A DNA stretch of 64,000 bases from a virus (taxonomy: Duplodnaviria; Caudoviricetes). Made by a program: the position numbers and the translations under genes. Below are positions 1 through 64,000 of the stretch, in pieces (position 1 is the first letter of the stretch; the number at the start of each line of letters is the position of its first letter). The stretch lies in IMG/VR virus record IMGVR_UViG_3300037422_000298. One strand, written 5' to 3'. A model generated the notes under the pieces. That model ran no database searches and was not told where the DNA came from. It worked only from the letters and a program-made list of their open reading frames with translations.

Positions 1-41
1 GCGCAGTTGTGTCGCGCAAAAAGCCTTAGTATGTTGACTTC

Positions 42-941
42 GTGCCTGTACGCGGCCGTCGACATCCGCCACGGCTAGAGCCGCGAGACCACGTGTGGCT
101 GGCGCGTGTCCGGCAACTTGCGGCTGAGGACGCCCTTCGGACTGTCGAGGACGCCGAGTTCGAAGATCATCCACAGCAAGCGTTGGTCGCGCGGCGTCAA
201 CGTGCTCTCGCGACGGCCGACCCCGGCGCGGCTGCAACGGTCGTTCGAGAGTCCTCGCCGTGGACGCCTCTCGCGATCGGGATCGGCATCATCGCCGTGA
301 TCGGCTTGGCGGGTGTCATCGTCTATCTGCTCGTGCGCAACAAGGATGGCAAGACGACCGTGCTCGGTGAAATCGACCCGCGCCTGTTGCCACAACCGGT
401 CGTGGCGCCTGCGCCGCAGGTGTACTTGATCAACACCGGTAATGGGCAAGCGCAGGTCGTGCGCGCGGAACCAGTGACGCCGCCGTCTCCAGCGTTCGAT
501 GACAGCAACATGCTCTCGATGCTCGGTCGGATCGAGAGCGGCATCGGCGCGCTCGTGAACCACAACAAGGTCCCCTACAACCAGTCGACGATGCGGACGT
601 ATCGACTGCCGTGGCTCGCCGACGCGAGCAATCCGGCAGTACGTATCGCAACGGCAGGTAACGTCTCGATGGAAGCAGTCGTGCGTGTCGTCGCGCCACC
701 GGGCGCGTTGGCAGCGTTCTCCTTCTCGCCGAACGAGTTGAACATCACACAGGCCGTGGTTGCACCAGGGCTGTCCTCAGTGCCCGCAGGTGACACGCTC
801 GTCGTGCCTGCAGGGCAACAGCAACCGATCCATATGAACCCGCGGCAGGTGTTGTACGCCAAGGGCAACATGTCGCCGACGAACCCAACAGGCGCCGTTG
901 TTGTTTCTATCAGCACCGTCGACAATTACATCTCGCGATGA
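42..941 (+). CDS. membrane-anchored putative virion protein
   Basis: 299 aa ORF with one TM (LAIGIGIIAVIGLAGVIVYLLV) and a beta-rich C-terminus; TATGTT -10-like box 6 nt before GTG. Confidence 0.6.
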   Translation: MPVRGRRHPPRLEPRDHVWLARVRQLAAEDALRTVEDAEFEDHPQQALVARRQRALATADPGAAATVVRESSPWTPLAIGIGIIAVIGLAGVIVYLLVRNKDGKTTVLGEIDPRLLPQPVVAPAPQVYLINTGNGQAQVVRAEPVTPPSPAFDDSNMLSMLGRIESGIGALVNHNKVPYNQSTMRTYRLPWLADASNPAVRIATAGNVSMEAVVRVVAPPGALAAFSFSPNELNITQAVVAPGLSSVPAGDTLVVPAGQQQPIHMNPRQVLYAKGNMSPTNPTGAVVVSISTVDNYISR

Positions 942-969
942 CGTTTGGACGCGCGTGATAGGCTGAGGC

Positions 970-1374
970 ATGGACCCGGCTCGGGCGCTAGTCACGTCGC
1001 CGACGATTCGCGACGATACGCCCGCGGCGCCCGACGACTGGGCGATGGTCGTCCTGATCAAGGGCGGCGGGATTCCGGTCGTCGTTTCGATCGTCGGCCC
1101 TACAACGGGTGTCACGACGACGATCGCCGCGTCTGTTGTCCCGGCCGTCTATCTGGCAGCGAATCCAGCACGCCTCGGCGCGACGATCAACAACAACTCA
1201 GTGGGGCGTTTCCTCTACGTACAACTCGGCGCTGGCGTCGGTCTCGGCAGCTACTCGGTACGCCTCGGACCGCATAGCTACTTCGAGTTGCCGTTTCCGG
1301 CGTACACAGGCGTGATCGAAGCCGTCTGGGGGCCGGGCGTTGGCGGGTTCGCGACTATCACCGAGTTGACGTAG
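970..1374 (+). CDS. putative virion protein, paralog of C-terminal part of 2619..3167
   Basis: Shared RLGA.(I/L).NN ... Y(F/Y)E(L/V)PFPAYTG(V/I)I ... TELT* motifs. Confidence 0.6.
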   Translation: MDPARALVTSPTIRDDTPAAPDDWAMVVLIKGGGIPVVVSIVGPTTGVTTTIAASVVPAVYLAANPARLGATINNNSVGRFLYVQLGAGVGLGSYSVRLGPHSYFELPFPAYTGVIEAVWGPGVGGFATITELT

Positions 1375-1383
1375 GATGAAGCT

Positions 1384-1650
1384 ATGCCCGTTCAAGCGTT
1401 GATTCGGAACCTGACGCGCCCCCAAGTCGAAAAGGCAATCGCCGACTCAAAACAGAAGCTCGTGATCCAGGACTATCACGGCACGTTGCTGGTCCTCGTC
1501 GAAAGCAAGGCCGAGGGTGGAGATCCTGCCGCGAATGCAGCGCTGCAGAAGATCGCCGATGCCGACGCGGCTATCACGCACAAGCAGCGCGAGGAGCGTT
1601 TGGCAGCAACAGCCAAAGCGAAGGCTGATGCTGCTGCGAACAACACCTAG
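1384..1650 (+). CDS. hypothetical protein
   Basis: 88 aa ORF in the same run; stop overlaps convergent gene at CTAG. Confidence 0.55.
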   Translation: MPVQALIRNLTRPQVEKAIADSKQKLVIQDYHGTLLVLVESKAEGGDPAANAALQKIADADAAITHKQREERLAATAKAKADAAANNT

Positions 1651-2564
1651 CGGCGCGCGCGACGTGTCGGGCGCTTTACAGCGTTCTTGATGGGCCTGGC
1701 CGTACGCTGTGCAGCTGTCGCACGCTCGACGAGGCTTGGTGGATTCTCTGGTAGTGGTGTTGGTTCGGGTGGCGGGTTCGCGTTATAGCGCGCGAGCGCG
1801 ATGATCTGTTGCACCGTCGCAATCAGCGGCTTCGGCGGATGTTCAGCGTCGTACCAATCGACGCTCTCCCACGTCGGGTCGAGAGGCGTTGGGTGACCCC
1901 CCACGTACTGTGTTGCCATCACGAGCGTAAGAAAGTGCTGTCCAGCTTTCTCGACGAACGTCGAGACATATGGCGCGTGTTTCGAGACTGAGACCTTGCC
2001 GACGTCGAGCCCCGTTGAGACTTTCACGGCGCGAAACACAGCGCTCTCAGCTGACTCGCCGACTTCGAGTGCAGTCTCCGGCAGCACGTACATACCGCTC
2101 TTCTTGAGCTTGCCGAGGAGGACTTTCCCTTCATGGAGCATGAGCGCAGTGACAGCCACGCGAACAACCGGTTTGTCGGTGGCGTCGATCTCGCCGATCT
2201 TGAATTCGTAGCCGCACGTCGGTGCCCATTTTTCGGCCGCGGACTTCTCGAAGAACGTGGCAAGCGGCTCTTGGCTTTCAGGTGGCGCGAACACGCCATG
2301 CACGCGGCGACCGCCGATTGCTAGCTCTGGTGGTTTCGAACCGATCGTTAGATAGACAGGCTTGTCGTCCTTACCTTGGTCAAGTATAAGCAGCGCGTCA
2401 TCGCCAAATTCTTCGCGGCGCGTCGAATACGCTTCGGCGAGCATGCGAACGGCGAGCGTAGGCAATTTTTCTGCGGCGATTCGCTCGGGTGAGTCTGCAG
2501 CGTGAGGGCTGATGCGAATGATCGTCTTCACGCGTGGACGGTAACACAGCCGAATCGGGGACAA
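1647..2564 (-). CDS. Nudix-fold hydrolase domain protein (degenerate Nudix box); true start possibly GTG near 2531
   Basis: VRVAVTALMLHEGKVLLGK...LPETALEVGESAESAVFRAVKVSTGL resembles the G-x5-E-x7-REUXEEXGU box with the glutamates lost. Confidence 0.6.
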   Translation of the reverse strand: MSPIRLCYRPRVKTIIRISPHAADSPERIAAEKLPTLAVRMLAEAYSTRREEFGDDALLILDQGKDDKPVYLTIGSKPPELAIGGRRVHGVFAPPESQEPLATFFEKSAAEKWAPTCGYEFKIGEIDATDKPVVRVAVTALMLHEGKVLLGKLKKSGMYVLPETALEVGESAESAVFRAVKVSTGLDVGKVSVSKHAPYVSTFVEKAGQHFLTLVMATQYVGGHPTPLDPTWESVDWYDAEHPPKPLIATVQQIIALARYNANPPPEPTPLPENPPSLVERATAAQRTARPIKNAVKRPTRRARR

Positions 2565-2618
2565 TTCAGGTAGACTTGTAGGACGATCGCTGCTGCGATC
2601 GACGAGGAGTACAGACGG

Positions 2619-3167
2619 ATGTCTCTAACGAACGCCTATACGGTTCTCTACGATTCTGCTGACGTCGAGACCGGTACCGCCGCCAATCCGTTGCGCGTCG
2701 ATCCGACTGGCACCACACCGCAACCAGTGACGGGTACCGTGACGGCAAACCAGGGTACGGCCGCCGCGGTCGCGAGTGCATGGCCGATCCTCGTTACGGA
2801 TGGTACTGACACTGCCGAGGTCACCAACGCAGCGCCGGGTGCCGGTGCGTTCGGCCTCGTGGTTCGTGTTGCGGGTTCGGTTTCGACGACGTTCACGCAA
2901 CCAACGACAGGAACGATCACAGCAGTCAACGTTGCGGTCGCGACCACGACGATCCTCGCGGCGAACGCGAGCCGCCTGGGCGCGATCTTGTACAACAACG
3001 ACGGTACGACGTACGTTGCGCTGGCAGCGGGCGCGACGAGCGCCAACTTTACGGTGCGCTTGACGGCGAACTCGTACTACGAAGTGCCGTTTCCGGCGTA
3101 CACAGGCATCATCACGGGCTCGGCTAGTGCGGGCACCAATACGGTGTACGCGACCGAGCTGACGTAA
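2619..3167 (+). CDS. putative virion/spike-associated protein
   Basis: Thr/Ala/Val-rich; paralog of 970..1374; GAGGAG SD and palindrome box upstream. Confidence 0.65.
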   Translation: MSLTNAYTVLYDSADVETGTAANPLRVDPTGTTPQPVTGTVTANQGTAAAVASAWPILVTDGTDTAEVTNAAPGAGAFGLVVRVAGSVSTTFTQPTTGTITAVNVAVATTTILAANASRLGAILYNNDGTTYVALAAGATSANFTVRLTANSYYEVPFPAYTGIITGSASAGTNTVYATELT

Positions 3168-3179
3168 GATACGGCACGC

Positions 3180-3884
3180 GTGCCGGTCGATCTCAACGAA
3201 GAACACGTACTCCTCTACGACTCCAACGGAGTCGAGATGGCCGTGCAAAACGGCATTGCGATCCCAGTCGACACGCGGGCCTACCTACTGGCAGGACGCG
3301 ATAGCAGCAACGTCGCCCGTGTCCTCGCGACAGACTCAAGCGGCAATCTCGCGATCTCACCAGGCACAACGTATTCGTCGTTTTGGGTTGTGTACGATCG
3401 GATCGCGCCCGCCGCGAACAAGTACATGGCGACGCTCTTCAACACGAGCGCCACGCGCAAGGTCGTTGTTCAGAACATCTGGCAGTACAACTGGCAGTTC
3501 ACAGGTGTCGCTGACAACTTGCTCGAACAGGAGTTGTGGAAGATCTCTGCGCGAACGGCCGGTACCTCGATTACACCGCGTGCTGAAGACACAAATGACG
3601 TGCTCTCGGCAGGGATCACTGCGGATACAAACTCTTCGGCAGTCACGCAGGTCAACTTGATCATGCGTATCATCACTGGCAGCGCCGAGGCGTCTATCGC
3701 TGGCGGTGAAGCTGGACTCAAGATCATGCGTACGACCGAAGCCCTGGCGCTGCTCTACTCACGCAAGGATGCTACGCGAGGGTGGACGCTGCGTCAGAAC
3801 CAAGGTATCGCCGTTCGCAACATCACCAACATCACCGTCGGCACGTGCAGCTACGTGATTGAGTTCACCGACGAGGCTGCGTAG
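3180..3884 (+). CDS. putative virion structural protein
   Basis: 234 aa beta-rich ORF in tight operon. Confidence 0.6.
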   Translation: MPVDLNEEHVLLYDSNGVEMAVQNGIAIPVDTRAYLLAGRDSSNVARVLATDSSGNLAISPGTTYSSFWVVYDRIAPAANKYMATLFNTSATRKVVVQNIWQYNWQFTGVADNLLEQELWKISARTAGTSITPRAEDTNDVLSAGITADTNSSAVTQVNLIMRIITGSAEASIAGGEAGLKIMRTTEALALLYSRKDATRGWTLRQNQGIAVRNITNITVGTCSYVIEFTDEAA

Positions 3885-4574
3885 ATGCCACTTGTAACGT
3901 TCAACGCCATCGGCTACACGACGACCGTCGGTACGACGTTCACACCGATCGTAGCGACGACGTACGTCGAACAAGCGGTCAACGCACAGCGATCGATCGT
4001 TTCGTCCAGCCCCGTTGACTTCTCAGCAGGTACCGGCGCGCGAACGCTGCGGCTTACCTACTTCGATCAGACAATGGCAGGACCGTTCACGGAAGATGTC
4101 GTGCTCAACGGTACGACACCCGTCAATACAACGAACGTGAACATTTGCTTCATCGAGAGCATGGTGATTCTGACTGTCGGTGCGCAACTCGGCAACGTTG
4201 GTACGATCTCCCTCAAGGCTGCTGCAGCGGGTGCAGGTGTCACTGTCGGATCGATCGCGCCCGGTGACAATCGCACGCAGTGGGCACACCACTACATCGG
4301 TCTGAACCGTGTTGCGTCGATCACCAACGTGATCGGACTGATCAAAGGTTTGGCGGCCGGAGAAGTCCACATGCGGGCTGCAACACCGACGGTCGCCAAT
4401 ACGCCCGAGCAGACCATTGCGCCTATCTTAACGCTCGCCCCAGGTGTGCAAGGTGATCTGACGTTTCCATCACCCATCGTCGTGTTCGGTCCGACGCGCG
4501 TGGTGCTCTACGCGAAGAGCGTACTCAGTGCAAATCAAGATTGGTTTGCATCCTTCGGATACGGTGAAGGCTGA
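3885..4574 (+). CDS. putative virion structural protein, paralog of 4574..5368
   Basis: Shared GTGARTLR.TY.D...GPFT.DVV.NGT...NI.F.E.M..LTVG...NVGTI.L ... W.HHY. Confidence 0.65.
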   Translation: MPLVTFNAIGYTTTVGTTFTPIVATTYVEQAVNAQRSIVSSSPVDFSAGTGARTLRLTYFDQTMAGPFTEDVVLNGTTPVNTTNVNICFIESMVILTVGAQLGNVGTISLKAAAAGAGVTVGSIAPGDNRTQWAHHYIGLNRVASITNVIGLIKGLAAGEVHMRAATPTVANTPEQTIAPILTLAPGVQGDLTFPSPIVVFGPTRVVLYAKSVLSANQDWFASFGYGEG

Positions 4575-5368
4575 TGTCGATCACAGATCGTCCTGTCGTC
4601 AATGCTGTCGGTTTTGCGGAGGGGGCGCTGATCGCAGCGGGCAAGAGCACGGGCGCAGCAGGTCTTGTTGCAGCGTATACTTCCGCTGCGCTTGCGCCGA
4701 TCACAGTTGTTCGCGCGACGGCTTACACCGAACGAACAACAGCTGCACAGCTCGAAGTGCTATCTAGTGACGCTAACGACGATGGTGCACCTGCTGGTAC
4801 AGGCGCACGCACGCTACGCATCACGTACTACGACGGTAACTGTCTCGGGCCGTTCACGACTGATGTCGTGATGAACGGAACCGCGGCGGTTGCAACAACA
4901 GCCACGAACATTCGATTCGTCGAGGGTATGCACGTTCTCACCGTCGGTAGCAACGGCACCAACGTTGGGACGATCACGTTACGCGCGCTCGGCGGCGGTG
5001 CCGTCGTCGGAACAATCGCAGCGAGCGACGGGCGCACGTACTGGGGACATCACTATGTCGCGACGGGGCGCATCAGTCAGATCATCGAGCTGACTGCCGC
5101 GATGACACTTGCGAAGGGTTCCATATTCCTACGTCAGATCGATGTCCTGACGGTGGATGCTTTCGAGCGCCAAATTACAGCATCGTTGCGTCTCGGAGCG
5201 GCTGCAGCAGGTGCTGCTGCGACGCCATCGCCGTTTCAGCCTTCGCTGGTCTTCCCGTTTGGGAGTCTGTATGTTCCCGGTCCAGCTCGGGTGACCACAT
5301 ACGTTGATCCGGATGCAGCCGTCGCGAACAACGTCGCGCACGCGAGTTTTAGTTACCTCGATGTTTAA
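4574..5368 (+). CDS. putative virion structural protein, paralog of 3885..4574
   Basis: Same motifs; TGA/ATG overlap with upstream gene. Confidence 0.65.
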   Translation: MSITDRPVVNAVGFAEGALIAAGKSTGAAGLVAAYTSAALAPITVVRATAYTERTTAAQLEVLSSDANDDGAPAGTGARTLRITYYDGNCLGPFTTDVVMNGTAAVATTATNIRFVEGMHVLTVGSNGTNVGTITLRALGGGAVVGTIAASDGRTYWGHHYVATGRISQIIELTAAMTLAKGSIFLRQIDVLTVDAFERQITASLRLGAAAAGAAATPSPFQPSLVFPFGSLYVPGPARVTTYVDPDAAVANNVAHASFSYLDV

Positions 5369-6320
5369 AAAACTCTGGCATCTACTCGTGGGGAAACCAA
5401 TGGCCGTCAATCCGCTCACCAATCGTCCCGTCCCGCCCAACAGCAACCTCGCTCGCGCGATGTTCGTGTGGGTCACCGCGAGCGCGTCGCAAGACCCGCT
5501 CGACAACGACACCGATCAGCAGGCGCTGATCAATTTCCTCGACGACACCAACGTCGGCTGCAATGTCATCTTCCTCGACATCTGGCAGTATCTCGGCGGC
5601 TCGAACTGGACGAACGCGAAGCGCGACAAGATGCGGCAGTTCATCGACCGCGCGAAGCGTTCGGGCTGTAAGGTCTACGCGCTCTGTGGCAACGTCGACT
5701 GGGCAGTCAACCAGAATTGGGTGACGAAGAACATTCTCAACCCGATCATGGCATTCAACTCGATGTGCCAGGACGTTTCGGGACGGTTCGACGGCATCTG
5801 CTACGACGTCGAGTACTGGACCGACGAGAACACGTACCCGCCGTCGACTAACCTGCCAGGCTTCTGCGACCTCGTGAAGGCGACAAAGCAGATGACCAAC
5901 CTCGAAGTCGGCTGCTTCGCGGCGTTCTATCTCAAGGACAGCACCGGCACGCGTCCCAGTGTCAGCTACAACGGCAAGAGTGCACAGGACGGCGAGCACA
6001 TGATGGACGTCTGCGACTTCGTCGTCGTCGGCGCGTATCGAGATCACGCCGAAGACGGTGGCTCCGAGAGTGGCCCTGGCCAGATCTCGCTGTTCCAGCC
6101 CTGGTACGACTATGCGAGTGCACAGGGTCGCAACTTCGGGCTCTACTGCGGCTCGGAGACGATCGACGTCTCGCCGTCCTACGTGACGTACTACGGCGCG
6201 TCGAAGGCCACGATGGAAGCGCAGCACACGATCATCTCGGACACGTTCCGTGTAGCTGGCAACGCAACGTTCCTCGGCCAAGCCGTCCATAGCTACGACG
6301 GCTGGAAGGTCATGACCTAG
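5361..6320 (+). CDS. putative glycoside hydrolase-like (TIM barrel) protein
   Basis: FDGICYDVEYW resembles GH18-like FDGxxxDxE; DFVVVGAYRD; start could also be 5400. Confidence 0.5.
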   Translation: MFKKLWHLLVGKPMAVNPLTNRPVPPNSNLARAMFVWVTASASQDPLDNDTDQQALINFLDDTNVGCNVIFLDIWQYLGGSNWTNAKRDKMRQFIDRAKRSGCKVYALCGNVDWAVNQNWVTKNILNPIMAFNSMCQDVSGRFDGICYDVEYWTDENTYPPSTNLPGFCDLVKATKQMTNLEVGCFAAFYLKDSTGTRPSVSYNGKSAQDGEHMMDVCDFVVVGAYRDHAEDGGSESGPGQISLFQPWYDYASAQGRNFGLYCGSETIDVSPSYVTYYGASKATMEAQHTIISDTFRVAGNATFLGQAVHSYDGWKVMT

Positions 6321-6412
6321 ACCTTGATCTCGATCTCGCGTAGCTCGCACGTGCCGACGACGTCTTGCTTGTCGATCTTGACGGTCAGCGTGTTCTCGTC
6401 GAGCGACTTGAA
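6317..6412 (-). pseudogene. displaced original 3' end of the vWA gene 6892..9237
   Basis: Translates FKSLDENTLTVKIDKQDVVGTCELREIEIKV*, matching the current end FSSLDENTLTVKIDGQEVVGVTELREVEIKI*. Confidence 0.85.
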
Positions 6413-6413
6413 T

Positions 6414-6914
6414 TTAGTAAGGCTTGTACTGGCCTGCCTTGATACGGTTGATCGTGCTGCGTCCAACGCCGTATTTCTTAGCAAGCGCTACAGCGCTACA
6501 GGACCGCGCGAGTTTGGTATACCGGTCACTGCGTTTCAGTGCTGCACGAATGCGTGAAACCTCGCGTGCCGAAAACACGCGTTCGGAACGCGTCCTCGCG
6601 AATGCTTCACGAATGTTGTCGCGCGACGTCCCTGCTGAAAGATGCTTCGGGTTCACGCAGCGTTTGTTGTCGCACGAGTGCTTGATCAGCTTACCGTGCG
6701 GTACGGAAATGCCGCCGTTCTGTAGTCGCCACGCGTAAACATGTGCAGGCATGACTCGACCGTTGACGCTGAACATGCCGTACCGATCGCGCTTGGTGGC
6801 CGTAACACGGCGAACGTTGTGCCATGTCCAACAACCACGTGACTTCTCCACGTGCGCGTAGAAGCGCGCCTGTACGGCCGCTGTGAGCAAGCTAGATCTT
6901 GATTTCGACTTCAC
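6414..6914 (-). CDS. HNH homing endonuclease with C-terminal HTH
   Basis: GCWTW...YGMF...AHVYAW...HSCDNKRCVNPKHL.AGT..DN; LAKKYGVGRSTINRI. Confidence 0.85.
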   Translation of the reverse strand: MKSKSRSSLLTAAVQARFYAHVEKSRGCWTWHNVRRVTATKRDRYGMFSVNGRVMPAHVYAWRLQNGGISVPHGKLIKHSCDNKRCVNPKHLSAGTSRDNIREAFARTRSERVFSAREVSRIRAALKRSDRYTKLARSCSAVALAKKYGVGRSTINRIKAGQYKPY

Positions 6915-9237
6915 GGAGTTCTGTTACTCCGACCACTTCTTGTCCGTCGATCTTCACCGTTAACGTGTTTTCGTCGAGAGAAGAAAACTCCTTGAACCAG
7001 ACTTGCCCCACCAGAATGCCGAACTTGATCTGCGCGGCTTGGTAGATCAGGCCGCGCGTCTTCGCGATCTGCGCCTGCGTCTGTCCGGTCAGCCACTTCT
7101 CGTGGAGGTTCTTCGGGTTCTTCTTGACGAACTCGTCGACCTCTTCGATCGCGTTCGACATGAACGTGTCGCACGGGTTGAGCTTCTTACCACCCTTGAT
7201 CTTCTCCTTCACGGCCTTGACCGAATCGAGCTTGCTGCAGCCCTTGATCTTGATGTCCAGCTCCTTGCCCATGATGAAGTCCTTCGACTCGGCTTGGACG
7301 GACTTCGGCGAGAAGCCATTGTCGGTGAGGCCCTGCTCCTTCAGCCACGCCGCGCCGTCGTCACCATACTTCGAGGCGAAGTTCGCATGACGAACGCCGG
7401 GGAACAGTTCTTCCTGGTAGGCCTTGTAGACCTTCTGTGCGCCGCGCGCCTTGAGCAGCGACCACTCCAGCTCGATGACGTCCTTCGCGTTGACGGCCTT
7501 CACCATGTTGCGATTGATGATCGGCAACGGCTTGACGTTGATGACCGTATGGACGTGGCCCTTTTGCATGCCGACGTGTCCTGCGCCGCTGGTCGAGACG
7601 CCAGCAGCAACGAGCGCGTCGTACGTCGCCTGCGAGACCTGAACCGGCAGTTTCTCGACGTTCACGAGACCGTGCGCGACGATCGAGTAGTTCCGCCAGA
7701 TGTGCGTCTGGAACTCGGTCGGGATGCCCTTGAACTTCTTGTGCTCGGGGCGCGACGACAAGTCGACCTTGCCCGTCTTGCGGACGCGAACGCTGATGTT
7801 CGGGCTGCATTCGTTGAACACGAGCCCCGAGACCTCGTAGCCGTTCGGTGCTTCGTCGGCGGCGAACTTGAGTGCGTCGCGCTTCGCGGCGAGGATCGTG
7901 TCCAACTCGCCTTGCAGCTCCTTGAGCCGCTTCGCCGACTTCTCGCCCGCCATCTGGTTACGGATGACTTCGACTTGCAGCGCCTCGTCGGCGGTCAGGT
8001 TCTCGTCGGCGTCGACACGCTTGCGACCGATGCGCGAGTACTTGAAGTCGGGATGATCGAGTAGAAGCCGCGTGCTGTCGTCATCTGCCAACGTGCGCAG
8101 CAGATCGAGCACCGTGAAGGCGTCGTCGGCCGGGACCTTGTTCGGGTCGTAGCCTTCGGTGCAGCGGAGCTTTGGATCGAAGGCCGCATGCTTGGCGGCG
8201 TCCATGAACTCGCTGTACTTTTGTTTGCCGAAACAGACACTGAACGCGTTGATGAAGCGAACGTCACCGAGCGCCTTCAGCACGGGGTAGACGACGTCGG
8301 GTTTCATGCGAACCGCGAACAGTGACATCGCTGCGTAGGCGGCAGCAGCGGCTGGTGTCGCGTCGTCGCCGAACACACCGCGGCGGCTCTGCGAGCTGAT
8401 CGGCGGGACTGCATCGCCGACGCTGGTCGGCGACAGATAGAAGATCTCCGTCGTGTTCTCGGGTACGAGCGCTTTGCTCGTGCTGGCGTCGTACGTCGTG
8501 ATCTCGCCGTCGGCGAGTGCGAATGCGAAGCCGCCGATCGGGTCGCCACCGACGTCGACTTCAATGCGCTTGCCGCCCATCGGGCGCTTCTGCATCGCGG
8601 CTTCGAACGTGACTTCGTACTTGTCGAATGCGTCGGCGTGGATGTGGACGCCGCCTGCCTTCTCGGCCATCGCCGCGAGCAGTGGTCGATCGGCGTAGTA
8701 GCCGTACTCGACGAACGTCGAGGATGCGAGCACGCCCGCGGTCTTCTCGACGACCTTGAGGATGTCTGCGCGGTTCCATTGATTGTCGCAGCCGTCGGAC
8801 ATGAAGAACAACGCGAACGGGTTCTTGTTCTTCTTGCTGACGCGGCCGACGAGCTTCTCGACTTCGGCGAGCGGTTCCTTGAAACCCGTCAGGCCGATCG
8901 GTTTGAGCCACCGATCGATCGCTTTGTTGACGTCGGCGAGATCGGCGAGCGTGGCGACGGGCTCGGCTTCGAGTAGCGCACCGAACTCGCCGCGACCGCT
9001 GAACCAGACCATCGACAGCGTGTCGCCGTCGCGCAGTAGCTTCGGCAGCTTCTTCTTGAGCTGCTCGCGGATGCGCGGCAGGTCACTGGTCATGCTGCCC
9101 GAGCAGTCGATCACAGCGATGTGGTTCGTTGACGTCTCGACGGGCTTTGCCGGTGCAGACTTCGCGACTGTCTGGTGAACGAGATAGAGGTTCTTGGTGA
9201 TGTTGTGCGAAACAGCGTCGATCTTGCTCTTGCTCAT
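6892..9237 (-). CDS. large vWA (MIDAS) domain protein
   Basis: N-terminal IAVIDCSGSM (DxSxS), LFFMSDG; strong GC3 codon bias; GGAG SD. Confidence 0.8.
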   Translation of the reverse strand: MSKSKIDAVSHNITKNLYLVHQTVAKSAPAKPVETSTNHIAVIDCSGSMTSDLPRIREQLKKKLPKLLRDGDTLSMVWFSGRGEFGALLEAEPVATLADLADVNKAIDRWLKPIGLTGFKEPLAEVEKLVGRVSKKNKNPFALFFMSDGCDNQWNRADILKVVEKTAGVLASSTFVEYGYYADRPLLAAMAEKAGGVHIHADAFDKYEVTFEAAMQKRPMGGKRIEVDVGGDPIGGFAFALADGEITTYDASTSKALVPENTTEIFYLSPTSVGDAVPPISSQSRRGVFGDDATPAAAAAYAAMSLFAVRMKPDVVYPVLKALGDVRFINAFSVCFGKQKYSEFMDAAKHAAFDPKLRCTEGYDPNKVPADDAFTVLDLLRTLADDDSTRLLLDHPDFKYSRIGRKRVDADENLTADEALQVEVIRNQMAGEKSAKRLKELQGELDTILAAKRDALKFAADEAPNGYEVSGLVFNECSPNISVRVRKTGKVDLSSRPEHKKFKGIPTEFQTHIWRNYSIVAHGLVNVEKLPVQVSQATYDALVAAGVSTSGAGHVGMQKGHVHTVINVKPLPIINRNMVKAVNAKDVIELEWSLLKARGAQKVYKAYQEELFPGVRHANFASKYGDDGAAWLKEQGLTDNGFSPKSVQAESKDFIMGKELDIKIKGCSKLDSVKAVKEKIKGGKKLNPCDTFMSNAIEEVDEFVKKNPKNLHEKWLTGQTQAQIAKTRGLIYQAAQIKFGILVGQVWFKEFSSLDENTLTVKIDGQEVVGVTELREVEIKI

Positions 9238-9383
9238 GTGCTCTTGCTCCTTGAAAAGACGCTACCAACACGGTCTGACGAAGCCACGTAAGTGCTTGTT
9301 TCAACTGTGAAAAACGCCAAGCAGAAACTCAGCAAGCACGCGGATAGTCATCCTGCGTTTGGGTACCGCTGAAGTTCTTAACG

Positions 9384-9392
9384 AGTCAAGAG
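9384..9392 (-). promoter_or_regulatory. CTCTTGACT -35-type promoter motif upstream of vWA gene
   Basis: Reverse complement CTCTTGACTCG; same motif at 41169, 46308, 48305. Confidence 0.5.
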
Positions 9393-9450
9393 CTTCATGC
9401 GGCTGAATAGTGCAGTCGCTACAGCGATCGACGATCGCCGTAGCGATCGT

Positions 9451-10068
9451 CTACCGAATCAGTGTGTGCTCGTTGGAAAGCTCGATCACCCATTCACCGT
9501 CGAGCGCCTGGCTGCTCAACAGCAACTCGGCGCGACTGAATGCATCGTCGTTGGCATCGATCTGCAACCACTCAGCGTTGCCGACCCGCCAGCAGATCGG
9601 ATTCGCATCCCACGCTTGTGGGCCACGATAGATCGTACGCCACTGGTGTTCGAATTCTTCGCGGTGCGTTCGACCTCCCGTTGGGAGCATACCCGCTGCT
9701 TGTGCGCTTTCTTCGGTGACGCTGTGAAGCGGCGCAATCTGAAGCTCCGTGACGCGCAAAAACAGTTCAGCGCGTTCACGCGGCAGCGGCGTCAACTGAC
9801 CTTTGAGTCCACCGATGGGCGTCAGCGCCGCGCGAAATCCTGGCGCGGCCAACTCACCGAGGAAGTGCACGTGATTGTCCGCATCGAGTGCCCACGGCTC
9901 ACGAACCCACAGCGTGTCGTTGACGATACCGAATGGCGAAGTCGGCTGCGCGCCGCTTCGGTAGGCTTCCATGTCGGCTTGCGAGAACGGCTTCCACGTC
10001 AGCGTCTTGATGCCATCGCGAACCGCACGCGCGAGGTGCGTGCAGAATTCGACCATGTGTTCGGCCAT
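9451..10068 (-). CDS. ASCH/PUA-like phage protein
   Basis: AVRDGIKTLTW...PFG...DTLWVREPW...L.VTE.....L..VTEE.A.A.G...W..IY....WDANP..W. Confidence 0.6.
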   Translation of the reverse strand: MAEHMVEFCTHLARAVRDGIKTLTWKPFSQADMEAYRSGAQPTSPFGIVNDTLWVREPWALDADNHVHFLGELAAPGFRAALTPIGGLKGQLTPLPRERAELFLRVTELQIAPLHSVTEESAQAAGMLPTGGRTHREEFEHQWRTIYRGPQAWDANPICWRVGNAEWLQIDANDDAFSRAELLLSSQALDGEWVIELSNEHTLIR

Positions 10069-10113
10069 GCTCTGTACGCTATCACGATCGCGGGAGCGAT
10101 CGGCTTGTCGTGA

Positions 10114-10503
10114 CTAGACCGTTTCGGCGTTGATGACCGCGAGCTGCATCGGCAGAATCTGTGCGGCCATCGTCGGCGAGTAGAGAAACCCGGTGATGAC
10201 CTGAATCCCTGCTTCGGTGAAGACAGCTGTCTTGGGAGTCTTGGCGGCGTTCACCAAGAACGTCCAGTCCTCCTCGGCGATGTCGAAGGTGCCTTCCTTC
10301 TTTGAGACGGCGTCCTGATACGCGCGTGTGATCGACTGTTGTGCCTGTCCATGCTTCCACGACTCGTTCCAGAGCGGGTTCGCGAACAACTTGATCAGGA
10401 AGCCTTGGAAGTCGAGTGTGCCGATCGCGCCTGGGATCGGCAGGCCTGTCAACAGGTCTTTGAAATGGATCGGCTCGGGGATCTTGATGCGACGCTGGGG
10501 CAT
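10114..10503 (-). CDS. hypothetical protein (possible fibre chaperone)
   Basis: 129 aa ORF directly downstream of fibre-like gene. Confidence 0.55.
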   Translation of the reverse strand: MPQRRIKIPEPIHFKDLLTGLPIPGAIGTLDFQGFLIKLFANPLWNESWKHGQAQQSITRAYQDAVSKKEGTFDIAEEDWTFLVNAAKTPKTAVFTEAGIQVITGFLYSPTMAAQILPMQLAVINAETV

Positions 10504-10552
10504 GTCGCGACTATAGTGCCACGCGTACGAATGACGCCAGCTTCAAACGCAC

Positions 10553-12958
10553 TTAGCCAGCGATGAGTCCGTGTCCTGTTGAGGCACGCACGCGCGCCAA
10601 GAGATCGTTGATGGCTGTACGTGCCTCGGCGTCGACCGTGGCACCGCCCGCGGCGTCTGCCACGGCGGCGCCCTGGGCACCGACGACCTTGGTGCCGCCG
10701 CGAAGCAGGGACGTCGTCATATTGATCGAGCCGGTGACATCGAGTGCTTCGGTGGGCGCGGCGTTGCCGATACCGAGACGGTTGGCGGCGTCGTCGTAGA
10801 AGAGGTTCGCGTTGTCCTGCGCGATGCGCCCTGATGCATTCGCGAACAGAACTGATCCGGTTGTGAGCGCGGCTTCGAGCTGCGGCAGATTGAAGTACGC
10901 ACCCGCGTTGAGTGAGGTCTGGAACTGGTCCGTCGTCTCGTTGTACCGAAGTCGACCCGTGTCCGCTGCGCTGACTGCTGCGGCGGCGCCGCCTGCAAGC
11001 TGGTAGAACGCCGACCCGCCTGTCATTCCAAACGAGTGCTCGTTCCTCGTGATGTTGGCGAACACGATGTCCGACGCGTTCGAGAACCAGTAGAGTCGGC
11101 TCTGCAAGTGAGTGATGGCGACGCTCGCATTCGCCCACCCGAGTGACCCACGACCTGCGCTGACGTTGTCGAGGTACTGGATCGCCGAGTACCCGGACGT
11201 CGACAGGTTGCGAAGGTTCATCGCAAGATTGGCGGTCAACGAGTGCGAGATCAGAAACGGGTTCGGCGACGACGCGCCATCGATATAGGACGTGTCGCTA
11301 GAGTTATCGTGCCCGACCCCGAGAACGAAGGTTCCGATCTCGTTGACGAAGTTGATCGTCGAGAAACCGGTCGCGCTGGTGTTCTGGATCAGTGCAACGC
11401 CCTGTGCACTGACCGTACGGCGAACGTGAAGCTGATAAGCGGCATCTGGCGTAGACGTGCCAATCCCGATCTGACCGGTTGTCGTGATCGTCATCCGGGT
11501 GTTGGTGTTGCGAGCTGCGTCTGTACTGACGTCACCGGTCGCGAACTTCATTTTGATCGCGTCAGACTCGTCGATGAAGATCGCCGAGTCGCCCGGCGTG
11601 AAGGATCCAAGAATCAGCACGGCGTCGCTCGCCGCAGCGAGCGAAATGATGGACGCCACACAGTGACTAGTAGTGCTGTGAACCTCCAGCTTGGTGTCGG
11701 TAAACAGTCCCGGTGTGCTGGTACCAACGCCAAGTGCATTGGTGGTGTCGTTCCAGAAGAGTTGCGCGTTGTCCTGTGCGATGCGCCCTGACGCGTTCGC
11801 GAACAGTACCGAGCCGCTAGTCAGTGCAGTTTCGAGCTGTGGAACATTGAAGTACGCAGCGCCGTCGAGCGACGATTGTAGCGCAACAGCTGTGTCGTTG
11901 TAGCGAAGACGCGCTGTATTGACGGCGCTGACGGCTGCCGCGGCGCCATTCGCCATGGCCAAGAACGTCGAGCCCGCCGTCATACCGAACCGGAAGGCAT
12001 TTTCGGTGGCGCTGGCGAGTGCGATGTCCGCGCCGGTAAATGCCAACCAACCGTTCAGATTTTGGAGGTGTGTAAAAGCGTAAGCACTGGGAAAGAACCC
12101 GACATACGACTGAAACACGGCTGCTTGATTCAGAAATCCAAGCGCGCTTGGACCTGTGTTTGCGCCGTTGTTGTTATGAAGGAAGGCGACGCCGTCGGTG
12201 GCGTGGTTACGGCGTACATAGAGTTGTGCATCTAAAAAATCAACATTGCCGCCCAGCGTAGTCAGCAAGTTGGTCGGCGTGTTGGTTCCGATGCCGAGTC
12301 GATTGTTCGTGTCGTCCCAAAAGAAGTTCGCGTTGTCCTGCGAAACTGCGCTTCCGGCACCTGCAAACAGTACCGAGCCTGCGCTCAACCCTGAGAGCAC
12401 CGACACGGTCGCGACGCCAAGAACATCGGTCGCGGTGACGTTCGGCCCGACGAAGTCGATGTTCGTGTATGGACTGCCTGGCAGGATCACGCCGTCGTCG
12501 AGGACGTTGATGCCCGCGATACCGCCGCCGCCGGGGATCGTGATACGCGCGACGCCACCGCCCATGTCGGTCGCGATTACGCCCGCGCCGACGAAATCGA
12601 AAATCGGGTGGGGATTATTGGGGATCGCGAGGCCCTCGTCGCGCACGTCGACGCCAGCCGTGCCGCCGCCGGAGGCGTTGAACGGTTGAGGGCTGAGGTC
12701 CGTGATCTGTGAGGAGCCGAGCTGGCGTGGGATCGTGTGTTTCAGTTCGAGCCAAACGTCGACGCTGGCCGGTGCCGCGTTGTTGTTGGTAACGGTGACG
12801 GTGGTAGTCGTGACGACAACAGAGAAGCCCTGTGCGCTCAGCGCGGTGAAGTCAGGGCGTTTGGGTACGCCGTTGACGTTGATCTGGTGGACCAACATCG
12901 CGTTGCCGCTCGCGGGAACGTTCGCGAACGACAGGACTTGTAAAAGCCTCGTCGCCAT
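10553..12958 (-). CDS. fibre/spike (receptor-binding) protein
   Basis: 801 aa Gly/Ala/Thr-rich; three repeats GSVLFA.....(I/V)(A/S)QDNA..F(W/Y).D....LG(I/V)G; C-terminal DAEARTAINDLLAR. Confidence 0.7.
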   Translation of the reverse strand: MATRLLQVLSFANVPASGNAMLVHQINVNGVPKRPDFTALSAQGFSVVVTTTTVTVTNNNAAPASVDVWLELKHTIPRQLGSSQITDLSPQPFNASGGGTAGVDVRDEGLAIPNNPHPIFDFVGAGVIATDMGGGVARITIPGGGGIAGINVLDDGVILPGSPYTNIDFVGPNVTATDVLGVATVSVLSGLSAGSVLFAGAGSAVSQDNANFFWDDTNNRLGIGTNTPTNLLTTLGGNVDFLDAQLYVRRNHATDGVAFLHNNNGANTGPSALGFLNQAAVFQSYVGFFPSAYAFTHLQNLNGWLAFTGADIALASATENAFRFGMTAGSTFLAMANGAAAAVSAVNTARLRYNDTAVALQSSLDGAAYFNVPQLETALTSGSVLFANASGRIAQDNAQLFWNDTTNALGVGTSTPGLFTDTKLEVHSTTSHCVASIISLAAASDAVLILGSFTPGDSAIFIDESDAIKMKFATGDVSTDAARNTNTRMTITTTGQIGIGTSTPDAAYQLHVRRTVSAQGVALIQNTSATGFSTINFVNEIGTFVLGVGHDNSSDTSYIDGASSPNPFLISHSLTANLAMNLRNLSTSGYSAIQYLDNVSAGRGSLGWANASVAITHLQSRLYWFSNASDIVFANITRNEHSFGMTGGSAFYQLAGGAAAAVSAADTGRLRYNETTDQFQTSLNAGAYFNLPQLEAALTTGSVLFANASGRIAQDNANLFYDDAANRLGIGNAAPTEALDVTGSINMTTSLLRGGTKVVGAQGAAVADAAGGATVDAEARTAINDLLARVRASTGHGLIAG

Positions 12959-13033
12959 GTCTTCAACGTAACACGATCGCGGGAGCGATCGCTCGTGCTT
13001 GAGCAGCGACCGCCGTCGTCATAGAACGTAGGC

Positions 13034-13228
13034 ATGGCGATGAAACGCTGCTCTTGGACGCTCGCGAAGGGTCCTATAGGACGTCGAAAGTTTTCAGGTT
13101 GTTTCAGCTCGCACGCTGAAGCGGAACGCGCAGCGCAAGACGAAGGTCCCGGCTGGACGCCTACGGTCGTTCCACCGCCGGGTGTACCGCTACAGTCGCG
13201 ACGGCGTACGAAGCGGCGGCGTCGCTAG
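13034..13228 (+). CDS. small basic protein
   Basis: 64 aa ending SRRRTKRRRR; CTAG stop overlap with endolysin. Confidence 0.5.
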   Translation: MAMKRCSWTLAKGPIGRRKFSGCFSSHAEAERAAQDEGPGWTPTVVPPPGVPLQSRRRTKRRRR

Positions 13229-14160
13229 CGTACCGGCTTGTAGCTGGGCGCATCGAAGTACCCGTACGGTGAACGCGTCGGGTCGTTGGGAAACCATTCG
13301 CGCGGGTTCGGGTACCCGCCGTCGGGACCGCCGAGCACGAAGCCCGGACCACCATCGGTCAGCCCGAGCTTCTTCATCATCACCGCGACGATTTCCTGCG
13401 CGACCTTTGATCCAGGATCGTTGCGGCGATTTGCGCTCGACTGTCGGTGCGTGTTGAGCGAGTGCATCTTGCCACCGAGGCGCAGCGTCTCGTAGTACCG
13501 CCACTCGATGAGCTGACAGGTCGACTCGATCTGCTTGTCGGTGACGCTGACAGCGGTCTCTTTGTACGGCGTCTTGGGATCGTCCCAGACCGTGCGGGGG
13601 TCACCTTCGATCCCGGCGAACAGTCCGTCGATCTCCGCGCCCCAACACTGCGTGTTCCACTCGTTGCCGTGGATGATCCGTCGCGTGTCGTCGTGCAACC
13701 AAATCACGTCGCCGTCGCTGTAGTAGCCGCCAGCTGGGCGCATGATGGTGTAGTGCGCGCCGATGTCATCACAGCGTGCAGGGTCTTTGGAGACGGACAA
13801 GATGCAGGCCGTCTGGTGCATCGTTGCACCACGAACTTCCGTGATCGGCCGCGGACCATAGTCGTAGGTGCGGCCTGCGAACTTGCGGCGATCGATCAGG
13901 CGATCGGGCGGCTTGCAGGTGTGCGGCGTGTTGAGCAGTGTGATCAACGAATCGACCCACGCCAGCTCAGCGTCGGAGATCATTTCGGGATCGGGGTCAG
14001 GTGCACGACTGTGTGCGAGCGACAGCATGTTGAACGCTGCGAACGTCTCGTTGCCGAGATCACCGTCGGCACCCCAGCGCGGCAGTTTCATCCCGAGCGC
14101 GAGTAGCTTGTTCTGGAAGTCTTGGACGTTCTGGCCCTTGTCGTTTCGCTTGAGCGCCAT
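13225..14160 (-). CDS. endolysin: peptidoglycan-binding domain plus amidase_2-like domain
   Basis: MALKRNDKGQNVQDFQNKL...WGADGDLGNET (PG-binding); HQTA, GAHY, GAEIDG, HRQ...RNDPG Zn-amidase motifs. Confidence 0.8.
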   Translation of the reverse strand: MALKRNDKGQNVQDFQNKLLALGMKLPRWGADGDLGNETFAAFNMLSLAHSRAPDPDPEMISDAELAWVDSLITLLNTPHTCKPPDRLIDRRKFAGRTYDYGPRPITEVRGATMHQTACILSVSKDPARCDDIGAHYTIMRPAGGYYSDGDVIWLHDDTRRIIHGNEWNTQCWGAEIDGLFAGIEGDPRTVWDDPKTPYKETAVSVTDKQIESTCQLIEWRYYETLRLGGKMHSLNTHRQSSANRRNDPGSKVAQEIVAVMMKKLGLTDGGPGFVLGGPDGGYPNPREWFPNDPTRSPYGYFDAPSYKPVR

Positions 14161-14206
14161 ACGTACATGATAGGCGATCGCGTGCGCGATCGTAGGCGCT
14201 GTCGAC

Positions 14207-14246
14207 AAACGAAAACGGCCCGGTCCGAAGACCGAGCCGTTTCGTT
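14207..14246. terminator. intrinsic terminator hairpin
   Basis: AAACGAAAACGGCCCGGTC-CGAA-GACCGAGCCGTTTCGTT. Confidence 0.6.
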
Positions 14247-14249
14247 CAT

Positions 14250-14313
14250 CGCTTCGTCGAAGCGACCGTCGTGGTTAGCACCGCTTCGTCGAAGCGACCG
14301 TCGTGGTTAGCGC
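14250..14313. repeat. 32-bp tandem duplication
   Basis: CGCTTCGTCGAAGCGACCGTCGTGGTTAGC(A/G)C twice. Confidence 0.85.
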
Positions 14314-14537
14314 CGTTTCTTGGTCCGCTTTTTGACCTTGGCCCAGCGATCACCGTCCCAAACTTCGAGCGCAGATCGATCCGGTTTCGGCGTGCTTCGG
14401 CGTGCTTCACGCATCGCTTCAGTCGTCGAATTCGCACAGAGATGGATGTACCCGCTGTAGCGCGAAGGGATGCGGTAGTTCGTCCAACCGGCAGAACATC
14501 GCACTCCGGGTGGTCCGGGCTTCGTCATGAGCGTCAT
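14307..14537 (-). CDS. small basic protein
   Basis: 76 aa ending KVKKRTKKRR. Confidence 0.45.
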   Translation of the reverse strand: MTLMTKPGPPGVRCSAGWTNYRIPSRYSGYIHLCANSTTEAMREARRSTPKPDRSALEVWDGDRWAKVKKRTKKRR

Positions 14538-14541
14538 CCTA

Positions 14542-15333
14542 CTACAAGTTTTTGCGCTTCAGATAGTTCTGGTACGCCTCGGTCGACGTCCAGCGTCGGC
14601 GGTCTTTCAGCGGACAGCGGCCGAACCCGGGCGGCGTCCCGAGCGCTTCGTCGAGCGGCCAGCTGTAAGTTACGACGCGGCTCTTGACCGTGTCGTAGCG
14701 AATGTCGGCGATCTCGGACCACTCACCGAGCGCGCGAAACTCACCTGCAAGTTCGTAGAGCTTGGTGCCTTGACGGTTGCGGTTTTGCTCTTCAGGTGTG
14801 GCCCATCGAATGTTGCCGGGAACGTAGCCCTTGTCGTTGTTGATGCGGTCGATCGAGTGGCGCCGAGACACGCGCGGCCCAAGTTCTTTTTCGACGTAAT
14901 CACGAAACGCTTCGAAGGTGTTCGCCCATGATTTGTGCATCGTAATGCCGCGACCGCCGTACCACTTGTACGGCCGACTGCGTGGGTTGAAGCACCGCGT
15001 CTTGATCGCTGACCACGCACGGTAGAGGTCGTTGACCTTGTGACCGACTGCAGCACCATGGCGTGTCGCTGCGACGTTTCGTGTAGTGACCTCTTCGCTG
15101 TGGACGCAGCCACATGATGTTGTCGCACCCGATGTCAGGCTGGTCTTCATGACGTCGACGAACCAGCCGCAGCTACAACGGCACGTGACCATCTTCTGGC
15201 CATGCTTCGTAACGACACCTGTGAAGCCGATGACGACGAGCCGACCGAACGGCGACTTCGCGAAGACATCAGTCCACGATGCAGGTGCAGGCTGCGTTGG
15301 CGCGCAGGTTTCGCGGCGGTTCCCAGATCTCAC
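14542..15333 (-). CDS. HNH homing endonuclease (start uncertain)
   Basis: CRCSCG...TTSCGC...LYRAW..IKTRCFNP....YGGRGI...SIDRINNDKGY.PGNIRWAT..EQNRN. Confidence 0.85.
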   Translation of the reverse strand: MRSGNRRETCAPTQPAPASWTDVFAKSPFGRLVVIGFTGVVTKHGQKMVTCRCSCGWFVDVMKTSLTSGATTSCGCVHSEEVTTRNVAATRHGAAVGHKVNDLYRAWSAIKTRCFNPRSRPYKWYGGRGITMHKSWANTFEAFRDYVEKELGPRVSRRHSIDRINNDKGYVPGNIRWATPEEQNRNRQGTKLYELAGEFRALGEWSEIADIRYDTVKSRVVTYSWPLDEALGTPPGFGRCPLKDRRRWTSTEAYQNYLKRKNL

Positions 15334-15375
15334 GGTTCGAGAACATCACGTACTCATAACAAAACGTCAAGACAT

Positions 15376-15406
15376 GAAAAAAGCCACCGATTTCTCGGCG
15401 GCTCTT
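15376..15406 (-). terminator. rho-independent terminator after putative capsid gene
   Basis: Minus strand AGCCGCCGA-GAAA-TCGGTGGCT-TTTTT; second hairpin AACTAGGCGA/TCGCCTAGTT at 15409-15434. Confidence 0.75.
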
Positions 15407-15439
15407 CCAACTAGGCGACTGATTTCGCCTAGTTAGGCC

Positions 15440-16189
15440 TCACACAACCGTCCTCTTGATGAGGCCGTACTTGTACAGCTTCACGTCGGCGAAGTTCAGC
15501 GCGGTTGCACCGTCGCTGGCCGCCTGAGCGATGCGGCAGGGGGCTTCGGGCTGGAAGATGCCCTTGTAGCCGAGGTTCTCGCGCTCGTGCACGGGGAGCA
15601 CGAGAGCGACGCGATCACGCGGGCTCGGGACGCCGTTCTGCGCGAGTTCGAACGCCGTGTTCGTGGAGAACACCCAGTAGCCGTGGCCCTGGGGGTAGTC
15701 CTGTAGGACGCCCTGCGTGTAGAACTTGGCGTTGTACTCGTACTGGAAGAACGTGACGCGGTCCATCTGGAACAGCGTCACCAGGCTCGGCGGATCCGAG
15801 AGCGCGAACGGCGCGATCGGCGCGCCCGCACCCGGGATGACCGTCGAGAAGTTGTCCGCGAGGGTCGGACGATCTGGCGAGGTGTCCGGCGCGCGCATCA
15901 CGCGCGTGACCATGATGCCCCAGCCGTAGACGAGCATCTCCCAGTCCTTCGGCAGACCAGAGTCGCCGTTGCGGGGGATGTTGGTGTCGACGCGCGTCTG
16001 CACGCGCTGACCGCCGGGGATCGGCTGGCTGCGACCCGAGCTGTACGCTTCGAGCGGCGTGGTGAGCCCGTTCTGGAACTGGACCGAGCCGTACAGCTTG
16101 TCGTCGATCCAGTCCGCGAGGGCGATGGTGCTGCCGTCGGGCAGCGTGAGGGTGGTGGTTGATGGCGCTACGCCAACTGCTCCGGCCAT
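15440..16189 (-). CDS. candidate single-jelly-roll major capsid protein
   Basis: 249 aa, extreme codon bias, strong terminator; DTNI...G.LP...MLVYG, NGVPSPR...LVLPV and terminal LYKYGLIKRTVV resemble my recollection of SJR capsid proteins of tail-less viruses. Confidence 0.55.
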   Translation of the reverse strand: MAGAVGVAPSTTTLTLPDGSTIALADWIDDKLYGSVQFQNGLTTPLEAYSSGRSQPIPGGQRVQTRVDTNIPRNGDSGLPKDWEMLVYGWGIMVTRVMRAPDTSPDRPTLADNFSTVIPGAGAPIAPFALSDPPSLVTLFQMDRVTFFQYEYNAKFYTQGVLQDYPQGHGYWVFSTNTAFELAQNGVPSPRDRVALVLPVHERENLGYKGIFQPEAPCRIAQAASDGATALNFADVKLYKYGLIKRTVV

Positions 16190-16377
16190 GGTCTCTTGTC
16201 CTTGTCGAGAGTGAACGGCTCAACGCCGTCTGGATGGTCGCGCCGAGGATTCGGCGTGAACCGGTGATCGCCGACCAGCGATCGTCGAAGCGATTCAATC
16301 GCGCGAGCGACTCAATCGCTTCAGCGACTCTGGGCGCTAGTTGCCGCCTCCGTTGCGGTTATCGGCCCGCACGCTGT

Positions 16378-17166
16378 TCAGTTCCCTCCGCCGCCGAAGA
16401 GCGTTGCACCGAAGTGCATGCCCATCGACGAGAGCGCCGGACCGCCGAGGATCTTGGTCTGCTGGACAGCCGGGTTGTCGTTCATGCCGTAGTCACCGGC
16501 ACCGACGAGAGTCGGCGGGCCGACCAGCTCGGGTCGAGCAGCACCGAAGCCGCCACCGTTCTGGATCGAACCCGGCACCGGGAAGGCCGGTTCGATCGCA
16601 ACGGCACCGAAGCCGTTCTGCATCGCCGGGAGGTTTGCCGGGACGACATAGCCCGGTTCGATCGTGGCGATGCCGAAGCCGTTACCGGCACCCGGCTGGA
16701 TCACCGCCGTCGGATCGATCACGACGCCGTTCCAACCGAACGTGCCCGGCTGTGCGGGAACCGTCGGCGTCACCGTCGGCGTCACCGTCGGGGTCACCGT
16801 CGGGGTCGCGGCAGCAGGCTTGAACAGCGACTGCTCCAGCTGACGCATGCCGTTGGTCACGAACGCGGTCGCGATCGCGGCGAGGCCCATGCGGCGCGTT
16901 CCGGGGAATGCCATCATGACGCCGCCTGCGATTCCGCCTGCGAGCAAGCCCGTCAGTTCGCTGAACTGGTGGAGCTTCGATGTCGGCTGTGTCATCGCAC
17001 GAGCGATGATCGCGGCGCCGGTACCGACACCACCGCCGATGACCGCGCCCCACATGGAGTCGCCGCCCGCTGGCTCGCCGAACTCGTCGAGACCGAACAT
17101 GTCGACCTCGCCGACGTCGGAGAAGCCGTCGGTGTCACCCAGATTGCCAAACGTGTCTTGCTTCAT
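16378..17166 (-). CDS. FG-rich membrane protein, putative inner-membrane virion protein
   Basis: MKQDTFG...; Gly-rich hydrophobic segments; about nine xFG motifs; (TPTV)n linker. Confidence 0.65.
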   Translation of the reverse strand: MKQDTFGNLGDTDGFSDVGEVDMFGLDEFGEPAGGDSMWGAVIGGGVGTGAAIIARAMTQPTSKLHQFSELTGLLAGGIAGGVMMAFPGTRRMGLAAIATAFVTNGMRQLEQSLFKPAAATPTVTPTVTPTVTPTVPAQPGTFGWNGVVIDPTAVIQPGAGNGFGIATIEPGYVVPANLPAMQNGFGAVAIEPAFPVPGSIQNGGGFGAARPELVGPPTLVGAGDYGMNDNPAVQQTKILGGPALSSMGMHFGATLFGGGGN

Positions 17167-17195
17167 GACTATCGACCTCTCTTTTGTCGTTTTGT

Positions 17196-17450
17196 TCAGC
17201 GCCGCGTCGGGCAGCGCGAAGACCCTTCTTGGAATTCCCACCCGGTGCGGCTCTTCTTGCCGTTTCGGGTACGCGTACCGACGCCGACGTAGCAGAGCTG
17301 CATCGAGCATCCCGTGCGCGGGTTCTTGACCGTCTTGCAGTCGCCGACGGCTGCGACAGCACCAAGTGCCTTGCGAGCGTGCTTGGGCTTTTTCGCCTTC
17401 GCCTTCTTCGTCGGCGTGTCGGTGCCATCGATGGTGAATACGCTCGGCAT
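17196..17450 (-). CDS. small Lys/Arg-rich Cys-containing protein
   Basis: MPSVFTIDG...KKAKAKKPKHARKALG...; start overlaps upstream stop. Confidence 0.55.
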   Translation of the reverse strand: MPSVFTIDGTDTPTKKAKAKKPKHARKALGAVAAVGDCKTVKNPRTGCSMQLCYVGVGTRTRNGKKSRTGWEFQEGSSRCPTRR

Positions 17451-18349
17451 CAGCGCCTCTGCTCCGGGCGAACGGCAATGGAGTTCATTGCCTGCATCGG
17501 GAACACCGATTCCGGCGTCGGCCACCGCTTCATGACCATTGGCGGACGCGTATCGAGCGGAACGCGCGCTTGGCGTTGAGCGTCGTGGATCGGAACGCGC
17601 GTCGCCTGGTTCATTTGCGCGATCGAGTTCGGCATGAACCGGTGCGCGATCGACGCTTGGAAGTTGCGCCGCGCCCACACGTTGTCGTCGTAGTTGAGCT
17701 TGCGGTAGTAGAACCCGTAGTCGAGGTACGGGTACTGCGGCACGTGACCAGGCCGTACTTGATGCGGCAACACTTCGTTGGCGAGCAACGGAATGCCGAA
17801 GCCGCTCTTTTTCTGCTGATCGACCGTCATCGGCGTCTCGCGTACTTGGACTTCGGTCGGTTTTCCGGTGGCCGCAATCGGGGCCGGTCCTGGCATTGCT
17901 GGAGCAGGAGGCGCGACAGTCACGCTGGGCTCACCGCCGGGGCCGTTGCAGACGATCACGCGACGAATGCCGATTTGGATCGCAACAGGTGAACCCTTGG
18001 CGAGCTGTTGCGCGGCTGCGGTGATCGTACCGACGACACCGCCGCCGGGCGGTGTATTGGGCGCGACGCGGATCTTCGACGTACCCATGCAGATCACGGC
18101 AGCCTGGCCGCGGCGGAACTGCTGCGCGACCTTGCCCGCTGCGTAGGCGATGTCCTCGGGTGCGGGATATGGCGAGACCGCCGGTCCAGCGCCGCGAACG
18201 CTGGCGATGAACGGATCGATCGTGTGCGTCGCCATGTCGACGGGTGACAGCTGACGGATCCACATCGGCTCGATCACGCTGGTCCGCGTGATGGCGTCGG
18301 GACGCCAGTGCATCGAGACGTGTTCGCTACGCGTCCACGGGACCATCAT
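17450..18349 (-). CDS. Pro-rich putative virion protein
   Basis: Palindrome + TACGTT + 6 nt + ATG; KSGFG motif. Confidence 0.6.
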   Translation of the reverse strand: MMVPWTRSEHVSMHWRPDAITRTSVIEPMWIRQLSPVDMATHTIDPFIASVRGAGPAVSPYPAPEDIAYAAGKVAQQFRRGQAAVICMGTSKIRVAPNTPPGGGVVGTITAAAQQLAKGSPVAIQIGIRRVIVCNGPGGEPSVTVAPPAPAMPGPAPIAATGKPTEVQVRETPMTVDQQKKSGFGIPLLANEVLPHQVRPGHVPQYPYLDYGFYYRKLNYDDNVWARRNFQASIAHRFMPNSIAQMNQATRVPIHDAQRQARVPLDTRPPMVMKRWPTPESVFPMQAMNSIAVRPEQRR

Positions 18350-18505
18350 GCAAACAACGTAGTCGATCGCTCGCGCGACTGCAATACAAAGCACAACGAT
18401 TTCACTGAGTTAGCCTGCAAATCGCTGCGCATCGCTGATCACTTCTGATCACGTTGGCGCCTTGATCGCGCGAGCGACTGCGCGTACGTTGCTAGGTGAG
18501 AAGAG

Positions 18506-18730
18506 ATGGCAAGACGTCGACGTCCACGTGCGTTGGGAGACATTGCAGTTCCGCAAACAGTTGAACGGCCAGTGACTCCGCGCGAGCTTGCACACTTTCT
18601 GAAGGTCAGCCCTGCGACGATCCGTCGACGTCTTGGCGAGCTACCGCATTTTCGCATCGGCAACCGGGTTCGGTTCATGCCGAGCGCGGTGCTCGCGCAC
18701 TACGCCAAGAAGACGAACGGCAGCGACTGA
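18506..18730 (+). CDS. HTH DNA-binding protein (excisionase/HTH_17-like)
   Basis: VTPRELAHFLKVSPATIRR...LPHFRIGNRVRF. Confidence 0.8.
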   Translation: MARRRRPRALGDIAVPQTVERPVTPRELAHFLKVSPATIRRRLGELPHFRIGNRVRFMPSAVLAHYAKKTNGSD

Positions 18731-19032
18731 TGCTGACTGCTACGCACTACAGAAGGCGTCCGCAACTCGGGCAGTCGATCGAGCCAAGCGTTACTGTTCC
18801 GACGGAAGTAGCCACAGCTATCGACAAGCTGACTGCAGCAGCAAACACGCTCGTCGCGGCCGTCTCGAACTTCAAGCTCAAGATCGAACATGACGTGATC
18901 TTGCCGCCGCCGAGTGACACCGTCGCGCGTTTGCTGCCCGTTGCGCTCACGCTCGCGATCTTCATGACCGGTGCGGTGATGTTGACGAAGAAAGTTCTGA
19001 CCGCAGATCCGGGACCGGTACGCAGTCGTTAG
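18730..19032 (+). CDS. small membrane protein
   Basis: MLTATHY...LGQ leader; C-terminal TM LLPVALTLAIFMTGAVML. Confidence 0.55.
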   Translation: MLTATHYRRRPQLGQSIEPSVTVPTEVATAIDKLTAAANTLVAAVSNFKLKIEHDVILPPPSDTVARLLPVALTLAIFMTGAVMLTKKVLTADPGPVRSR

Positions 19033-19361
19033 TCTGCAATCGCGTCGATGCGACGAAGAATGCCTTCGAGGTCTTCGATCGTCGTTAGCAGATCCAAGTA
19101 GTCGTCACCGTCGATCCGTGCACCGCTACTATCAGCCAGTGCTGCCGCGTAGCGCAGCTCGCCGAGCGTGCGACGGAGATTGCGGTATGAGAAGTCGCTC
19201 GACATCAGCCGGTAACAGGGACTGTTCTGTCCGCCGTGCCAGTCACTGCAGATCTCGACGGCGCTCGCGAGGTCGCCGTCCCACACGTGCACGACTTTCC
19301 CTGTGCGCGTGTTCTCGTAGACGACGTAGCCGTTTTCGTCTTGGTAGTAGCGAATCGGCAT
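19029..19361 (-). CDS. hypothetical protein
   Basis: 110 aa ORF, DWHGGQNS motif. Confidence 0.55.
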   Translation of the reverse strand: MPIRYYQDENGYVVYENTRTGKVVHVWDGDLASAVEICSDWHGGQNSPCYRLMSSDFSYRNLRRTLGELRYAAALADSSGARIDGDDYLDLLTTIEDLEGILRRIDAIAD

Positions 19362-19364
19362 TAC

Positions 19365-19676
19365 TCACCGACGACGACGTCGACGCGGGCTGGTGATTGT
19401 ACAGCGGGCTCGAAACGCATCCGAGGCGTGACTGTACCGTCGAAACTGTTCTGAATCGAACGCTGCACCACGCTGATCGGCGCCAATCTCTTCCGCTTCG
19501 AGCACGCCCATCCAGTACGCAAGCGCGCTGAACTTGTCGAACGCCGTTCTGCACTGACCGGCGCGAGCCGTCGCGATGGTTTGCCGCGATAGATTCTTCA
19601 CGGCGAGGTTCGCCGTCTTCATGCGCGTGACATGATCTTCTGCAGGCGAAGCGAAGTTGCGGCGGCGACGCTTCAT
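19365..19676 (-). CDS. small basic protein
   Basis: Starts MKRRRR, ends PRRRRRR. Confidence 0.55.
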   Translation of the reverse strand: MKRRRRNFASPAEDHVTRMKTANLAVKNLSRQTIATARAGQCRTAFDKFSALAYWMGVLEAEEIGADQRGAAFDSEQFRRYSHASDAFRARCTITSPRRRRRR

Positions 19677-19686
19677 CGAAGCGCCT

Positions 19687-20391
19687 TTAGCGGCGGCAGA
19701 GTCGAACTGCTGTGCGCTGACTACGCGTTGCACGTCGGACGAGCGCGCGCGCTTGCTGCACGAGGCTGTCTTCCATCGCTTGCTCACCTTGGACCGTTGC
19801 GACGGTGCCTTCGGCGATCGCATCGGTGTAGTGCTCGATCGAACCACAGCGGTTGCGCTTCGAGATGCGATCGGCCGTCTTGAGGATGTTCGACGCCGAA
19901 CGGTACCAGCCGCGCGACTCCTCAGCGTGCTCCTGTGGAGCCAGGCCGAGACCGCCGCGCCGAGCGCCCTTGACGACGGAGCCGACGACGACTGCGCCGA
20001 CGACCGTGCCGCCGATCGCGACCCACATCATCGGATTCTTGACGTCGAAGAACTTCTTCTTGATACCCGATGCTGTTGCTTGCTGCGGGAACTCCTTGGC
20101 GAGCGTGTCGATGTCGGCTTGCGGAAGACCCGCGGTACACGACGCGAACGAACCGGCGCCACGAAGACAGATGCGCGCGCTGTCGATGGTAGGCGCGGTC
20201 GTGAGTAGAGCCTCGACATCGGACTTCGCCGCTTGGTCGGGAAACTCTGTGCGAAGCTGATCGATATCGGGCTGAGGCAGTCCAGCTGTGCACGACGCGA
20301 ACGAACCGGCGCCGCGGATGCAGATACGCGCGCTGTCGATCGTCGGCGCTGGAATTTGCCCGAACCCGGTCGTGTAGTGGCTGATCAACAT
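19687..20391 (-). CDS. membrane-anchored virion protein family A
   Basis: MLISHYTTGFGQ leader; two ~41-aa Cys-pair repeats; KKFFDVKNPMMW+TM. Confidence 0.7.
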   Translation of the reverse strand: MLISHYTTGFGQIPAPTIDSARICIRGAGSFASCTAGLPQPDIDQLRTEFPDQAAKSDVEALLTTAPTIDSARICLRGAGSFASCTAGLPQADIDTLAKEFPQQATASGIKKKFFDVKNPMMWVAIGGTVVGAVVVGSVVKGARRGGLGLAPQEHAEESRGWYRSASNILKTADRISKRNRCGSIEHYTDAIAEGTVATVQGEQAMEDSLVQQARALVRRATRSQRTAVRLCRR

Positions 20392-20439
20392 AGGCTGACC
20401 CTATCATCGATCGCGTGCGCGATCGACCGTGTCGATTGG

Positions 20440-21447
20440 CTAACGGCGCGCACGTCGCCGACGTCGGCGTCCAACTGTGGCAGCGGGTGCGGCTGCAGCT
20501 GCAGGTGCCGCTGCTGCCGGTGCTGCGGCAGCGGCACCCGCCGCTCCACCTTTCACGAGTGCGCCAATGACGACGACACCGAGAATGCCGCCGCCGATCG
20601 CGACCCACATGACTGGGTTGTTGACGCGGAAGAACTTCTTCTTTTTGGCAGCCTCGGCGACAACTTTCTTGGCGGCCTCTTTCCCGGCGGCCTTCTGCTC
20701 GGGAACCGACTTGCCTTCTGCTTTGGCGACCGCGACAGCATTGTTGGCCGCGATGGCAGCGTCGCGCGCGACAGCAGGATCCTTGAGCAGCGAATCGTCG
20801 ACATCCTTGATGACGTCGTTGTCACGTTGAACTTCGGTGAGCGCTTCTTGAACGACCTCTTTGTTGTCGGGAGCGACGACTTCATCCAAGATCGTCGAGG
20901 CGCACCTGTGCGACGGATCGTCCCAAACGGTGCCGAATGGACAAACGCAGATGCCGCTGGTGTCGAGCGCCGCACCCGTCGATGGATCGATGTTCTGCCC
21001 CGTTGCGCATGCGACTGATGGCGGTTGCGGGACAGGCGTGGACGGCCCCGACTGTGTGAAGAACGCCTTGATCTTGTCGATGACGCTGTCTTCCTGCGCG
21101 GGTTGAGCTGGCGCGCCGCCAGTCAGAGCAATTGTTTCAGCAAGGGCTGTCGAGAGCGCGATGACAGTGTCTGCGTCGAACGCGAGCCCTTCTGCGGTCA
21201 GCTGACCGGTTGCGGCGCGGTTTAGGACAGGATTGACCTTTTGTCCGTTCTCTAACAGAAGATCGATCGCGCGGCGCGCAGCGATTGGAAGTTGCCCCAT
21301 CGTTTCGCTCGTCAACTGACCGTTGACGGTAACGTGGCTTAGTGGATCAGCGATGAACGCGTTGATGTTCTTCTGCAGAAGTGAAACCGTCTCGGCGGTC
21401 GGCGTGCTGAACTGCCCGAACGGCTGCACGTAGCTGATGCTCAACAT
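20440..21447 (-). CDS. membrane-anchored virion protein family A
   Basis: MLSISYVQPFGQ leader; KKFFRVNNPVMW+TM; poly-Arg tail. Confidence 0.7.
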   Translation of the reverse strand: MLSISYVQPFGQFSTPTAETVSLLQKNINAFIADPLSHVTVNGQLTSETMGQLPIAARRAIDLLLENGQKVNPVLNRAATGQLTAEGLAFDADTVIALSTALAETIALTGGAPAQPAQEDSVIDKIKAFFTQSGPSTPVPQPPSVACATGQNIDPSTGAALDTSGICVCPFGTVWDDPSHRCASTILDEVVAPDNKEVVQEALTEVQRDNDVIKDVDDSLLKDPAVARDAAIAANNAVAVAKAEGKSVPEQKAAGKEAAKKVVAEAAKKKKFFRVNNPVMWVAIGGGILGVVVIGALVKGGAAGAAAAAPAAAAPAAAAAPAATVGRRRRRRARR

Positions 21448-21489
21448 GCCACGACCCTATCACCGATCGCGTGCGCGATCGAGTTACGC

Positions 21490-21888
21490 CTATCGTCGCC
21501 GCGATCGGCGACTCATCGTCGACGCGCGCGCTGCATTTGCTGAACTCTTGAGCATCGAACCGAGGACGGTGACACCGACGACAGCGCCACCAATCGCGAT
21601 CCACATCATCGGGTTTTTGACGTCGAAGAACTTTTTGGGAGTGACGCTCGGTGTCGTGTCCGTGTTGACGGTCGGAGCGTCAGCTGGCTGCGGGACGGTG
21701 GGGGCAGCAGCTTGTTGCGGAAATTCCTTGGCGAGCTGATCGATGTCGGCTTGCGGTAACCGTGCTGTGCACGTCTTGAACGACGTGCCGAGTCGAAGAC
21801 AGTCACGTGACGTCTCGATGTTGGGCGCGTCAACTTCGAATTCGATCTCGTTTTGACCGAAATTTGACGTGAACGCGATTGCCAACAT
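21490..21888 (-). CDS. membrane-anchored virion protein family A
   Basis: MLAIAFTSNFGQ leader; one copy of Cys-pair repeat; KKFFDVKNPMMW+TM. Confidence 0.7.
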   Translation of the reverse strand: MLAIAFTSNFGQNEIEFEVDAPNIETSRDCLRLGTSFKTCTARLPQADIDQLAKEFPQQAAAPTVPQPADAPTVNTDTTPSVTPKKFFDVKNPMMWIAIGGAVVGVTVLGSMLKSSANAARASTMSRRSRRR

Positions 21889-21893
21889 GATTT

Positions 21894-22199
21894 CTACCGG
21901 CGACGGCGTTTCGTACGCCGTCCGGCAATCGGCGGCGTTGGATGGTCTGGATCACCGACGCTTTCGATCGAACACGCGACGTATTCGCGGCCTGTCGAAC
22001 TTTTTCCTTGGCTGCACTGATACATCGGAATCCGTCCGCCCTCACACTCCAGATCGACGAGCGCGAGCCACTTGCCGGGGCCGCTTGCGATGCTGCGAGC
22101 GTCACGTGCAGCTGCAGACCAGCCGCTACGACTCAACGGGTGCGTCCGGTTGTTACCTTGGACGGTTCCGACGAGGATTTTGCACTTTGCTGCTGCCAC
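21894..22199 (-). CDS. small Cys-containing basic protein (GTG start inferred)
   Basis: Ends IAGRRTKRRRR. Confidence 0.5.
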   Translation of the reverse strand: MAAAKCKILVGTVQGNNRTHPLSRSGWSAAARDARSIASGPGKWLALVDLECEGGRIPMYQCSQGKSSTGREYVACSIESVGDPDHPTPPIAGRRTKRRRR

Positions 22200-22200
22200 G

Positions 22201-22389
22201 TCACTTCCTTCTGCGCTTCGCGCGACGACCTGCAACGGTCGAGCGTGTACGTGGAATGATCTGCAGGTAACGCTCGCGGCGTGCATAGCGCTTCGCGGCT
22301 TTCTTCGTCTTGAAGCACGTCACGAGCCGCGCAGGTGTCTGACCCGGCGGGACGGTGTACACACAGAATTCTTTCTTGGCTTGCGGCAT
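22201..22389 (-). CDS. small basic protein
   Basis: MPQAKKEFC..., ends VAGRRAKRRRK. Confidence 0.5.
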   Translation of the reverse strand: MPQAKKEFCVYTVPPGQTPARLVTCFKTKKAAKRYARRERYLQIIPRTRSTVAGRRAKRRRK

Positions 22390-22403
22390 TTCGCTTTCAC
22401 AGC

Positions 22404-23204
22404 TCAGGCAACAAAATCCATGTGCTTGGCATACGGCGCTTCGCGACCGAACATGCTGCCGGGCAGCGTCGTATCGAGCGGTACCCATCGCGACGGACGT
22501 GTCTTCGGGAGACCGGCCATGCCGTAGATGTGCGCCCAGTCGCTGCTCTTCGTCGGTGCCGTGATGCGAAACTTCGCCGGGATACCGTTGAGCGTGAGGA
22601 GCGTCGTCGACACGATCGTATGCCCGTCGCAGTCTTCACCACCGAATTCGACGGTGCGCCAAGGCGCTTGGAACAAGTCGACACCCTCGACGTCGCCGCC
22701 GGGCATCTTCACGGGCGCGACGTCACCCGTATAGCGGATGTTGTTCTTCGTCCAGTTGTAGACGGCTTCGCTCTCGCAGAGTCCATCGCGTGCAGGACAG
22801 TTCGCGCCCTTCACACGGAACTTGCGTTTGCCAACCGTGACGTCGCGGGTACCGTTGCCAGTGATTGCGAGCGCCAGCTCGCGCATCTGTGGATTCTGGA
22901 CGCCCTTCCATACGAGGTCTTGCAGGATGCCGACGCGCTGCTCGATTGGCATCTCTGGATCGTAGTGGTGTGTGAGCGTCATGCCGCCCTGTTTCACGCG
23001 CGCCTGCACACGGCCGAGCGTGTCGCGCAGCGTAGCGGTCCGGCGTCGAGCAGCGATCCCGTATGCGATCGCTCCTCCGATCACAGCGATCCCGCCAGCG
23101 ATCATCGCGGCGATAGCGATCTTCTCGCTGTTGGTCGTCGTGAGACCGTCGGTGGCGGCGAGCGCTCCGTTGGTGCGCCTACGCGCGAGCGCGCTACTGA
23201 TCAT
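22404..23204 (-). CDS. membrane-anchored transglutaminase-like cysteine enzyme (protease or cross-linker)
   Basis: N-terminal TM; YNW.KNNIRY..D, GEDCDG (Cys), WAHIY (His), WVPLDTT (Asp). Confidence 0.8.
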   Translation of the reverse strand: MISSALARRRTNGALAATDGLTTTNSEKIAIAAMIAGGIAVIGGAIAYGIAARRRTATLRDTLGRVQARVKQGGMTLTHHYDPEMPIEQRVGILQDLVWKGVQNPQMRELALAITGNGTRDVTVGKRKFRVKGANCPARDGLCESEAVYNWTKNNIRYTGDVAPVKMPGGDVEGVDLFQAPWRTVEFGGEDCDGHTIVSTTLLTLNGIPAKFRITAPTKSSDWAHIYGMAGLPKTRPSRWVPLDTTLPGSMFGREAPYAKHMDFVA

Positions 23205-23208
23205 GCGC

Positions 23209-23766
23209 TCAAGCTATCACAGCTTGAGGAGAATCGGGTAGCGCGTGAATGATCGCGGACGCGATCGATGCATTGGATCGTAGGTATGTAAGGGCTCGGC
23301 ATAACAGCCCAGGATCGTCCTGGAAGAGCCCAAGCCCTGTGTTGCACGTGTTGCAAAGCAGGCCGCGGACCTGCCTCGTAGCGTGATCATGATCGACGTT
23401 TAGCGGGCTCCGCTTGCCTTCATCGACGAGAAGCGTCCGCTGACAGATCGCGCAACAATTCTGCTGGAAGTCAGCGAGACGTAGAAGTTCCACAGCAGTG
23501 ATGCTGTACCGCTGTTTGAACATGTACACGTTCATCGGGCCGAAACGTTTTCGCGTCTCGACGTTTGCAGCACGGAGCTTGCGCGCTTGTTGGCTTCGAG
23601 CTTGCCGCTCCTTTTTGGAAAGCGGTTTCTGTTGCCGTCGACGCTCTTGACGGTAGGTCGTGGAGCAGCTTCGGCACCAAACGAAGAGCCGATCTGGTCG
23701 GTGCTGATCTGGGCCGAACTGATCAAGCGGCTTCTCCTGTCTACACTTGAGGCACTGTTTGCGCAC
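23209..23766 (-). CDS. endonuclease VII-like homing endonuclease
   Basis: CAICQ...LNVDHDH.T.QVRGLLCNTCNTGLG.F.DDP..L.RA..YL. Confidence 0.85.
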   Translation of the reverse strand: MRKQCLKCRQEKPLDQFGPDQHRPDRLFVWCRSCSTTYRQERRRQQKPLSKKERQARSQQARKLRAANVETRKRFGPMNVYMFKQRYSITAVELLRLADFQQNCCAICQRTLLVDEGKRSPLNVDHDHATRQVRGLLCNTCNTGLGLFQDDPGLLCRALTYLRSNASIASAIIHALPDSPQAVIA

Positions 23767-23859
23767 GCATCTAGCATCGCATGTTCATTTGACAACGCGC
23801 GCATCCGACGGGTAGCTTGAAAGTGTCGAGATCGCGCGCGCGATCGACGTGGAGCCCAC

Positions 23860-24852
23860 ATGCTTTTCTCACAGTTGAACGGTCGAGAGCGGCCTGTCAC
23901 CGACTCGTCCGAGGTTGACGTACTGCAGAACGTGGCATGTGGGATCGGCCCGGCAGTCGATGGAGTTCGCGCGCCGCAAGTTCTGCCGCAAGCAATGGGC
24001 GCGTTCGTGACAGCGGGTGCGCAAGGTGCCTGCGCGGGACGCGGCCAGCAGCAAGAACAACACACATCGACGACGACAATAGGTTTGGGGCAGACAGTGA
24101 CGTTGGCCCCGACGGACACGACAACGCCGCCTCCAGCCCCCACGACGCCGGGAACGGGAAGATTCTCGATCATCAAAGCGTCGTCGATCCTTCCTACACT
24201 CCAACCTGCTGTGGCGATCGAACCGTCACGGACGGACGTGCCGTTGCAACCGCCGACGACAACGACACCGACGACGCCGACGACCGGCATGCACCCACCC
24301 GGGACAATCACGGCGTTCAGTCCCAAGCTCAACATGTGGCGCGTGGCGTTTCCGATCGGCGCGCAACCCGTAACGCCCGTGACGCCCACGGCAGGACTCG
24401 CAGGCGCGCTTGGGTTGGGTCAAACAACGCACGTCGAGCAGCCGCCGCAGCCTGCACCTGATCCGGCCGACACGCAGGTCAGTGAAACGGAGCTGCAGAA
24501 AAAGACCGGGCAGTTGCCGATCTACAAGAACCCGCTGTTCTGGGCAGCGATCGCGGGCGGCGTCGTCGTTCTCGGTGGCGGCTTCTACTTCATCCGTCGT
24601 CGACGTCGTGCTCCTGCGGCAGCTGCACCTGCGCCTGCCGCTACGCCCGCTTCAGGTTTCGGTATGACCAAGGCCGAAGCCGTGCAGCAGTTCAACGATC
24701 TCTATCCACCAAAGACCTTTCGCCGATCCAGCGGCTACATCGATCGCCCGATGCGTAGAGAAGCCTGGAACAACTTCACCGATATGCTCGCAAAGGACCG
24801 CCAGATCACGATGAAGCAGTACAACGAGTGGACGCATCCCTGGCGGGACTGA
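23860..24852 (+). CDS. membrane-anchored virion protein family B
   Basis: PPGTITAF...WRVAFP module; SETELQKKTGQLPIYKNPLFW+TM+RRRRR. Confidence 0.7.
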   Translation: MLFSQLNGRERPVTDSSEVDVLQNVACGIGPAVDGVRAPQVLPQAMGAFVTAGAQGACAGRGQQQEQHTSTTTIGLGQTVTLAPTDTTTPPPAPTTPGTGRFSIIKASSILPTLQPAVAIEPSRTDVPLQPPTTTTPTTPTTGMHPPGTITAFSPKLNMWRVAFPIGAQPVTPVTPTAGLAGALGLGQTTHVEQPPQPAPDPADTQVSETELQKKTGQLPIYKNPLFWAAIAGGVVVLGGGFYFIRRRRRAPAAAAPAPAATPASGFGMTKAEAVQQFNDLYPPKTFRRSSGYIDRPMRREAWNNFTDMLAKDRQITMKQYNEWTHPWRD

Positions 24853-24858
24853 CGCGAC

Positions 24859-26775
24859 ATGATTCTCACGCACTACGATAGCGGTGGCTTGCTCGGCGGT
24901 GTGACGGCCGTCGGCGGCACCGTCGGCGTGAAACAACTACAAGAGCAGCTTCGTCGCATCGCGTACGTCACTCAGAAAACGAAGCTCGATCCCGCGCAGT
25001 ACGACGGGAAGATGACGCTCTCGACGATCATCGCGCTCGCGAATGCGGCACCAGTGGTCGGGACAGCGATTCACCCGATTGTTGGCGAAGCTCTCAATGT
25101 CGTCGGACTGATCAAGGCGCCGATCAAAAAGATTCCGTACGGCGATACGGTGATCGAGTTCGTCCTGTCACCGTGGATCATCGATCAGATCTACGACGCG
25201 ATCTTGGGCATCATTCGGGTGATTCCCGGCGGCAGCGGTCCAGCGTCGGCGATCGACAAAGCAGTCAAGGCCGTCAAGGAGGCGCTCGCGAGCGCTGCAG
25301 CACCGATCGCGGCAGCGCTCGTAGCTTTTCGCCCGAAGTCGAGCGGCTTTTTTGGCGTCGAGACGGGCTTCGTGTACTCGGGCGGCTTCGGTATCGCTAC
25401 GACACTGAACACGGTGGCGATCCAAGCCGTCGCGATCCCGTCGATCGCGACAGCAGTTCCTGACTCGAACAAAGGACCGAACCCGCCTCCGGGATACACG
25501 TGGGTCGACAATCCGCCTGTACCTGGTCACTGGGAGCGCGTACGCGTCGGTCAAACGCCGATGCCCGGACCTGGAACCGCGACGGTCGTGATCCGTGAAC
25601 ATCCGCCGGGCGCGCCGAACGTTGTTTTCAACGCGCCAAAACCGTTGCCGCCACCGGTACCGGGCCAGCCGGGCGTCATTCGCAGCCATCAAGAGTGGCC
25701 CAAAGGCAAAGAGATCGTCTCTGCAGACTGGGGCAAATCGAAGACGTATTACGGTCGCGCGCTCAAGGAGAATCTCGCGAAGCGTGATCGCGACATGTGG
25801 GAGAAGTACAAAAACAACAGTGCGGCCTCGATCGGCAAACCAGAGATTAGTGTCCGCAACGGCGTGATCGCGTTCTTGGTCTTTCAGGGTTTCGACAAGT
25901 CACGTATGGGCGCGTTCTGGGACGAGCGCACGCAGATGCTCAAGATCACCCCAGTGCCCGCACCGTCATCGTCAGGGCCGCTAGATTTCGTTTCGGATGC
26001 GGTGTCGAGCGCAGCTGACGCTATCAGTGACGCCGTCGGCGCTGCGGCTGGTGCGATTTCCGAGATTGCCCAAGACACATGGAACTGGATCGCCGAAAAC
26101 GCCGATGACGTTTATGCAGCGATCAAGAAGTACGGCTGCGTGCTCGTCAACAATGACATCGTGGTCGCGGCTACAGCTGCTGGAGCAGGTGTGGTTGCGT
26201 CACCCGCCGCAAGCGCGGCTGTGATCACAGGCGCGCAAGCAGGTAAGGCAGCCTGTGCAGTTCTTGAAGTCGCCGAGGCACTCTACGCTATCTACAAGCT
26301 GCTCTCGATGGAGTTTCCGAAGCCGCCGCCGTTGACTACGCCGACTCCACCATTGAAGATCGCCGACAAATTCATCGGCAAGCTCGGATTCTTCCGGCCG
26401 TTACTGCAACTCAAACCTGACGTCCCGCTTGCGAAGTCGCGTTACCCAGACGGTGCGATCGCGGCATTCGATGAGAAGATCCAGCGCTACCGAATCGCGA
26501 TTCCGGTCGGGACGAAGTTCGTGCCGCTGTCCACGACGCCAGGTTTTGGTGACGCTACGCCATTCGGTGCTGACGCTTCGCATTTCGAGGTTGATCAAGC
26601 GGACAAGGCGCCGATCAAAGTGCCGGTGGTGCCGTTGACGGTGTTCCAGCATCAGACCGATACGTTGCCGATCACCAAAAATCCGTTGTTCTGGACCGCG
26701 ATCGGTGTTGGTGTTGTGGCTGTTGGTGGCGCGAGTTACGCGCTCTACCGGCATCGGCGACGTTTGACAAGGTAG
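24859..26775 (+). CDS. membrane-anchored virion protein family B (638 aa)
   Basis: YPDGAIAAF...YRIAIP; LPITKNPLFW+TM+RHRRR. Confidence 0.7.
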   Translation: MILTHYDSGGLLGGVTAVGGTVGVKQLQEQLRRIAYVTQKTKLDPAQYDGKMTLSTIIALANAAPVVGTAIHPIVGEALNVVGLIKAPIKKIPYGDTVIEFVLSPWIIDQIYDAILGIIRVIPGGSGPASAIDKAVKAVKEALASAAAPIAAALVAFRPKSSGFFGVETGFVYSGGFGIATTLNTVAIQAVAIPSIATAVPDSNKGPNPPPGYTWVDNPPVPGHWERVRVGQTPMPGPGTATVVIREHPPGAPNVVFNAPKPLPPPVPGQPGVIRSHQEWPKGKEIVSADWGKSKTYYGRALKENLAKRDRDMWEKYKNNSAASIGKPEISVRNGVIAFLVFQGFDKSRMGAFWDERTQMLKITPVPAPSSSGPLDFVSDAVSSAADAISDAVGAAAGAISEIAQDTWNWIAENADDVYAAIKKYGCVLVNNDIVVAATAAGAGVVASPAASAAVITGAQAGKAACAVLEVAEALYAIYKLLSMEFPKPPPLTTPTPPLKIADKFIGKLGFFRPLLQLKPDVPLAKSRYPDGAIAAFDEKIQRYRIAIPVGTKFVPLSTTPGFGDATPFGADASHFEVDQADKAPIKVPVVPLTVFQHQTDTLPITKNPLFWTAIGVGVVAVGGASYALYRHRRRLTR

Positions 26776-26839
26776 CAGCTGACCGCGTAGCTTGAAGGTG
26801 TCAAGATCGCGCGCGCGATCGACCCAAGGAGCACTGCGG

Positions 26840-27937
26840 ATGCTGACCACTCAGTTCTATGGACCGTCGAGCGCATCCGGCTTCTACGGTGCTTCCGGTT
26901 TCTACGGAGCACACCTCTCCGGTGCAAGTTTCTACGGCTTCCACGACTACTACAACGCAGGCTTTGGCGCGATCCAATCGACGCCTGCGACGGCCGCGCT
27001 GCAGAAGTACTTGGTGAGCGTCAAGAAGCTCCCGGCCGACAAGGCTACGGGCGTGATGAACGACGCCACGATGGCGGTGATCTTCAATCTGCTGATCCAA
27101 GCCGCCGATACGGTCGCCAAAATCCCACTGCTGCCGCAGGACGTTCGCGACGGCATCAACACAGTCGTCACCGCGCTCAAGGACGCCGACAAGAAGATCC
27201 GAGACGTCACGTTCGGCCAAGCATCACTCTCGACGGTGATCAGTCAGTTCACGAACATCCAGGCGATCGTGCGCCAAGCAGGCAACGCGATCTCGTCGGG
27301 TGCTGGTGACACTGCTGCTGACGCCATGTTGAAGGCACGCGACGCAGTCTACAACGCGGTCGCAGGCAAAGCGGCGCTCATCCAGAAGGCGATCCCGATT
27401 CTCATTCCGGGGCTGAAACCGGCTGCGACGACAGGGTTCACGATTCGGCCAGACATCACAAAGATGATCATCGGGTCGAAGTTTGTCGCGACGACAACCA
27501 AGCCAGCTGCGAGCGCGGTCAAACCCGGCACGATCTACGCGCTCAGCAAGAAGCTCACGAAGGCAGCAGGTGGTCAACCGCGATATCGCATCGCAGTCCC
27601 GCGCGGCGCTGGTTCTGGATTTGGGGGCATCGGCGTCATGGAAGACGGCGTGCTCGGGAGCTGCATCTTCGGTGACTGCGGTCTCGGTCAGGTAGCACCG
27701 CTCGTCGAGAGCACGCCGCCCGGCGGGGCAGTAACACCGCCAGCGACACCTGGTCGATCGGTCACCGAGACCGAGTTGGAGAAGCAGACTGGAACGCTAC
27801 CGTTCTTCAAAAAGCCGCTGTTCTGGGTAGCAGTCGTCGGCGGTGTCGCTGTTGCAGGTGGCGGTTACTACTATGTGCGCCGTCGCAAGAGCGCTGCACC
27901 TGCTGCCGCAGCAGCACCAGCAAAGGCGGCATACTGA
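26840..27937 (+). CDS. membrane-anchored virion protein family B
   Basis: MLTTQFYG with repeated ASGFYG; PGTIYA...YRIAVP; TETELEKQTGTLPFFKKPLFW+TM. Confidence 0.7.
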   Translation: MLTTQFYGPSSASGFYGASGFYGAHLSGASFYGFHDYYNAGFGAIQSTPATAALQKYLVSVKKLPADKATGVMNDATMAVIFNLLIQAADTVAKIPLLPQDVRDGINTVVTALKDADKKIRDVTFGQASLSTVISQFTNIQAIVRQAGNAISSGAGDTAADAMLKARDAVYNAVAGKAALIQKAIPILIPGLKPAATTGFTIRPDITKMIIGSKFVATTTKPAASAVKPGTIYALSKKLTKAAGGQPRYRIAVPRGAGSGFGGIGVMEDGVLGSCIFGDCGLGQVAPLVESTPPGGAVTPPATPGRSVTETELEKQTGTLPFFKKPLFWVAVVGGVAVAGGGYYYVRRRKSAAPAAAAAPAKAAY

Positions 27938-29448
27938 TGCTGGCGCAGATGTTCACACCGGCTACGGTTTCGACGCAGGCACCGTCGACGCCGGGGACGG
28001 TGCCGGGGACGACGCCGCCATCAACGCCCTCAACACCGCCGCCGTCACACGGGTCTGCCTTCACGGCAATGCCAGGTGTGTTCACAAAGCTACCTGCACC
28101 ATCGGCACCGCCAGCGCTCACGTTCGTATGTACGCGCAGTGCGTGCACGAGCACCCACGCAGCAACAGATCTCGCGTTTCGTACGCTGCAGACGCTGATC
28201 AACATGGCCAGCGAGAAGATCGGAAGGTCGGTCTTCGGCGTCAATGTCAGCAGGGTCGTGATTCCCGTCGACGGACGAATCACTGCGGCGACGCTTCAAG
28301 CGTATCTGCCGATCTCGCGCGCTATCGGTGGAAGACTCGCGATCTTCGACTTCACGCCCGATACCAAGTACCTCGCTACGAACGCGCAGATCTTCGCGTA
28401 CGAGATCGCAAAGTACCTCGGCGTCACGTGGGTCGAGAAGACCGCAACGGTCGCAGGTCACTGGGCGCGTCTGCCCGCAGGACAATCGCCCCGGTTGCCG
28501 ACGCTGCCGACGGCATCATCGCGTCCGATGCCACTGCCATTGCCAACACCGGCTACGCCCACGGCGCCACCTCCACTCTGTCCGATGTCGTGGATGATTC
28601 CGACGTCAGCAGGATGTCTCTATCCGATCGGGACGATCGCGACGTACAGCGCGTCACGCGGAAAGTGGCGCATCGCCGTGACGCTCGAAGCGCTCCAGAA
28701 CATTCCCCAGCAGATCATGACGGCGCCTCCTCCACCGCCGCCATCACCGCTGATCACGAGCGCAGCTGGTCGCGCGAGCTTCGGTTGGGCGTTTCACGGC
28801 GCGACACACCAGGCAGTAGCTGAATCGGATCAGCCGCCGCAAGGCGTGCAGCAGGTCGATGAAGTCACGTTTGCTACGGCGGTCGGTGAACCGGTCACGC
28901 AACAGCCCGTGCCGCAGCCGCAACCGCCACAGCCGCAGCCTCCACAAGCGGAGCCGTCACGCGTCGACGTGGGACCGACGACAGTGGGGCCGACGGCACC
29001 TGGACCAACGACGGTCGAACCGACGGTGATCCAGCCGGTGATCCAGCCGGTGATCCAACCAACTGTGCCGAAGCAGCGCTACGCGGGATGCATCGCGCGC
29101 TTCAACAAGACACGCCGCGTGTTCTCGATCTACTGCCCTATCGGTACAGCAACGGCAACGCCGGGTCTCGGTGTTGCAGACGAAGAGGGGTTTCGTTGCC
29201 TCTACGGCAACTGCTACGGGCTCGGCGCCGATCCTGTCACGCCCCCAGTTCCAGCAGGCTTCACCAAGGTCGCCGAAACGACTTCGCTGCCTGGTGCAGG
29301 TGAAACGCCTGCGGGTGAAGAGAAAGACAAGTTCTTCCGTGCGAACAATCCACTCATGTGGTTTTTGTTCGTGGGTACTGCTGCGGCCGTCGGCGGCGGT
29401 AGTTACTGGCTCATTCGTCGACGACGGGCAGCCAAGGCGGCCTGGTAA
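27937..29448 (+). CDS. Pro-rich membrane-anchored virion protein family B
   Basis: Two copies of the Y.GTIA..WRIA module; KFFRANNPLMW+TM+RRRR. Confidence 0.7.
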   Translation: MLAQMFTPATVSTQAPSTPGTVPGTTPPSTPSTPPPSHGSAFTAMPGVFTKLPAPSAPPALTFVCTRSACTSTHAATDLAFRTLQTLINMASEKIGRSVFGVNVSRVVIPVDGRITAATLQAYLPISRAIGGRLAIFDFTPDTKYLATNAQIFAYEIAKYLGVTWVEKTATVAGHWARLPAGQSPRLPTLPTASSRPMPLPLPTPATPTAPPPLCPMSWMIPTSAGCLYPIGTIATYSASRGKWRIAVTLEALQNIPQQIMTAPPPPPPSPLITSAAGRASFGWAFHGATHQAVAESDQPPQGVQQVDEVTFATAVGEPVTQQPVPQPQPPQPQPPQAEPSRVDVGPTTVGPTAPGPTTVEPTVIQPVIQPVIQPTVPKQRYAGCIARFNKTRRVFSIYCPIGTATATPGLGVADEEGFRCLYGNCYGLGADPVTPPVPAGFTKVAETTSLPGAGETPAGEEKDKFFRANNPLMWFLFVGTAAAVGGGSYWLIRRRRAAKAAW

Positions 29449-29472
29449 CACCACAACCAAGGATCGTTGACC

Positions 29473-30261
29473 ATGCTGGCACAGTTCCTTCCACAGCAGC
29501 AGTTCCCGCAACAGCAGTTCCCGCAACAGCAGTTCCCGCAACAGCAGTTCCCGCAACAGCAAGCAACTGCCGCGGGCTCGTATCCACCAGGTACGGTCGT
29601 CGCACGCAGCGCCAAAACCGGACGGTTCCGCGTTGCGATTCCGACGGCGTTGATGTCGCAATATGTGGCGCCGTCGGCGACGATCGCGACGAGCACGACC
29701 ACGCCACCGGGTTTCGATCCACAGCGATTCCCGGCACAGCAGAACATGCAGTTCCCCCAATCGGGGTTCCCACAGCAGCAGTTTCCTCAACCAGGATTTC
29801 CGCAGCAACAGTTCCCGCAACAGCCGTTCCCGCAGCAGCCGTTCCCGCAGCAGCCGCAGTTCCAACCGGGATTCTTTCCTGACGAAGAGGAATTCTTTGG
29901 GCTCGGTCAGACGCCCGGCGTCACGGCGGACTCGACCGAAGTTCCGACGAACGTCTCAACTCCACCCGTCACGACGACAGGAACGGTTGCACCGACCATC
30001 ACCGAAGCGGACTTCGAAAAGAAGACCGGGCAGGTTCCGTTCTTCAAGAAGCCGCTGTTCTGGGTCGTCGTTGCAGGTGTCGCGATCGTCGGTGGCGGGA
30101 TCTGGTTCATGCGGCGCAAGACTGTCGCCGCTGGACTCGGTGGCGCGTGCCCCGAGGGTCAGCTCTGGATCGAATCGCGCGAAACCTGCGTCAACGCCAA
30201 GAAGTACTGGGATGATCCAGAAGGCACACTTCGCAAGCTGGGGCCGCGTCGGAGGCGCTGA
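29473..30261 (+). CDS. membrane-anchored virion protein family B with QQFP repeats
   Basis: (QQQFP)n and QQPFP tracts; YPPGTVVA...FRVAIP; TEADFEKKTGQVPFFKKPLFW+TM. Confidence 0.7.
   Translation: MLAQFLPQQQFPQQQFPQQQFPQQQFPQQQATAAGSYPPGTVVARSAKTGRFRVAIPTALMSQYVAPSATIATSTTTPPGFDPQRFPAQQNMQFPQSGFPQQQFPQPGFPQQQFPQQPFPQQPFPQQPQFQPGFFPDEEEFFGLGQTPGVTADSTEVPTNVSTPPVTTTGTVAPTITEADFEKKTGQVPFFKKPLFWVVVAGVAIVGGGIWFMRRKTVAAGLGGACPEGQLWIESRETCVNAKKYWDDPEGTLRKLGPRRRR
29488..29560 (+). repeat. 15-bp coding tandem repeat (QQQFP)
   Basis: CAGCAGTTCCCGCAA repeated about four times; related tract 29750-29880. Confidence 0.85.
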
Positions 30262-30264
30262 ACC

Positions 30265-30390
30265 GTGGCTGCGATCGAAGAACGTAAGGGCGTGCTGTTG
30301 GGGATCGCTGGTCTCCTCCTCTCGGCAGGCATCATGATCGCGATGGGCTTCCACAAGCCCGTCCGACGACACGCGCGTACGCGGCGCTAA
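30265..30390 (+). CDS. 41-aa single-TM microprotein, not in ORF track
   Basis: GTG..AAIEERKGVLLGIAGLLLSAGIMIAMGFHKPVRRHARTRR* fills the gap. Confidence 0.55.
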   Translation: MAAIEERKGVLLGIAGLLLSAGIMIAMGFHKPVRRHARTRR

Positions 30391-30427
30391 CCTGCGATCG
30401 CGCGCGCGATCGTGATACAGTTACCGC

Positions 30428-31084
30428 GTGTTTCAGGCGTCACGCATGCCGACGTTCGCGACGTCAGTCGGGGTTGCACCGTCGACTACGACGATGCAGC
30501 TTTCTGATGCCTGTGACCCTGTAACGGCGTGCAGTCCTGCGGCGACTGCAATTTGGCGGTCACAGAGAAGCGGCATGCCGATGTTGGTGCCCGCGGCCGT
30601 GCCGCAAGCACCGCCAACGCCGCGACCTGCGCCTGAAGCACTGCCGATGTTCCTACCGGAACCGGAAATCACTCGCGCCCATCCGAGGTTCTATATGCCC
30701 TACGCATCACTCGAAGATCTGCGTTCCGCTGCTGGCCTCGGGATCATCAACGAGTCCGACGCATGGCTGACCGGACGTCCGTACGGCCTGCCGGGGACCG
30801 CCACCGTGCGGTTGATGCAGCGTCCGGGTGGCTATCACAGCCCGAACGGCTACCACTACGACGCCACGATGGTCGGCGGTGGATTCGGCGACGCCGATAC
30901 GCAAGCAATCAACACGACGATGCAGCAGCTCGTCGTCGCGCAGCAAGCACAGCAAGCGCATCTCAAGCGCATCGCGTTCTGGCAGGCCTTGACGGGTGGT
31001 CTCGTCGTCGGCTCGATCGCAGTCGGTACGGTTCTCGGGATCGTCGGCGCTGTTCGTCAGCAGCGTCGTCGTGGAGGTCGGTGA
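30428..31084 (+). CDS. membrane-anchored virion protein with capsid-like N-terminal peptide
   Basis: VGVAPSTTT motif; GGFG; C-terminal TM + RRR; palindrome + TGATACAGT + 6 nt + GTG. Confidence 0.65.
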   Translation: MFQASRMPTFATSVGVAPSTTTMQLSDACDPVTACSPAATAIWRSQRSGMPMLVPAAVPQAPPTPRPAPEALPMFLPEPEITRAHPRFYMPYASLEDLRSAAGLGIINESDAWLTGRPYGLPGTATVRLMQRPGGYHSPNGYHYDATMVGGGFGDADTQAINTTMQQLVVAQQAQQAHLKRIAFWQALTGGLVVGSIAVGTVLGIVGAVRQQRRRGGR

Positions 31085-31536
31085 TGCTCGGTATCTACGT
31101 CAACGAGATGCAACGCAGTGTCGGCTTCGGCAATGCGGGCGGCTACTACCGAACCCGCATCGTTCCGTACAGACACTTCGCGCCGTACCGCCCCGGCGCG
31201 ATCGCCGTCGATCGCCGCACGCACCTCGGTGACGTTCCCAACGACTTCGAAGCATCAGTCGATCTGCAGTACATCCCCGTTCGACAGGGTTGGTACTACG
31301 GGCAGCCGGTCGACGGTCGCGGGTACCCCGACAGGTCCAATGGGTTCGGTCAAGCGCCACCGACGACACCTACGACGTCCACCGAGCTGGATCGCATTGC
31401 GAAGCTCGAACGCACGCAGACGATCCTTCAAATCGTCTCGACGATTTCGATCGCGGCGATTGCATCACTGACGATCGCCAAGGCCGTCGTCTCCGTTCGA
31501 CGCCGTCGATTCGGGCTCACGGCGGAAGAAGATTGA
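31084..31536 (+). CDS. membrane-anchored virion protein
   Basis: MLGIY...VGFGN leader; NGFGQ; TM followed by RRRRFG. Confidence 0.6.
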   Translation: MLGIYVNEMQRSVGFGNAGGYYRTRIVPYRHFAPYRPGAIAVDRRTHLGDVPNDFEASVDLQYIPVRQGWYYGQPVDGRGYPDRSNGFGQAPPTTPTTSTELDRIAKLERTQTILQIVSTISIAAIASLTIAKAVVSVRRRRFGLTAEED

Positions 31537-31541
31537 TCGTT

Positions 31542-31781
31542 ATGCCACGACGTAAGATCAAAGGTCAGTTCTGTGAAAAGACGCTCGCGCCCAAGACGGC
31601 GTTCGACAAGCGGAGCTTTCGCTATAAGAAGTCCGGCAAGAGCTGGCTGCTCGTCGGTTGTCCAACAGGCAAGTGGAACGCGAAGACGAACTACTGTCGT
31701 GTTGGGACACGTGCGCACAAACTTCTCGCGGCTCGCCGCGGTACAAGTTGTCCAACCAACGCCAAGCGCGTCGTGAAATAA
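31542..31781 (+). CDS. small basic Cys-containing protein
   Basis: MPRRKIKGQFC...; Lys/Arg rich. Confidence 0.55.
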   Translation: MPRRKIKGQFCEKTLAPKTAFDKRSFRYKKSGKSWLLVGCPTGKWNAKTNYCRVGTRAHKLLAARRGTSCPTNAKRVVK

Positions 31782-31790
31782 GGAGATCTG

Positions 31791-32324
31791 ATGCTCACCG
31801 TCAACTACAGCGGTTTTGGTACGACTCTCAGTCCTTCGCAGCAGGCCGCGCAGCCGCGATACACGTGCGCCGAGCGAAACACCAAGGGTCGATGCATGAG
31901 GTGGGTCCAGAGAGCATCAGGGTTTGGATGGGGGTTCGGCGCAGCACTCACCGAAGACGAGATCATCAAGCTCGCGCAAGAAGTCTCCGAGAAGGCGAAT
32001 GCAAACGGCGCCGCCGTTCTCGAAGTCACGAACATCTTCCGGCTGATCGATGACCAGGCGAGCCAGGATGCGGTCGCGCTCCGCGCGGCGGGACTCGTCG
32101 CGGCGGTGGCAGGCAAGGCAACCTCGATCCAGGCGAGCCTTGCGGAGGCGCGACTGCTGGGTGCGCCTCCGCCGCTCGTGTCACCGACGGAGCCTGCACC
32201 TGCAACACCCACAACGACGGTGGCAGGTCTCTCGCGTGGTGCGAAGATCGGAATCGGCGTTGCTGCCGCTGGCCTGCTCGCGGTGGGACTGACGCTCGGT
32301 ATCAGTGCAGCGCGGCGTCGGTGA
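31791..32324 (+). CDS. membrane-anchored virion protein family C
   Basis: AGGAG SD; MLTVNYSGFG; LA.EV.EK.N..G.....VTNIFRL domain; TM + RRR. Confidence 0.65.
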   Translation: MLTVNYSGFGTTLSPSQQAAQPRYTCAERNTKGRCMRWVQRASGFGWGFGAALTEDEIIKLAQEVSEKANANGAAVLEVTNIFRLIDDQASQDAVALRAAGLVAAVAGKATSIQASLAEARLLGAPPPLVSPTEPAPATPTTTVAGLSRGAKIGIGVAAAGLLAVGLTLGISAARRR

Positions 32325-32330
32325 TCGTAC

Positions 32331-33068
32331 ATGCTGAGCGTGACCATCACGCGTCCTTGGAACGACACGACGCTGGGTAGAGGCAACTGCGGTTCACGCA
32401 GCTACCCAAACGTCGGTGACAACACGATCCAAGCGATCACGGCGGCGCTTCAGCAGGGCGGTGCGATCATCACAGGCAACAACCCGTGGGATGTCGATAC
32501 GCGTCAGCACGGCGTCAAGTTGCGCGGTACGTGGGACCCTAGTTCTCAAATACTCGTCGTGGAAATCATCGACAGCGCCTTCCTTGCGCCGTGTTCCAGA
32601 GTGGTAAGCGCGGTCGACACCCAACTCAGGCAGGTCATTGCGGCCAATCCATCGCCACAGTCTGGCTTGCCGAGCATCACACTCGCCGCTGATCTCGAAT
32701 CGCTCGCCAACGAAGTTGCAGAAAAGAGCAATCCATCAGGCGTCTCCGAAGTCAACGTCACCAACATTTTTCGGCTCACGCCGAGCGCCGCTGACCGCAA
32801 CGCCATCGCGCTGCGAGCGATAGCAATCGTAAGTGGGGTGTCGGCGGGGAAAGTTGCTTCGATTCAAGCGAGCTTGGCAGAAGCTAACGAGCTGAGTCCC
32901 ATAACGACCGACGAGCCTATATTGCCCTCGACGCCAGAAGCCGTCGTTGAACCGACAGCCTCTGGCATGTCGCTTGGCGCCAAGGTTGGTATCGGCGCCG
33001 CGATCGCGGGTGCGTTGGTGCTCACGGCTTTGGTGATTCGCCGCGCTGTTGGTACGATGCGGCCGTGA
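32331..33068 (+). CDS. membrane-anchored virion protein family C
   Basis: Shares VTNIFRL...A(V/I)ALRA...SIQASLAEA domain and GAK.GIG TM with 31791..32324. Confidence 0.65.
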   Translation: MLSVTITRPWNDTTLGRGNCGSRSYPNVGDNTIQAITAALQQGGAIITGNNPWDVDTRQHGVKLRGTWDPSSQILVVEIIDSAFLAPCSRVVSAVDTQLRQVIAANPSPQSGLPSITLAADLESLANEVAEKSNPSGVSEVNVTNIFRLTPSAADRNAIALRAIAIVSGVSAGKVASIQASLAEANELSPITTDEPILPSTPEAVVEPTASGMSLGAKVGIGAAIAGALVLTALVIRRAVGTMRP

Positions 33069-33514
33069 GGCCTACGCTCCGCAGTCCGCCGATTGATGTA
33101 TCTCTCGTCGCGCCGAATCTGTTTGTCGGCGCGCGGCCACCACCAGGGCGTTATCGTTGGGTCGGCGTGATCGTGTTGTGTGCCCGTGAGTATCAACTGC
33201 CGAGCTACGCCTTTCCGGGCGTCACCGTTTTGCACGTACCGCTCGATGATGATTCAACACGCCCGATGCATCACCACGAGATCGTCCTTGCAACGTCAAA
33301 CGCGCGTACAATGGCGCGGTATCTACATGCAGGGCATCGCGTGCTGTCGACGTGCCACATGGGCCTCAATCGCTCCGCGCTCGTGGCAGGACTCGCGATG
33401 CGGCAAGCCTTCGGCATGTCTCCAACAGACGTGATCGAGCAGATCCGTAGTCAGCGTGGACCGCGGGCGCTATCGAATCCACGCTTTCGGCAACTCATTC
33501 ATCGATTCGCGTGA
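33065..33514 (+). CDS. dual-specificity protein phosphatase
   Basis: PNLFVG, HVPLDD, VLSTCHMGLNRS (Cx5R), LSNPRF. Confidence 0.85.
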   Translation: MRPTLRSPPIDVSLVAPNLFVGARPPPGRYRWVGVIVLCAREYQLPSYAFPGVTVLHVPLDDDSTRPMHHHEIVLATSNARTMARYLHAGHRVLSTCHMGLNRSALVAGLAMRQAFGMSPTDVIEQIRSQRGPRALSNPRFRQLIHRFA

Positions 33515-33882
33515 CGTGCGCGGCGGCGGCGTACCGCAAGTGCGAGCTGTTGACGTGCGGCAAGCGCGTGGTGACGGCGCGCCGCGAAACTTCCACGCGA
33601 ACGTGAACGCTTGGAACCTCGCGAGCGTCGCCACTTCGTGCCGCGTCGGCCGCGCTCGAACACCGTGTACGAGATCAAGAACATCGATACCAGTGTCGAG
33701 CTGAGCAACGAAGCTGTGATCAATCGCTTGTCGCGAACGCCTGCGATCGCCAGACCGGGCATGATCAGCGCGGATCGCAGCAGCCAGTGTCCGAGGAACT
33801 TCGGGAAGGCTCCCGGCTCGCCGTCGAGCACGCCGCAGACAGAAGCCGAAGAAGGGGCGGTGGGACAAGTACTCGACGCCAC
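33499..33882 (-). CDS. small membrane protein with Arg-rich tail
   Basis: Two hydrophobic segments; palindrome + TGGTACGTT + 6 nt + GTG. Confidence 0.55.
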   Translation of the reverse strand: MASSTCPTAPSSASVCGVLDGEPGAFPKFLGHWLLRSALIMPGLAIAGVRDKRLITASLLSSTLVSMFLISYTVFERGRRGTKWRRSRGSKRSRSRGSFAARRHHALAARQQLALAVRRRRARHANR

Positions 33883-33921
33883 GAAGGCAACGTACCACGA
33901 TCGCTCGCGCGATCGCCAGGT

Positions 33922-34209
33922 CTAGACGGCAGGCGCAAGAATGAGCACGGTGTCAGGGTCGTCGGAATTCGACATCGGCAGTCGGTACTTCGTGATGAGC
34001 CGCCTGGCCTCGTCGCGCAGTGCTATGTCGTCGATCACACGGTGCCACTTCGGGTTGACCCGCGAGCGCGATATCACGCAAAACGTCACGGGTTCGCCGA
34101 GACGCCATGCCATCGCGAGACCGTCGACCTCGGAGATCCGGAAGTACAGCTGCCGGATCTCCAGAGGGACGACTTGGTTGTGCCGACTCTCGCGGGTCGG
34201 GACGCTCAT
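33922..34209 (-). CDS. hypothetical protein
   Basis: MSVPTRESRH... start overlaps stop of 34209..36734. Confidence 0.45.
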   Translation of the reverse strand: MSVPTRESRHNQVVPLEIRQLYFRISEVDGLAMAWRLGEPVTFCVISRSRVNPKWHRVIDDIALRDEARRLITKYRLPMSNSDDPDTVLILAPAV

Positions 34210-36734
34210 TACGAAGCGTCGCCGCCGGTCGGAACGAGCGCACCGCCGGACTCGACAGGATCCGGTTGGTCGGTGTCGACCTCGACTTCTTCGATCAGGA
34301 TACGCACGCATTCCTGACGGAAGTCCGAGGGCGCCTTTGGCAACATCACGTCGATGAAGTCCGCCCAACGTTCTTGTTGGAACAGCACGAACGCGGGGAT
34401 GACGAGCTGGTTCGACACGACATGCTCGACGCCTTGCAGGATCGCATCGATCACCTTGTCGGGTGTCAGCTTGCCTTCAGCGACGCCGCGCCGTAGGCGC
34501 TGCACGCTCTCCAGTGCGATGCCGAACATCTCTTCTTCGGTCGGGCCTGTGTTGTTCGGCGGCGGGGGCGGCTCGACGTACCCTTCGATCGGGCCGGTCT
34601 GTTTGGCTTGTGCTACCGGCTCGGCTGGATCGATCGGACCGGTGCGCTTCGGTTGTGTATTGCCCAGACCTGCAGCCGTGTGACCGTTCGATGGTTGTGC
34701 CGTTGGCTGCTGCGGGTGCGGCTGTGCTGCTGGCTGCTGCGGCTTCGTACTTGCGTTCGCATTCACGACCGGCGGCGGAGGTGCCCACTGACCGCCTTGC
34801 GCACGCGCCTGTGCTTGCGCTTGCGTGTACATCGCTTGCGATCGCAGCTGCGCGTCGGCTTGGATCTTCATCTGGTCGCGTTGCGCTTCGGCGGTCTTGA
34901 CCTTGGCCTCGCTGATCACCGAATCGCGCTTCACCGCGAGGAATCGCTCGGCGACTTCGCTCGCACGACCGATACCCTCTTGGATCAGGCGAACGGCAGG
35001 CGGTTCACCGCCGCCACCGCTCATCTCCATGACGGTCTGCGCGGCGTTCTTGTAGAGGTTGCCGATCTCGCCGACCGACTGGATCATGCTGCGCATCACG
35101 CCGTCGGAGCCTTGCGAGCTGTCCTTCATGATCGCCGCGAGCTGTGCCGGGGCGACCATGAACTGCGCCATGCGTTCGGTGGACTGTTGTTGCATGCGCG
35201 AGATCTCACGCATGTTGTCGGCGTTTGCGCGCGCGGTTTCCTTCATCATGTCGATCACGGGATCGCTCGCATTCCGCGCCGTCATGAGCTGCTCGAATCG
35301 GCGTTCGGTAGCAGCCTGCTGTTCACGCATCTCGCGCTGCAGGGTCTCTTCGCGCCGTTCGCGCTCGTAGCGCTCGCGCTCGCGCTCGCGCTCGTGACGC
35401 TCGTTTTCGATTCGGCGTGCGTCCTCCTGACGCTGACGTTCGAACTCGCGCGCCTGGCGATCTTGCTCCTCGCGGAGTCGCCGGTACTCGTCGGTCTCGC
35501 CGCGCGGCTGTTCGTTCATCCGTACGATCTGATCACGGAGTGCTTGAACTTGCGCGTCGCTTTGCGCGCGCATCTGTGCGAGCTGCTGTTCGGCGATTTG
35601 TCGTTGCAGCGCTGCTTGTTCTGCGGCGGCTTGCTCACGCAGTCGCTGCTGCTCGGCTTGCGCCGCTTCGCGCAGTCGCTGTTGCTCTTCGCGCATGCGA
35701 CGGACTTCTTCATCTTCGCCCTTGCCGCGGCTCTCGCCCATGCGGCGGATCTCTTCCTGCATCGCCTGGAGCTGTTGCGCGTGCTGCTGCTGAAGCTGCT
35801 GTAGTGCTTGCTGTTGCGACGCCTGGATCCGATCGAGCGTCGTCTTGTACTCCAGCTCCTTCTGGTTCAGCTCGGCTTGGCGCAGCTTCTGCTCCAGCTC
35901 ACGCTTCTCGGCTTCGCGCTTCTCGTTCTTCTCGTCGTCTTCGAAGAATCGCGCGTTGCGACGTCGATCGTACTCGTCTTCATACGGCCGCGAACGCGGG
36001 TAGCCGTAGCCCATGCCCTGACCGGGACCTCCGAACGGGCCGCCGAAGTTCGACTGCGGGTAGCCCCACGGACCTTGCGGCATGCCCCACGGACCTTGCG
36101 GTGCGCCCCACGGTCCCATCGGGTTCGCGCCCCACGCGCCTTGCGGGTTCCACATTGGTGGAGCTTGCGGCATTGGCGGCGCCTGTGTCATGAGCGGCGT
36201 CATCGCAGGTGCATTGGGTGCGACTGGCGCAGGCATCACAGGTCCGGTGTGTGGTGGGTTGTTGTAGCCGAGCGCCGTTCCAGTTGGAGGCCAGCCAGTC
36301 TGCTGTTGCAGCCCGAGCGGCTGTGCGCCTGGTGGGATGTTTTGCGGGCCAGCGATAGGCGGAGCTGCCGCGGGCACGTTGGCGCCATACATCGCGGCTT
36401 CGGCTGTGTTGGGTGGGATCTTCTCCGGGTACATCCGCGGGTCCCACACGCCTTGCCACGTCATGCGCTCGCCCTTCGCGTCGGTGACGGTGAACTCGTA
36501 ATAGCCGCCGCCCGACCACTTCGTGAGGATGAAGTTCTCCAGCTGCAGCACTTCATCGCGCGTCCAGCCAGTGCCAGGAGGTGAGAAGCCGGTCTGCTCG
36601 CTGCCCTTCGGCGGAAGCTCGATCGGTTGACGCACGTTGCCGCGCATCTTCTCGACACGCACAGTCAACGGCTCGTGCATGCTCTGCAGCTTGACTTGAT
36701 CGAAACGCTGCTCTTTCTCTTTCTGCGCGGCCAT
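34209..36734 (-). CDS. large Pro/Gln-rich coiled-coil protein
   Basis: 841 aa; GPWG repeats, long E/R/Q coiled coil; GAGGAG SD, two palindrome boxes upstream. Confidence 0.75.
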   Translation of the reverse strand: MAAQKEKEQRFDQVKLQSMHEPLTVRVEKMRGNVRQPIELPPKGSEQTGFSPPGTGWTRDEVLQLENFILTKWSGGGYYEFTVTDAKGERMTWQGVWDPRMYPEKIPPNTAEAAMYGANVPAAAPPIAGPQNIPPGAQPLGLQQQTGWPPTGTALGYNNPPHTGPVMPAPVAPNAPAMTPLMTQAPPMPQAPPMWNPQGAWGANPMGPWGAPQGPWGMPQGPWGYPQSNFGGPFGGPGQGMGYGYPRSRPYEDEYDRRRNARFFEDDEKNEKREAEKRELEQKLRQAELNQKELEYKTTLDRIQASQQQALQQLQQQHAQQLQAMQEEIRRMGESRGKGEDEEVRRMREEQQRLREAAQAEQQRLREQAAAEQAALQRQIAEQQLAQMRAQSDAQVQALRDQIVRMNEQPRGETDEYRRLREEQDRQAREFERQRQEDARRIENERHERERERERYERERREETLQREMREQQAATERRFEQLMTARNASDPVIDMMKETARANADNMREISRMQQQSTERMAQFMVAPAQLAAIMKDSSQGSDGVMRSMIQSVGEIGNLYKNAAQTVMEMSGGGGEPPAVRLIQEGIGRASEVAERFLAVKRDSVISEAKVKTAEAQRDQMKIQADAQLRSQAMYTQAQAQARAQGGQWAPPPPVVNANASTKPQQPAAQPHPQQPTAQPSNGHTAAGLGNTQPKRTGPIDPAEPVAQAKQTGPIEGYVEPPPPPNNTGPTEEEMFGIALESVQRLRRGVAEGKLTPDKVIDAILQGVEHVVSNQLVIPAFVLFQQERWADFIDVMLPKAPSDFRQECVRILIEEVEVDTDQPDPVESGGALVPTGGDAS

Positions 36735-36885
36735 GGAGATCTCCTCGACGGGTCGATCGCTCGCGCGATCAACGTTCGATCGCGGATGCGACTGCTATGG
36801 GTGAGTCGAGGCCACTCTAAGGGTGCGATAGATCGTTGTCAACGCAGGTTCAGTCGCGTCTGCGATTGACGTCCCGAGTCGTAGT

Positions 36886-37347
36886 GTGTACGACGACGAG
36901 ATGGGGTCCATCATCACTGCGCCCGAGCGTACGTTCACCCGAGCACGACGCTGCGCGAACTGCACCGCCTTCGAATGCGGGACAATGTCGCACCAGAAGT
37001 GGAACGAGCACCGCAAGGCGCGAATCGAGGACTACCTGCGGACGGCGCCGATCGCGCGCCTGGCCGACATGGAGAGCCCGAACTGGTCTCCAGCCGAGAT
37101 GAAGGACGCCCGGCTACAACAGCTCCACCAGATGGATCAGATGATCGCTCACGGGGTCGCTGGTTTGTGTATGAAAGGCGCGCGTCCGAAGTCCGACGGC
37201 GGTCCCGAGGGCGACTTCGTTCATTGCGACTTCTTGTGTAACCGTTGGATCGGTCGCGAAGGGCATTCGGTCGCAACGCAGGGTCACGAGGATAAACTCA
37301 ACGAGGAGTTGCACGAGATCGCCGAAGATCGCGCGAAGAAAGGCTAG
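36886..37347 (+). CDS. Cys-rich hypothetical protein
   Basis: CANC ... HCDFLC motifs. Confidence 0.55.
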   Translation: MYDDEMGSIITAPERTFTRARRCANCTAFECGTMSHQKWNEHRKARIEDYLRTAPIARLADMESPNWSPAEMKDARLQQLHQMDQMIAHGVAGLCMKGARPKSDGGPEGDFVHCDFLCNRWIGREGHSVATQGHEDKLNEELHEIAEDRAKKG

Positions 37348-37356
37348 ACCGCGCAG

Positions 37357-37719
37357 ATGACTACGCTCCTCCTCTACGCCATCACGACCACCGCGCTCTA
37401 CTACCTGTTCGCACGGGCTATGATCACGAAACCGCTGTGGTCTCGGTATCCTCGTTGGCTCGATTACTACACGATGTGCGCAGCCTGTTCGGGCTTCCTA
37501 TACGGGGTCGTAGTCGCTCTTGCGATCGGTTGGACGCAGGATCTACCGTTTCTAGGTCTCGATGGCCGATTTTGGGCCACGCCTGTCCTTGTCGGGCTAG
37601 GTTCGCTTGTGTGGACACCCATTATGGGTGATTTCCACATGCGGGCGCTTCTACAGCTCGGCGTTCCTGACCCGAAGGTAGATACGGTAGATTCGCCTCC
37701 AACCGAGGGTGCATCTTGA
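37357..37719 (+). CDS. membrane protein with CxxC
   Basis: Three hydrophobic segments, MCAACSGF. Confidence 0.6.
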   Translation: MTTLLLYAITTTALYYLFARAMITKPLWSRYPRWLDYYTMCAACSGFLYGVVVALAIGWTQDLPFLGLDGRFWATPVLVGLGSLVWTPIMGDFHMRALLQLGVPDPKVDTVDSPPTEGAS

Positions 37720-38618
37720 CTGCATCGCGACTGAAACACGGCGCAAGCGTGGAAACTCACCCGAACTACCGTGAGTATGTTGCTTGGTTGAGCATGCGAA
37801 GTCGCTGCTACAACCCAAACAACCGTTCTTACTCGAATTACGGCGGTCGCGGTATCGTCGTGTGTGCGACTTGGCGATCTTCTTTTGAGGCGTTCTTTCG
37901 GGACGTCGGAGAAGTTCCGTCGGATGAACATACGCTCGATCGCATCGACAACGACGGCAACTACGAACTCGGTAACGTACGTTGGGCAACTTGGACCGAG
38001 CAGGGCCGTAACCGCCGAACCAACCATCTTGTTACTGCTTTTGGTTGCACGAAGCCCATAACTGCGTGGGCTGAAGAGTTTGGCATCAGCCGCTACGTGA
38101 TCGCTGCGCGACTCATTGCAGGCTGGTCGCCAGAGGATGCCATTTACAAAGCCCGGAGATTCTCCATGCCCAAGCGCCGTGATGCTAACGCTCCCTACTG
38201 GCAACAGCTTCGAGAAGCAGAACGATCGATCATCGTATTTGCGCTCGAACACGGTCAGACCCTTCGAGGAACAGCTGCGCTGTTGGGGATAAGTCCGAAC
38301 TATCTGAGCGAACGTGTCGCCGAACTTGGGATCAGCACGCCGGACGTCCGGCCCGGCCCAAAACCGGGCACCAAACCCAACCGCATCGTACGTCCCGAGC
38401 TACGGGTGGTTCCAGGTGCGGGTACGCCGCCCTCAGCGGTTGCTGAGGACCCGGAGGAAGAAGAGTTGGAGGACAAGGACGACGAAGACGAAGACGAGGA
38501 CGACGAGGGCGACGACGAAGACACCGCACCCGGCGACGAGGACGAAGACGACGACCAAGACGAAGGCGAGGCTGACGATGACGACGACAAAAACGACGCC
38601 CGCGAAACGGGGAACTAG
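37716..38618 (+). CDS. HNH endonuclease in frame with Fis-like HTH and acidic tail
   Basis: W.SMRSRCYNP...YGGRGI...TLDRIDNDGNYELGNVRWAT; from 38166 EAERSIIVFALEH..TLRGTAALLGIS..YL; D/E tail. Confidence 0.75.
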   Translation: MTASRLKHGASVETHPNYREYVAWLSMRSRCYNPNNRSYSNYGGRGIVVCATWRSSFEAFFRDVGEVPSDEHTLDRIDNDGNYELGNVRWATWTEQGRNRRTNHLVTAFGCTKPITAWAEEFGISRYVIAARLIAGWSPEDAIYKARRFSMPKRRDANAPYWQQLREAERSIIVFALEHGQTLRGTAALLGISPNYLSERVAELGISTPDVRPGPKPGTKPNRIVRPELRVVPGAGTPPSAVAEDPEEEELEDKDDEDEDEDDEGDDEDTAPGDEDEDDDQDEGEADDDDDKNDARETGN

Positions 38619-39029
38619 TCGGACGTACCGGCGCAAGCCCAAGCGCCGTCGTCCGATCGCTGGATTGCTCGAACCTGGTCAGGCGCTCATACTTACGATC
38701 GATCCGCCGTTGCGCGATCACGAACAGCCGGTCGCATTCACGCCAAACGCTGGTGACATCTTGCTACGTGACGCGACTCAAGATCGCGTGACTATCGTAA
38801 ACACGACCGATCGCATCGTCGCCTACTTGCTGACAGCCGCGCCCAAGCTACTCGTCAAGGCAGCAACAATTCCGTGGAAACGTGTCGTGACAGACCTACG
38901 GCAAGCAGTTCGTAACAGTGGCCTACTCGAACGTTTTGCGCAGCTGTTCAGCGGCGATCGCGCGATTCCGGGCAAGTAGATCGCGGCAGCGATCAACGAT
39001 CGCGGCAGCGATCGTGGTACGGTCTCGGC

Positions 39030-39323
39030 ATGGGTGCAATCGCAGATCTTTGGAAGAGCGAACGCGGACTGCTCGCGGTTCTGCTTGTCATCGGTGCAAC
39101 GGTCCTGACTGCGCTGAGTCAAATGACGATCCAGCAGTGGCAGGACTACACGCTGTGGATCTTCGGTTTGTACGCAGGTAGCAAGACGGTCACGGGTGCA
39201 GTTGCGCTGTTCAAGGGCGGCACAGCCGAGCCCGAAGCGGCTCCAGCTCCAACTCCGGCTCCGGCTTCAGTTCCAGCTCCGGCTCCAGACCCGACACCGA
39301 CTCCTGCAGAGCCGCCGAAGTGA
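39030..39323 (+). CDS. holin-like two-TM protein
   Basis: Two TMs, (PA)n tail, upstream of lysozyme. Confidence 0.55.
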   Translation: MGAIADLWKSERGLLAVLLVIGATVLTALSQMTIQQWQDYTLWIFGLYAGSKTVTGAVALFKGGTAEPEAAPAPTPAPASVPAPAPDPTPTPAEPPK

Positions 39324-39342
39324 AACGTGAAGGGACGTTGAC

Positions 39343-39609
39343 GTGACGCTCGATGCGACAGACGTCTCGCAAATGTTCATGGCGACCAACGACGCGCTGA
39401 AGATGTTGCGCGCGTTGACGGCTGTCGAACCCGACAAGACGCAGGACGCGCTTCAGCTGATCGCGACGATTGTCGATAGTCTTCAAGAAGGCTTCGACGG
39501 CAAGACAACACCCGAGATCGTCGAGGCCGAGCTGAAAGCGCTCACGACGCGCGCTGCCGCACTGATCCCGAATCGGCAGCTTCACGACAAGTTCGATACC
39601 GGCGACTAG
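39343..39609 (+). CDS. hypothetical protein
   Basis: 88 aa between holin-like gene and lysozyme. Confidence 0.5.
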   Translation: MTLDATDVSQMFMATNDALKMLRALTAVEPDKTQDALQLIATIVDSLQEGFDGKTTPEIVEAELKALTTRAAALIPNRQLHDKFDTGD

Positions 39610-39617
39610 GAGGTCAC

Positions 39618-40538
39618 GTGCCCACGATTCTCGGAATCGATTACGCGTCGATCGACAACAACGAACCGCCCAACTGGTCGCAGGCCAAGCTGCCATCGAG
39701 TGACGGCTCGATGTTGCAGTTCGTGATCATGCGCGCGACCTACGGCGACTGGATCGACACGGACTACCTTCGGGACTTTCCCGGGATCAAGACGGCCGGA
39801 CTTCTACGCGGCGCGTACATGTACCCGATCTACAAGAACAGCCAAGGCGTCTTGATGACGCCCGAGCTGCTCGTCGAGACGATGCTTCGCGCACTCGCAC
39901 AAGGCGGCTACCAGCGTGGCAAGGATATGCCGCCCGTGATCGACATCGAGTCGGGCGGCTCGCCGGTTGCGTTTGGTGTTTCTGCCGAAGACGCACTCAA
40001 GTGGTACGAGCGCATCTACGAGTTGCTCAAGGCCGAGTTCGGCGTCGCACCGATGATCTACACGAGCGGTCGTGTGTGGCGCGAGGATCTCAAGAACCTC
40101 ATGACCGAGATGACGGACAGCGCGCTGTGGCTCACGAAGCCGTGGCCGTGGGCGCTTCACACGACAGCGCAACGTTCGATCACGCAGGCGTTCTCGTCGG
40201 GCACGTACGATCCGGAAGTGCCGCTACCGTGGGGCGGCGGTAACTGGGTCGTGCAGCAGTACCAAGGCGACTCATGGGGTTGGCCGGGTATCGTTCGGCC
40301 GCCGAATCGCCCTGGTCAAGTCGACTGCAACCGCTTCCACACGATCAAGGAAGGCTATCGAGGACAGCTCGTACGTTGGTACCAACTACGACTCGGCGCT
40401 GGTCTCGTGCCTGACGGCATCTTCGGCCCCAAGACAAAGCAAGCCACGATCAACTTTCAGAAGGCACACGGACTCGTTCCCGACGGGATCATCGGCGTGA
40501 AGACGTTCGTGCCGCTGTCGTGGGTCGTACCCAACTAG
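39618..40538 (+). CDS. GH25 lysozyme with C-terminal peptidoglycan-binding domain
   Basis: ILGIDYAS, FVIMRATYG, RGAYMY, PPVIDIE, PMIYT, QQY, VDCN; DGIFGPKT..A..NFQKAHGLVPDGIIG. Confidence 0.85.
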   Translation: MPTILGIDYASIDNNEPPNWSQAKLPSSDGSMLQFVIMRATYGDWIDTDYLRDFPGIKTAGLLRGAYMYPIYKNSQGVLMTPELLVETMLRALAQGGYQRGKDMPPVIDIESGGSPVAFGVSAEDALKWYERIYELLKAEFGVAPMIYTSGRVWREDLKNLMTEMTDSALWLTKPWPWALHTTAQRSITQAFSSGTYDPEVPLPWGGGNWVVQQYQGDSWGWPGIVRPPNRPGQVDCNRFHTIKEGYRGQLVRWYQLRLGAGLVPDGIFGPKTKQATINFQKAHGLVPDGIIGVKTFVPLSWVVPN

Positions 40539-41164
40539 CCGTACGAACGGTTCGTCGAACCGAGCCAGTGCCGTGCGTAAAGACCCTCTTCGTCGTGCGA
40601 AGCGAAGAAGTAGCTGGGGTGCATCGCGATGCGATGTTTGTCGCGATGGACGACTTCACTGAAACAGGCGGGCCCTGTCAACACCCACGCGATGTTGTAG
40701 AGCGTGTCACGATCTTCGGCGGCGATCGCTGCGGCATCTATCTTCGCCAGCTCGTCGAGCACAGCTTCGAACAACGCGCTTTGCGGCACTGCGCCGAGAA
40801 AACTGTTCATGAGCAACGGCGGATCATGCTCGTTCTCGCGACACGCAAAGTTTTCGGACTGGAGCAAGAAGTCGTCGAACGGTCGCAAGCACTCGCTGTC
40901 CGCATCGACGTAGACACCGCCGAACTGGAACAAGATCTCGTAGCGAAGCACGTCGGCTTGTGCGTGGTAGATCCCGCGGAACGCGTCGAACAGTGTGCGG
41001 TTGCGAAGCGTGATCGTCCGATGCGCGATGTCCGCGTCCGTCCAAATCTTGTACTGCCATGAAGGATGCTTCTCAGGCCACGTCGTCATTGAAGACGGCC
41101 GTGGTCGTGGGCCGATCCAGATCTGATGTAGCGTTCGTGGAATCACGGCGCCGGAACCTAGCAA
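40535..41164 (-). CDS. DXD glycosyltransferase (GT32/OCH1-like)
   Basis: IPRTLHQIWIG, ADVLRYEIL..FGGVYVDAD, TGP. Confidence 0.85.
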   Translation of the reverse strand: MLGSGAVIPRTLHQIWIGPRPRPSSMTTWPEKHPSWQYKIWTDADIAHRTITLRNRTLFDAFRGIYHAQADVLRYEILFQFGGVYVDADSECLRPFDDFLLQSENFACRENEHDPPLLMNSFLGAVPQSALFEAVLDELAKIDAAAIAAEDRDTLYNIAWVLTGPACFSEVVHRDKHRIAMHPSYFFASHDEEGLYARHWLGSTNRSYG

Positions 41165-41168
41165 TTCG

Positions 41169-41200
41169 CTCTTGACTTGTCACGAGTGCAACGCTAGAAC
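41169..41200 (+). promoter_or_regulatory. sigma70-like promoter of vWA gene
   Basis: CTC-TTGACT-17 nt-TAGAAC. Confidence 0.6.
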
Positions 41201-41290
41201 CGCGGTTAGCCTGGATCCATCGGAAGTGTTGCCGATCGATTCACCAACGAAGGCGCAAGGCTCCTTCGTGTCTTTGCAGGAGCGAGTGAC

Positions 41291-43237
41291 ATGGTCAACG
41301 TCAACAACAACCGAGAGAACCTGGGACCGGCGGAGCGAATCATTCAGTCGGTTCTTACCTACACCGATCACCTCTATCACGGCCGTCCCGGCATCGTGAT
41401 CGCCGATCAGCGCACCAACGTCGGCGTTCGCTGGGAACCTGTCACGCACAAGGTCGAGGACGTCAACGGAGCGCAGCACAAGGTCGTCTACAAGCTGAAC
41501 AAGGTCGGCAAGAAGACGACGCGTGCGAAGCTCGGCGTGATGACCGAAGCTGTCGGTACATCTGGCGTGGTCACGCACGTACGAACGGATGCGAGCCCGA
41601 ACCACCCGATCGTTGGTGAGTATCGCGAGGCGGGGCTGTTCCCCGAGGTCGCGGCGTGGCTCTACCGTCAGATCGCCGAGGTCTGGAAGCTCGACAACGA
41701 GTTCGCGGCGCGATGGGCGTCGTTCGCGTTCACGCAGGAGCACCGTGACCTCAAGGTCGTTCTTGCGGCGTTCATGCTCGTACAGTCGCGCAAGGGAGAT
41801 CCCGTGCTCGACGCAGGCAAGGTCGCATTCCACGACGAGGACTACCGTGACGTCGGCGAGGCGATGATGCTCATCCGTCGCAAGGACGACAAGGAGCTGA
41901 ACCCCAAATTGCTTCTGCGTATCTATGAAGTGCTCGCGCTTCCCGAGATCGCAGCAATCAACCGCGAGCTGGGCTTTGGGCAGAGCGCCCGCAAGGCATT
42001 CTTCGGTCGCTGGCCGACGGTCGTCGAGAAGTGGCTGCGTCACCGCGAGGAGAACCCGAAGCTCCTCGATGGTCTCGTCAAGGCAGGCTTCAAGTCGACG
42101 GTCATCAACCTCGCGCGTCGTGTTGGTTACAAGCCGACGACGGCGAAGTTCTTCGAGACGCTCGGTTGGAAGCAGGCGCAGGCCGAGGACGGTCGACGTC
42201 AGCTCGCGATTGGCGTCGAGGTCACGAAGGCCGAATCGTGGGAAGGCCTGACCGAGGCGCAGGTCTGCGAGAAGATCGTCGCCGACAAGCCAGACTGGAA
42301 GCGCATCGTCGGCATGCTACCGAAGGAAGTCGGCGTCACCCGCGCAGTGGTCGCAGCAGCGATCGAAGCGAAGGCGTTGTCGGATCGCGATCTCATCATC
42401 GCGACGCCGACGCTCGAAGAGTTGGGTCTGCTCGACGTGCCCGAGGTTCGCGCGCGGTGGGAAAAGGCCACCAAGAAGGCCAGTGACACGCGCGCAGCCA
42501 ACGTCGCGCGCAACGTCCAGAACAAGGAGCTGAAGGAGAAGCTCGTCGAGGCGGCCGATACAGCGGTCAAGAACGCTGTCGAAGCCGTCGTCAAGAACAT
42601 CCGCATCTACTTCATGGTCGACATCTCGGGTTCTATGAAGAACGCGATCGAGGCCGCGAAGCAGTATGTCGCGAAGTTCCTGCAAGGCTTCCCAGTCGAT
42701 CGCCTGCACGTCGCCGTGTTCAACACGCAGGGTCGTGTCGTGCAGATCAAGCACGCGTCGGCGGCAGGCGTCGAAAACGCCTTCAAGGGTATCAACGCCG
42801 ATGGCGGAACTGACTACGGTAGCGGCGTTCGCGCACTACAAGGCTTCAAGCCACAGCCGGACGAGGACGTGCTGTTCATCTTCGTCGGCGACGAAGAGGC
42901 ACAGCCGTTCGATGCGGCCGTGACGGCGTCGGGGCTACGTCCGATGGCGTTCGGATTCTTGAAGACGGTCGCCAACGGTGGTGCGGCAGGTTGGCGTGTC
43001 CAGCAGTACGGTGCGGACAACAACACCGCCGTTCGCGAGACGGCGAACCGGCTCAAGATTCCGTGTTTCATGATCGACGAGAAGACGTTCGAGGACGCGT
43101 ACGCGATCCCGCGAACGGTACGGAACCTGATCGCGGCTACGCCAGTGGGTGTCGCCGCGACGGCGGCGGTCCCGCGTATGACGCTCGTCGATCAGATCCT
43201 GAAGACGGAGCTGCTCAAGAAGCCCGCGTGGGCGTGA
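41291..43237 (+). CDS. helical N-terminal region plus C-terminal vWA domain (TROVE/Ro60-like architecture)
   Basis: IYFMVDISGSM (DxSxS), GGTDY, FIFVGDEE; strong codon bias. Confidence 0.75.
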   Translation: MVNVNNNRENLGPAERIIQSVLTYTDHLYHGRPGIVIADQRTNVGVRWEPVTHKVEDVNGAQHKVVYKLNKVGKKTTRAKLGVMTEAVGTSGVVTHVRTDASPNHPIVGEYREAGLFPEVAAWLYRQIAEVWKLDNEFAARWASFAFTQEHRDLKVVLAAFMLVQSRKGDPVLDAGKVAFHDEDYRDVGEAMMLIRRKDDKELNPKLLLRIYEVLALPEIAAINRELGFGQSARKAFFGRWPTVVEKWLRHREENPKLLDGLVKAGFKSTVINLARRVGYKPTTAKFFETLGWKQAQAEDGRRQLAIGVEVTKAESWEGLTEAQVCEKIVADKPDWKRIVGMLPKEVGVTRAVVAAAIEAKALSDRDLIIATPTLEELGLLDVPEVRARWEKATKKASDTRAANVARNVQNKELKEKLVEAADTAVKNAVEAVVKNIRIYFMVDISGSMKNAIEAAKQYVAKFLQGFPVDRLHVAVFNTQGRVVQIKHASAAGVENAFKGINADGGTDYGSGVRALQGFKPQPDEDVLFIFVGDEEAQPFDAAVTASGLRPMAFGFLKTVANGGAAGWRVQQYGADNNTAVRETANRLKIPCFMIDEKTFEDAYAIPRTVRNLIAATPVGVAATAAVPRMTLVDQILKTELLKKPAWA

Positions 43238-43402
43238 AGTTCTCCGCGTTCGCGCCTCTGAAGGAGGAGTGCCGCTAACACGGAAGGCTGCCTGCCAAGC
43301 AACCGGAAGAGTCGAACGCGAACGACAACCTAAAACGGAGGTGAACTGGTTATACGAAGGTCTGGGTCCGTGCGCTGGAGCGCCTCACGGGCACGCGGTA
43401 GT

Positions 43403-43462
43403 GGACCGAAGCTAACGCCGCGCGCGAGTAAACACAGGGCGGGTTCGATTCCCGTCGGTCTC
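43403..43462 (+). ncRNA. tRNA-like element (T-arm and acceptor-like stem, no anticodon arm)
   Basis: GGACCG/CGGTCT stem; GCGGG-TTCGATT-CCCGT T-arm. Confidence 0.4.
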
Positions 43463-43669
43463 GGTCTCATGCCGGACATTCCATGGGATCCAACGCTCAA
43501 GCAACTGTTTTGGACGAACAGCCTGTTCGGCAATCAGCTCTACGCGATGTTGGAAGCGCTCGTGAGGATGGGCGCGTTGGAGATGAACGCCGATCGGCAG
43601 TTTCGTTGGCATAAGTCGTTCGACTACGTGTTGACGTCAGAAATCGAGACTGACGACTGAGAGCAATCC

Positions 43670-44620
43670 ATGGGCTGGCGCGATCTACTACAGACCGAGA
43701 ACGAGACCATCATCCTGCCGTGGACCGGCGGGCGTGAGCTGCGCTCGTTGTCGCGGACATGGACGATCGTCGGCAAACTTCCTGGCGAGCACGGTTGGTA
43801 CACGTTCAAGTTGCTCAAGGCGCGTACGGCAACCGTCGAAGCGGCTGCTGATGCGGATGGACTTGCAGGCGCAACGTGCCGACGGTTCTGGTACGGCTAC
43901 CTCGTCGGTGATCGGTTCGCGACGGAAGATCCTTCGTTGGGCGGTGTGATTCAACCGACCGAGGCGCGCTGTTTGCCGCGCGTTCACTTGATCGACGACG
44001 GACTCGATCGCTTCGCACGTGTCAGCGTCGGTGAAATCTACGTCGACGGGCCGTTGATCTTCCGTAGCCAGGAAATGCCGCTCGGTCCCGAGCAGGACGT
44101 TCTACATGCGTACGAAGATCGCGCGGCGTCGGTCGCCACGATCAAGGGCGTAACACCTGCGCTCGACGGTGCGTTTCGTATGGCGTCGTGGCAGCGCACG
44201 GAAGCCGAACGTCGGCGGGCCGAGCTGGAACGTTTGCGTGCAGAGGAGGAAGCCAAGCGAGTCGCCGAGGCGCGTCGACAAGAACTGATTAGGCAGCTTG
44301 GCGACGGTGCGGGACGTCGTGAGATGGCGAAAGTCGATTTCGAAGCGGCGGCCCGTGCAGCACTCGCGGTTGGCGGTGCCGAGCTGCTCGACTGGAAGCG
44401 TGCAGGTCGTCGCGACGAGATGACGGTCAAGTACCGTCTCGATGGTCGACGTTTCGAGTGTGTCTGCGACGGCGAGCTGCGCATCGTGGATGCAGGGATT
44501 TGCTTGGTGGATCACCGCACCGGGATCAAGGGCGATACGCGGTTCACGTTGGAGTCGTTACCTGCCGTCGTTCGTGAAGCCGCGCGCGACGGCGTGCTTG
44601 TCGTCTTCCGGCATGTGTGA
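43670..44620 (+). CDS. conserved-looking protein, possible divergent E2-like enzyme
   Basis: C-terminal LRIVDAGICLVDH resembles the E2 G.ICL catalytic Cys context; located between vWA and JAB genes. Confidence 0.45.
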   Translation: MGWRDLLQTENETIILPWTGGRELRSLSRTWTIVGKLPGEHGWYTFKLLKARTATVEAAADADGLAGATCRRFWYGYLVGDRFATEDPSLGGVIQPTEARCLPRVHLIDDGLDRFARVSVGEIYVDGPLIFRSQEMPLGPEQDVLHAYEDRAASVATIKGVTPALDGAFRMASWQRTEAERRRAELERLRAEEEAKRVAEARRQELIRQLGDGAGRREMAKVDFEAAARAALAVGGAELLDWKRAGRRDEMTVKYRLDGRRFECVCDGELRIVDAGICLVDHRTGIKGDTRFTLESLPAVVREAARDGVLVVFRHV

Positions 44621-45070
44621 GGAGAACCATGATCGACAGCGGTCCAAGTCCAGACTTCGTACGTCAGAACAAGCTCCATCACGCGCGCCATGCGCTGGTT
44701 CGCATGTGCATGCGGCCGATCGATCCAATGGAGCAGTTCGGTGGCGCGCTTGCAGTCGCGAACAAGCTCCTCGACGATTTGAACAGCCGCTCGGGGTTCT
44801 CGATGGACATGGACGTTCGCGACGAGATCCGGCGCGACTGGATCAAGCTGCTCGAAAAGGCGCCGTCGTGAAGGTCTTCGGCCGAACAGTCGGTTGCGGT
44901 ACGTGCCTCCCCGCCGTCGACACCCCTGTCGGCGAGACGTGTTTGCGTTGTGGCGTGGCGATCAAAGCCGACGACGTTGGTGTCGTCATGCCGTACGTTG
45001 CCGAGACTGTCGTCGAGCGGCCATGGCACCTGACGTGTTTTCGCGAAGCACTCGGGATCGGTGAAGCGTC

Positions 45071-45301
45071 ATGACGAAGCCGACATGCTTTTGTGGCGGC
45101 AGTGGCAAGTACGTCGACTACAACTGCGGCGAGAGCTTCTACGTCGAGTGTCCGCATTGCTGTAGCACGGGCGAGAAGAAGTGCGACTGCGAGAAGGCTG
45201 ACCTCGTGTGCAAGAAATTTGGTCGTGGACATGAAATCGGCGAGTCGCGTGACGACGATGACGACGACTATGACAACCCCCATTGGATGTTCATGGACTG
45301 A
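45071..45301 (+). CDS. small Cys-rich (Zn-binding) protein
   Basis: CFCGGSG, ECPHCC, CDC. Confidence 0.5.
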   Translation: MTKPTCFCGGSGKYVDYNCGESFYVECPHCCSTGEKKCDCEKADLVCKKFGRGHEIGESRDDDDDDYDNPHWMFMD

Positions 45302-45533
45302 CGATGCAGGAAGCTGACAACCCCAAGGTCTATTTCATTCGGTACGATTGCTCGCGTCGCAAGGTCGGTTGCGTGCTGCTGCAATGCATCGGCGGTACGT
45401 TGCCGTCGGGGCTGTTCTACAAATTTTTCGGCGACACGAATTCGTGGACGCTCGACCCGACCAATCTCAAGCTCTACCCGATCACTGAAGCGCAACTGCC
45501 GCTGCTCGCGGCACAGACCGACTTCACTAGGGA

Positions 45534-45890
45534 GTGACCGTGGCGAAGACCAAGAAGAAAACGGCCAAGAAGATCGACAAGCGCGATGCTGTGATTCGTG
45601 CGCTACGCAAAGAGAACAAGCTCCTGCGCGGCAAGCTCGCGAGGGCGTGTGACCTCGCGCTCGATGCCGCTGACGTCGTGGAGGAAGACTGCATCGGCGG
45701 CGATGAAGAGGAAGCGCAGGAACTTCGCGACATGATCATGGACCTGCGCGAATACTCGAAGCGGCCTGAAGCAGAACGGCACGCCGAGCGTCGAAAGCAG
45801 AAAGAAACAGTTCAGGCGCTGCGCGACGTAGGCTTGACGTCGGTTCGCAAGGCCGACATACCAGACCTCGAAGAAAGCACACCGTCATGA
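45534..45890 (+). CDS. hypothetical coiled-coil protein
   Basis: 118 aa, GGGAG SD, stop overlaps JAB start. Confidence 0.5.
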   Translation: MTVAKTKKKTAKKIDKRDAVIRALRKENKLLRGKLARACDLALDAADVVEEDCIGGDEEEAQELRDMIMDLREYSKRPEAERHAERRKQKETVQALRDVGLTSVRKADIPDLEESTPS

Positions 45891-46300
45891 TGGAAGTAGG
45901 CGTCGTCATCAGCACAACAGGTGAACCGATTCATTGGCACTTGCCGCCGGGTAGATCTGGCGGCGCGTTGCCGGACAGCCGCGAGCTGTGGGACGTGCTC
46001 TGGAAAGCTCACCGTGACGGGTGGCTCGCGGGCTTCGCGCATTCGCATCCGGGATCCGGCGTTCCTGGCCCGTCGGGTACGGACACGTCGACGTTCGTAG
46101 CGATCGAGAGCGCGCTCGGACGTTCGCTGTCGTGGTGGATCACGAGTTCGGATCGGCTCATCGTCATCAACCGTGCCGAGATGGACAGCATGCCGGGACG
46201 TGTCGTGTACGCGATCCGCGAGATCATGGTAGAACGTGAGCCGCCGTGGGTTGTCGAGCTGCGAAGGCGCTCGGAGATCGTCGGGCAACCGTACCGCTAA
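45887..46300 (+). CDS. JAB/MPN+ (JAMM) metallopeptidase
   Basis: N-terminal Glu (MMEVG) and HSHPGSGVPGPSGTD fit E...HxH-x7-S-x2-D. Confidence 0.85.
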   Translation: MMEVGVVISTTGEPIHWHLPPGRSGGALPDSRELWDVLWKAHRDGWLAGFAHSHPGSGVPGPSGTDTSTFVAIESALGRSLSWWITSSDRLIVINRAEMDSMPGRVVYAIREIMVEREPPWVVELRRRSEIVGQPYR

Positions 46301-46307
46301 CATCTAG

Positions 46308-46339
46308 CTCTTGACTTGTTGGAGCTAGTCCGCTAGCGT
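46308..46339 (+). promoter_or_regulatory. sigma70-like promoter of Ubl gene
   Basis: CTC-TTGACT-17 nt-TAGCGT; GAGGAG SD follows. Confidence 0.65.
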
Positions 46340-46361
46340 TCACATCGCTGAGGAGAGTGTT

Positions 46362-46742
46362 ATGGCAGACAACGAATTGGTTCATGTGATCGGTCCCGAC
46401 GAGGCGCGTGTCAATGTCACATACGCGAACCAGAACGGCGAGCTGCGCGATCCCGTCTTCTTCCAGTCGAGCGACGCCGACGTCAAGGCGTGGGTGACCG
46501 AAGCCGTGCGCAACGGCAGCATCCCCGGCGTTCGCGCCGACGACGCCGCCGACTTCCGCGACTACGTCGTCGATCGGTTCCCGCCGACCGAGGCACGTCC
46601 ACACAACCTGATCCAGGTGCGTCCGAAGACGGCGTTCGGTATGGCGCCGGGCGGCTACCGTCCTTCGGACGCGCCTCGTTCGGACATCACCGAAGCGCCG
46701 AAGCGCATCGAGCGCTGCCCTCACTGCTACAGACCGTACTGA
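46362..46742 (+). CDS. putative ubiquitin-like (beta-grasp) precursor with C-terminal extension
   Basis: About 90-aa beta-beta-alpha-beta-beta pattern ending LIQVRPKTAFG (G93), then 33-aa tail with CPHC; adjacent to JAB, near E1. Confidence 0.6.
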   Translation: MADNELVHVIGPDEARVNVTYANQNGELRDPVFFQSSDADVKAWVTEAVRNGSIPGVRADDAADFRDYVVDRFPPTEARPHNLIQVRPKTAFGMAPGGYRPSDAPRSDITEAPKRIERCPHCYRPY

Positions 46743-47501
46743 GCCAGTGACGACGAAGACGCAGCACCAGCTGTTCATCGAACGGCTCGAAGCGGAAGCC
46801 AAGCTCAAAGGCAAGCCGCTCTCGGACGGGGCGCGACAGGCGAAGAAACGTCCAATCGACTACTGCGAGCTATCACCGGAAGAGCAATGGGCCGTCGACA
46901 AACGTCTTGGGATTCTGGACTGGGACGGTACGTAAGGGCGCCGTTCATGGAGCGACGCACGACCGAGCAGCGCGGCATGATCTGCCGTGGCGTCGTGATG
47001 CAAATGAACCCTCAGACGTACTGGGGCAAGCTCGTCTACGCGCCAACAGATGCCGGTCATGCGGTCGTCGACGCGCTATCGGCGGCGTTGATCATCAAGG
47101 CGAGCAAGACGGTGCGTCAGCTCCGCGAAGACGCCGTCGAGGCCACACGCGTAGCACTTGAAATGTCGTTCCACTCGACGTCGTGGCACATGCAACCGGG
47201 ACGACGAGACTGGTTGCCACAGCCCGGCGAGATCGTCGAAGTACACCTGAACAGCGACTACAAGCTCGTCGCGGTGTGGTACGCAGAGCCGTGAGCGACG
47301 CTGACGAGATTGGACATCGAACGTTCGTCGTACATGACGACGTCGAAGCGACATTCACTGTACTGGCTGATCGCGAGCGTCAGAAGATCGACATCGTACT
47401 CGGCGCCGGACGGATCGTCCTGGAGCTGCCGTTGCGCCCAGCGTCGGCACAACAGCTCGCTGATCGCGTCAATGAAGCACTCGCCAAACTACGGAGCTGA
47501 C

Positions 47502-47990
47502 ATGATCAAGGTCGCGTTCGACGTTGGTGGCGTTCTCAGTAAGTACCCCGAGATCTTTCGTGCGCTCATCAGGAAGCTCACTCAAGGCAACGTCGGCCAG
47601 GTCGTCGAGGTGCACGTCATCAGCGATATGCATCCCAAAGAGAAGATCATCGAGCTGCTCAAGTTGAACGAATTCATCGTCGAGGACGACGGCGATTCGT
47701 GGCCGATGAACCATCACTTGGGGATGATCCAAAAGCAGAACGTCCACAGCGCCGACTACGACACGCACTGCGAGGGCAGCAAGACACTCTTGCTCGAAGA
47801 ACTTGGGATCGACATGTTCTTCGACGACTTCATCGGCTACCTAGCACCAGGTGGCGCACCTGTACGCCTGCTCGTCATGCCCGATCACGAGAAGCCGTAC
47901 TACGCCGACTCGTGGAAGATGCCGCCGGGCGAACCGGAGTTCGGTCGTCGACGCTTCACGAAGCGCCAAACGAAGGGACGCGATACATGA
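47502..47990 (+). CDS. HAD-like hydrolase
   Basis: KVAFDVGGVL ... VHVIS ... K ... FFDD. Confidence 0.6.
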   Translation: MIKVAFDVGGVLSKYPEIFRALIRKLTQGNVGQVVEVHVISDMHPKEKIIELLKLNEFIVEDDGDSWPMNHHLGMIQKQNVHSADYDTHCEGSKTLLLEELGIDMFFDDFIGYLAPGGAPVRLLVMPDHEKPYYADSWKMPPGEPEFGRRRFTKRQTKGRDT

Positions 47991-57342: not shown

Positions 57343-58020
57343 TCACCGTTTGGCTTTCAGGCGGCGGCGAGCGCGGATGCTCTTGAAGACCACGATCCAG
57401 CGCAGAACCGGGTCCGGATCGTCCGAGCCGGGTCCGTCAGGGAACTGCCCGGAATCGACAAGTTGCTGCGCGATCTCGCCATCGGTCATTCCAAGCTGCA
57501 TGGCGAACCGAAGCAGCCCTTCAAGCGCGATGTTTGGTACGCGCCCAGTTGCGTTCGACGGACGGCTCATTCGCCAGAGCTTCGCCGATTCCAAATACTG
57601 GCCTGGTGCAGCGCGGACGTACTCGGCAGCGGTCGCCAACGCCTTCGCGAGCCGCCGAAATTCGTCGGCAGTTTTGGGCGCTGTGATGCCGGTTTTCTTG
57701 ATCCTGATGAGCGCGATCTTGGTCAACGAGTCGTCTGCCAGACCCATACGTGCGATCCGCTTCTCGATCAGCTCGACGGGCTTGCGCTTGATGCCGGTGG
57801 CGATCTGGTCAAGTACCTCTGCTTCCTCTTCGAGCAGCCCAGCAAGTGTCTTGACCTGTTTGACGGTGAGACCGCCACGTAGATGCCGAGTCAGCTCGTA
57901 CAGCGCGATCTTGTACCGGAGGCTGGCTTCGACCGGCCACGGCGCCCCGGTCGGGTTAGGTGCGTTGGAGGGTCGCTTCGGCCGTTTCGTCACCAAAACG
58001 ATCGTCGAGCGGGCTCGCAA
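57343..58020 (-). CDS. hypothetical transposon passenger protein
   Basis: 225 aa ORF. Confidence 0.45.
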   Translation of the reverse strand: MRARSTIVLVTKRPKRPSNAPNPTGAPWPVEASLRYKIALYELTRHLRGGLTVKQVKTLAGLLEEEAEVLDQIATGIKRKPVELIEKRIARMGLADDSLTKIALIRIKKTGITAPKTADEFRRLAKALATAAEYVRAAPGQYLESAKLWRMSRPSNATGRVPNIALEGLLRFAMQLGMTDGEIAQQLVDSGQFPDGPGSDDPDPVLRWIVVFKSIRARRRLKAKR

Positions 58021-58060
58021 TCAGGGCAAAATTCTTGCTGGTTTCTGGTAATCTACCGGC

Positions 58061-58408
58061 ATGGCACGGCTCGTACCTAAGATCCCCCGCAGCAAACGCT
58101 CGCGGAAGTTGCTGACGCGCGCGGAAGCGTGTAGCCGCGCCCAGCGCGACCACGAGCGCGCAATCGGCAAGAAGTTCGTGGTCGATGAAGTCGATGGATA
58201 CATCAACGACGACAGCACTACATGCGGTCCAGCGGTCGTGCGCGTTCGCAAGACCGCGCCCAGTGACATCTGCCGGGTCATGGATGACTTCGTGGATCCG
58301 GTTTGGGATGTGGAAGTCGTTACGGGTGATGACACGTGCAGGCGGCTACGTAGTGCGTGGGTCTACGGGCCGACGTACAACCTGAAGCCCCGCAAGAGGA
58401 GCCGCTAG
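58061..58408 (+). CDS. hypothetical passenger protein
   Basis: 115 aa, basic termini. Confidence 0.5.
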   Translation: MARLVPKIPRSKRSRKLLTRAEACSRAQRDHERAIGKKFVVDEVDGYINDDSTTCGPAVVRVRKTAPSDICRVMDDFVDPVWDVEVVTGDDTCRRLRSAWVYGPTYNLKPRKRSR

Positions 58409-58716
58409 TCATGGCGAAGCGTGCCTCTTCTTGTTCGATACCCAACCTGGACCGGGTCTTGGATCGTATGCCAACGCCGTATGGCGAAGTCACGATTGAC
58501 GCGGCCGGATGTACGCAAGCGCAGGTCGAGCGAATCTACGCCCATGCGAAAGCACGTGGATTTCACGCCTCGGGCACCTGGCGGTGGATACTGATTCGTC
58601 AGCCTCTACGCCACCTCGGCCGCACGAAACGACGTACGAAGCTTGCGGTCGCGCGTCGTCAACGCCGCGTCGCCGCCTAGTCACCACGACACGAATTCGG
58701 CTACAATGATCGCCCC

Positions 58717-59052
58717 ATGGACGTTCTGTTCTCGCTCGGAGCGTTGTTCATCGGCATCAGAGTTCGATACTGGGCGGCAGCCGCTATTGCGGCTCTTCAC
58801 CTGACAGCGGTGACACTGGCGATCGTTGCGCTCGCGGCGAAGAAGGGCCCGTTGGTGATTCCGTCCAACGTGCTCTACCTCGGAGCTATCATCGCTGCTG
58901 TCGTTTTCTACCTTCGCGGGCGGCGACTTCCCAAGGATCACGAACGGCGTGAGACGTGTGAGCTTCTCGGCGCTGTTGGGTTCATTGGCGCGATTGCTGC
59001 AATCATCGTCGTAATCGTTACAGCTTCAGGGTCGTCAATCTTCCGACCGTAG
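58717..59052 (+). CDS. multi-TM membrane passenger protein
   Basis: Four hydrophobic segments; TACAAT -10 box 8 nt before ATG. Confidence 0.55.
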   Translation: MDVLFSLGALFIGIRVRYWAAAAIAALHLTAVTLAIVALAAKKGPLVIPSNVLYLGAIIAAVVFYLRGRRLPKDHERRETCELLGAVGFIGAIAAIIVVIVTASGSSIFRP

Positions 59053-59698
59053 ACCCGTTCGCGGTGTCGGATCGCGGCCGATATTTGTGCAGCCCGCAGC
59101 TATTTTTGTGCAGTCGGGTTCGCGACTTCAATAACTGTGCAAAGCCACGTCGCGGTGACGCGTATCGTAGCGAGCACGGACCGCGTTACGAGAACGGCGA
59201 TCCAGGTGCCGGTTGCAACGCCACGCACGTCGCGCGTTCACGTCGTTCGTGGAAGCGCCTTGCGAATCGTTCCGAGCGTCGAACCGGTAGGACGCTCTCG
59301 AAGTTCAACGGCCAGCACCGGCAACGCCCCAATCAATGAAAGGTGATCATGTTCAAGTGCAAGATGTGCGGCAGCGATTCGGCGATAGGGGAGACGCTCG
59401 CGAGGGTCGTCGTCGCGACACGTCGGAAGGAGTACCCGAGCTTCCAGCGTGCAGATGGTACGCACGATCGCGGCGGCACTGGGATCGAGATCGCGCGCGA
59501 GACGTCTGGTCACGAGAGTTGCGTAAGGACGCTACAGGCCGAGCTTCTCGCAGCAGCGCCGCCGATGCTAGCGTTCGCGGACACGGTCATGTACACGACC
59601 GATGTTGCGTCCGGATCAGTACCGTTCAACGGCGTCGTCTAGCGCGATCGTGCGAGCGATCGGGGTTGTGATAGGCTCGGAAGCCAAGGAGAAAGACC

Positions 59699-60064
59699 AT
59701 GGCCGTTACTCTCACGCTCGTCTCGGCGACGCCACATTCACTCAAGTATCTTTGGACGCACGACGGCGTCGGTGGCGCGAGCATTCAGCGTACGCAGGCG
59801 CAGATTCTTGCGGACTTCGCGGGCATCCAAGGGCCGAGTCCTCTCAAGGATGCCCTCAGTACTACCAGCGATGCCGTTTGGGCTGCGCTCCAAGCTAGCT
59901 CACGGCTCTCGGTGTACACGACCATCACAGCTTTTGGTGTAGTCACTTGCATTCGTGGAGCGCTCGTACTGGATCCGGGTCGGGTGTTGGACGTCGACGG
60001 TGTCAACGGCGCTGCAGCTGCGGCACTCGTCGAGATTCGATTCCATCACACGATCGAACGGTAA
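59699..60064 (+). CDS. putative virion protein, tandem paralog 1
   Basis: RTQAQILADFAG..GPSPLK; ends HHTIER; SD CCAAGGAGAAAGACC. Confidence 0.7.
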   Translation: MAVTLTLVSATPHSLKYLWTHDGVGGASIQRTQAQILADFAGIQGPSPLKDALSTTSDAVWAALQASSRLSVYTTITAFGVVTCIRGALVLDPGRVLDVDGVNGAAAAALVEIRFHHTIER

Positions 60065-60122
60065 CGGTGTACCGCGATCGCTCGCGCGATCGTGCTAGAA
60101 TCGACGGCCAAGGAGAAAGACC

Positions 60123-60500
60123 ATGGCCGCCACGCTGACGTTGATTTCTGCGACACCCTACGCGCTCAAGTACAAGTACGCCTACGACGGCATCGGCGCG
60201 CAGGGTATCGTTCGTACGCAGGCGCAGATCCTCGCCGATTTCGCGGGCGTCAAGGGCCCGAGTCCGCTCAAGGCGCTGCTTGCGGCAGCAACAGCCAATG
60301 CCGTGTGGCAGGCCCTTGACGAGGGTCCGAACCTGTCGATCTACACCAACGTTACGTTCACGGCGGCAGCGTCACAGGCCGTGCAATCGGACCTCGAAGT
60401 TGTCGTCCCGGACGGCAACGTTCTGAGCGCCAGTACGGCCGCCGGTTCGGCGCATCAGGCTGTGATCGAGCTGCGCTACCACCACACGATCGAGCGCTAA
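60123..60500 (+). CDS. putative virion protein, tandem paralog 2
   Basis: Same motifs and identical SD region. Confidence 0.7.
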   Translation: MAATLTLISATPYALKYKYAYDGIGAQGIVRTQAQILADFAGVKGPSPLKALLAAATANAVWQALDEGPNLSIYTNVTFTAAASQAVQSDLEVVVPDGNVLSASTAAGSAHQAVIELRYHHTIER

Positions 60501-60538
60501 CGCTTGCGACGTCGGTCTTGACTCGATACGGTCGGGCC

Positions 60539-61048
60539 ATGGAAGACCCGACCGTCAACGTCAAGTACTCCGAGTATCAGAAGCTGCGCGAAGATCTGAA
60601 GCAGCTGCAGGCGCGCGTCTACGAACTCGAAGCGCAAGTCACGTCAGGACAACTCGCCGATCCGACGGGTACGACGAAACTCCTGCATGACGGCTTCCAT
60701 GCAGCGATCAAGGTCGTACAGTTTGCCGTCGGCAACCTTGCACCGGAAACGGTCGCGGGATGGCCACACGAGGCGCTCGTCGAGATCGCCGATGCGATCG
60801 ACAAGATCCCCGGTATGGATCAGCACGTGAAGGAACTGCCGCCAGAGCTGCGGCACTTCGCGAAACTCACGGCCGGTTACGAGACGTACCGCAAGGAACG
60901 CGACAAGAGCCGCGTCGTCACCGTCGCGACGGCTGAAGATTTCGGCCCGAAAACGGCTGAAGCTGCAGCGGTGCACGCAAGTCACACGAGATCGAGCGCG
61001 GAAAAGCCACCGGAACCAACGACCTCGGACGAAGCATCGCAACGTTGA
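60539..61048 (+). CDS. hypothetical protein
   Basis: MEDPTVNV..., coiled-coil N-terminus. Confidence 0.55.
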   Translation: MEDPTVNVKYSEYQKLREDLKQLQARVYELEAQVTSGQLADPTGTTKLLHDGFHAAIKVVQFAVGNLAPETVAGWPHEALVEIADAIDKIPGMDQHVKELPPELRHFAKLTAGYETYRKERDKSRVVTVATAEDFGPKTAEAAAVHASHTRSSAEKPPEPTTSDEASQR

Positions 61049-61262
61049 CAGTGTTCCAGGCTGATGATACCCGTAGACGTAAGCGAGCGCTCTAGCTCGG
61101 CGTTCGTGGCTCTCTGCTCGAACCAAAGTCCCCGTCGGTGCGGTCCCCTAGCCGAGCCGACGGGGCCACACAAAATCCCAATGCACCAGATCCTGCTCTC
61201 CGTTCGACTTCGTCAGCTACGTCAGTTAGCTGGCTCGACGTCGTTGCGTTGATCGAGCTGGA

Positions 61263-61337
61263 GCTGGCGTAGCTCAACTGGAAGAAGCCGCGAGCTTAAA
61301 CCTCGCGCAAGTGCGGGTTCGAATCCCGTCGCCAGTA
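61263..61337 (+). tRNA. tRNA-Leu(TAA), short variable loop
   Basis: GCTGGCG/CGCCAGT; GCGAG-CTTAAAC-CTCGC; GCGGG-TTCGAAT-CCCGT; A73. Confidence 0.8.
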
Positions 61338-61342
61338 CGAAC

Positions 61343-61417
61343 GTCGCGGTAGCCCAACTTGGTAGCGGCAATGCGTTGAGCGCGCATCCAGTGAGGGTTC
61401 GAATCCCTCTCGCGACA
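61343..61417 (+). tRNA. tRNA-Leu(GAG), short variable loop
   Basis: GTCGCGG/TCGCGAC; ATGCG-TTGAGCG-CGCAT; GAGGG-TTCGAAT-CCCTC. Confidence 0.8.
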
Positions 61418-61426
61418 CGATCACAA

Positions 61427-61500
61427 GCCGACGTAGCCCAACTGGTAGCGGCAACGTGTTCAGCGCACGTTCAGTGCGGGTTCGAATCCCGCCGTCGGTA
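61427..61500 (+). tRNA. tRNA-Leu(CAG), short variable loop
   Basis: GCCGACG/CGTCGGT; ACGTG-TTCAGCG-CACGT; GCGGG-TTCGAAT-CCCGC. Confidence 0.8.
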
Positions 61501-61524
61501 CGAGTGACGATCCTTCCAACGACA

Positions 61525-62199
61525 TTAGTGATGCCTGAGCGTGACGTCGACGGAGCTGATCGCTTCGGGCAAGAGTGCGACTGAATGTGTAAGAAACGGC
61601 AGCTGCTCCAAGAGCTTGAAGATCGTTTCTCTCGCGCGTTCGACAAGATCATCAAACTTGCAGTCGACGCAGTCGGTCGCGGTTCGTTTCAGCGCGCCGT
61701 CCAAGAGCGTCGCGTGATGATCCACCAACGGCAACCAAAGAGCTTCGTCGATGTCAGCGATTGCTGCAAGCGATTTCGCGACCGCGGCCGAGTCGCGGAG
61801 CATTCGTACGCAGTGCATTTCGTACTTCATCGCGCGCAACGCCGACACGTACGTCTCAAGCAGCAAGCAGAATCGGGGATCCTTGATCGTGATCAATGTG
61901 TCTTCGCCAAAGACCTGCGATATGCGTTCGCGAATGACCTCCACACGGGTCGGTGTTACAGGTATCGGCTGTACTCTTTTGGGATCGAAAGGAAGCCCGT
62001 ACCAAGGTACGCCGACCTCGAACAGGATTTGCTTGTTCAATTCTGTGAGCTGCGTGTTCTCGAAGTATCCCTTGGCGTTGAAAGCGTCTCCGAACTTGAG
62101 ATCCTTACCAAGACTCGCACCCAAGATCTGAAGCACGCCCGTCATCGCGCTCGTGCCACTACGCCCTGTACCTACGACAAGGATCGCCCGTTTGACCAT
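61525..62199 (-). CDS. sulfotransferase-family protein
   Basis: ILVVGTGRSGTSAM..VL..LG, N.KGYFEN, IKDPR. Confidence 0.75.
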   Translation of the reverse strand: MVKRAILVVGTGRSGTSAMTGVLQILGASLGKDLKFGDAFNAKGYFENTQLTELNKQILFEVGVPWYGLPFDPKRVQPIPVTPTRVEVIRERISQVFGEDTLITIKDPRFCLLLETYVSALRAMKYEMHCVRMLRDSAAVAKSLAAIADIDEALWLPLVDHHATLLDGALKRTATDCVDCKFDDLVERARETIFKLLEQLPFLTHSVALLPEAISSVDVTLRHH

Positions 62200-62214
62200 A
62201 TGCGCTCGAAACAT

Positions 62215-62288
62215 GCCAGTGTATCCCAACAAGCAGAGGAGCCCGATTTAGGATCGGGTCGTTGCAGGTGCAAGTCCTGTCGCTGGCA
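62215..62288 (+). tRNA. tRNA-Leu(TAG), short variable loop, TGC T-loop variant
   Basis: GCCAGTG/CGCTGGC; CCCGA-TTTAGGA-TCGGG; GCAGG-TGCAAGT-CCTGT. Confidence 0.75.
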
Positions 62289-62292
62289 CGAC

Positions 62293-62366
62293 GCCACCGT
62301 AGCCCAACCTGGCAGAGGCCCGGTCTCAAACACCGGACAGCGTCGGTTCGACTCCGACCGGTGGTA
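62293..62366 (+). tRNA. tRNA-Leu(CAA), short variable loop
   Basis: GCCACCG/CGGTGGT; CCGGT-CTCAAAC-ACCGG; GTCGG-TTCGACT-CCGAC. Confidence 0.8.
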
Positions 62367-62377
62367 CTCTTTTCGAT

Positions 62378-62620
62378 ATGGCCAAGCGTTGCGCCTCGGG
62401 TGACTTCAAGGACCATCCGATCATTCGTCAGATTGTCGATCGTGTTCATGTAGGTACGCCCGACGCCGAAGTGCTCGACTACGCGCGGTCACGCCTGGCG
62501 CGCGGTGCTTGGAACAAGATGTCTGCGAAGAATCAGAAGGCGTTCGAGTGCGAGGTGCTCAAGGTTCACGAACGCAACCGCACCACGTACCGTCAGGTGA
62601 TGCGCGGTGCACGACGCTGA
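62378..62620 (+). CDS. small basic hypothetical protein
   Basis: 80 aa ORF. Confidence 0.5.
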   Translation: MAKRCASGDFKDHPIIRQIVDRVHVGTPDAEVLDYARSRLARGAWNKMSAKNQKAFECEVLKVHERNRTTYRQVMRGARR

Positions 62621-62730
62621 CAAGCTACTCTCGACTTAGGCGGGGTTCGATTCCCCCGTGGGACACCGTCTACGTGCACATGCGCGACCCACCCGATCGC
62701 TCGCGCGATCGGATATGATCAGCGCCTGCG

Positions 62731-63435
62731 ATGGCGACGATCCTGAAGAACATCTTACGGTTCACAGGGCTCGTCGTTGGCGTACCCGTCGCGTTGCCGC
62801 ATCGGCTCAACGTCAACGACGTTCCCGTTCTTCCTCGGCTGGTGATCCCCAACGAGGGTGGTCATACCGTCACGGCCGACACGTTGAATGTGACGGTCAC
62901 CCGAACGGCACTAGGCACGGCCACCGTCGACGTTTACATCGAGTTTTGGCACACGATCGAGGCAGTTGTTCCGCTGGTTCCGCCGCCGGGTAAGCTAGTC
63001 GGTCTCGTTCCGTTCATCCTCGAACCGGGCGCAAGCATATTACCGGTGGACGCTGCCGCAGTCGTCGCGTTCGGCAACAACTCGGTTGCTGCCGCAGCCG
63101 ACACGCGATTCTTGGATCAGTGGCGTAGCACGACGACTGCAGGCACCGCCGAGACAACTCCGATCGTTGCGCCTCGCGCAGGGACCTTGCGAAATCTGTT
63201 CGTCCGACATCAAGCAGCCGTTGGAAACGGCAACTCGATTACCTATCGCGTTCGCATCAACGGCGTGAACACAACGATCACCGTAACGCTGGCAACAGGT
63301 GCGATTGCACAGACGTCGGACTTGGTCAACACGGCTGCCGTCGCGCAAGGTGATCGGATCACGCTCAGCGCGACGAAGGCGCTCGCTCTTGGAAACGGTG
63401 CAGTGATTCCATCTGCGACCCTGGAGTTCGTCTAA
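62731..63435 (+). CDS. putative spike/vertex protein; N-terminal domain paralogous to fibre 10553..12958
   Basis: MAT.L...L.F...H..NVN.VP..P ... VDV...(F/L).HTI shared; palindrome box upstream. Confidence 0.65.
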   Translation: MATILKNILRFTGLVVGVPVALPHRLNVNDVPVLPRLVIPNEGGHTVTADTLNVTVTRTALGTATVDVYIEFWHTIEAVVPLVPPPGKLVGLVPFILEPGASILPVDAAAVVAFGNNSVAAAADTRFLDQWRSTTTAGTAETTPIVAPRAGTLRNLFVRHQAAVGNGNSITYRVRINGVNTTITVTLATGAIAQTSDLVNTAAVAQGDRITLSATKALALGNGAVIPSATLEFV

Positions 63436-64000
63436 TGGCGACTGTCACACGACGATACCGTTGGAATGCGGCGAACCTGTTCGCGATCCAAAACAACGGT
63501 GATCCTGGCAGCGTCCTCCCCGCGCTCGGCTACACCGCGCACGTCGACGTTACGTTCGACGACGCGATCTCGGATGCCGTCGTTGTAGATGTACAGATGC
63601 AACTGCTCGGCTTCGTGTTCGAAACCGTAGCGCCCGTCGGAACGCCGCTGTTCAACATCCTGACTGCGATGCGCATGGCCGGGTACTCTACGGATCCGGC
63701 TGCCGAGCCGAATCAGTTGATGCTCTACCCCAAGGACGACGCAGGCATCACACAGCTGTTTGCGCGCTCCGACGATGGTGTGATTCATCAGATCACGCCG
63801 TCACTACGAACGGCGCGCGGTGTTGTCCAAGGCACCACCGGAAACATCATCAGCGGTGCCGGGTTTTCGGTCGTTCGCAACGGGACCGGCGATTATACGG
63901 TGACGTTCGTACCCGCGCTCGCAAGCATTCCAGGCTTGGGCACTACTATCGTCGAGAACACCAACGGGTGCATTCGAGCAGCAAACCTCGCCGCGACCGG
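63435..64000 (+). CDS. putative fibre-associated protein, partial (runs off window)
   Basis: ATG overlaps upstream TAA; open frame MATVTRRYRW...GFSVVRNGTGDYTVTF... Confidence 0.6.
   Translation, partial: MATVTRRYRWNAANLFAIQNNGDPGSVLPALGYTAHVDVTFDDAISDAVVVDVQMQLLGFVFETVAPVGTPLFNILTAMRMAGYSTDPAAEPNQLMLYPKDDAGITQLFARSDDGVIHQITPSLRTARGVVQGTTGNIISGAGFSVVRNGTGDYTVTFVPALASIPGLGTTIVENTNGCIRAANLAAT

Follow-up and report, generated by a model that had tools for sequence, protein, structure and literature searches.

The window, by which is meant the whole stretch of 64,000 nucleotides that was analyzed, is part of a larger genome. Its closest complete relative, G001, has a size of 221 kb, is syntenic with the window and encodes a candidate capsid protein 97% identical to that of the window. 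Five related genomes from IMG/VR (85–221 kb) were examined, of which four are at least 90% complete and two are closed by terminal repeats (138 kb and, in the case of G005, 85.6 kb). A prophage copy of one relative was found inside a Gemmatimonadota chromosome, and integrase, seen in the relatives along with terminal repeats, is encoded by a core gene of the lineage. Viral marks within the window are represented by genes of endolysins (GH25 and PG_binding) and Endonuclease VII; homing endonucleases are also encoded, and tailspike proteins and own replication genes were found in the relatives. The genomic context named in the original prediction, namely tRNAs, dcd, glycosylation genes and a Ubl system, was recovered as seven tRNAs and genes for dCTP deaminase, ThiF, JAB and two glycosyltransferases, to which a vWA protein gene is added.

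Table 1. Features of the region 15440–33882 and of two genes outside it
Position	Strand	Feature	Evidence
10553–12958	−	Fibre-like protein, 801 aa; outside 15440–33882	phrog_5906 on C-terminal part; palindrome 12975–12990
15440–16189	−	Candidate major capsid protein, single jelly roll, 249 aa	AF2 model, structural matches
16378–17166	−	Capsid-gene neighbour; Gly-zipper hydrophobic segments, (TVTP)n linker, Gly/Pro-rich C-terminal part	Conservation
17450–18349	−	Pro-rich protein, conservation limited to the ~200 kb clade	52–64% identity in L002, L003, L013, L017; 39% in L001
18730–19032	+	Small protein with ML start and C-terminal hydrophobic helix	54% identity in G001
19687–20391	−	Paralogue 1 of the 'MLxxxYxxxFGQ ... 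KKFFxxxNPxMW-TM' family	Sequence; palindrome 20409–20424 just upstream
20440–21447	−	Paralogue 2; ML..FGQ leader, C-terminal membrane helix, R6 tail	Palindrome 21465–21480 just upstream
21490–21888	−	Paralogue 3; ML..FGQ leader, C-terminal membrane helix, Arg tail	Sequence, hydropathy
22404–23204	−	Transglutaminase-like (papain-fold) Cys-His-Asp enzyme, N-terminal membrane helix	Pfam Transglut_core; palindrome 23251–23266
23860–24852	+	Membrane protein with ML start; helix from residue ~226, then C-terminal phrog_336 domain	Palindrome 23830–23845
24859–26775	+	Tail-anchored protein, 638 aa; MIL start, TM then HRRRL	35–51% identity in L002, L003, L013, L017
26840–27937	+	Tail-anchored protein, 365 aa; ML start	Palindrome 26805–26820
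27937–29448	+	Pro-rich protein, 503 aa; MLAQMF start, hydrophobic C-terminal stretch, RRRR tail	61–66% identity in L003, L013, L017
29473–30261	+	Tail-anchored protein; QQFPQ repeats, ML start	Sequence, hydropathy
30428–31084	+	Tail-anchored protein with copy of the capsid N-terminal arm, VGVAPSTTTMQL	GTG start; palindrome 30396–30411 directly before
31084–31536	+	Tail-anchored protein, 150 aa; ML start, RRRR after helix	Hydropathy
31791–32324	+	Tail-anchored protein, 177 aa; MLTVNYSGFG leader, ARRR end	Hydropathy
32331–33068	+	Tail-anchored protein, 245 aa; paralogue of 31791–32324	Sequence, hydropathy
33065–33514	+	Dual-specificity-phosphatase-like protein; CX5R motif (CHMGLNRS)	DSPc, 24.9 bits (curated cut-off 33.5)
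34209–36734	−	Core coiled-coil protein, 841 aa; outside 15440–33882	Conservation; palindrome 36755–36770

The ORF at 15440–16189, strongly biased in its codon usage (GC3 0.90), is a genuine gene and, at 62–97% identity, shows the highest conservation in the lineage. It is present as one copy per genome, and between genomes its product is 62–75% identical where DNA polymerase is only 37–58% identical. More than 400 metagenomic homologues with 60–97% identity were found, most of them on short contigs. The AlphaFold2 model of the protein, based on an alignment of 44 sequences, consists of one jelly roll (pLDDT 87, pTM 0.83). The best structural match was SPV1 6oj0_A (Z 9.1, 144 aa, rmsd 4.1), followed by HHIV-2 (Z 8.0), P23-77 VP16/VP17 (Z 7.6) and SH1 (Z 7.5), a Z of 8–9 being the upper edge of the range that unrelated models attain with this aligner. 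In the Foldseek search, all ranks down to 49 were occupied by viral capsid proteins, none of them significant. Among the weaker fold matches were jelly-roll cement proteins of tailed phages (KHP40, Z 6.3; Pam1, Z 5.4), and PHM, GOLD and CBM jelly rolls were also present among the structural matches. The fold prediction accordingly agrees with the single jelly roll originally proposed, and its neighbours include, besides SPV1, the shell proteins of P23-77, SH1 and HHIV-2. A second major capsid protein, sought as a further copy in the genomes of the lineage, was not detectable by sequence.

The model with three copies of the protein reached an ipSAE of 0.85, with 0.00 for the best control; the mark of the three-copy model was attained by 20 of 30 proteins with structures solved as pairs of one chain, versus 1 of 23 solved as single chains. 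Contacts in the three-copy runs agreed by at least 77%, partner pLDDT was at least 83, and the interface was head to tail. The capsid candidate is thus modelled as self-associating head to tail, and its role as the shell protein is inferred.

Residues 5–15 of the capsid protein form an N-terminal arm, VGVAPSTTTLTL, which recurs in the product of 30428–31084 in the window and in the corresponding second protein of G001, G003, G005 and 13 other loci. Across these 17 genomes and loci the two copies of the arm co-vary: STT/STT, GTST/GTIT, GTTT/GTTT, GTYT/GTYT and GSYT/GSYT. The arm-bearing protein is a candidate tether of the capsid to the membrane.

Of 17 related loci, 15 have the gene 16378–17166 adjoining that of the capsid protein, and it is also present in G001, G003 and G005; its ORF is open to 17478, and the start was set at residue 49 of the initial gene call after the Atlas record. 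Neither its product nor the Pro-rich protein 17450–18349 matched any Pfam or PHROG family. Small basic proteins, which had been listed among the structural genes, were not upheld: the ORF 18439–18678 (−) is the shadow of a conserved plus-strand gene of 52 aa, the L001 homologue of which belongs to HTH_17, and the ORFs 19365–19847 (−) and 21894–22286 (−) are unconserved even in the genome closest to the window, where tblastn found no match to either.

A simple hydropathy scan of the region 15440–33882 showed 17 ORFs with a hydrophobic helix, compared with the approximately 15 TM-anchored proteins noted originally. The helix is mostly C-terminal and followed by an Arg/Lys tail; 12 of the 17 ORFs start with 'ML' or 'MIL', and in most of these 12 the C-terminus is formed by a membrane helix plus Arg tail. 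Among the 88 genes of the window, 17 encode tail-anchored proteins, ten of them with the ML start (Fisher p = 2e-5), and the same association was found in G001 (p = 1.5e-6). Arg tails that come to lie across the membrane make for an unusual topology, which was counted against the main reading presented below.

Two enzymes of the region were retained. The product of 22404–23204 matches Transglut_core above the cut-off (E 2.9e-5, 24.7 bits; cut-off 23), with residues Cys192, His225 and Asp244 invariant in five sequences. Its gene is a core gene, found in 15 of 17 related loci, and its sole match among 50,697 phage records was gp34 of SSIP-1, annotated as a structural protein (E 5e-6). It is a candidate virion maturation protease. 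The phosphatase 33065–33514 is backed by its CX5R motif and by its conservation in G001 (65%) and G003 (40%), its DSPc match lying under the curated cut-off.

Two large proteins are encoded outside the region. In the protein 34209–36734, a globular N-terminal domain leads into a P/Q/G-rich region and an E/R/Q coiled coil, after which comes a further domain at the C-terminus; its homologues measure 880 aa in G001, 711 aa in G003 and 699 aa in G005. No match to it was found in Pfam or PHROG; it is the only non-replication protein larger than 340 aa in the gene set shared by these three genomes and is a candidate scaffold or size-determining protein. The protein 10553–12958 contains repeat units 'GSVLFA..AQDNA.LFWDD..N.LGIGT', has related proteins in seven loci and may form a vertex or receptor-binding fibre. 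Receptor-binding proteins of the fibre and tailspike kind are encoded both in the window and in the relatives. The palindrome GATCGC-N4-GCGATC is present in 19 perfect copies versus 0.94 expected, and its copies lie directly upstream of the genes for membrane proteins, the protease, the coiled-coil protein, the fibre and an amidase, as well as of the lysis cassette.

Recognizable head and tail genes of tailed phages had been reported as missing, and the searches concur. In the window, approximately 50 ORFs, including all of at least 229 aa, gave no Pfam match to terminase, portal, HK97 capsid, sheath, tube or tape-measure families (20 of these ORFs were also scanned against PHROGs). In the five relatives, no match at E ≤ 1 was found to Terminase_6N, TerL_ATPase, Terminase_6C, Terminase_3, TerL_nuclease, Phage_portal, SPP1_portal or Phage_capsid, while control genomes were detected in the same searches. 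The 100 largest proteins of the closed genome G005 matched a total of 41 Pfam and 73 PHROG families, and the best 25 family matches per library were free of head and packaging families. Terminase, portal and HK97 capsid protein are accordingly absent at the level of Pfam and PHROG profiles and of BLAST-based core analysis. A packaging ATPase of the FtsK/HerA (A32-like) type, also looked for, is absent from the shared gene set and from the vicinity of the capsid gene: Pox_A32 had no match in the five relatives, the FtsK search gave a P-loop match only, and HerA/DUF87 ATPase is encoded only in the ~200 kb relatives G001 and G002, so that a motor is possible in the window's own clade.

Taken together, the stretch 15440–33882 likely contains the particle-building genes of an undescribed group of bacterial viruses with genomes of 85–221 kb, a group that, as known here from its genes, seems to build a jelly-roll shell over a lipid membrane. 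The observation behind the original prediction is partly confirmed and its interpretation supported, all by computational evidence. The jelly roll and the lack of tailed-phage hallmarks speak for a complex membrane-containing virus with a single-jelly-roll shell; two points depart from the original picture, as a second capsid-protein copy was not detectable by sequence and, without an FtsK/A32-type ATPase in the shared gene set, this is not a module of the sphaerolipovirus (P23-77/SH1) type.

We assign a probability of about 0.6 to the reading of the region as the late virion-building module of a temperate dsDNA bacterial virus assembled as follows. The shell would be made of the one small jelly-roll protein, and the lipid membrane beneath it would be studded with some 15 proteins encoded by the virus, each anchored through a single C-terminal helix, with their large N-terminal parts filling the gap between membrane and shell. 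The protein 30428–31084 may plug into the lattice via its shell-type arm and so tie shell to membrane. It is conceivable that the Arg-rich tails face the DNA and aid its condensation, and that the protease cuts off the short 'ML...(F/L)G' leaders, by analogy with maturation by the adenovirus protease. As the shared gene set includes no packaging motor, the genome is probably not pumped into an empty shell but, as in SPV1, becomes enclosed while shell and membrane form around the condensed DNA. The shared palindrome, given its enrichment and positions, may switch on the module together with the fibre, coiled-coil and lysis genes.

It is unlikely, in our estimate, that the genomes belong to a very divergent tailed phage, the HK97 capsid, portal and terminase of which escape Pfam, PHROG and BLAST, with the jelly roll serving in large numbers as cement or decoration and the 841-aa coiled coil acting as tape measure. 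Cement proteins do occur among the fold matches, the confident homo-oligomer model would equally suit a trimeric cement protein, fibre, tailspike and 'tail protein' PHROG matches were found in the relatives, and Atlas clusters of the same shape are mostly labelled Uroviricota. But terminase and portal are normally the best-conserved phage genes, and here all eight hallmark families went unmatched in five genomes by searches that detected the controls, while three genomes with jelly rolls 62–75% identical share no other large non-replication protein save the coiled coil. The latter, moreover, is highly charged, unlike typical tape measures, and we know of no parallel among tailed phages to an arm shared with a membrane protein or to some 15 tail-anchored proteins.

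An enveloped or pleomorphic particle without a closed protein shell, in which the jelly roll is a matrix, spike or lectin-like part on a membrane vesicle, appears rather improbable. The many membrane proteins, the shared set devoid of packaging ATPase, the lack of a recognised penton protein and the commonness of the fold in lectins and spikes (as in the PHM, GOLD and CBM matches) are consistent with it, but the best fold matches come from the shells of icosahedral viruses with a membrane, and the head-to-tail interface, very high conservation and codon bias suit a lattice-forming protein. Genomes of pleomorphic prokaryotic viruses reach approximately 7–16 kb, far below the 85–221 kb of this lineage. 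A non-viral origin, as a large integrative element or secreted-vesicle system with a cellular role for the jelly roll, would accommodate the copy in the Gemmatimonadota chromosome and the core integrase; it is, however, very improbable, as the window encodes fibre proteins, homing endonucleases and endolysins that bear peptidoglycan-binding domains, the relatives have tailspikes and replication genes of their own and include IMG/VR genomes of three different sizes with closure by terminal repeats, and the capsid gene lies on more than 400 mostly short metagenomic contigs.

Compared with known systems, the lineage resembles Caudoviricetes in its large genome, tRNAs, family A DNA polymerase, endolysins, fibre/tailspike-type receptor-binding domains and a 781-aa vWA protein (phrog_2426, in 490 cultured-phage records), but differs in that terminase, portal and HK97 capsid protein are undetectable in the five relatives. 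With the viruses of the Sphaerolipoviridae type (P23-77, IN93, SH1, HHIV-2 and HCIV-1) it shares single-jelly-roll shell proteins (Z 6.0–8.0) and, as proposed, the internal membrane; those viruses, however, carry a pair of neighbouring capsid genes next to an FtsK/HerA-type packaging ATPase in genomes of 16–31 kb, whereas here one capsid gene is detectable and the ATPase is neither beside it nor in the shared gene set.

SSIP-1 is a tail-less virus that combines an internal membrane with T=49 and a genome of 44 kb (PMC6260650, PMC6356626). In a table of prokaryotic viruses it is listed with two capsid proteins, a possible single jelly roll and the largest genome of all (PMC6260650). It likewise has a bacterial host, and its gp34 shares the Cys-His-Asp triad and membrane helix with 22404–23204; no further gene is shared by sequence, and the capsid profile found no match there. 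Its predicted packaging ATPase gp40 (PMC4124505) has no homologue in the present lineage, and its genome is 2–5 times smaller. SPV1 (Portogloboviridae), the shell chain of which is the best structural match (Z 9.1 over 144 of 178 residues), has a single-jelly-roll shell and, beneath it, an internal membrane, the space between the two being occupied by an array of sub-capsomer proteins, and its nine ORFs with assigned function include no packaging ATPase (PMC8459092). It also codes for a glycosyltransferase and many membrane proteins. The two show no sequence similarity, and counterparts of the VP10-like penton and VP1-like nucleoprotein were not identified here. SPV1 is a non-lytic virus of an archaeal host with a circular 20 kb genome and no own replication genes, whereas the present lineage is bacterial, with genomes of 85–221 kb that encode their own DNA polymerase, helicases, integrase, tRNAs and lysis genes.

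The candidate capsid gene, whose codon bias is the strongest of the window (GC3 0.90; about 61% G+C, seven tRNA genes and dense coding overall), encodes a protein of 249 aa that was assigned to no family in searches of Pfam and PHROG. No match was obtained by tblastn against 50,697 phage records, and the profile of its alignment found nothing below E 0.1 among PDB sequences. The AlphaFold2 model, for which an alignment of 44 sequences was required (folding of the single sequence was unusable, pLDDT 31), is all-beta, with pLDDT 87 and pTM 0.83, and consists of one eight-stranded barrel, i.e., a single jelly roll, as the original prediction had proposed. Foldseek comparison of the model with PDB and BFVD gave no match at E ≤ 0.001; all rows to rank 49 are viral capsid proteins, none of them significant. 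In the exhaustive comparison the best match was to capsid chains of SPV1 (Z 8.6-9.1, 144 of 178 residues, rmsd 4.1), followed by HHIV-2 (Z 8.0), P23-77 VP16-VP17 (Z 7.6), SH1 (Z 7.5) and HCIV-1 (Z 7.3), values that reach the upper limit of the background range given for the aligner. All these chains belong to the shells of icosahedral viruses that enclose a membrane, and each is a single jelly roll; jelly-roll cement proteins of tailed phages are also present among the fold matches (KHP40, Z 6.3). Because the Z values lie at this limit and cement proteins are matched as well, the jelly-roll fold can be considered established at the level of the model, and a role in the shell cannot.

Modeled in three copies, the capsid protein reached an ipSAE of 0.85, with 0.00 for the best control, in a run that differs from the calibration in the alignment used (its own) and in the number of copies (three); of the calibration proteins, 20 of 30 solved as one-chain pairs reached the mark, as did 1 of 23 solved as single chains. 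Agreement between runs covers at least 77% of contacts, the partner has a pLDDT of 83 or above, and the predicted interface is head-to-tail, as would be expected of a repeating capsomer or lattice. Homologues of the protein numbered 436 at E ≤ 0.001 among metagenomic proteins, with 62-90% identity among the 120 listed, and the gene is also present on IMG/VR virus contigs of 39-221 kb. The profile found exactly one copy per genome in the genomes studied. A metagenomic contig of 64,414 bp codes for three different homologues (P0030, P0044 and P0067; 67-73% identical to the query). Metatranscriptome contigs from four runs of three studies, 80-97% alike, cover 15440-16229, and none lies over 14902-15437; since the runs were picked using the capsid gene, only contigs were available and DNA carry-over is possible, they are not counted as expression of the gene. 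Two earlier claims on this region were abandoned: the capsid gene is not recognizably bounded by terminators, as the scan of 15000-34500 for sigma-70 promoters and terminators gave fewer sites than shuffled sequence, and none of the three small basic proteins is retained as a gene, each being either a shadow ORF or unconserved.

Five related IMG/VR genomes were used for comparison. Three were taken in full: G005 (85.65 kb, closed, with a 90-bp terminal repeat), G003 (137.9 kb, closed, with a 123-bp repeat) and the closest complete relative, G001 (221.4 kb, CheckV completeness 100%). Synteny with the window extends over 29-85 kb of G001, where nucleotide identity is about 78%, and the two capsid proteins are 97% identical. 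Six-frame family searches covered these three genomes, as well as G002 (196 kb) and G004 (121 kb), and control genomes were positive. The terminase families Terminase_6N, TerL_ATPase, Terminase_6C, Terminase_3 and TerL_nuclease and the portal families Phage_portal and SPP1_portal were detected in none of the five genomes at E ≤ 1. The same applies to Pfam Phage_capsid, with the restriction that HK97 proteins often escape sequence searches. Terminase families had no match among the window ORFs scanned with Pfam and PHROG. The original prediction named terminase, portal and HK97 capsid genes elsewhere on the contig as evidence against a tail-less virus; in the profile searches, the five relatives gave no match to them at E ≤ 1. 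The strongest matches of the 100 largest proteins of G005 are to replication, nucleotide-metabolism, integrase, methylase, endolysin, pilin-like and tailspike families, with no head or packaging families among them.

The gene set common to G001, G003 and G005 includes PolA fused to UDG, SNF2 helicase, a 550-aa P-loop protein, AAA_24 and PD-(D/E)XK nuclease; tyrosine integrase, Dam methylase, glycosyltransferase and thioredoxin; the capsid protein and the Gly-zipper protein encoded next to it, together with the transglutaminase-like enzyme and the coiled-coil protein; and a few small proteins, a fibre and the lysis genes. The coiled-coil protein is the sole non-replication protein longer than 340 aa in this set, which contains no conserved protein of portal size. 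Identity among the three genomes is 62-75% for the jelly-roll protein and only 37-58% for the polymerase. At such distances BLAST would reveal a terminase or portal if one were present, and none is common to the three, which provides a second, independent argument against a tailed phage. The coiled-coil protein was also considered as a size ruler, an idea that is weak. It measures 699 aa in the 85.6 kb genome, 711 aa in the 138 kb genome, 880 aa in the 221 kb genome and 841 aa in the window; these four values, of which the first two hardly differ, are too few to establish a trend.

Coordinates of the features discussed, in the window and in related genomes
Feature	Sequence	Coordinates	Strand	Length
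vWA-like protein	window	6892-9237	-	781 aa
Fibre	window	10553-12958	-	
Homing-type endonucleases, HNH_3-like and Endonuclease VII	window	14542-15333; 23209-23766	-; -	
Candidate capsid protein	window	15440-16189	-	249 aa
Gly-zipper protein	window	16378-17166	-	
Transglutaminase-like protein	window	22404-23204		
Tail-anchored protein with QQFPQ repeats	window	29473-30261	+	
Tail-anchored protein with capsid-like arm	window	30428-31084		
Coiled-coil protein	window	34209-36734	-	841 aa
DDE_Tnp_1 transposase fragment	window	55397-55990	-	
Perfect palindrome, example sites	window	20409-20424; 23830-23845; 30396-30411; 36755-36770		
HerA/DUF87 ATPase	G001	189878-191599 (L039 9878-11599)		573 aa
HerA/DUF87 ATPase	G002	11757-12092		
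Homing-type endonucleases	G001	73796-75364; 85543-86532		
Core protein	G005	70195-71208		337 aa
Protein with N_methyl motif	G005 (L018)	11864-12916		350 aa
Release-factor-like protein	L001, 232 kb ENA contig	18226-18894		

Search for a packaging ATPase of the FtsK/HerA (A32-like) type, whose presence the original prediction had left to be checked, revealed none in the shared gene set. Pox_A32 had no match at E ≤ 1 in the five related genomes, and FtsK_SpoIIIE matched only the P-loop of the AAA_24/Sak4 recombination protein. A HerA/DUF87 ATPase (E 5e-12) is encoded in G001 and G002, both of the window's clade, and is absent from G003, G004 and G005. Its gene is located about 115 kb from the capsid gene and adjoins the genes of DNA polymerase and ribonucleotide reductase; the nearest solved relatives are bacterial HerA proteins, and the partner NurA was looked for and not detected. 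With no copy in G003-G005 and with bacterial HerA as its nearest relatives, this ATPase is not supported as the packaging enzyme of the lineage.

The hydropathy scan of 15440-33882 revealed 17 ORFs with a hydrophobic helix, mostly C-terminal and followed by RRR to RRRRRR. Twelve of them have an ML or MIL start, in many cases of the form MLxxxYxxx(F/L)G, and no classical signal peptide was found in the tail-anchored proteins. The ML start is strongly associated with the tail anchor in the window (10/17 versus 16/88, p = 2e-5) and in G001 (15/47 versus 32/340, p = 1.5e-6), and more weakly in G003 and G005 (p = 0.02). One tail-anchored protein contains long gliadin-like QQFPQ repeats, and paralogues near it have Pro/Thr-rich linkers, e.g., (TVTP)n. 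The Gly-zipper protein resembles a membrane protein; its Atlas model is poor, and look-up in the Atlas yielded nothing beyond unnamed viral clusters and weak shapes of membrane proteins. [quoted passage not shown] Residues Cys192, His225 and Asp244 are invariant across the two.

The N-terminus of the capsid protein, MAGAVGVAPSTTTLTL, has a counterpart in one tail-anchored protein, which bears VGVAPSTTTMQL close to its N-terminus. Such pairing also occurs in 13 further loci and in G001, G003 and G005, and changes in one copy are accompanied by changes in the other. The capsid and partner arms are APSTTT and APSTTT or APATTT in the window's clade, APGTST and APGTIT in the clade of G003, APGTYT and SPGTYT in G005, and APGSYT and SPGSYT in locus L016; in six loci both are APGTTT, and two other loci pair APGTTT with APATTT or APSTTT. 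Shared descent explains part of this co-variation. At least three joint changes nevertheless argue that both peptides answer to one partner, which could be a lattice pocket, a chaperone or a protease. The simplest reading of the arm on the membrane protein is a tether from shell to membrane.

The palindrome GATCGC-N4-GCGATC occurs in the window in 19 perfect copies (2585-62710), with 0.94 expected, and most copies stand just before late genes. Copies are located directly upstream of 19687-20391, 20440-21447, the transglutaminase-like gene, and the genes at 23860, 26840, 30428 and 33882, as well as upstream of the genes for the coiled-coil protein (36734), fibre (12958) and amidase (14160) and of the lysis cassette (39030). 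No perfect copy is present within 200 nt upstream of the capsid gene. Each arm of the palindrome holds a Dam site (GATC), and the core genes of the lineage include a Dam methylase, which suggests methylation-sensitive control of late genes.

A closed chromosome of a Gemmatimonadota MAG, found with the single capsid protein as query, contains an integrated copy with syntenic neighbors and a capsid protein 72% identical. Endolysins with peptidoglycan-binding domains fit a bacterial host. Related DNA was found in freshwater and soil runs; the window probably comes from a freshwater metagenome run, and about 29% of the sampled words occur in the runs of a single soil study. Several further genes were annotated. 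The vWA-like protein is matched by phrog_2426 along its whole length (E 1e-175) and is encoded in G001 and G003 but not in G005; homologues of about 34% identity occur in 490 records of cultured phages, those of Klebsiella, Salmonella, Serratia (phiMAM1) and Aeromonas among them. Homing-type endonucleases are encoded beside or inside the structural module, HNH_3-like and Endonuclease VII in the window and LAGLIDADG in G001, where the LAGLIDADG gene adjoins a core gene apparently split into pieces of 49 and 99 aa. The window also contains a fragment of a DDE_Tnp_1 transposase (E 7e-14). Near the capsid gene of L001 are genes for a release-factor-like protein with PCRF and RF-1 domains, a protein with a cREC_REC domain and glycosyltransferases. 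A protein of G005 carries the type IV pilin N_methyl motif at residues 185-211 (E 1e-10) and has a weak homologue in G001.

The region is best read as the late virion module of a tail-less, membrane-containing virus with a jelly-roll capsid protein (probability about 0.6), i.e., a known architecture with a very unusual genome size and no evident motor. The observed and modeled components of this reading are the highly conserved, self-associating jelly-roll protein; the co-regulated set of tail-anchored proteins; the membrane-bound Cys-His-Asp enzyme common with a membrane phage; the co-varying arm; and the failure to detect tailed-phage hallmarks or a shared packaging ATPase. A wider proposal is tentative and rather doubtful: a new high-rank 'jumbo' tail-less lineage with genomes up to at least 221 kb, a jelly-roll shell over an internal membrane, no DNA-packaging motor, DNA that about 15 tail-anchored proteins condense with their poly-Arg tails and around which membrane and shell assemble, an arm-mimic tether and a papain-like membrane-bound maturation enzyme. 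Under the main reading, the tail-anchored proteins would sit in the internal membrane, with Arg tails reaching the DNA and bodies lying beneath the shell. The arm-bearing protein would link shell to membrane, and the ML..(F/L)G leaders would be cut off by the transglutaminase-like enzyme, much as proteases of adenovirus, poxvirus and ASFV cut after Gly-containing motifs. The genome would be enclosed as the particle assembles and not pumped in, as in SPV1 (PMC8459092).

Among phages, large genomes are regarded as confined to tailed types, whose packaging is driven by terminase. The prokaryotic viruses in culture that lack a tail and contain a membrane have genomes of about 10-44 kb (PMC6260650). 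A lineage of 85-221 kb genomes that has a small shell protein of the jelly-roll type and shares no packaging motor would break this size limit, the question would arise how so much DNA is enclosed, and the architecture of a few extremophile viruses (SPV1, P23-77, SH1 and SSIP-1) would extend to common freshwater and soil bacteria. The lineage is not rare, with more than 400 distinct capsid-protein homologues in public metagenomes, and marker-based pipelines place such genomes among tailed phages by default (Atlas taxa). No description of this virus group was found in the literature, the coverage of which was incomplete, so its novelty is unproven.

Among known systems, Caudoviricetes are characterized by the large terminase subunit and portal, which were not found in the five relatives. 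The double-jelly-roll proteins of viruses of the PRD1, PM2 and Bam35 type align to the one-barrel capsid model over one barrel only, with Z below 7. The likeness to the P23-77/SH1 type (Sphaerolipoviridae) assumed in the original prediction holds for the single-jelly-roll capsid protein, as a likeness of fold with no sequence similarity, but is not apparent in gene organization. That type has two adjacent capsid genes and, beside them, a packaging ATPase of the FtsK/HerA type, whereas here one capsid copy per genome was found by a profile that would miss a second jelly roll unrelated in sequence, its neighbor is membrane-protein-like and no adjoining ATPase was found. Since this block of an ATPase and two capsid genes was not found, the lineage is judged not to be a member of the P23-77/SH1 group.

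SSIP-1 is a tail-less phage about 100 nm in size that contains an internal membrane; it has T=49 and a genome of 44 kb, and it is listed as a possible single-jelly-roll virus (PMC6260650, PMC6356626). Only the transglutaminase-like gp34 is common to it and this lineage by sequence; its capsid proteins and gp40, the predicted packaging ATPase (PMC4124505), have no detectable sequence homologue here. The shell protein of SPV1 (Portogloboviridae) is the best fold match, although its Z of 9.1 is near the ceiling of the aligner's background. SPV1 infects archaea, and its circular genome, about 20 kb long, contains no replication genes, whereas the genomes considered here are 85-221 kb in size, contain PolA, helicases and integrase, and show signs of a bacterial host. 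Judged by genes alone, the tail-anchored proteins and the lack of a shared ATPase are consistent with the membrane and motor-free nucleoprotein core of SPV1. According to these tests, the module does not match the double-jelly-roll type or, as far as terminase and portal are concerned, the tailed-phage type, and would work most like those of SPV1 and SSIP-1.

Follow-up and report, generated by a model that had tools for sequence, protein, structure and literature searches.

Within a 64,000-nucleotide stretch of DNA (the window) from a large uncultured bacterial virus, the genes between positions 16378 and 33068 encode proteins that begin with short leaders ending in [LF]-Gly and carry G[LF]G motifs internally. 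Are these motifs sites at which a viral enzyme cuts, and which gene would encode it? The features concerned are as follows.

13225-14160, endolysin-like gene distinct from 22404-23204, N-terminus of PG_binding_1 type
15440..16189, minus strand, 249-aa core protein, beta-rich and strongly codon-biased, 535 homologues; N-terminus MAGAVG-VAPSTTT; capsid role putative
16378..17166, minus, Gly-rich conserved module protein, N-terminus MKQDTFGNLG-D; three tandem GFG-[IA] units at residues 163, 185 and 206; orthologues begin M..LG.VDLLGLN.FG
17450..18349, minus, conserved module protein, SGFG-I at residue 183
18730..19032, plus, small TM protein, leader MLTATHYRRRPQLG-Q; the orthologue in L019 begins MLAATHSELG-Q
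19687..20391, minus, C-terminally anchored protein, 11-residue leader MLISHYTTGFG-Q; GLG joint between the anchor and an extra C-terminal domain
20440..21447, minus, C-terminally anchored protein, leader MLSISYVQPFG-Q; anchor is KKFFRVNNPVMW plus TM, with RRRRRRARR at the end
21490..21888, minus, C-terminally anchored protein, leader MLAIAFTSNFG-Q
22404..23204, minus, membrane-anchored transglutaminase-fold cysteine enzyme, candidate leader and joint protease
23860..24852, plus, anchor-family paralogue A, ML start; GLG-Q at residues 75 and 185; GFG-M at 266 links a domain appended behind the anchor
24859..26775, plus, anchor-family paralogue B, MI start, leader MILTHYDSGGLLG-G; SSGFFG/GFG closes a conserved N-terminal domain; GFG-D and PFG-A precede stalk and anchor
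26840..27937, plus, anchor-family paralogue C, ML start; long Gly/aromatic leader with its end GFG-A at residue 43; CGLG-Q ahead of stalk and anchor
27937..29448, plus, anchor-family paralogue D, ML start; PGLG-V and YGLG-A upstream of the anchor, both kept in orthologues
29473..30261, plus, anchor-family paralogue with QQQFP repeats, ML start; FFGLG-Q before the stalk; AGLG-G behind the anchor links a small CPEGQxW domain
30446..31084, plus, small C-terminally anchored protein, GLG and GFG internal; SVG-VAPSTTTM in the N-terminal region, a motif shared with the start of the 249-aa core protein
31084..31536, plus, ML protein, leader MLGIYVNEMQRSVGFG-N; GFG-Q at residue 87; TM and RRRR close to the C-terminus
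31791..32324, plus, C-terminally anchored protein, leader MLTVNYSGFG-T; GFGWGFG-A at residues 44-50
32331..33068, plus, paralogue of 31791, ML start MLSVTITRPW..., without an [LF]G leader

Leaders and joints in the block and its relatives

Met-Leu starts occur in 11 of the 21 called genes of the block versus 1 of the 69 outside it (Fisher p 9e-8). They include 23860, 26840, 27937, 29473, 31084 and 32331, which the earlier note had not listed; 24859 starts with Met-Ile. The second codon varies among CTG, TTG, CTC and CTT, and the signal therefore lies at the protein level; codons beneath the G[FL]G motif vary as well. The five N-termini quoted in the earlier note all exist, at first-possible ATG starts, and its leader length of 11 residues is exact for three of them, the other two being 10 and 14. 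The pattern is a Met, mostly followed by Leu, with hydrophobic residues at 2, 6 and 10 and an [LF]-Gly end, giving the consensus M-[LMI]-x4-10-[LF]-G. Some block proteins do not have it: 32331 has no leader, and 27937 and 29473 have the ML alone.

Expected motif counts were obtained from within-protein shuffles that keep each protein's composition. In the block GFG was observed 16 times (expected 1.7, z 11), GLG 9 times (expected 2.6), G[FL]G[QADT] 14 times (expected 1.3) and FG 35 times (expected 16.6). The FG/LG motifs had been called pervasive, which holds for FG, GFG and GLG but not for plain LG (34 versus 27 expected). Compared with the 69 other genes, the excess of GFG, GLG and FG is confined to the block, GFG outside it being at chance level (3 versus 2.6 expected). 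The motif observation is real and far above chance.

The C-terminal anchor of the block proteins consists of K-N/K-P-x-F-W, a Gly-rich TM helix and an Arg cluster (RRRR); an N-terminal Sec signal was not found in the anchored proteins of the block. As had been proposed, the motif marks a domain boundary before the anchor in paralogues 23860, 24859, 26840, 27937 and 29473, where an [LF]G column lies ~38-52 residues upstream of it, and the same is true of the extra domains appended after the anchor, so that G-[LF]-G joints stand both before the stalk-and-anchor module and before the domains behind it. Directly after the pre-anchor [LF]G, the paralogues share a conserved hydrophobic-x-Glu-[VI] element.

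Relatives were found with the 249-aa core protein gene as marker; genomes of the lineage are 85-221 kb, with terminal repeats. The N-terminal tag and the internal G[LF]G joints are kept in orthologues only 43-51% identical, from the same genomes in which the marker is 89-97% identical, and the conserved motif columns lie within gapped Pro/Thr-rich linkers of those orthologues. By sequence comparison, the motif columns appear to be under purifying selection. Relatives in which a core gene is as little as 54% identical still show both tags and joints, chiefly in proteins anchored to the membrane at their C-terminus. Over 17 non-redundant loci, [LF]G at residues 3-16 was present in 37% of C-terminal-TM proteins versus 13% of the rest (p 2e-9), and an ML start in 27% versus 5% (p 1e-11); across 240 protein families, the leader was present in 18 of 53 C-terminal-TM families versus 11 of 187 others (p 6e-7). 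The pairing of leader and anchor is strict and extends outside the main module in a complete 85.6-kb relative. Internal G[FL]G motifs number 111 in the C-terminal-TM proteins of relatives, versus 36 expected. Residues 8-9 are the commonest position of the leader Gly in relatives, compared with 11 in the window, and leaders run from 7 to 44 residues across orthologues with a constant [LF]G junction before the conserved domain. The residue after the motif Gly is A, G, D, S, R or L in orthologues and distant relatives.

A candidate enzyme and its counterpart in SSIP-1

With 504 homologues, 22404-23204 belongs to the core genes of the lineage. Its product has an N-terminal Gly/Ala-rich TM helix (residues ~28-52), a basic stretch, L62-G63 and then a catalytic domain with the triad C191, H224 and D243. 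It matches Pfam Transglut_core (E 2.9e-5, 24.7 bits; cut-off 23), and its AF2 model (pLDDT 88) finds PNGase, 3isr, LapG, TglA and PeiW/P with Foldseek, the LapG match having probability 1.00 but TM-scores being low (0.29-0.43); a sequence-level PDB search found no match. On the model, we confidently assign a transglutaminase/LapG-type fold. The three catalytic residues and G63 are invariant across 73 homologues, and an [LF]G ~10 residues past the TM is present in 103 of 110, so that the enzyme carries the motif as an aligned column between membrane anchor and catalytic domain, as conserved as the catalytic residues. Being a core gene with an invariant triad, a LapG-like fold and its own motif between anchor and domain, 22404-23204 would be a credible reader of the [LF]G motif.

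Among 50,697 phage records its sole match is gp34 of Salisaeta phage SSIP-1 (E 5e-6), which a distant member of the lineage matches at 1e-18 and which is annotated as a structural protein. SSIP-1 is a tailless phage with an internal membrane (PMC6356626, PMC6260650). Its genome is a 44-kb circle, unlike the 85-221 kb genomes with terminal repeats of the lineage studied here, and besides gp34 no gene was detectably common to the two. In gp34 the anchor is C-terminal, whereas in 22404-23204 it is N-terminal; gp34 has RARGMGE (G-M-G) between its catalytic domain and its anchor, and the motif therefore has the same placement in opposite architectures. The late proteins of SSIP-1 contain 12 G[LMF]G versus 4.1 expected (remaining genome, 2 versus 3.6), and its C-terminally anchored proteins near gp34 have G[LM]G at residues 17-34; these leaders are longer than those described above, Arg-rich and mostly end in G-M/L-G. 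We know of no reported processing of SSIP-1 proteins. The gp34 annotation and gene order are what point to the block proteins as putative virion components.

Proposed cleavage and its alternatives

We envisage the block as a fast-evolving protein set with a bipartite signature, a short N-terminal leader and a C-terminal membrane anchor, in which [LF]-Gly would be the recognition and cleavage site of 22404-23204. The anchored enzyme would trim the leaders, may also cut the G[LF]G joints in particle assembly and would free its own catalytic domain from the anchor at L62-G63; the leader may act first as a sorting or docking tag. Since the tagged, anchored late proteins are accompanied by an ever-present cysteine-protease-like enzyme with the same tag, tags, joints and enzyme probably form an undescribed virus maturation system. 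We infer from sequence both that peptide bonds are cut and that 22404-23204 cuts them, and give a leader and cut-site code read by this putative protease an even chance. Propeptides that are removed typically vary in length and sequence while their junction stays fixed, as these leaders do, which counts for cleavage. Several observations count against it. A mere cut site would require neither the conserved Met-Leu start nor the 2/6/10 spacing, which suggests that the leader does something by itself and might stay on the protein for good. With joints flanking the TM anchor on either side, a protease restricted to one membrane face would be unable to get at both sets once the protein is inserted. 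The pre-anchor [LF]G with its hydrophobic-x-Glu-[VI] looks like a structured element rather than a free linker, its recurrence among paralogues being partly shared ancestry; the leader is missing from some block proteins; and the fold assigned to the modelled enzyme also covers cross-linkers, glycanases and cell-wall isopeptidases.

The structured element and the spacing would suit a sorting, docking or assembly motif that stays uncleaved, an alternative that we regard as possible though doubtful. Leaders and joints would then act as short linear motifs, or as hinges, for a common binding partner (capsid shell, scaffold, membrane-insertion factor or the transglutaminase-like protein itself) and steer tail-anchored proteins into the viral membrane without proteolysis. 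The pairing of leader and anchor, even outside the main module, speaks for this, as does VG-VAPxTTT, whose presence in both the 249-aa core protein and the small anchored protein 30446 hints at a docking strand common to them; in phage 80alpha, too, the scaffold leader is required for assembly while its cleavage is dispensable (PMC5744158). Left unexplained are the co-conservation of an enzyme with an invariant triad and the position of its motif, exactly between anchor and domain whichever of the two ends bears the anchor, and the fixed junction behind leaders of variable length argues the other way.

Acyl transfer in place of hydrolysis seems unlikely: the Gln after the motif would be cross-linked to Lys, or, sortase-like, a cut after Gly would join the new C-terminus to an amine on capsid or lipid. 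Members of the fold form thioester intermediates, Q follows the motif in four of the five quoted leaders and at four internal GLG sites in the window, and a C-terminal motif, TM and Arg tail resemble sortase/exosortase sorting signals in architecture, weak LPXTG_anchor matches covering the TM and tail only. However, Q is replaced in orthologues and distant relatives, the anchored proteins have no LPXTG or PEP motif and no N-terminal Sec signal, and there is no known acceptor. Quite unlikely, in our view, is that composition and recent duplication produced the motifs, Gly/Phe/Pro-rich low-complexity linkers of paralogues inflating G[FL]G, ML being a start-context preference and 22404-23204 having nothing to do with them, as a PeiW-like enzyme of lysis, entry or the cell wall. 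Several block proteins are indeed paralogues with a common stalk-and-anchor module, some motifs fall within Gly/aromatic repeats (the 26840 N-terminus, the tandem units of 16378), and the enzyme's fold neighbours include PeiW/PeiP, isopeptidases of the cell wall. Yet composition-preserving shuffles still leave z 11, the signal stands across 240 families, distant relatives and SSIP-1, the codons differ, the enzyme's motif is an invariant column, and an endolysin-like gene is already present elsewhere.

The earlier note had also drawn in a module farther along the window:

45887..48954, plus, accessory module of JAB, Ubl-like precursor and ThiF/E1
45887-46300, plus, JAB, JAMM motif HSHPGSGVPGPSGTD intact
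46362-46742, plus, Ubl-like precursor, internal ...RPKTAFG
48346-48954, plus, ThiF/E1

The JAB would read FG on both the Ubl precursor and virion proteins, and exposed Gly ends would feed the E1. The Ubl does not end in FG as had been stated: 33 residues follow here, and a single Arg in L025. A conserved ...RPKTAFG with a variable extension, beside an intact JAMM motif, suggests an FG-directed processing step in this genome; it is ordinary behaviour for a Ubl precursor beside its own JAB. The three genes occur together in 221-kb and 138-kb relatives. The complete 85.6-kb relative lacks all of them, and none turned up in two partial relatives, yet these three keep the leaders and the transglutaminase-like gene, so the link is disfavoured: the module looks accessory, and its coupling to the tags is not supported. 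SSIP-1 shows a motif excess and gp34, and cutting an N-terminal leader would strand the Gly on the discarded peptide. We consider a role of the JAB in virion processing very improbable. Of the single specificity proposed for Ubl and virion proteins, the part that survives is the transglutaminase-like gene as a credible reader; nothing speaks for Gly termini as E1 substrates.

Comparison with known processing systems

Atg8 is processed by Atg4 as FG\|R. The Ubl-like protein is similar in its FG with a disposable extension and adjoining JAB and E1 genes; this likeness to Atg8/Atg4 and to prokaryotic Ubl-JAB pairs is limited to 46362-46742, in the module uncoupled from the tags. The proteases of adenovirus (adenain), poxvirus (I7) and ASFV (pS273R) have Gly at P1 of many precursor sites; they are clan CE cysteine proteases of viruses with eukaryotic hosts, packaged in or acting on the particle, which trim membrane and core proteins in maturation at (M/I/L)XGG-X, AG-X and GG-X sites. 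The parallel that had been drawn with them stands as a functional likeness, but the fold differs, as does P2, which is Gly or Ala there and Phe or Leu here. In T4, the capsid targeting sequence removed by the prohead protease gp21 is likewise a leader of ~10 residues on unrelated proteins that ends in the protease consensus, and it targets them into the particle; gp21, however, is a serine protease of assemblin fold with (L/I)-x-Glu sites, and what it cuts in this tailed phage are soluble internal proteins instead of membrane proteins with a tail anchor.

Leaders of the ribosomal protein L27 type also begin with Met-Leu. The host cysteine protease Prp, which acts on L27 too, removes a short shared leader of 13-14 residues from the 80alpha capsid and scaffold proteins (PMC5744158), a precedent for cysteine-protease-removed short leaders on unrelated phage proteins that counts for cleavage here. 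It differs in its Phe\|Ala site, host-encoded protease, other fold, restriction to Firmicutes and lack of membrane anchors. LapG, a site-specific protease, cuts the N-terminal retention module off the surface adhesin LapA at a small-residue site, leaving the new N-terminus AGPSAAG... (PMC3032545). LapG/BTLCP and 22404-23204 have in common the transglutaminase fold and the Cys-His-Asp triad; LapG is periplasmic, soluble, calcium-dependent and LapD-regulated, with one substrate class and an Ala-Ala site, whereas 22404-23204 is a viral enzyme with a TM anchor, many putative substrates and a putative [LF]-G site.

Leader, joint and anchor motifs in the block and its relatives

A simple codon-usage gene caller gave 90 genes in the window, 21 of them within the block at 16378-33068. 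Five N-termini quoted in the earlier note as examples of a leader (an N-terminal tag running from Met-Leu to [LF]G) are all present, each at the first possible start of its reading frame. These leaders are real and the list was incomplete: 11 of the 21 block genes start with Met-Leu and one more with Met-Ile, against 1 of the 69 genes outside (Fisher p 9e-8). Three leaders have 11 residues and the ending FG-Q, and their positions 2, 6 and 10 are hydrophobic. The second-codon Leu is CTG, TTG, CTC or CTT, and the codons beneath the GFG and GLG motifs also vary. An origin of ML and GFG at the level of DNA or start context was rejected on these variable codons, and since the Leu codon varies, the Met-Leu start is selected at the protein level.

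Expected motif counts were taken from shuffles that preserve the composition of each protein. Enrichment, which the earlier note had named as a check on its proposed maturation code, is borne out when the block is compared with the 69 other genes: GFG is found 16 times in the block versus 1.7 expected (z 11), GLG 9 times versus 2.6, and G[FL]G[QADT] 14 times versus 1.3. By the same shuffles plain LG is not enriched in the block, and the 69 other genes have no motif excess. The motif consensus, [G/S/T]-[LF]-G, puts Phe or Leu at P2.

The C-terminal module of most block proteins consists of K-N/K-P-x-[FM]-W, a Gly-rich hydrophobic helix and an Arg cluster. Five paralogues (genes starting at 23860, 24859, 26840, 27937 and 29473) have in common a longer stalk-and-anchor module, with an [LF]G column 38-52 residues ahead of the anchor; downstream of it come hydrophobic-x-Glu-[VI], a Pro/Thr-rich spacer and TE-x-E-x-EK-x-TG-x-LP-x-[YF]K. 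G[LF]G is also the joint to the extra domains that 19687, 23860, 29473 and one orthologue carry past the anchor. Most block proteins have no match in Pfam, PHROG or NCBIfam. The anchored proteins give only sub-threshold matches in Pfam and NCBIfam, save one to LPXTG_anchor that is barely above cut-off and spans only the transmembrane (TM) helix and basic tail.

Arg-rich C-termini (RCPTRR, RPEQRR, GRRAKRRRK) are also found on small proteins that have no TM helix:

17196-17450 (-), small TM-less protein
17450-18349 (-), small TM-less protein
22201-22389 (-), small TM-less protein

The basic C-terminus is therefore not solely a membrane topology signal, and these tails may contact DNA.

Relatives were collected from IMG/VR, 16 loci by the gene for a 249-aa core protein (15440-16189 (-); 54-97% identity) and four by the gene for a transglutaminase-like enzyme (22404-23204 (-)). 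Relatives with 89-97% identity in the core protein reach only 43-51% in the anchored proteins (19687-29448 versus L017-L020), and the trio at 19687-21888 has no orthologue in the closest relatives. Such fast evolution, with the orphan trio, suggests exposure to host or defence pressure. These 43-51% identical alignments keep the start with ML, the [LF]G junction and, within the chain, the G[LF]G columns amid gapped variable linkers.

In distant relatives the transglutaminase-like gene adjoins clusters of genes for small C-terminally anchored proteins, whose N-termini include MLTLGLG-D, MITMNGLG-A, MLQFSPLG-S, MLSFSLLG-A and MMFLGLSGLG-D. Across 17 non-redundant loci, [LF]G falls at residues 3-16 in 37% of C-terminal-TM proteins versus 13% of the rest (p 2e-9), and ML starts are found in 27% versus 5% (p 1e-11); in later sequence windows of the C-terminal-TM proteins [LF]G is only at background frequency. 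Counted by family, 18 of 53 C-terminal-TM families carry the leader versus 11 of 187 others (p 6e-7). Internal G[FL]G is found 111 times in the relatives' anchored proteins, with 36 expected. The complete 85.6-kb relative, which has terminal repeats, encodes leader-plus-anchor proteins outside the main module too. At 18087-19801 of that genome two of them, MLMARLHGLG... and MLFATSTGLD..., follow a small membrane protein; our guess is that the latter bears the Pfam ABC_trans_CmpB match (E 1.3e-9), which the search did not assign to any one protein.

The genes starting at 19687, 20440, 22404, 23860, 26840 and 30446 are preceded, at a distance of 15-50 nt, by a palindrome, GATCGCGC-N-CGCGATC, which often has TGATAGGGT or TGATAC after it. 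The sites are:

20392-20440, palindrome site
21448-21500, palindrome site
23205-23260, palindrome site
23800-23859, palindrome site
26780-26839, palindrome site
30380-30445, palindrome site

It looks like a common late promoter or operator. Shine-Dalgarno-like sequences come after the palindrome, so the downstream mRNAs are not leaderless.

The candidate enzyme and the link to SSIP-1

The product of 22404-23204 (-) is a candidate reader, or protease, of [LF]G sites. It matches Transglut_core PF01841 at 24.7 bits (cut-off 23) and has 504 homologues. Foldseek with its AF2 model (pLDDT 88) returned the transglutaminase-fold cysteine enzymes PNGase, 3isr (a putative cysteine protease), LapG and TglA, each with probability 1.00, and PeiW/PeiP (pseudomurein isopeptidases). 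With the Pfam match, these results predict a transglutaminase/papain-like core fold. A profile search against PDB sequences gave no match, LapG included. Residues C191, H224 and D243 (a Cys-His-Asp triad) are invariant in 16 and in 73 homologues. G63, likewise invariant in 73 homologues, belongs to an [LF]G that lies about 10 residues past the N-terminal TM helix; the motif follows the TM helix in 103 of 110 homologues, mostly as G-[LF]-G and then Arg, and in the model L62-G63 is the junction of the long N-terminal helix and the globular domain. The N-terminal TM anchor has more basic residues on its domain flank, and the enzyme has no signal peptide. Complex prediction for residues 64-265 (alignment A3) with the first 40 residues of the 20440 protein scored 0.08, which gives no verdict.

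Among 50,697 phage records the only match to the enzyme is gp34 of SSIP-1 (E 5e-6), a tailless T=49 Salisaeta phage with a genome of 44 kb and an internal membrane (PMC6356626, PMC6260650); a distant lineage member matches gp34 at 1e-18. The SSIP-1 record annotates gp34 as a structural protein. Its TM anchor is C-terminal, with RARGMGE between domain and anchor. SSIP-1 ORF36, gp37, ORF52 and gp53 have G[LM]G at residues 17-34, and G[LMF]G is found 12 times in the late proteins versus 4.1 expected and 2 times in the rest of the genome versus 3.6 expected. The lineage is like SSIP-1 in having a gp34 homologue and, adjoining it, a cluster of tagged membrane proteins. SSIP-1-like phages also have vertical jelly-roll capsid proteins.

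The 249-aa core protein has 535 homologues, all unnamed. Its AF2 model (15 sequences) has a pLDDT of 42, too low for fold assignment, and ESM Atlas gave weak leads only, to the PRD1 P2/P3 families (0.76-0.77). Searching phage records by tblastn with this protein and with the 638-aa anchor-family paralogue gave no matches, and hhalign of its family against SSIP-1 gp44-47 was not significant (best gp46, E 0.026, probability 1.9%). The family and gp46 both read aromatic/Val-Gly-[IV]-Ala-Pro and then [IL]-A-D-[FW]-x-D-x-K-L, which is a lead only. From the SSIP-1 link and gene order, the block proteins are putative virion proteins and the lineage is probably tailless.

The core protein begins MAG(A/T)VG-VAP(S/G)TTT, and in a small C-terminally anchored protein (30446-31084) 0-28 leader residues precede VG-VAPxTTT(M/L)xL. 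This pairing is present in the window (15440-16189 with 30446-31084) and in relatives L005, L006, L009, L014, L017 and L018. The element may be a common docking strand or a common processing site.

Further gene content and the JAB/Ubl/E1 module

The window is phage-like in content, with a G+C of 61%, and represents the lineage's largest genome class. Recognised genes include those for an endolysin-like protein (with a peptidoglycan-binding-type N-terminus), endonuclease VII, vWA proteins, ThiF/E1 and tRNAs. A 781-aa vWA-type protein at 6892-9237 (-) has 34% full-length identity to Ackermannviridae-like tailed-phage proteins (phrog_2426, E 1e-175), so this gene is held in common with an unrelated phage group. 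Five tRNA-Leu genes at 61263-62367 all have different anticodons (taa, gag, cag, tag, caa) and form two tight groups. Proteins at 10553-12958 (-), 62731-63435 (+) and 10816-12543 of relative L013 combine a conserved N-terminus, MAT(R/I)LKNIL.F, with differing C-terminal parts, as would be expected of exchangeable spike or fibre proteins. An 841-aa protein at 34209-36734 (-) lacks a Walker motif; it combines a region rich in Pro, Gln and Gly with a charged coiled coil of great length and an acidic tail. All relatives keep it beside the module, at about 700 aa, and it may act as a scaffold or in size determination.

For the 72 proteins of the complete relative, the best 25 of 31 Pfam and best 25 of 50 PHROG families cover replication, nucleotide metabolism, integrases, lysis and pilin-like proteins, with no terminase, portal, HK97 capsid or tail-sheath family among them. 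A 550-aa Walker-A protein was rejected as a packaging ATPase; it resembles a primase-helicase (DUF5906/VapE-like). This genome encodes integrases. Another relative of the module (L021; core protein 72% identical) lies within a Gemmatimonadota MAG chromosome (CP070815.1, 3.705-3.726 Mb), directly adjoining metabolic genes. Either this is a provirus, integrated or decayed, or the assembly is chimeric; its location is a host lead.

The earlier note had taken the Ubl to end in FG and proposed that one specificity might process both it and the tags. The Ubl does not end there: RPKTAFG is followed by 33 residues in the window and by one Arg in a relative, and such an extension beside an intact JAB is normal precursor behaviour. 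Genes for JAB, the Ubl precursor and ThiF/E1 travel together (45887-48954 (+) in the window; the 221-kb and 138-kb relatives), only in larger lineage members (138-221 kb). None of the three is encoded by the complete 85.6-kb relative, where leaders and enzyme are kept, so the tag system and the Ubl module are not coupled and a common specificity is very unlikely.

Readings of the motif and comparison with known systems

We put the chance at about one half that leader and joint form a code read by a putative transglutaminase-fold protease. The leader would possibly be a sorting tag first, before processing by this enzyme. In the enzyme and in gp34, where anchor and catalytic domain come in opposite order, the motif separates the two parts each time, and self-release explains this most simply. 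A simple cleavage version is weakened by the conserved Met-Leu start, by the structured-looking element after the pre-anchor motif and by the presence of joints at either side of the TM helix. The chief rival, a docking motif that stays uncleaved, we consider rather unlikely. A Gln-donor reading, as of a classical transglutaminase, was dropped as the main model because the Q following the motif is not conserved.

A bolder reading, in our estimate a long shot, is that these large bacterial viruses (85-221 kb; a lineage that is widespread, uncultured and probably tailless, with a membrane) have a dedicated sorting-and-processing code for their inner membrane proteome: the 8-11-residue [LF]-Gly leader and the C-terminal anchor would sort proteins to the viral membrane, and the transglutaminase-fold enzyme would cut G-[LF]-G and might ligate the Gly ends, sortase-like, to capsid or lipid. 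Such ligation, if true, would anchor proteins by a chemistry that is not known from any virus. If the enzyme does read the tag, for cutting or for sorting, these viruses would have a maturation step comparable to that in adenovirus, in poxviruses and in phage T4, built on an unrelated enzyme; to our knowledge, bacterial viruses of the PRD1/SSIP-1 kind, tailless and membrane-containing, have no described maturation protease. The tag would also supply a simple sequence rule from which to predict the particle proteome in hundreds of uncultured viruses (enzyme and core protein have about 500 homologues each). The anchored proteins, with constant leader, constant anchor and fast-changing middles, would make a natural display scaffold.

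The Gly-directed, adenovirus-type parallel of the earlier note disagrees in both fold and site. Adenain-type proteases have a clan CE fold and cut at (M/I/L)XGG-X or (M/I/L)XGX-G, whereas the fold here is that of transglutaminases and the motif [G/S/T]-[LF]-G; no adenain-like family is among the best 25 of 31 Pfam families for the 72 proteins of the complete relative. The T4 capsid targeting sequence is a precedent for a sorting leader that is also processed, and the likeness is a short N-terminal leader on unrelated (here putative) particle proteins. T4-type sites are (L/I)-x-Glu, cut by a gp21-type serine protease, whereas the leaders here end [LF]-G, and no prohead protease family is among the best 25 of 31 Pfam or 25 of 50 PHROG families of the complete relative. 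Leaders of the 80alpha/Prp system are a likeness for a leader read by a protease (PMC5744158).

Sortase and exosortase signals are likewise tripartite, as is K-N/K-P-x-F-W, Gly-rich TM helix and RRRR here. They have an LPXTG or PEP motif and a Sec signal peptide, whereas the block proteins have neither, nor a hydrophobic N-terminal signal, and LPXTG_anchor matches in the anchored proteins are weak and lie over TM helix and tail only. Double-glycine leaders of the C39 type have 15-30 residues and end GG, GA or GS, in contrast to the mostly 8-11 residues and [LF]-G ending here; in C39 export the C39 domain sits on the ABC exporter, and the best 25 of 31 Pfam families of the complete relative include no C39 or ABC exporter family. 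LapG, a site-specific protease that takes the N-terminal retention module off the adhesin LapA (PMC3032545), is like the enzyme in fold by Foldseek; it is secreted and periplasmic, with a calcium site and LapD as partner, whereas the enzyme here has an N-terminal TM anchor in place of a signal peptide.
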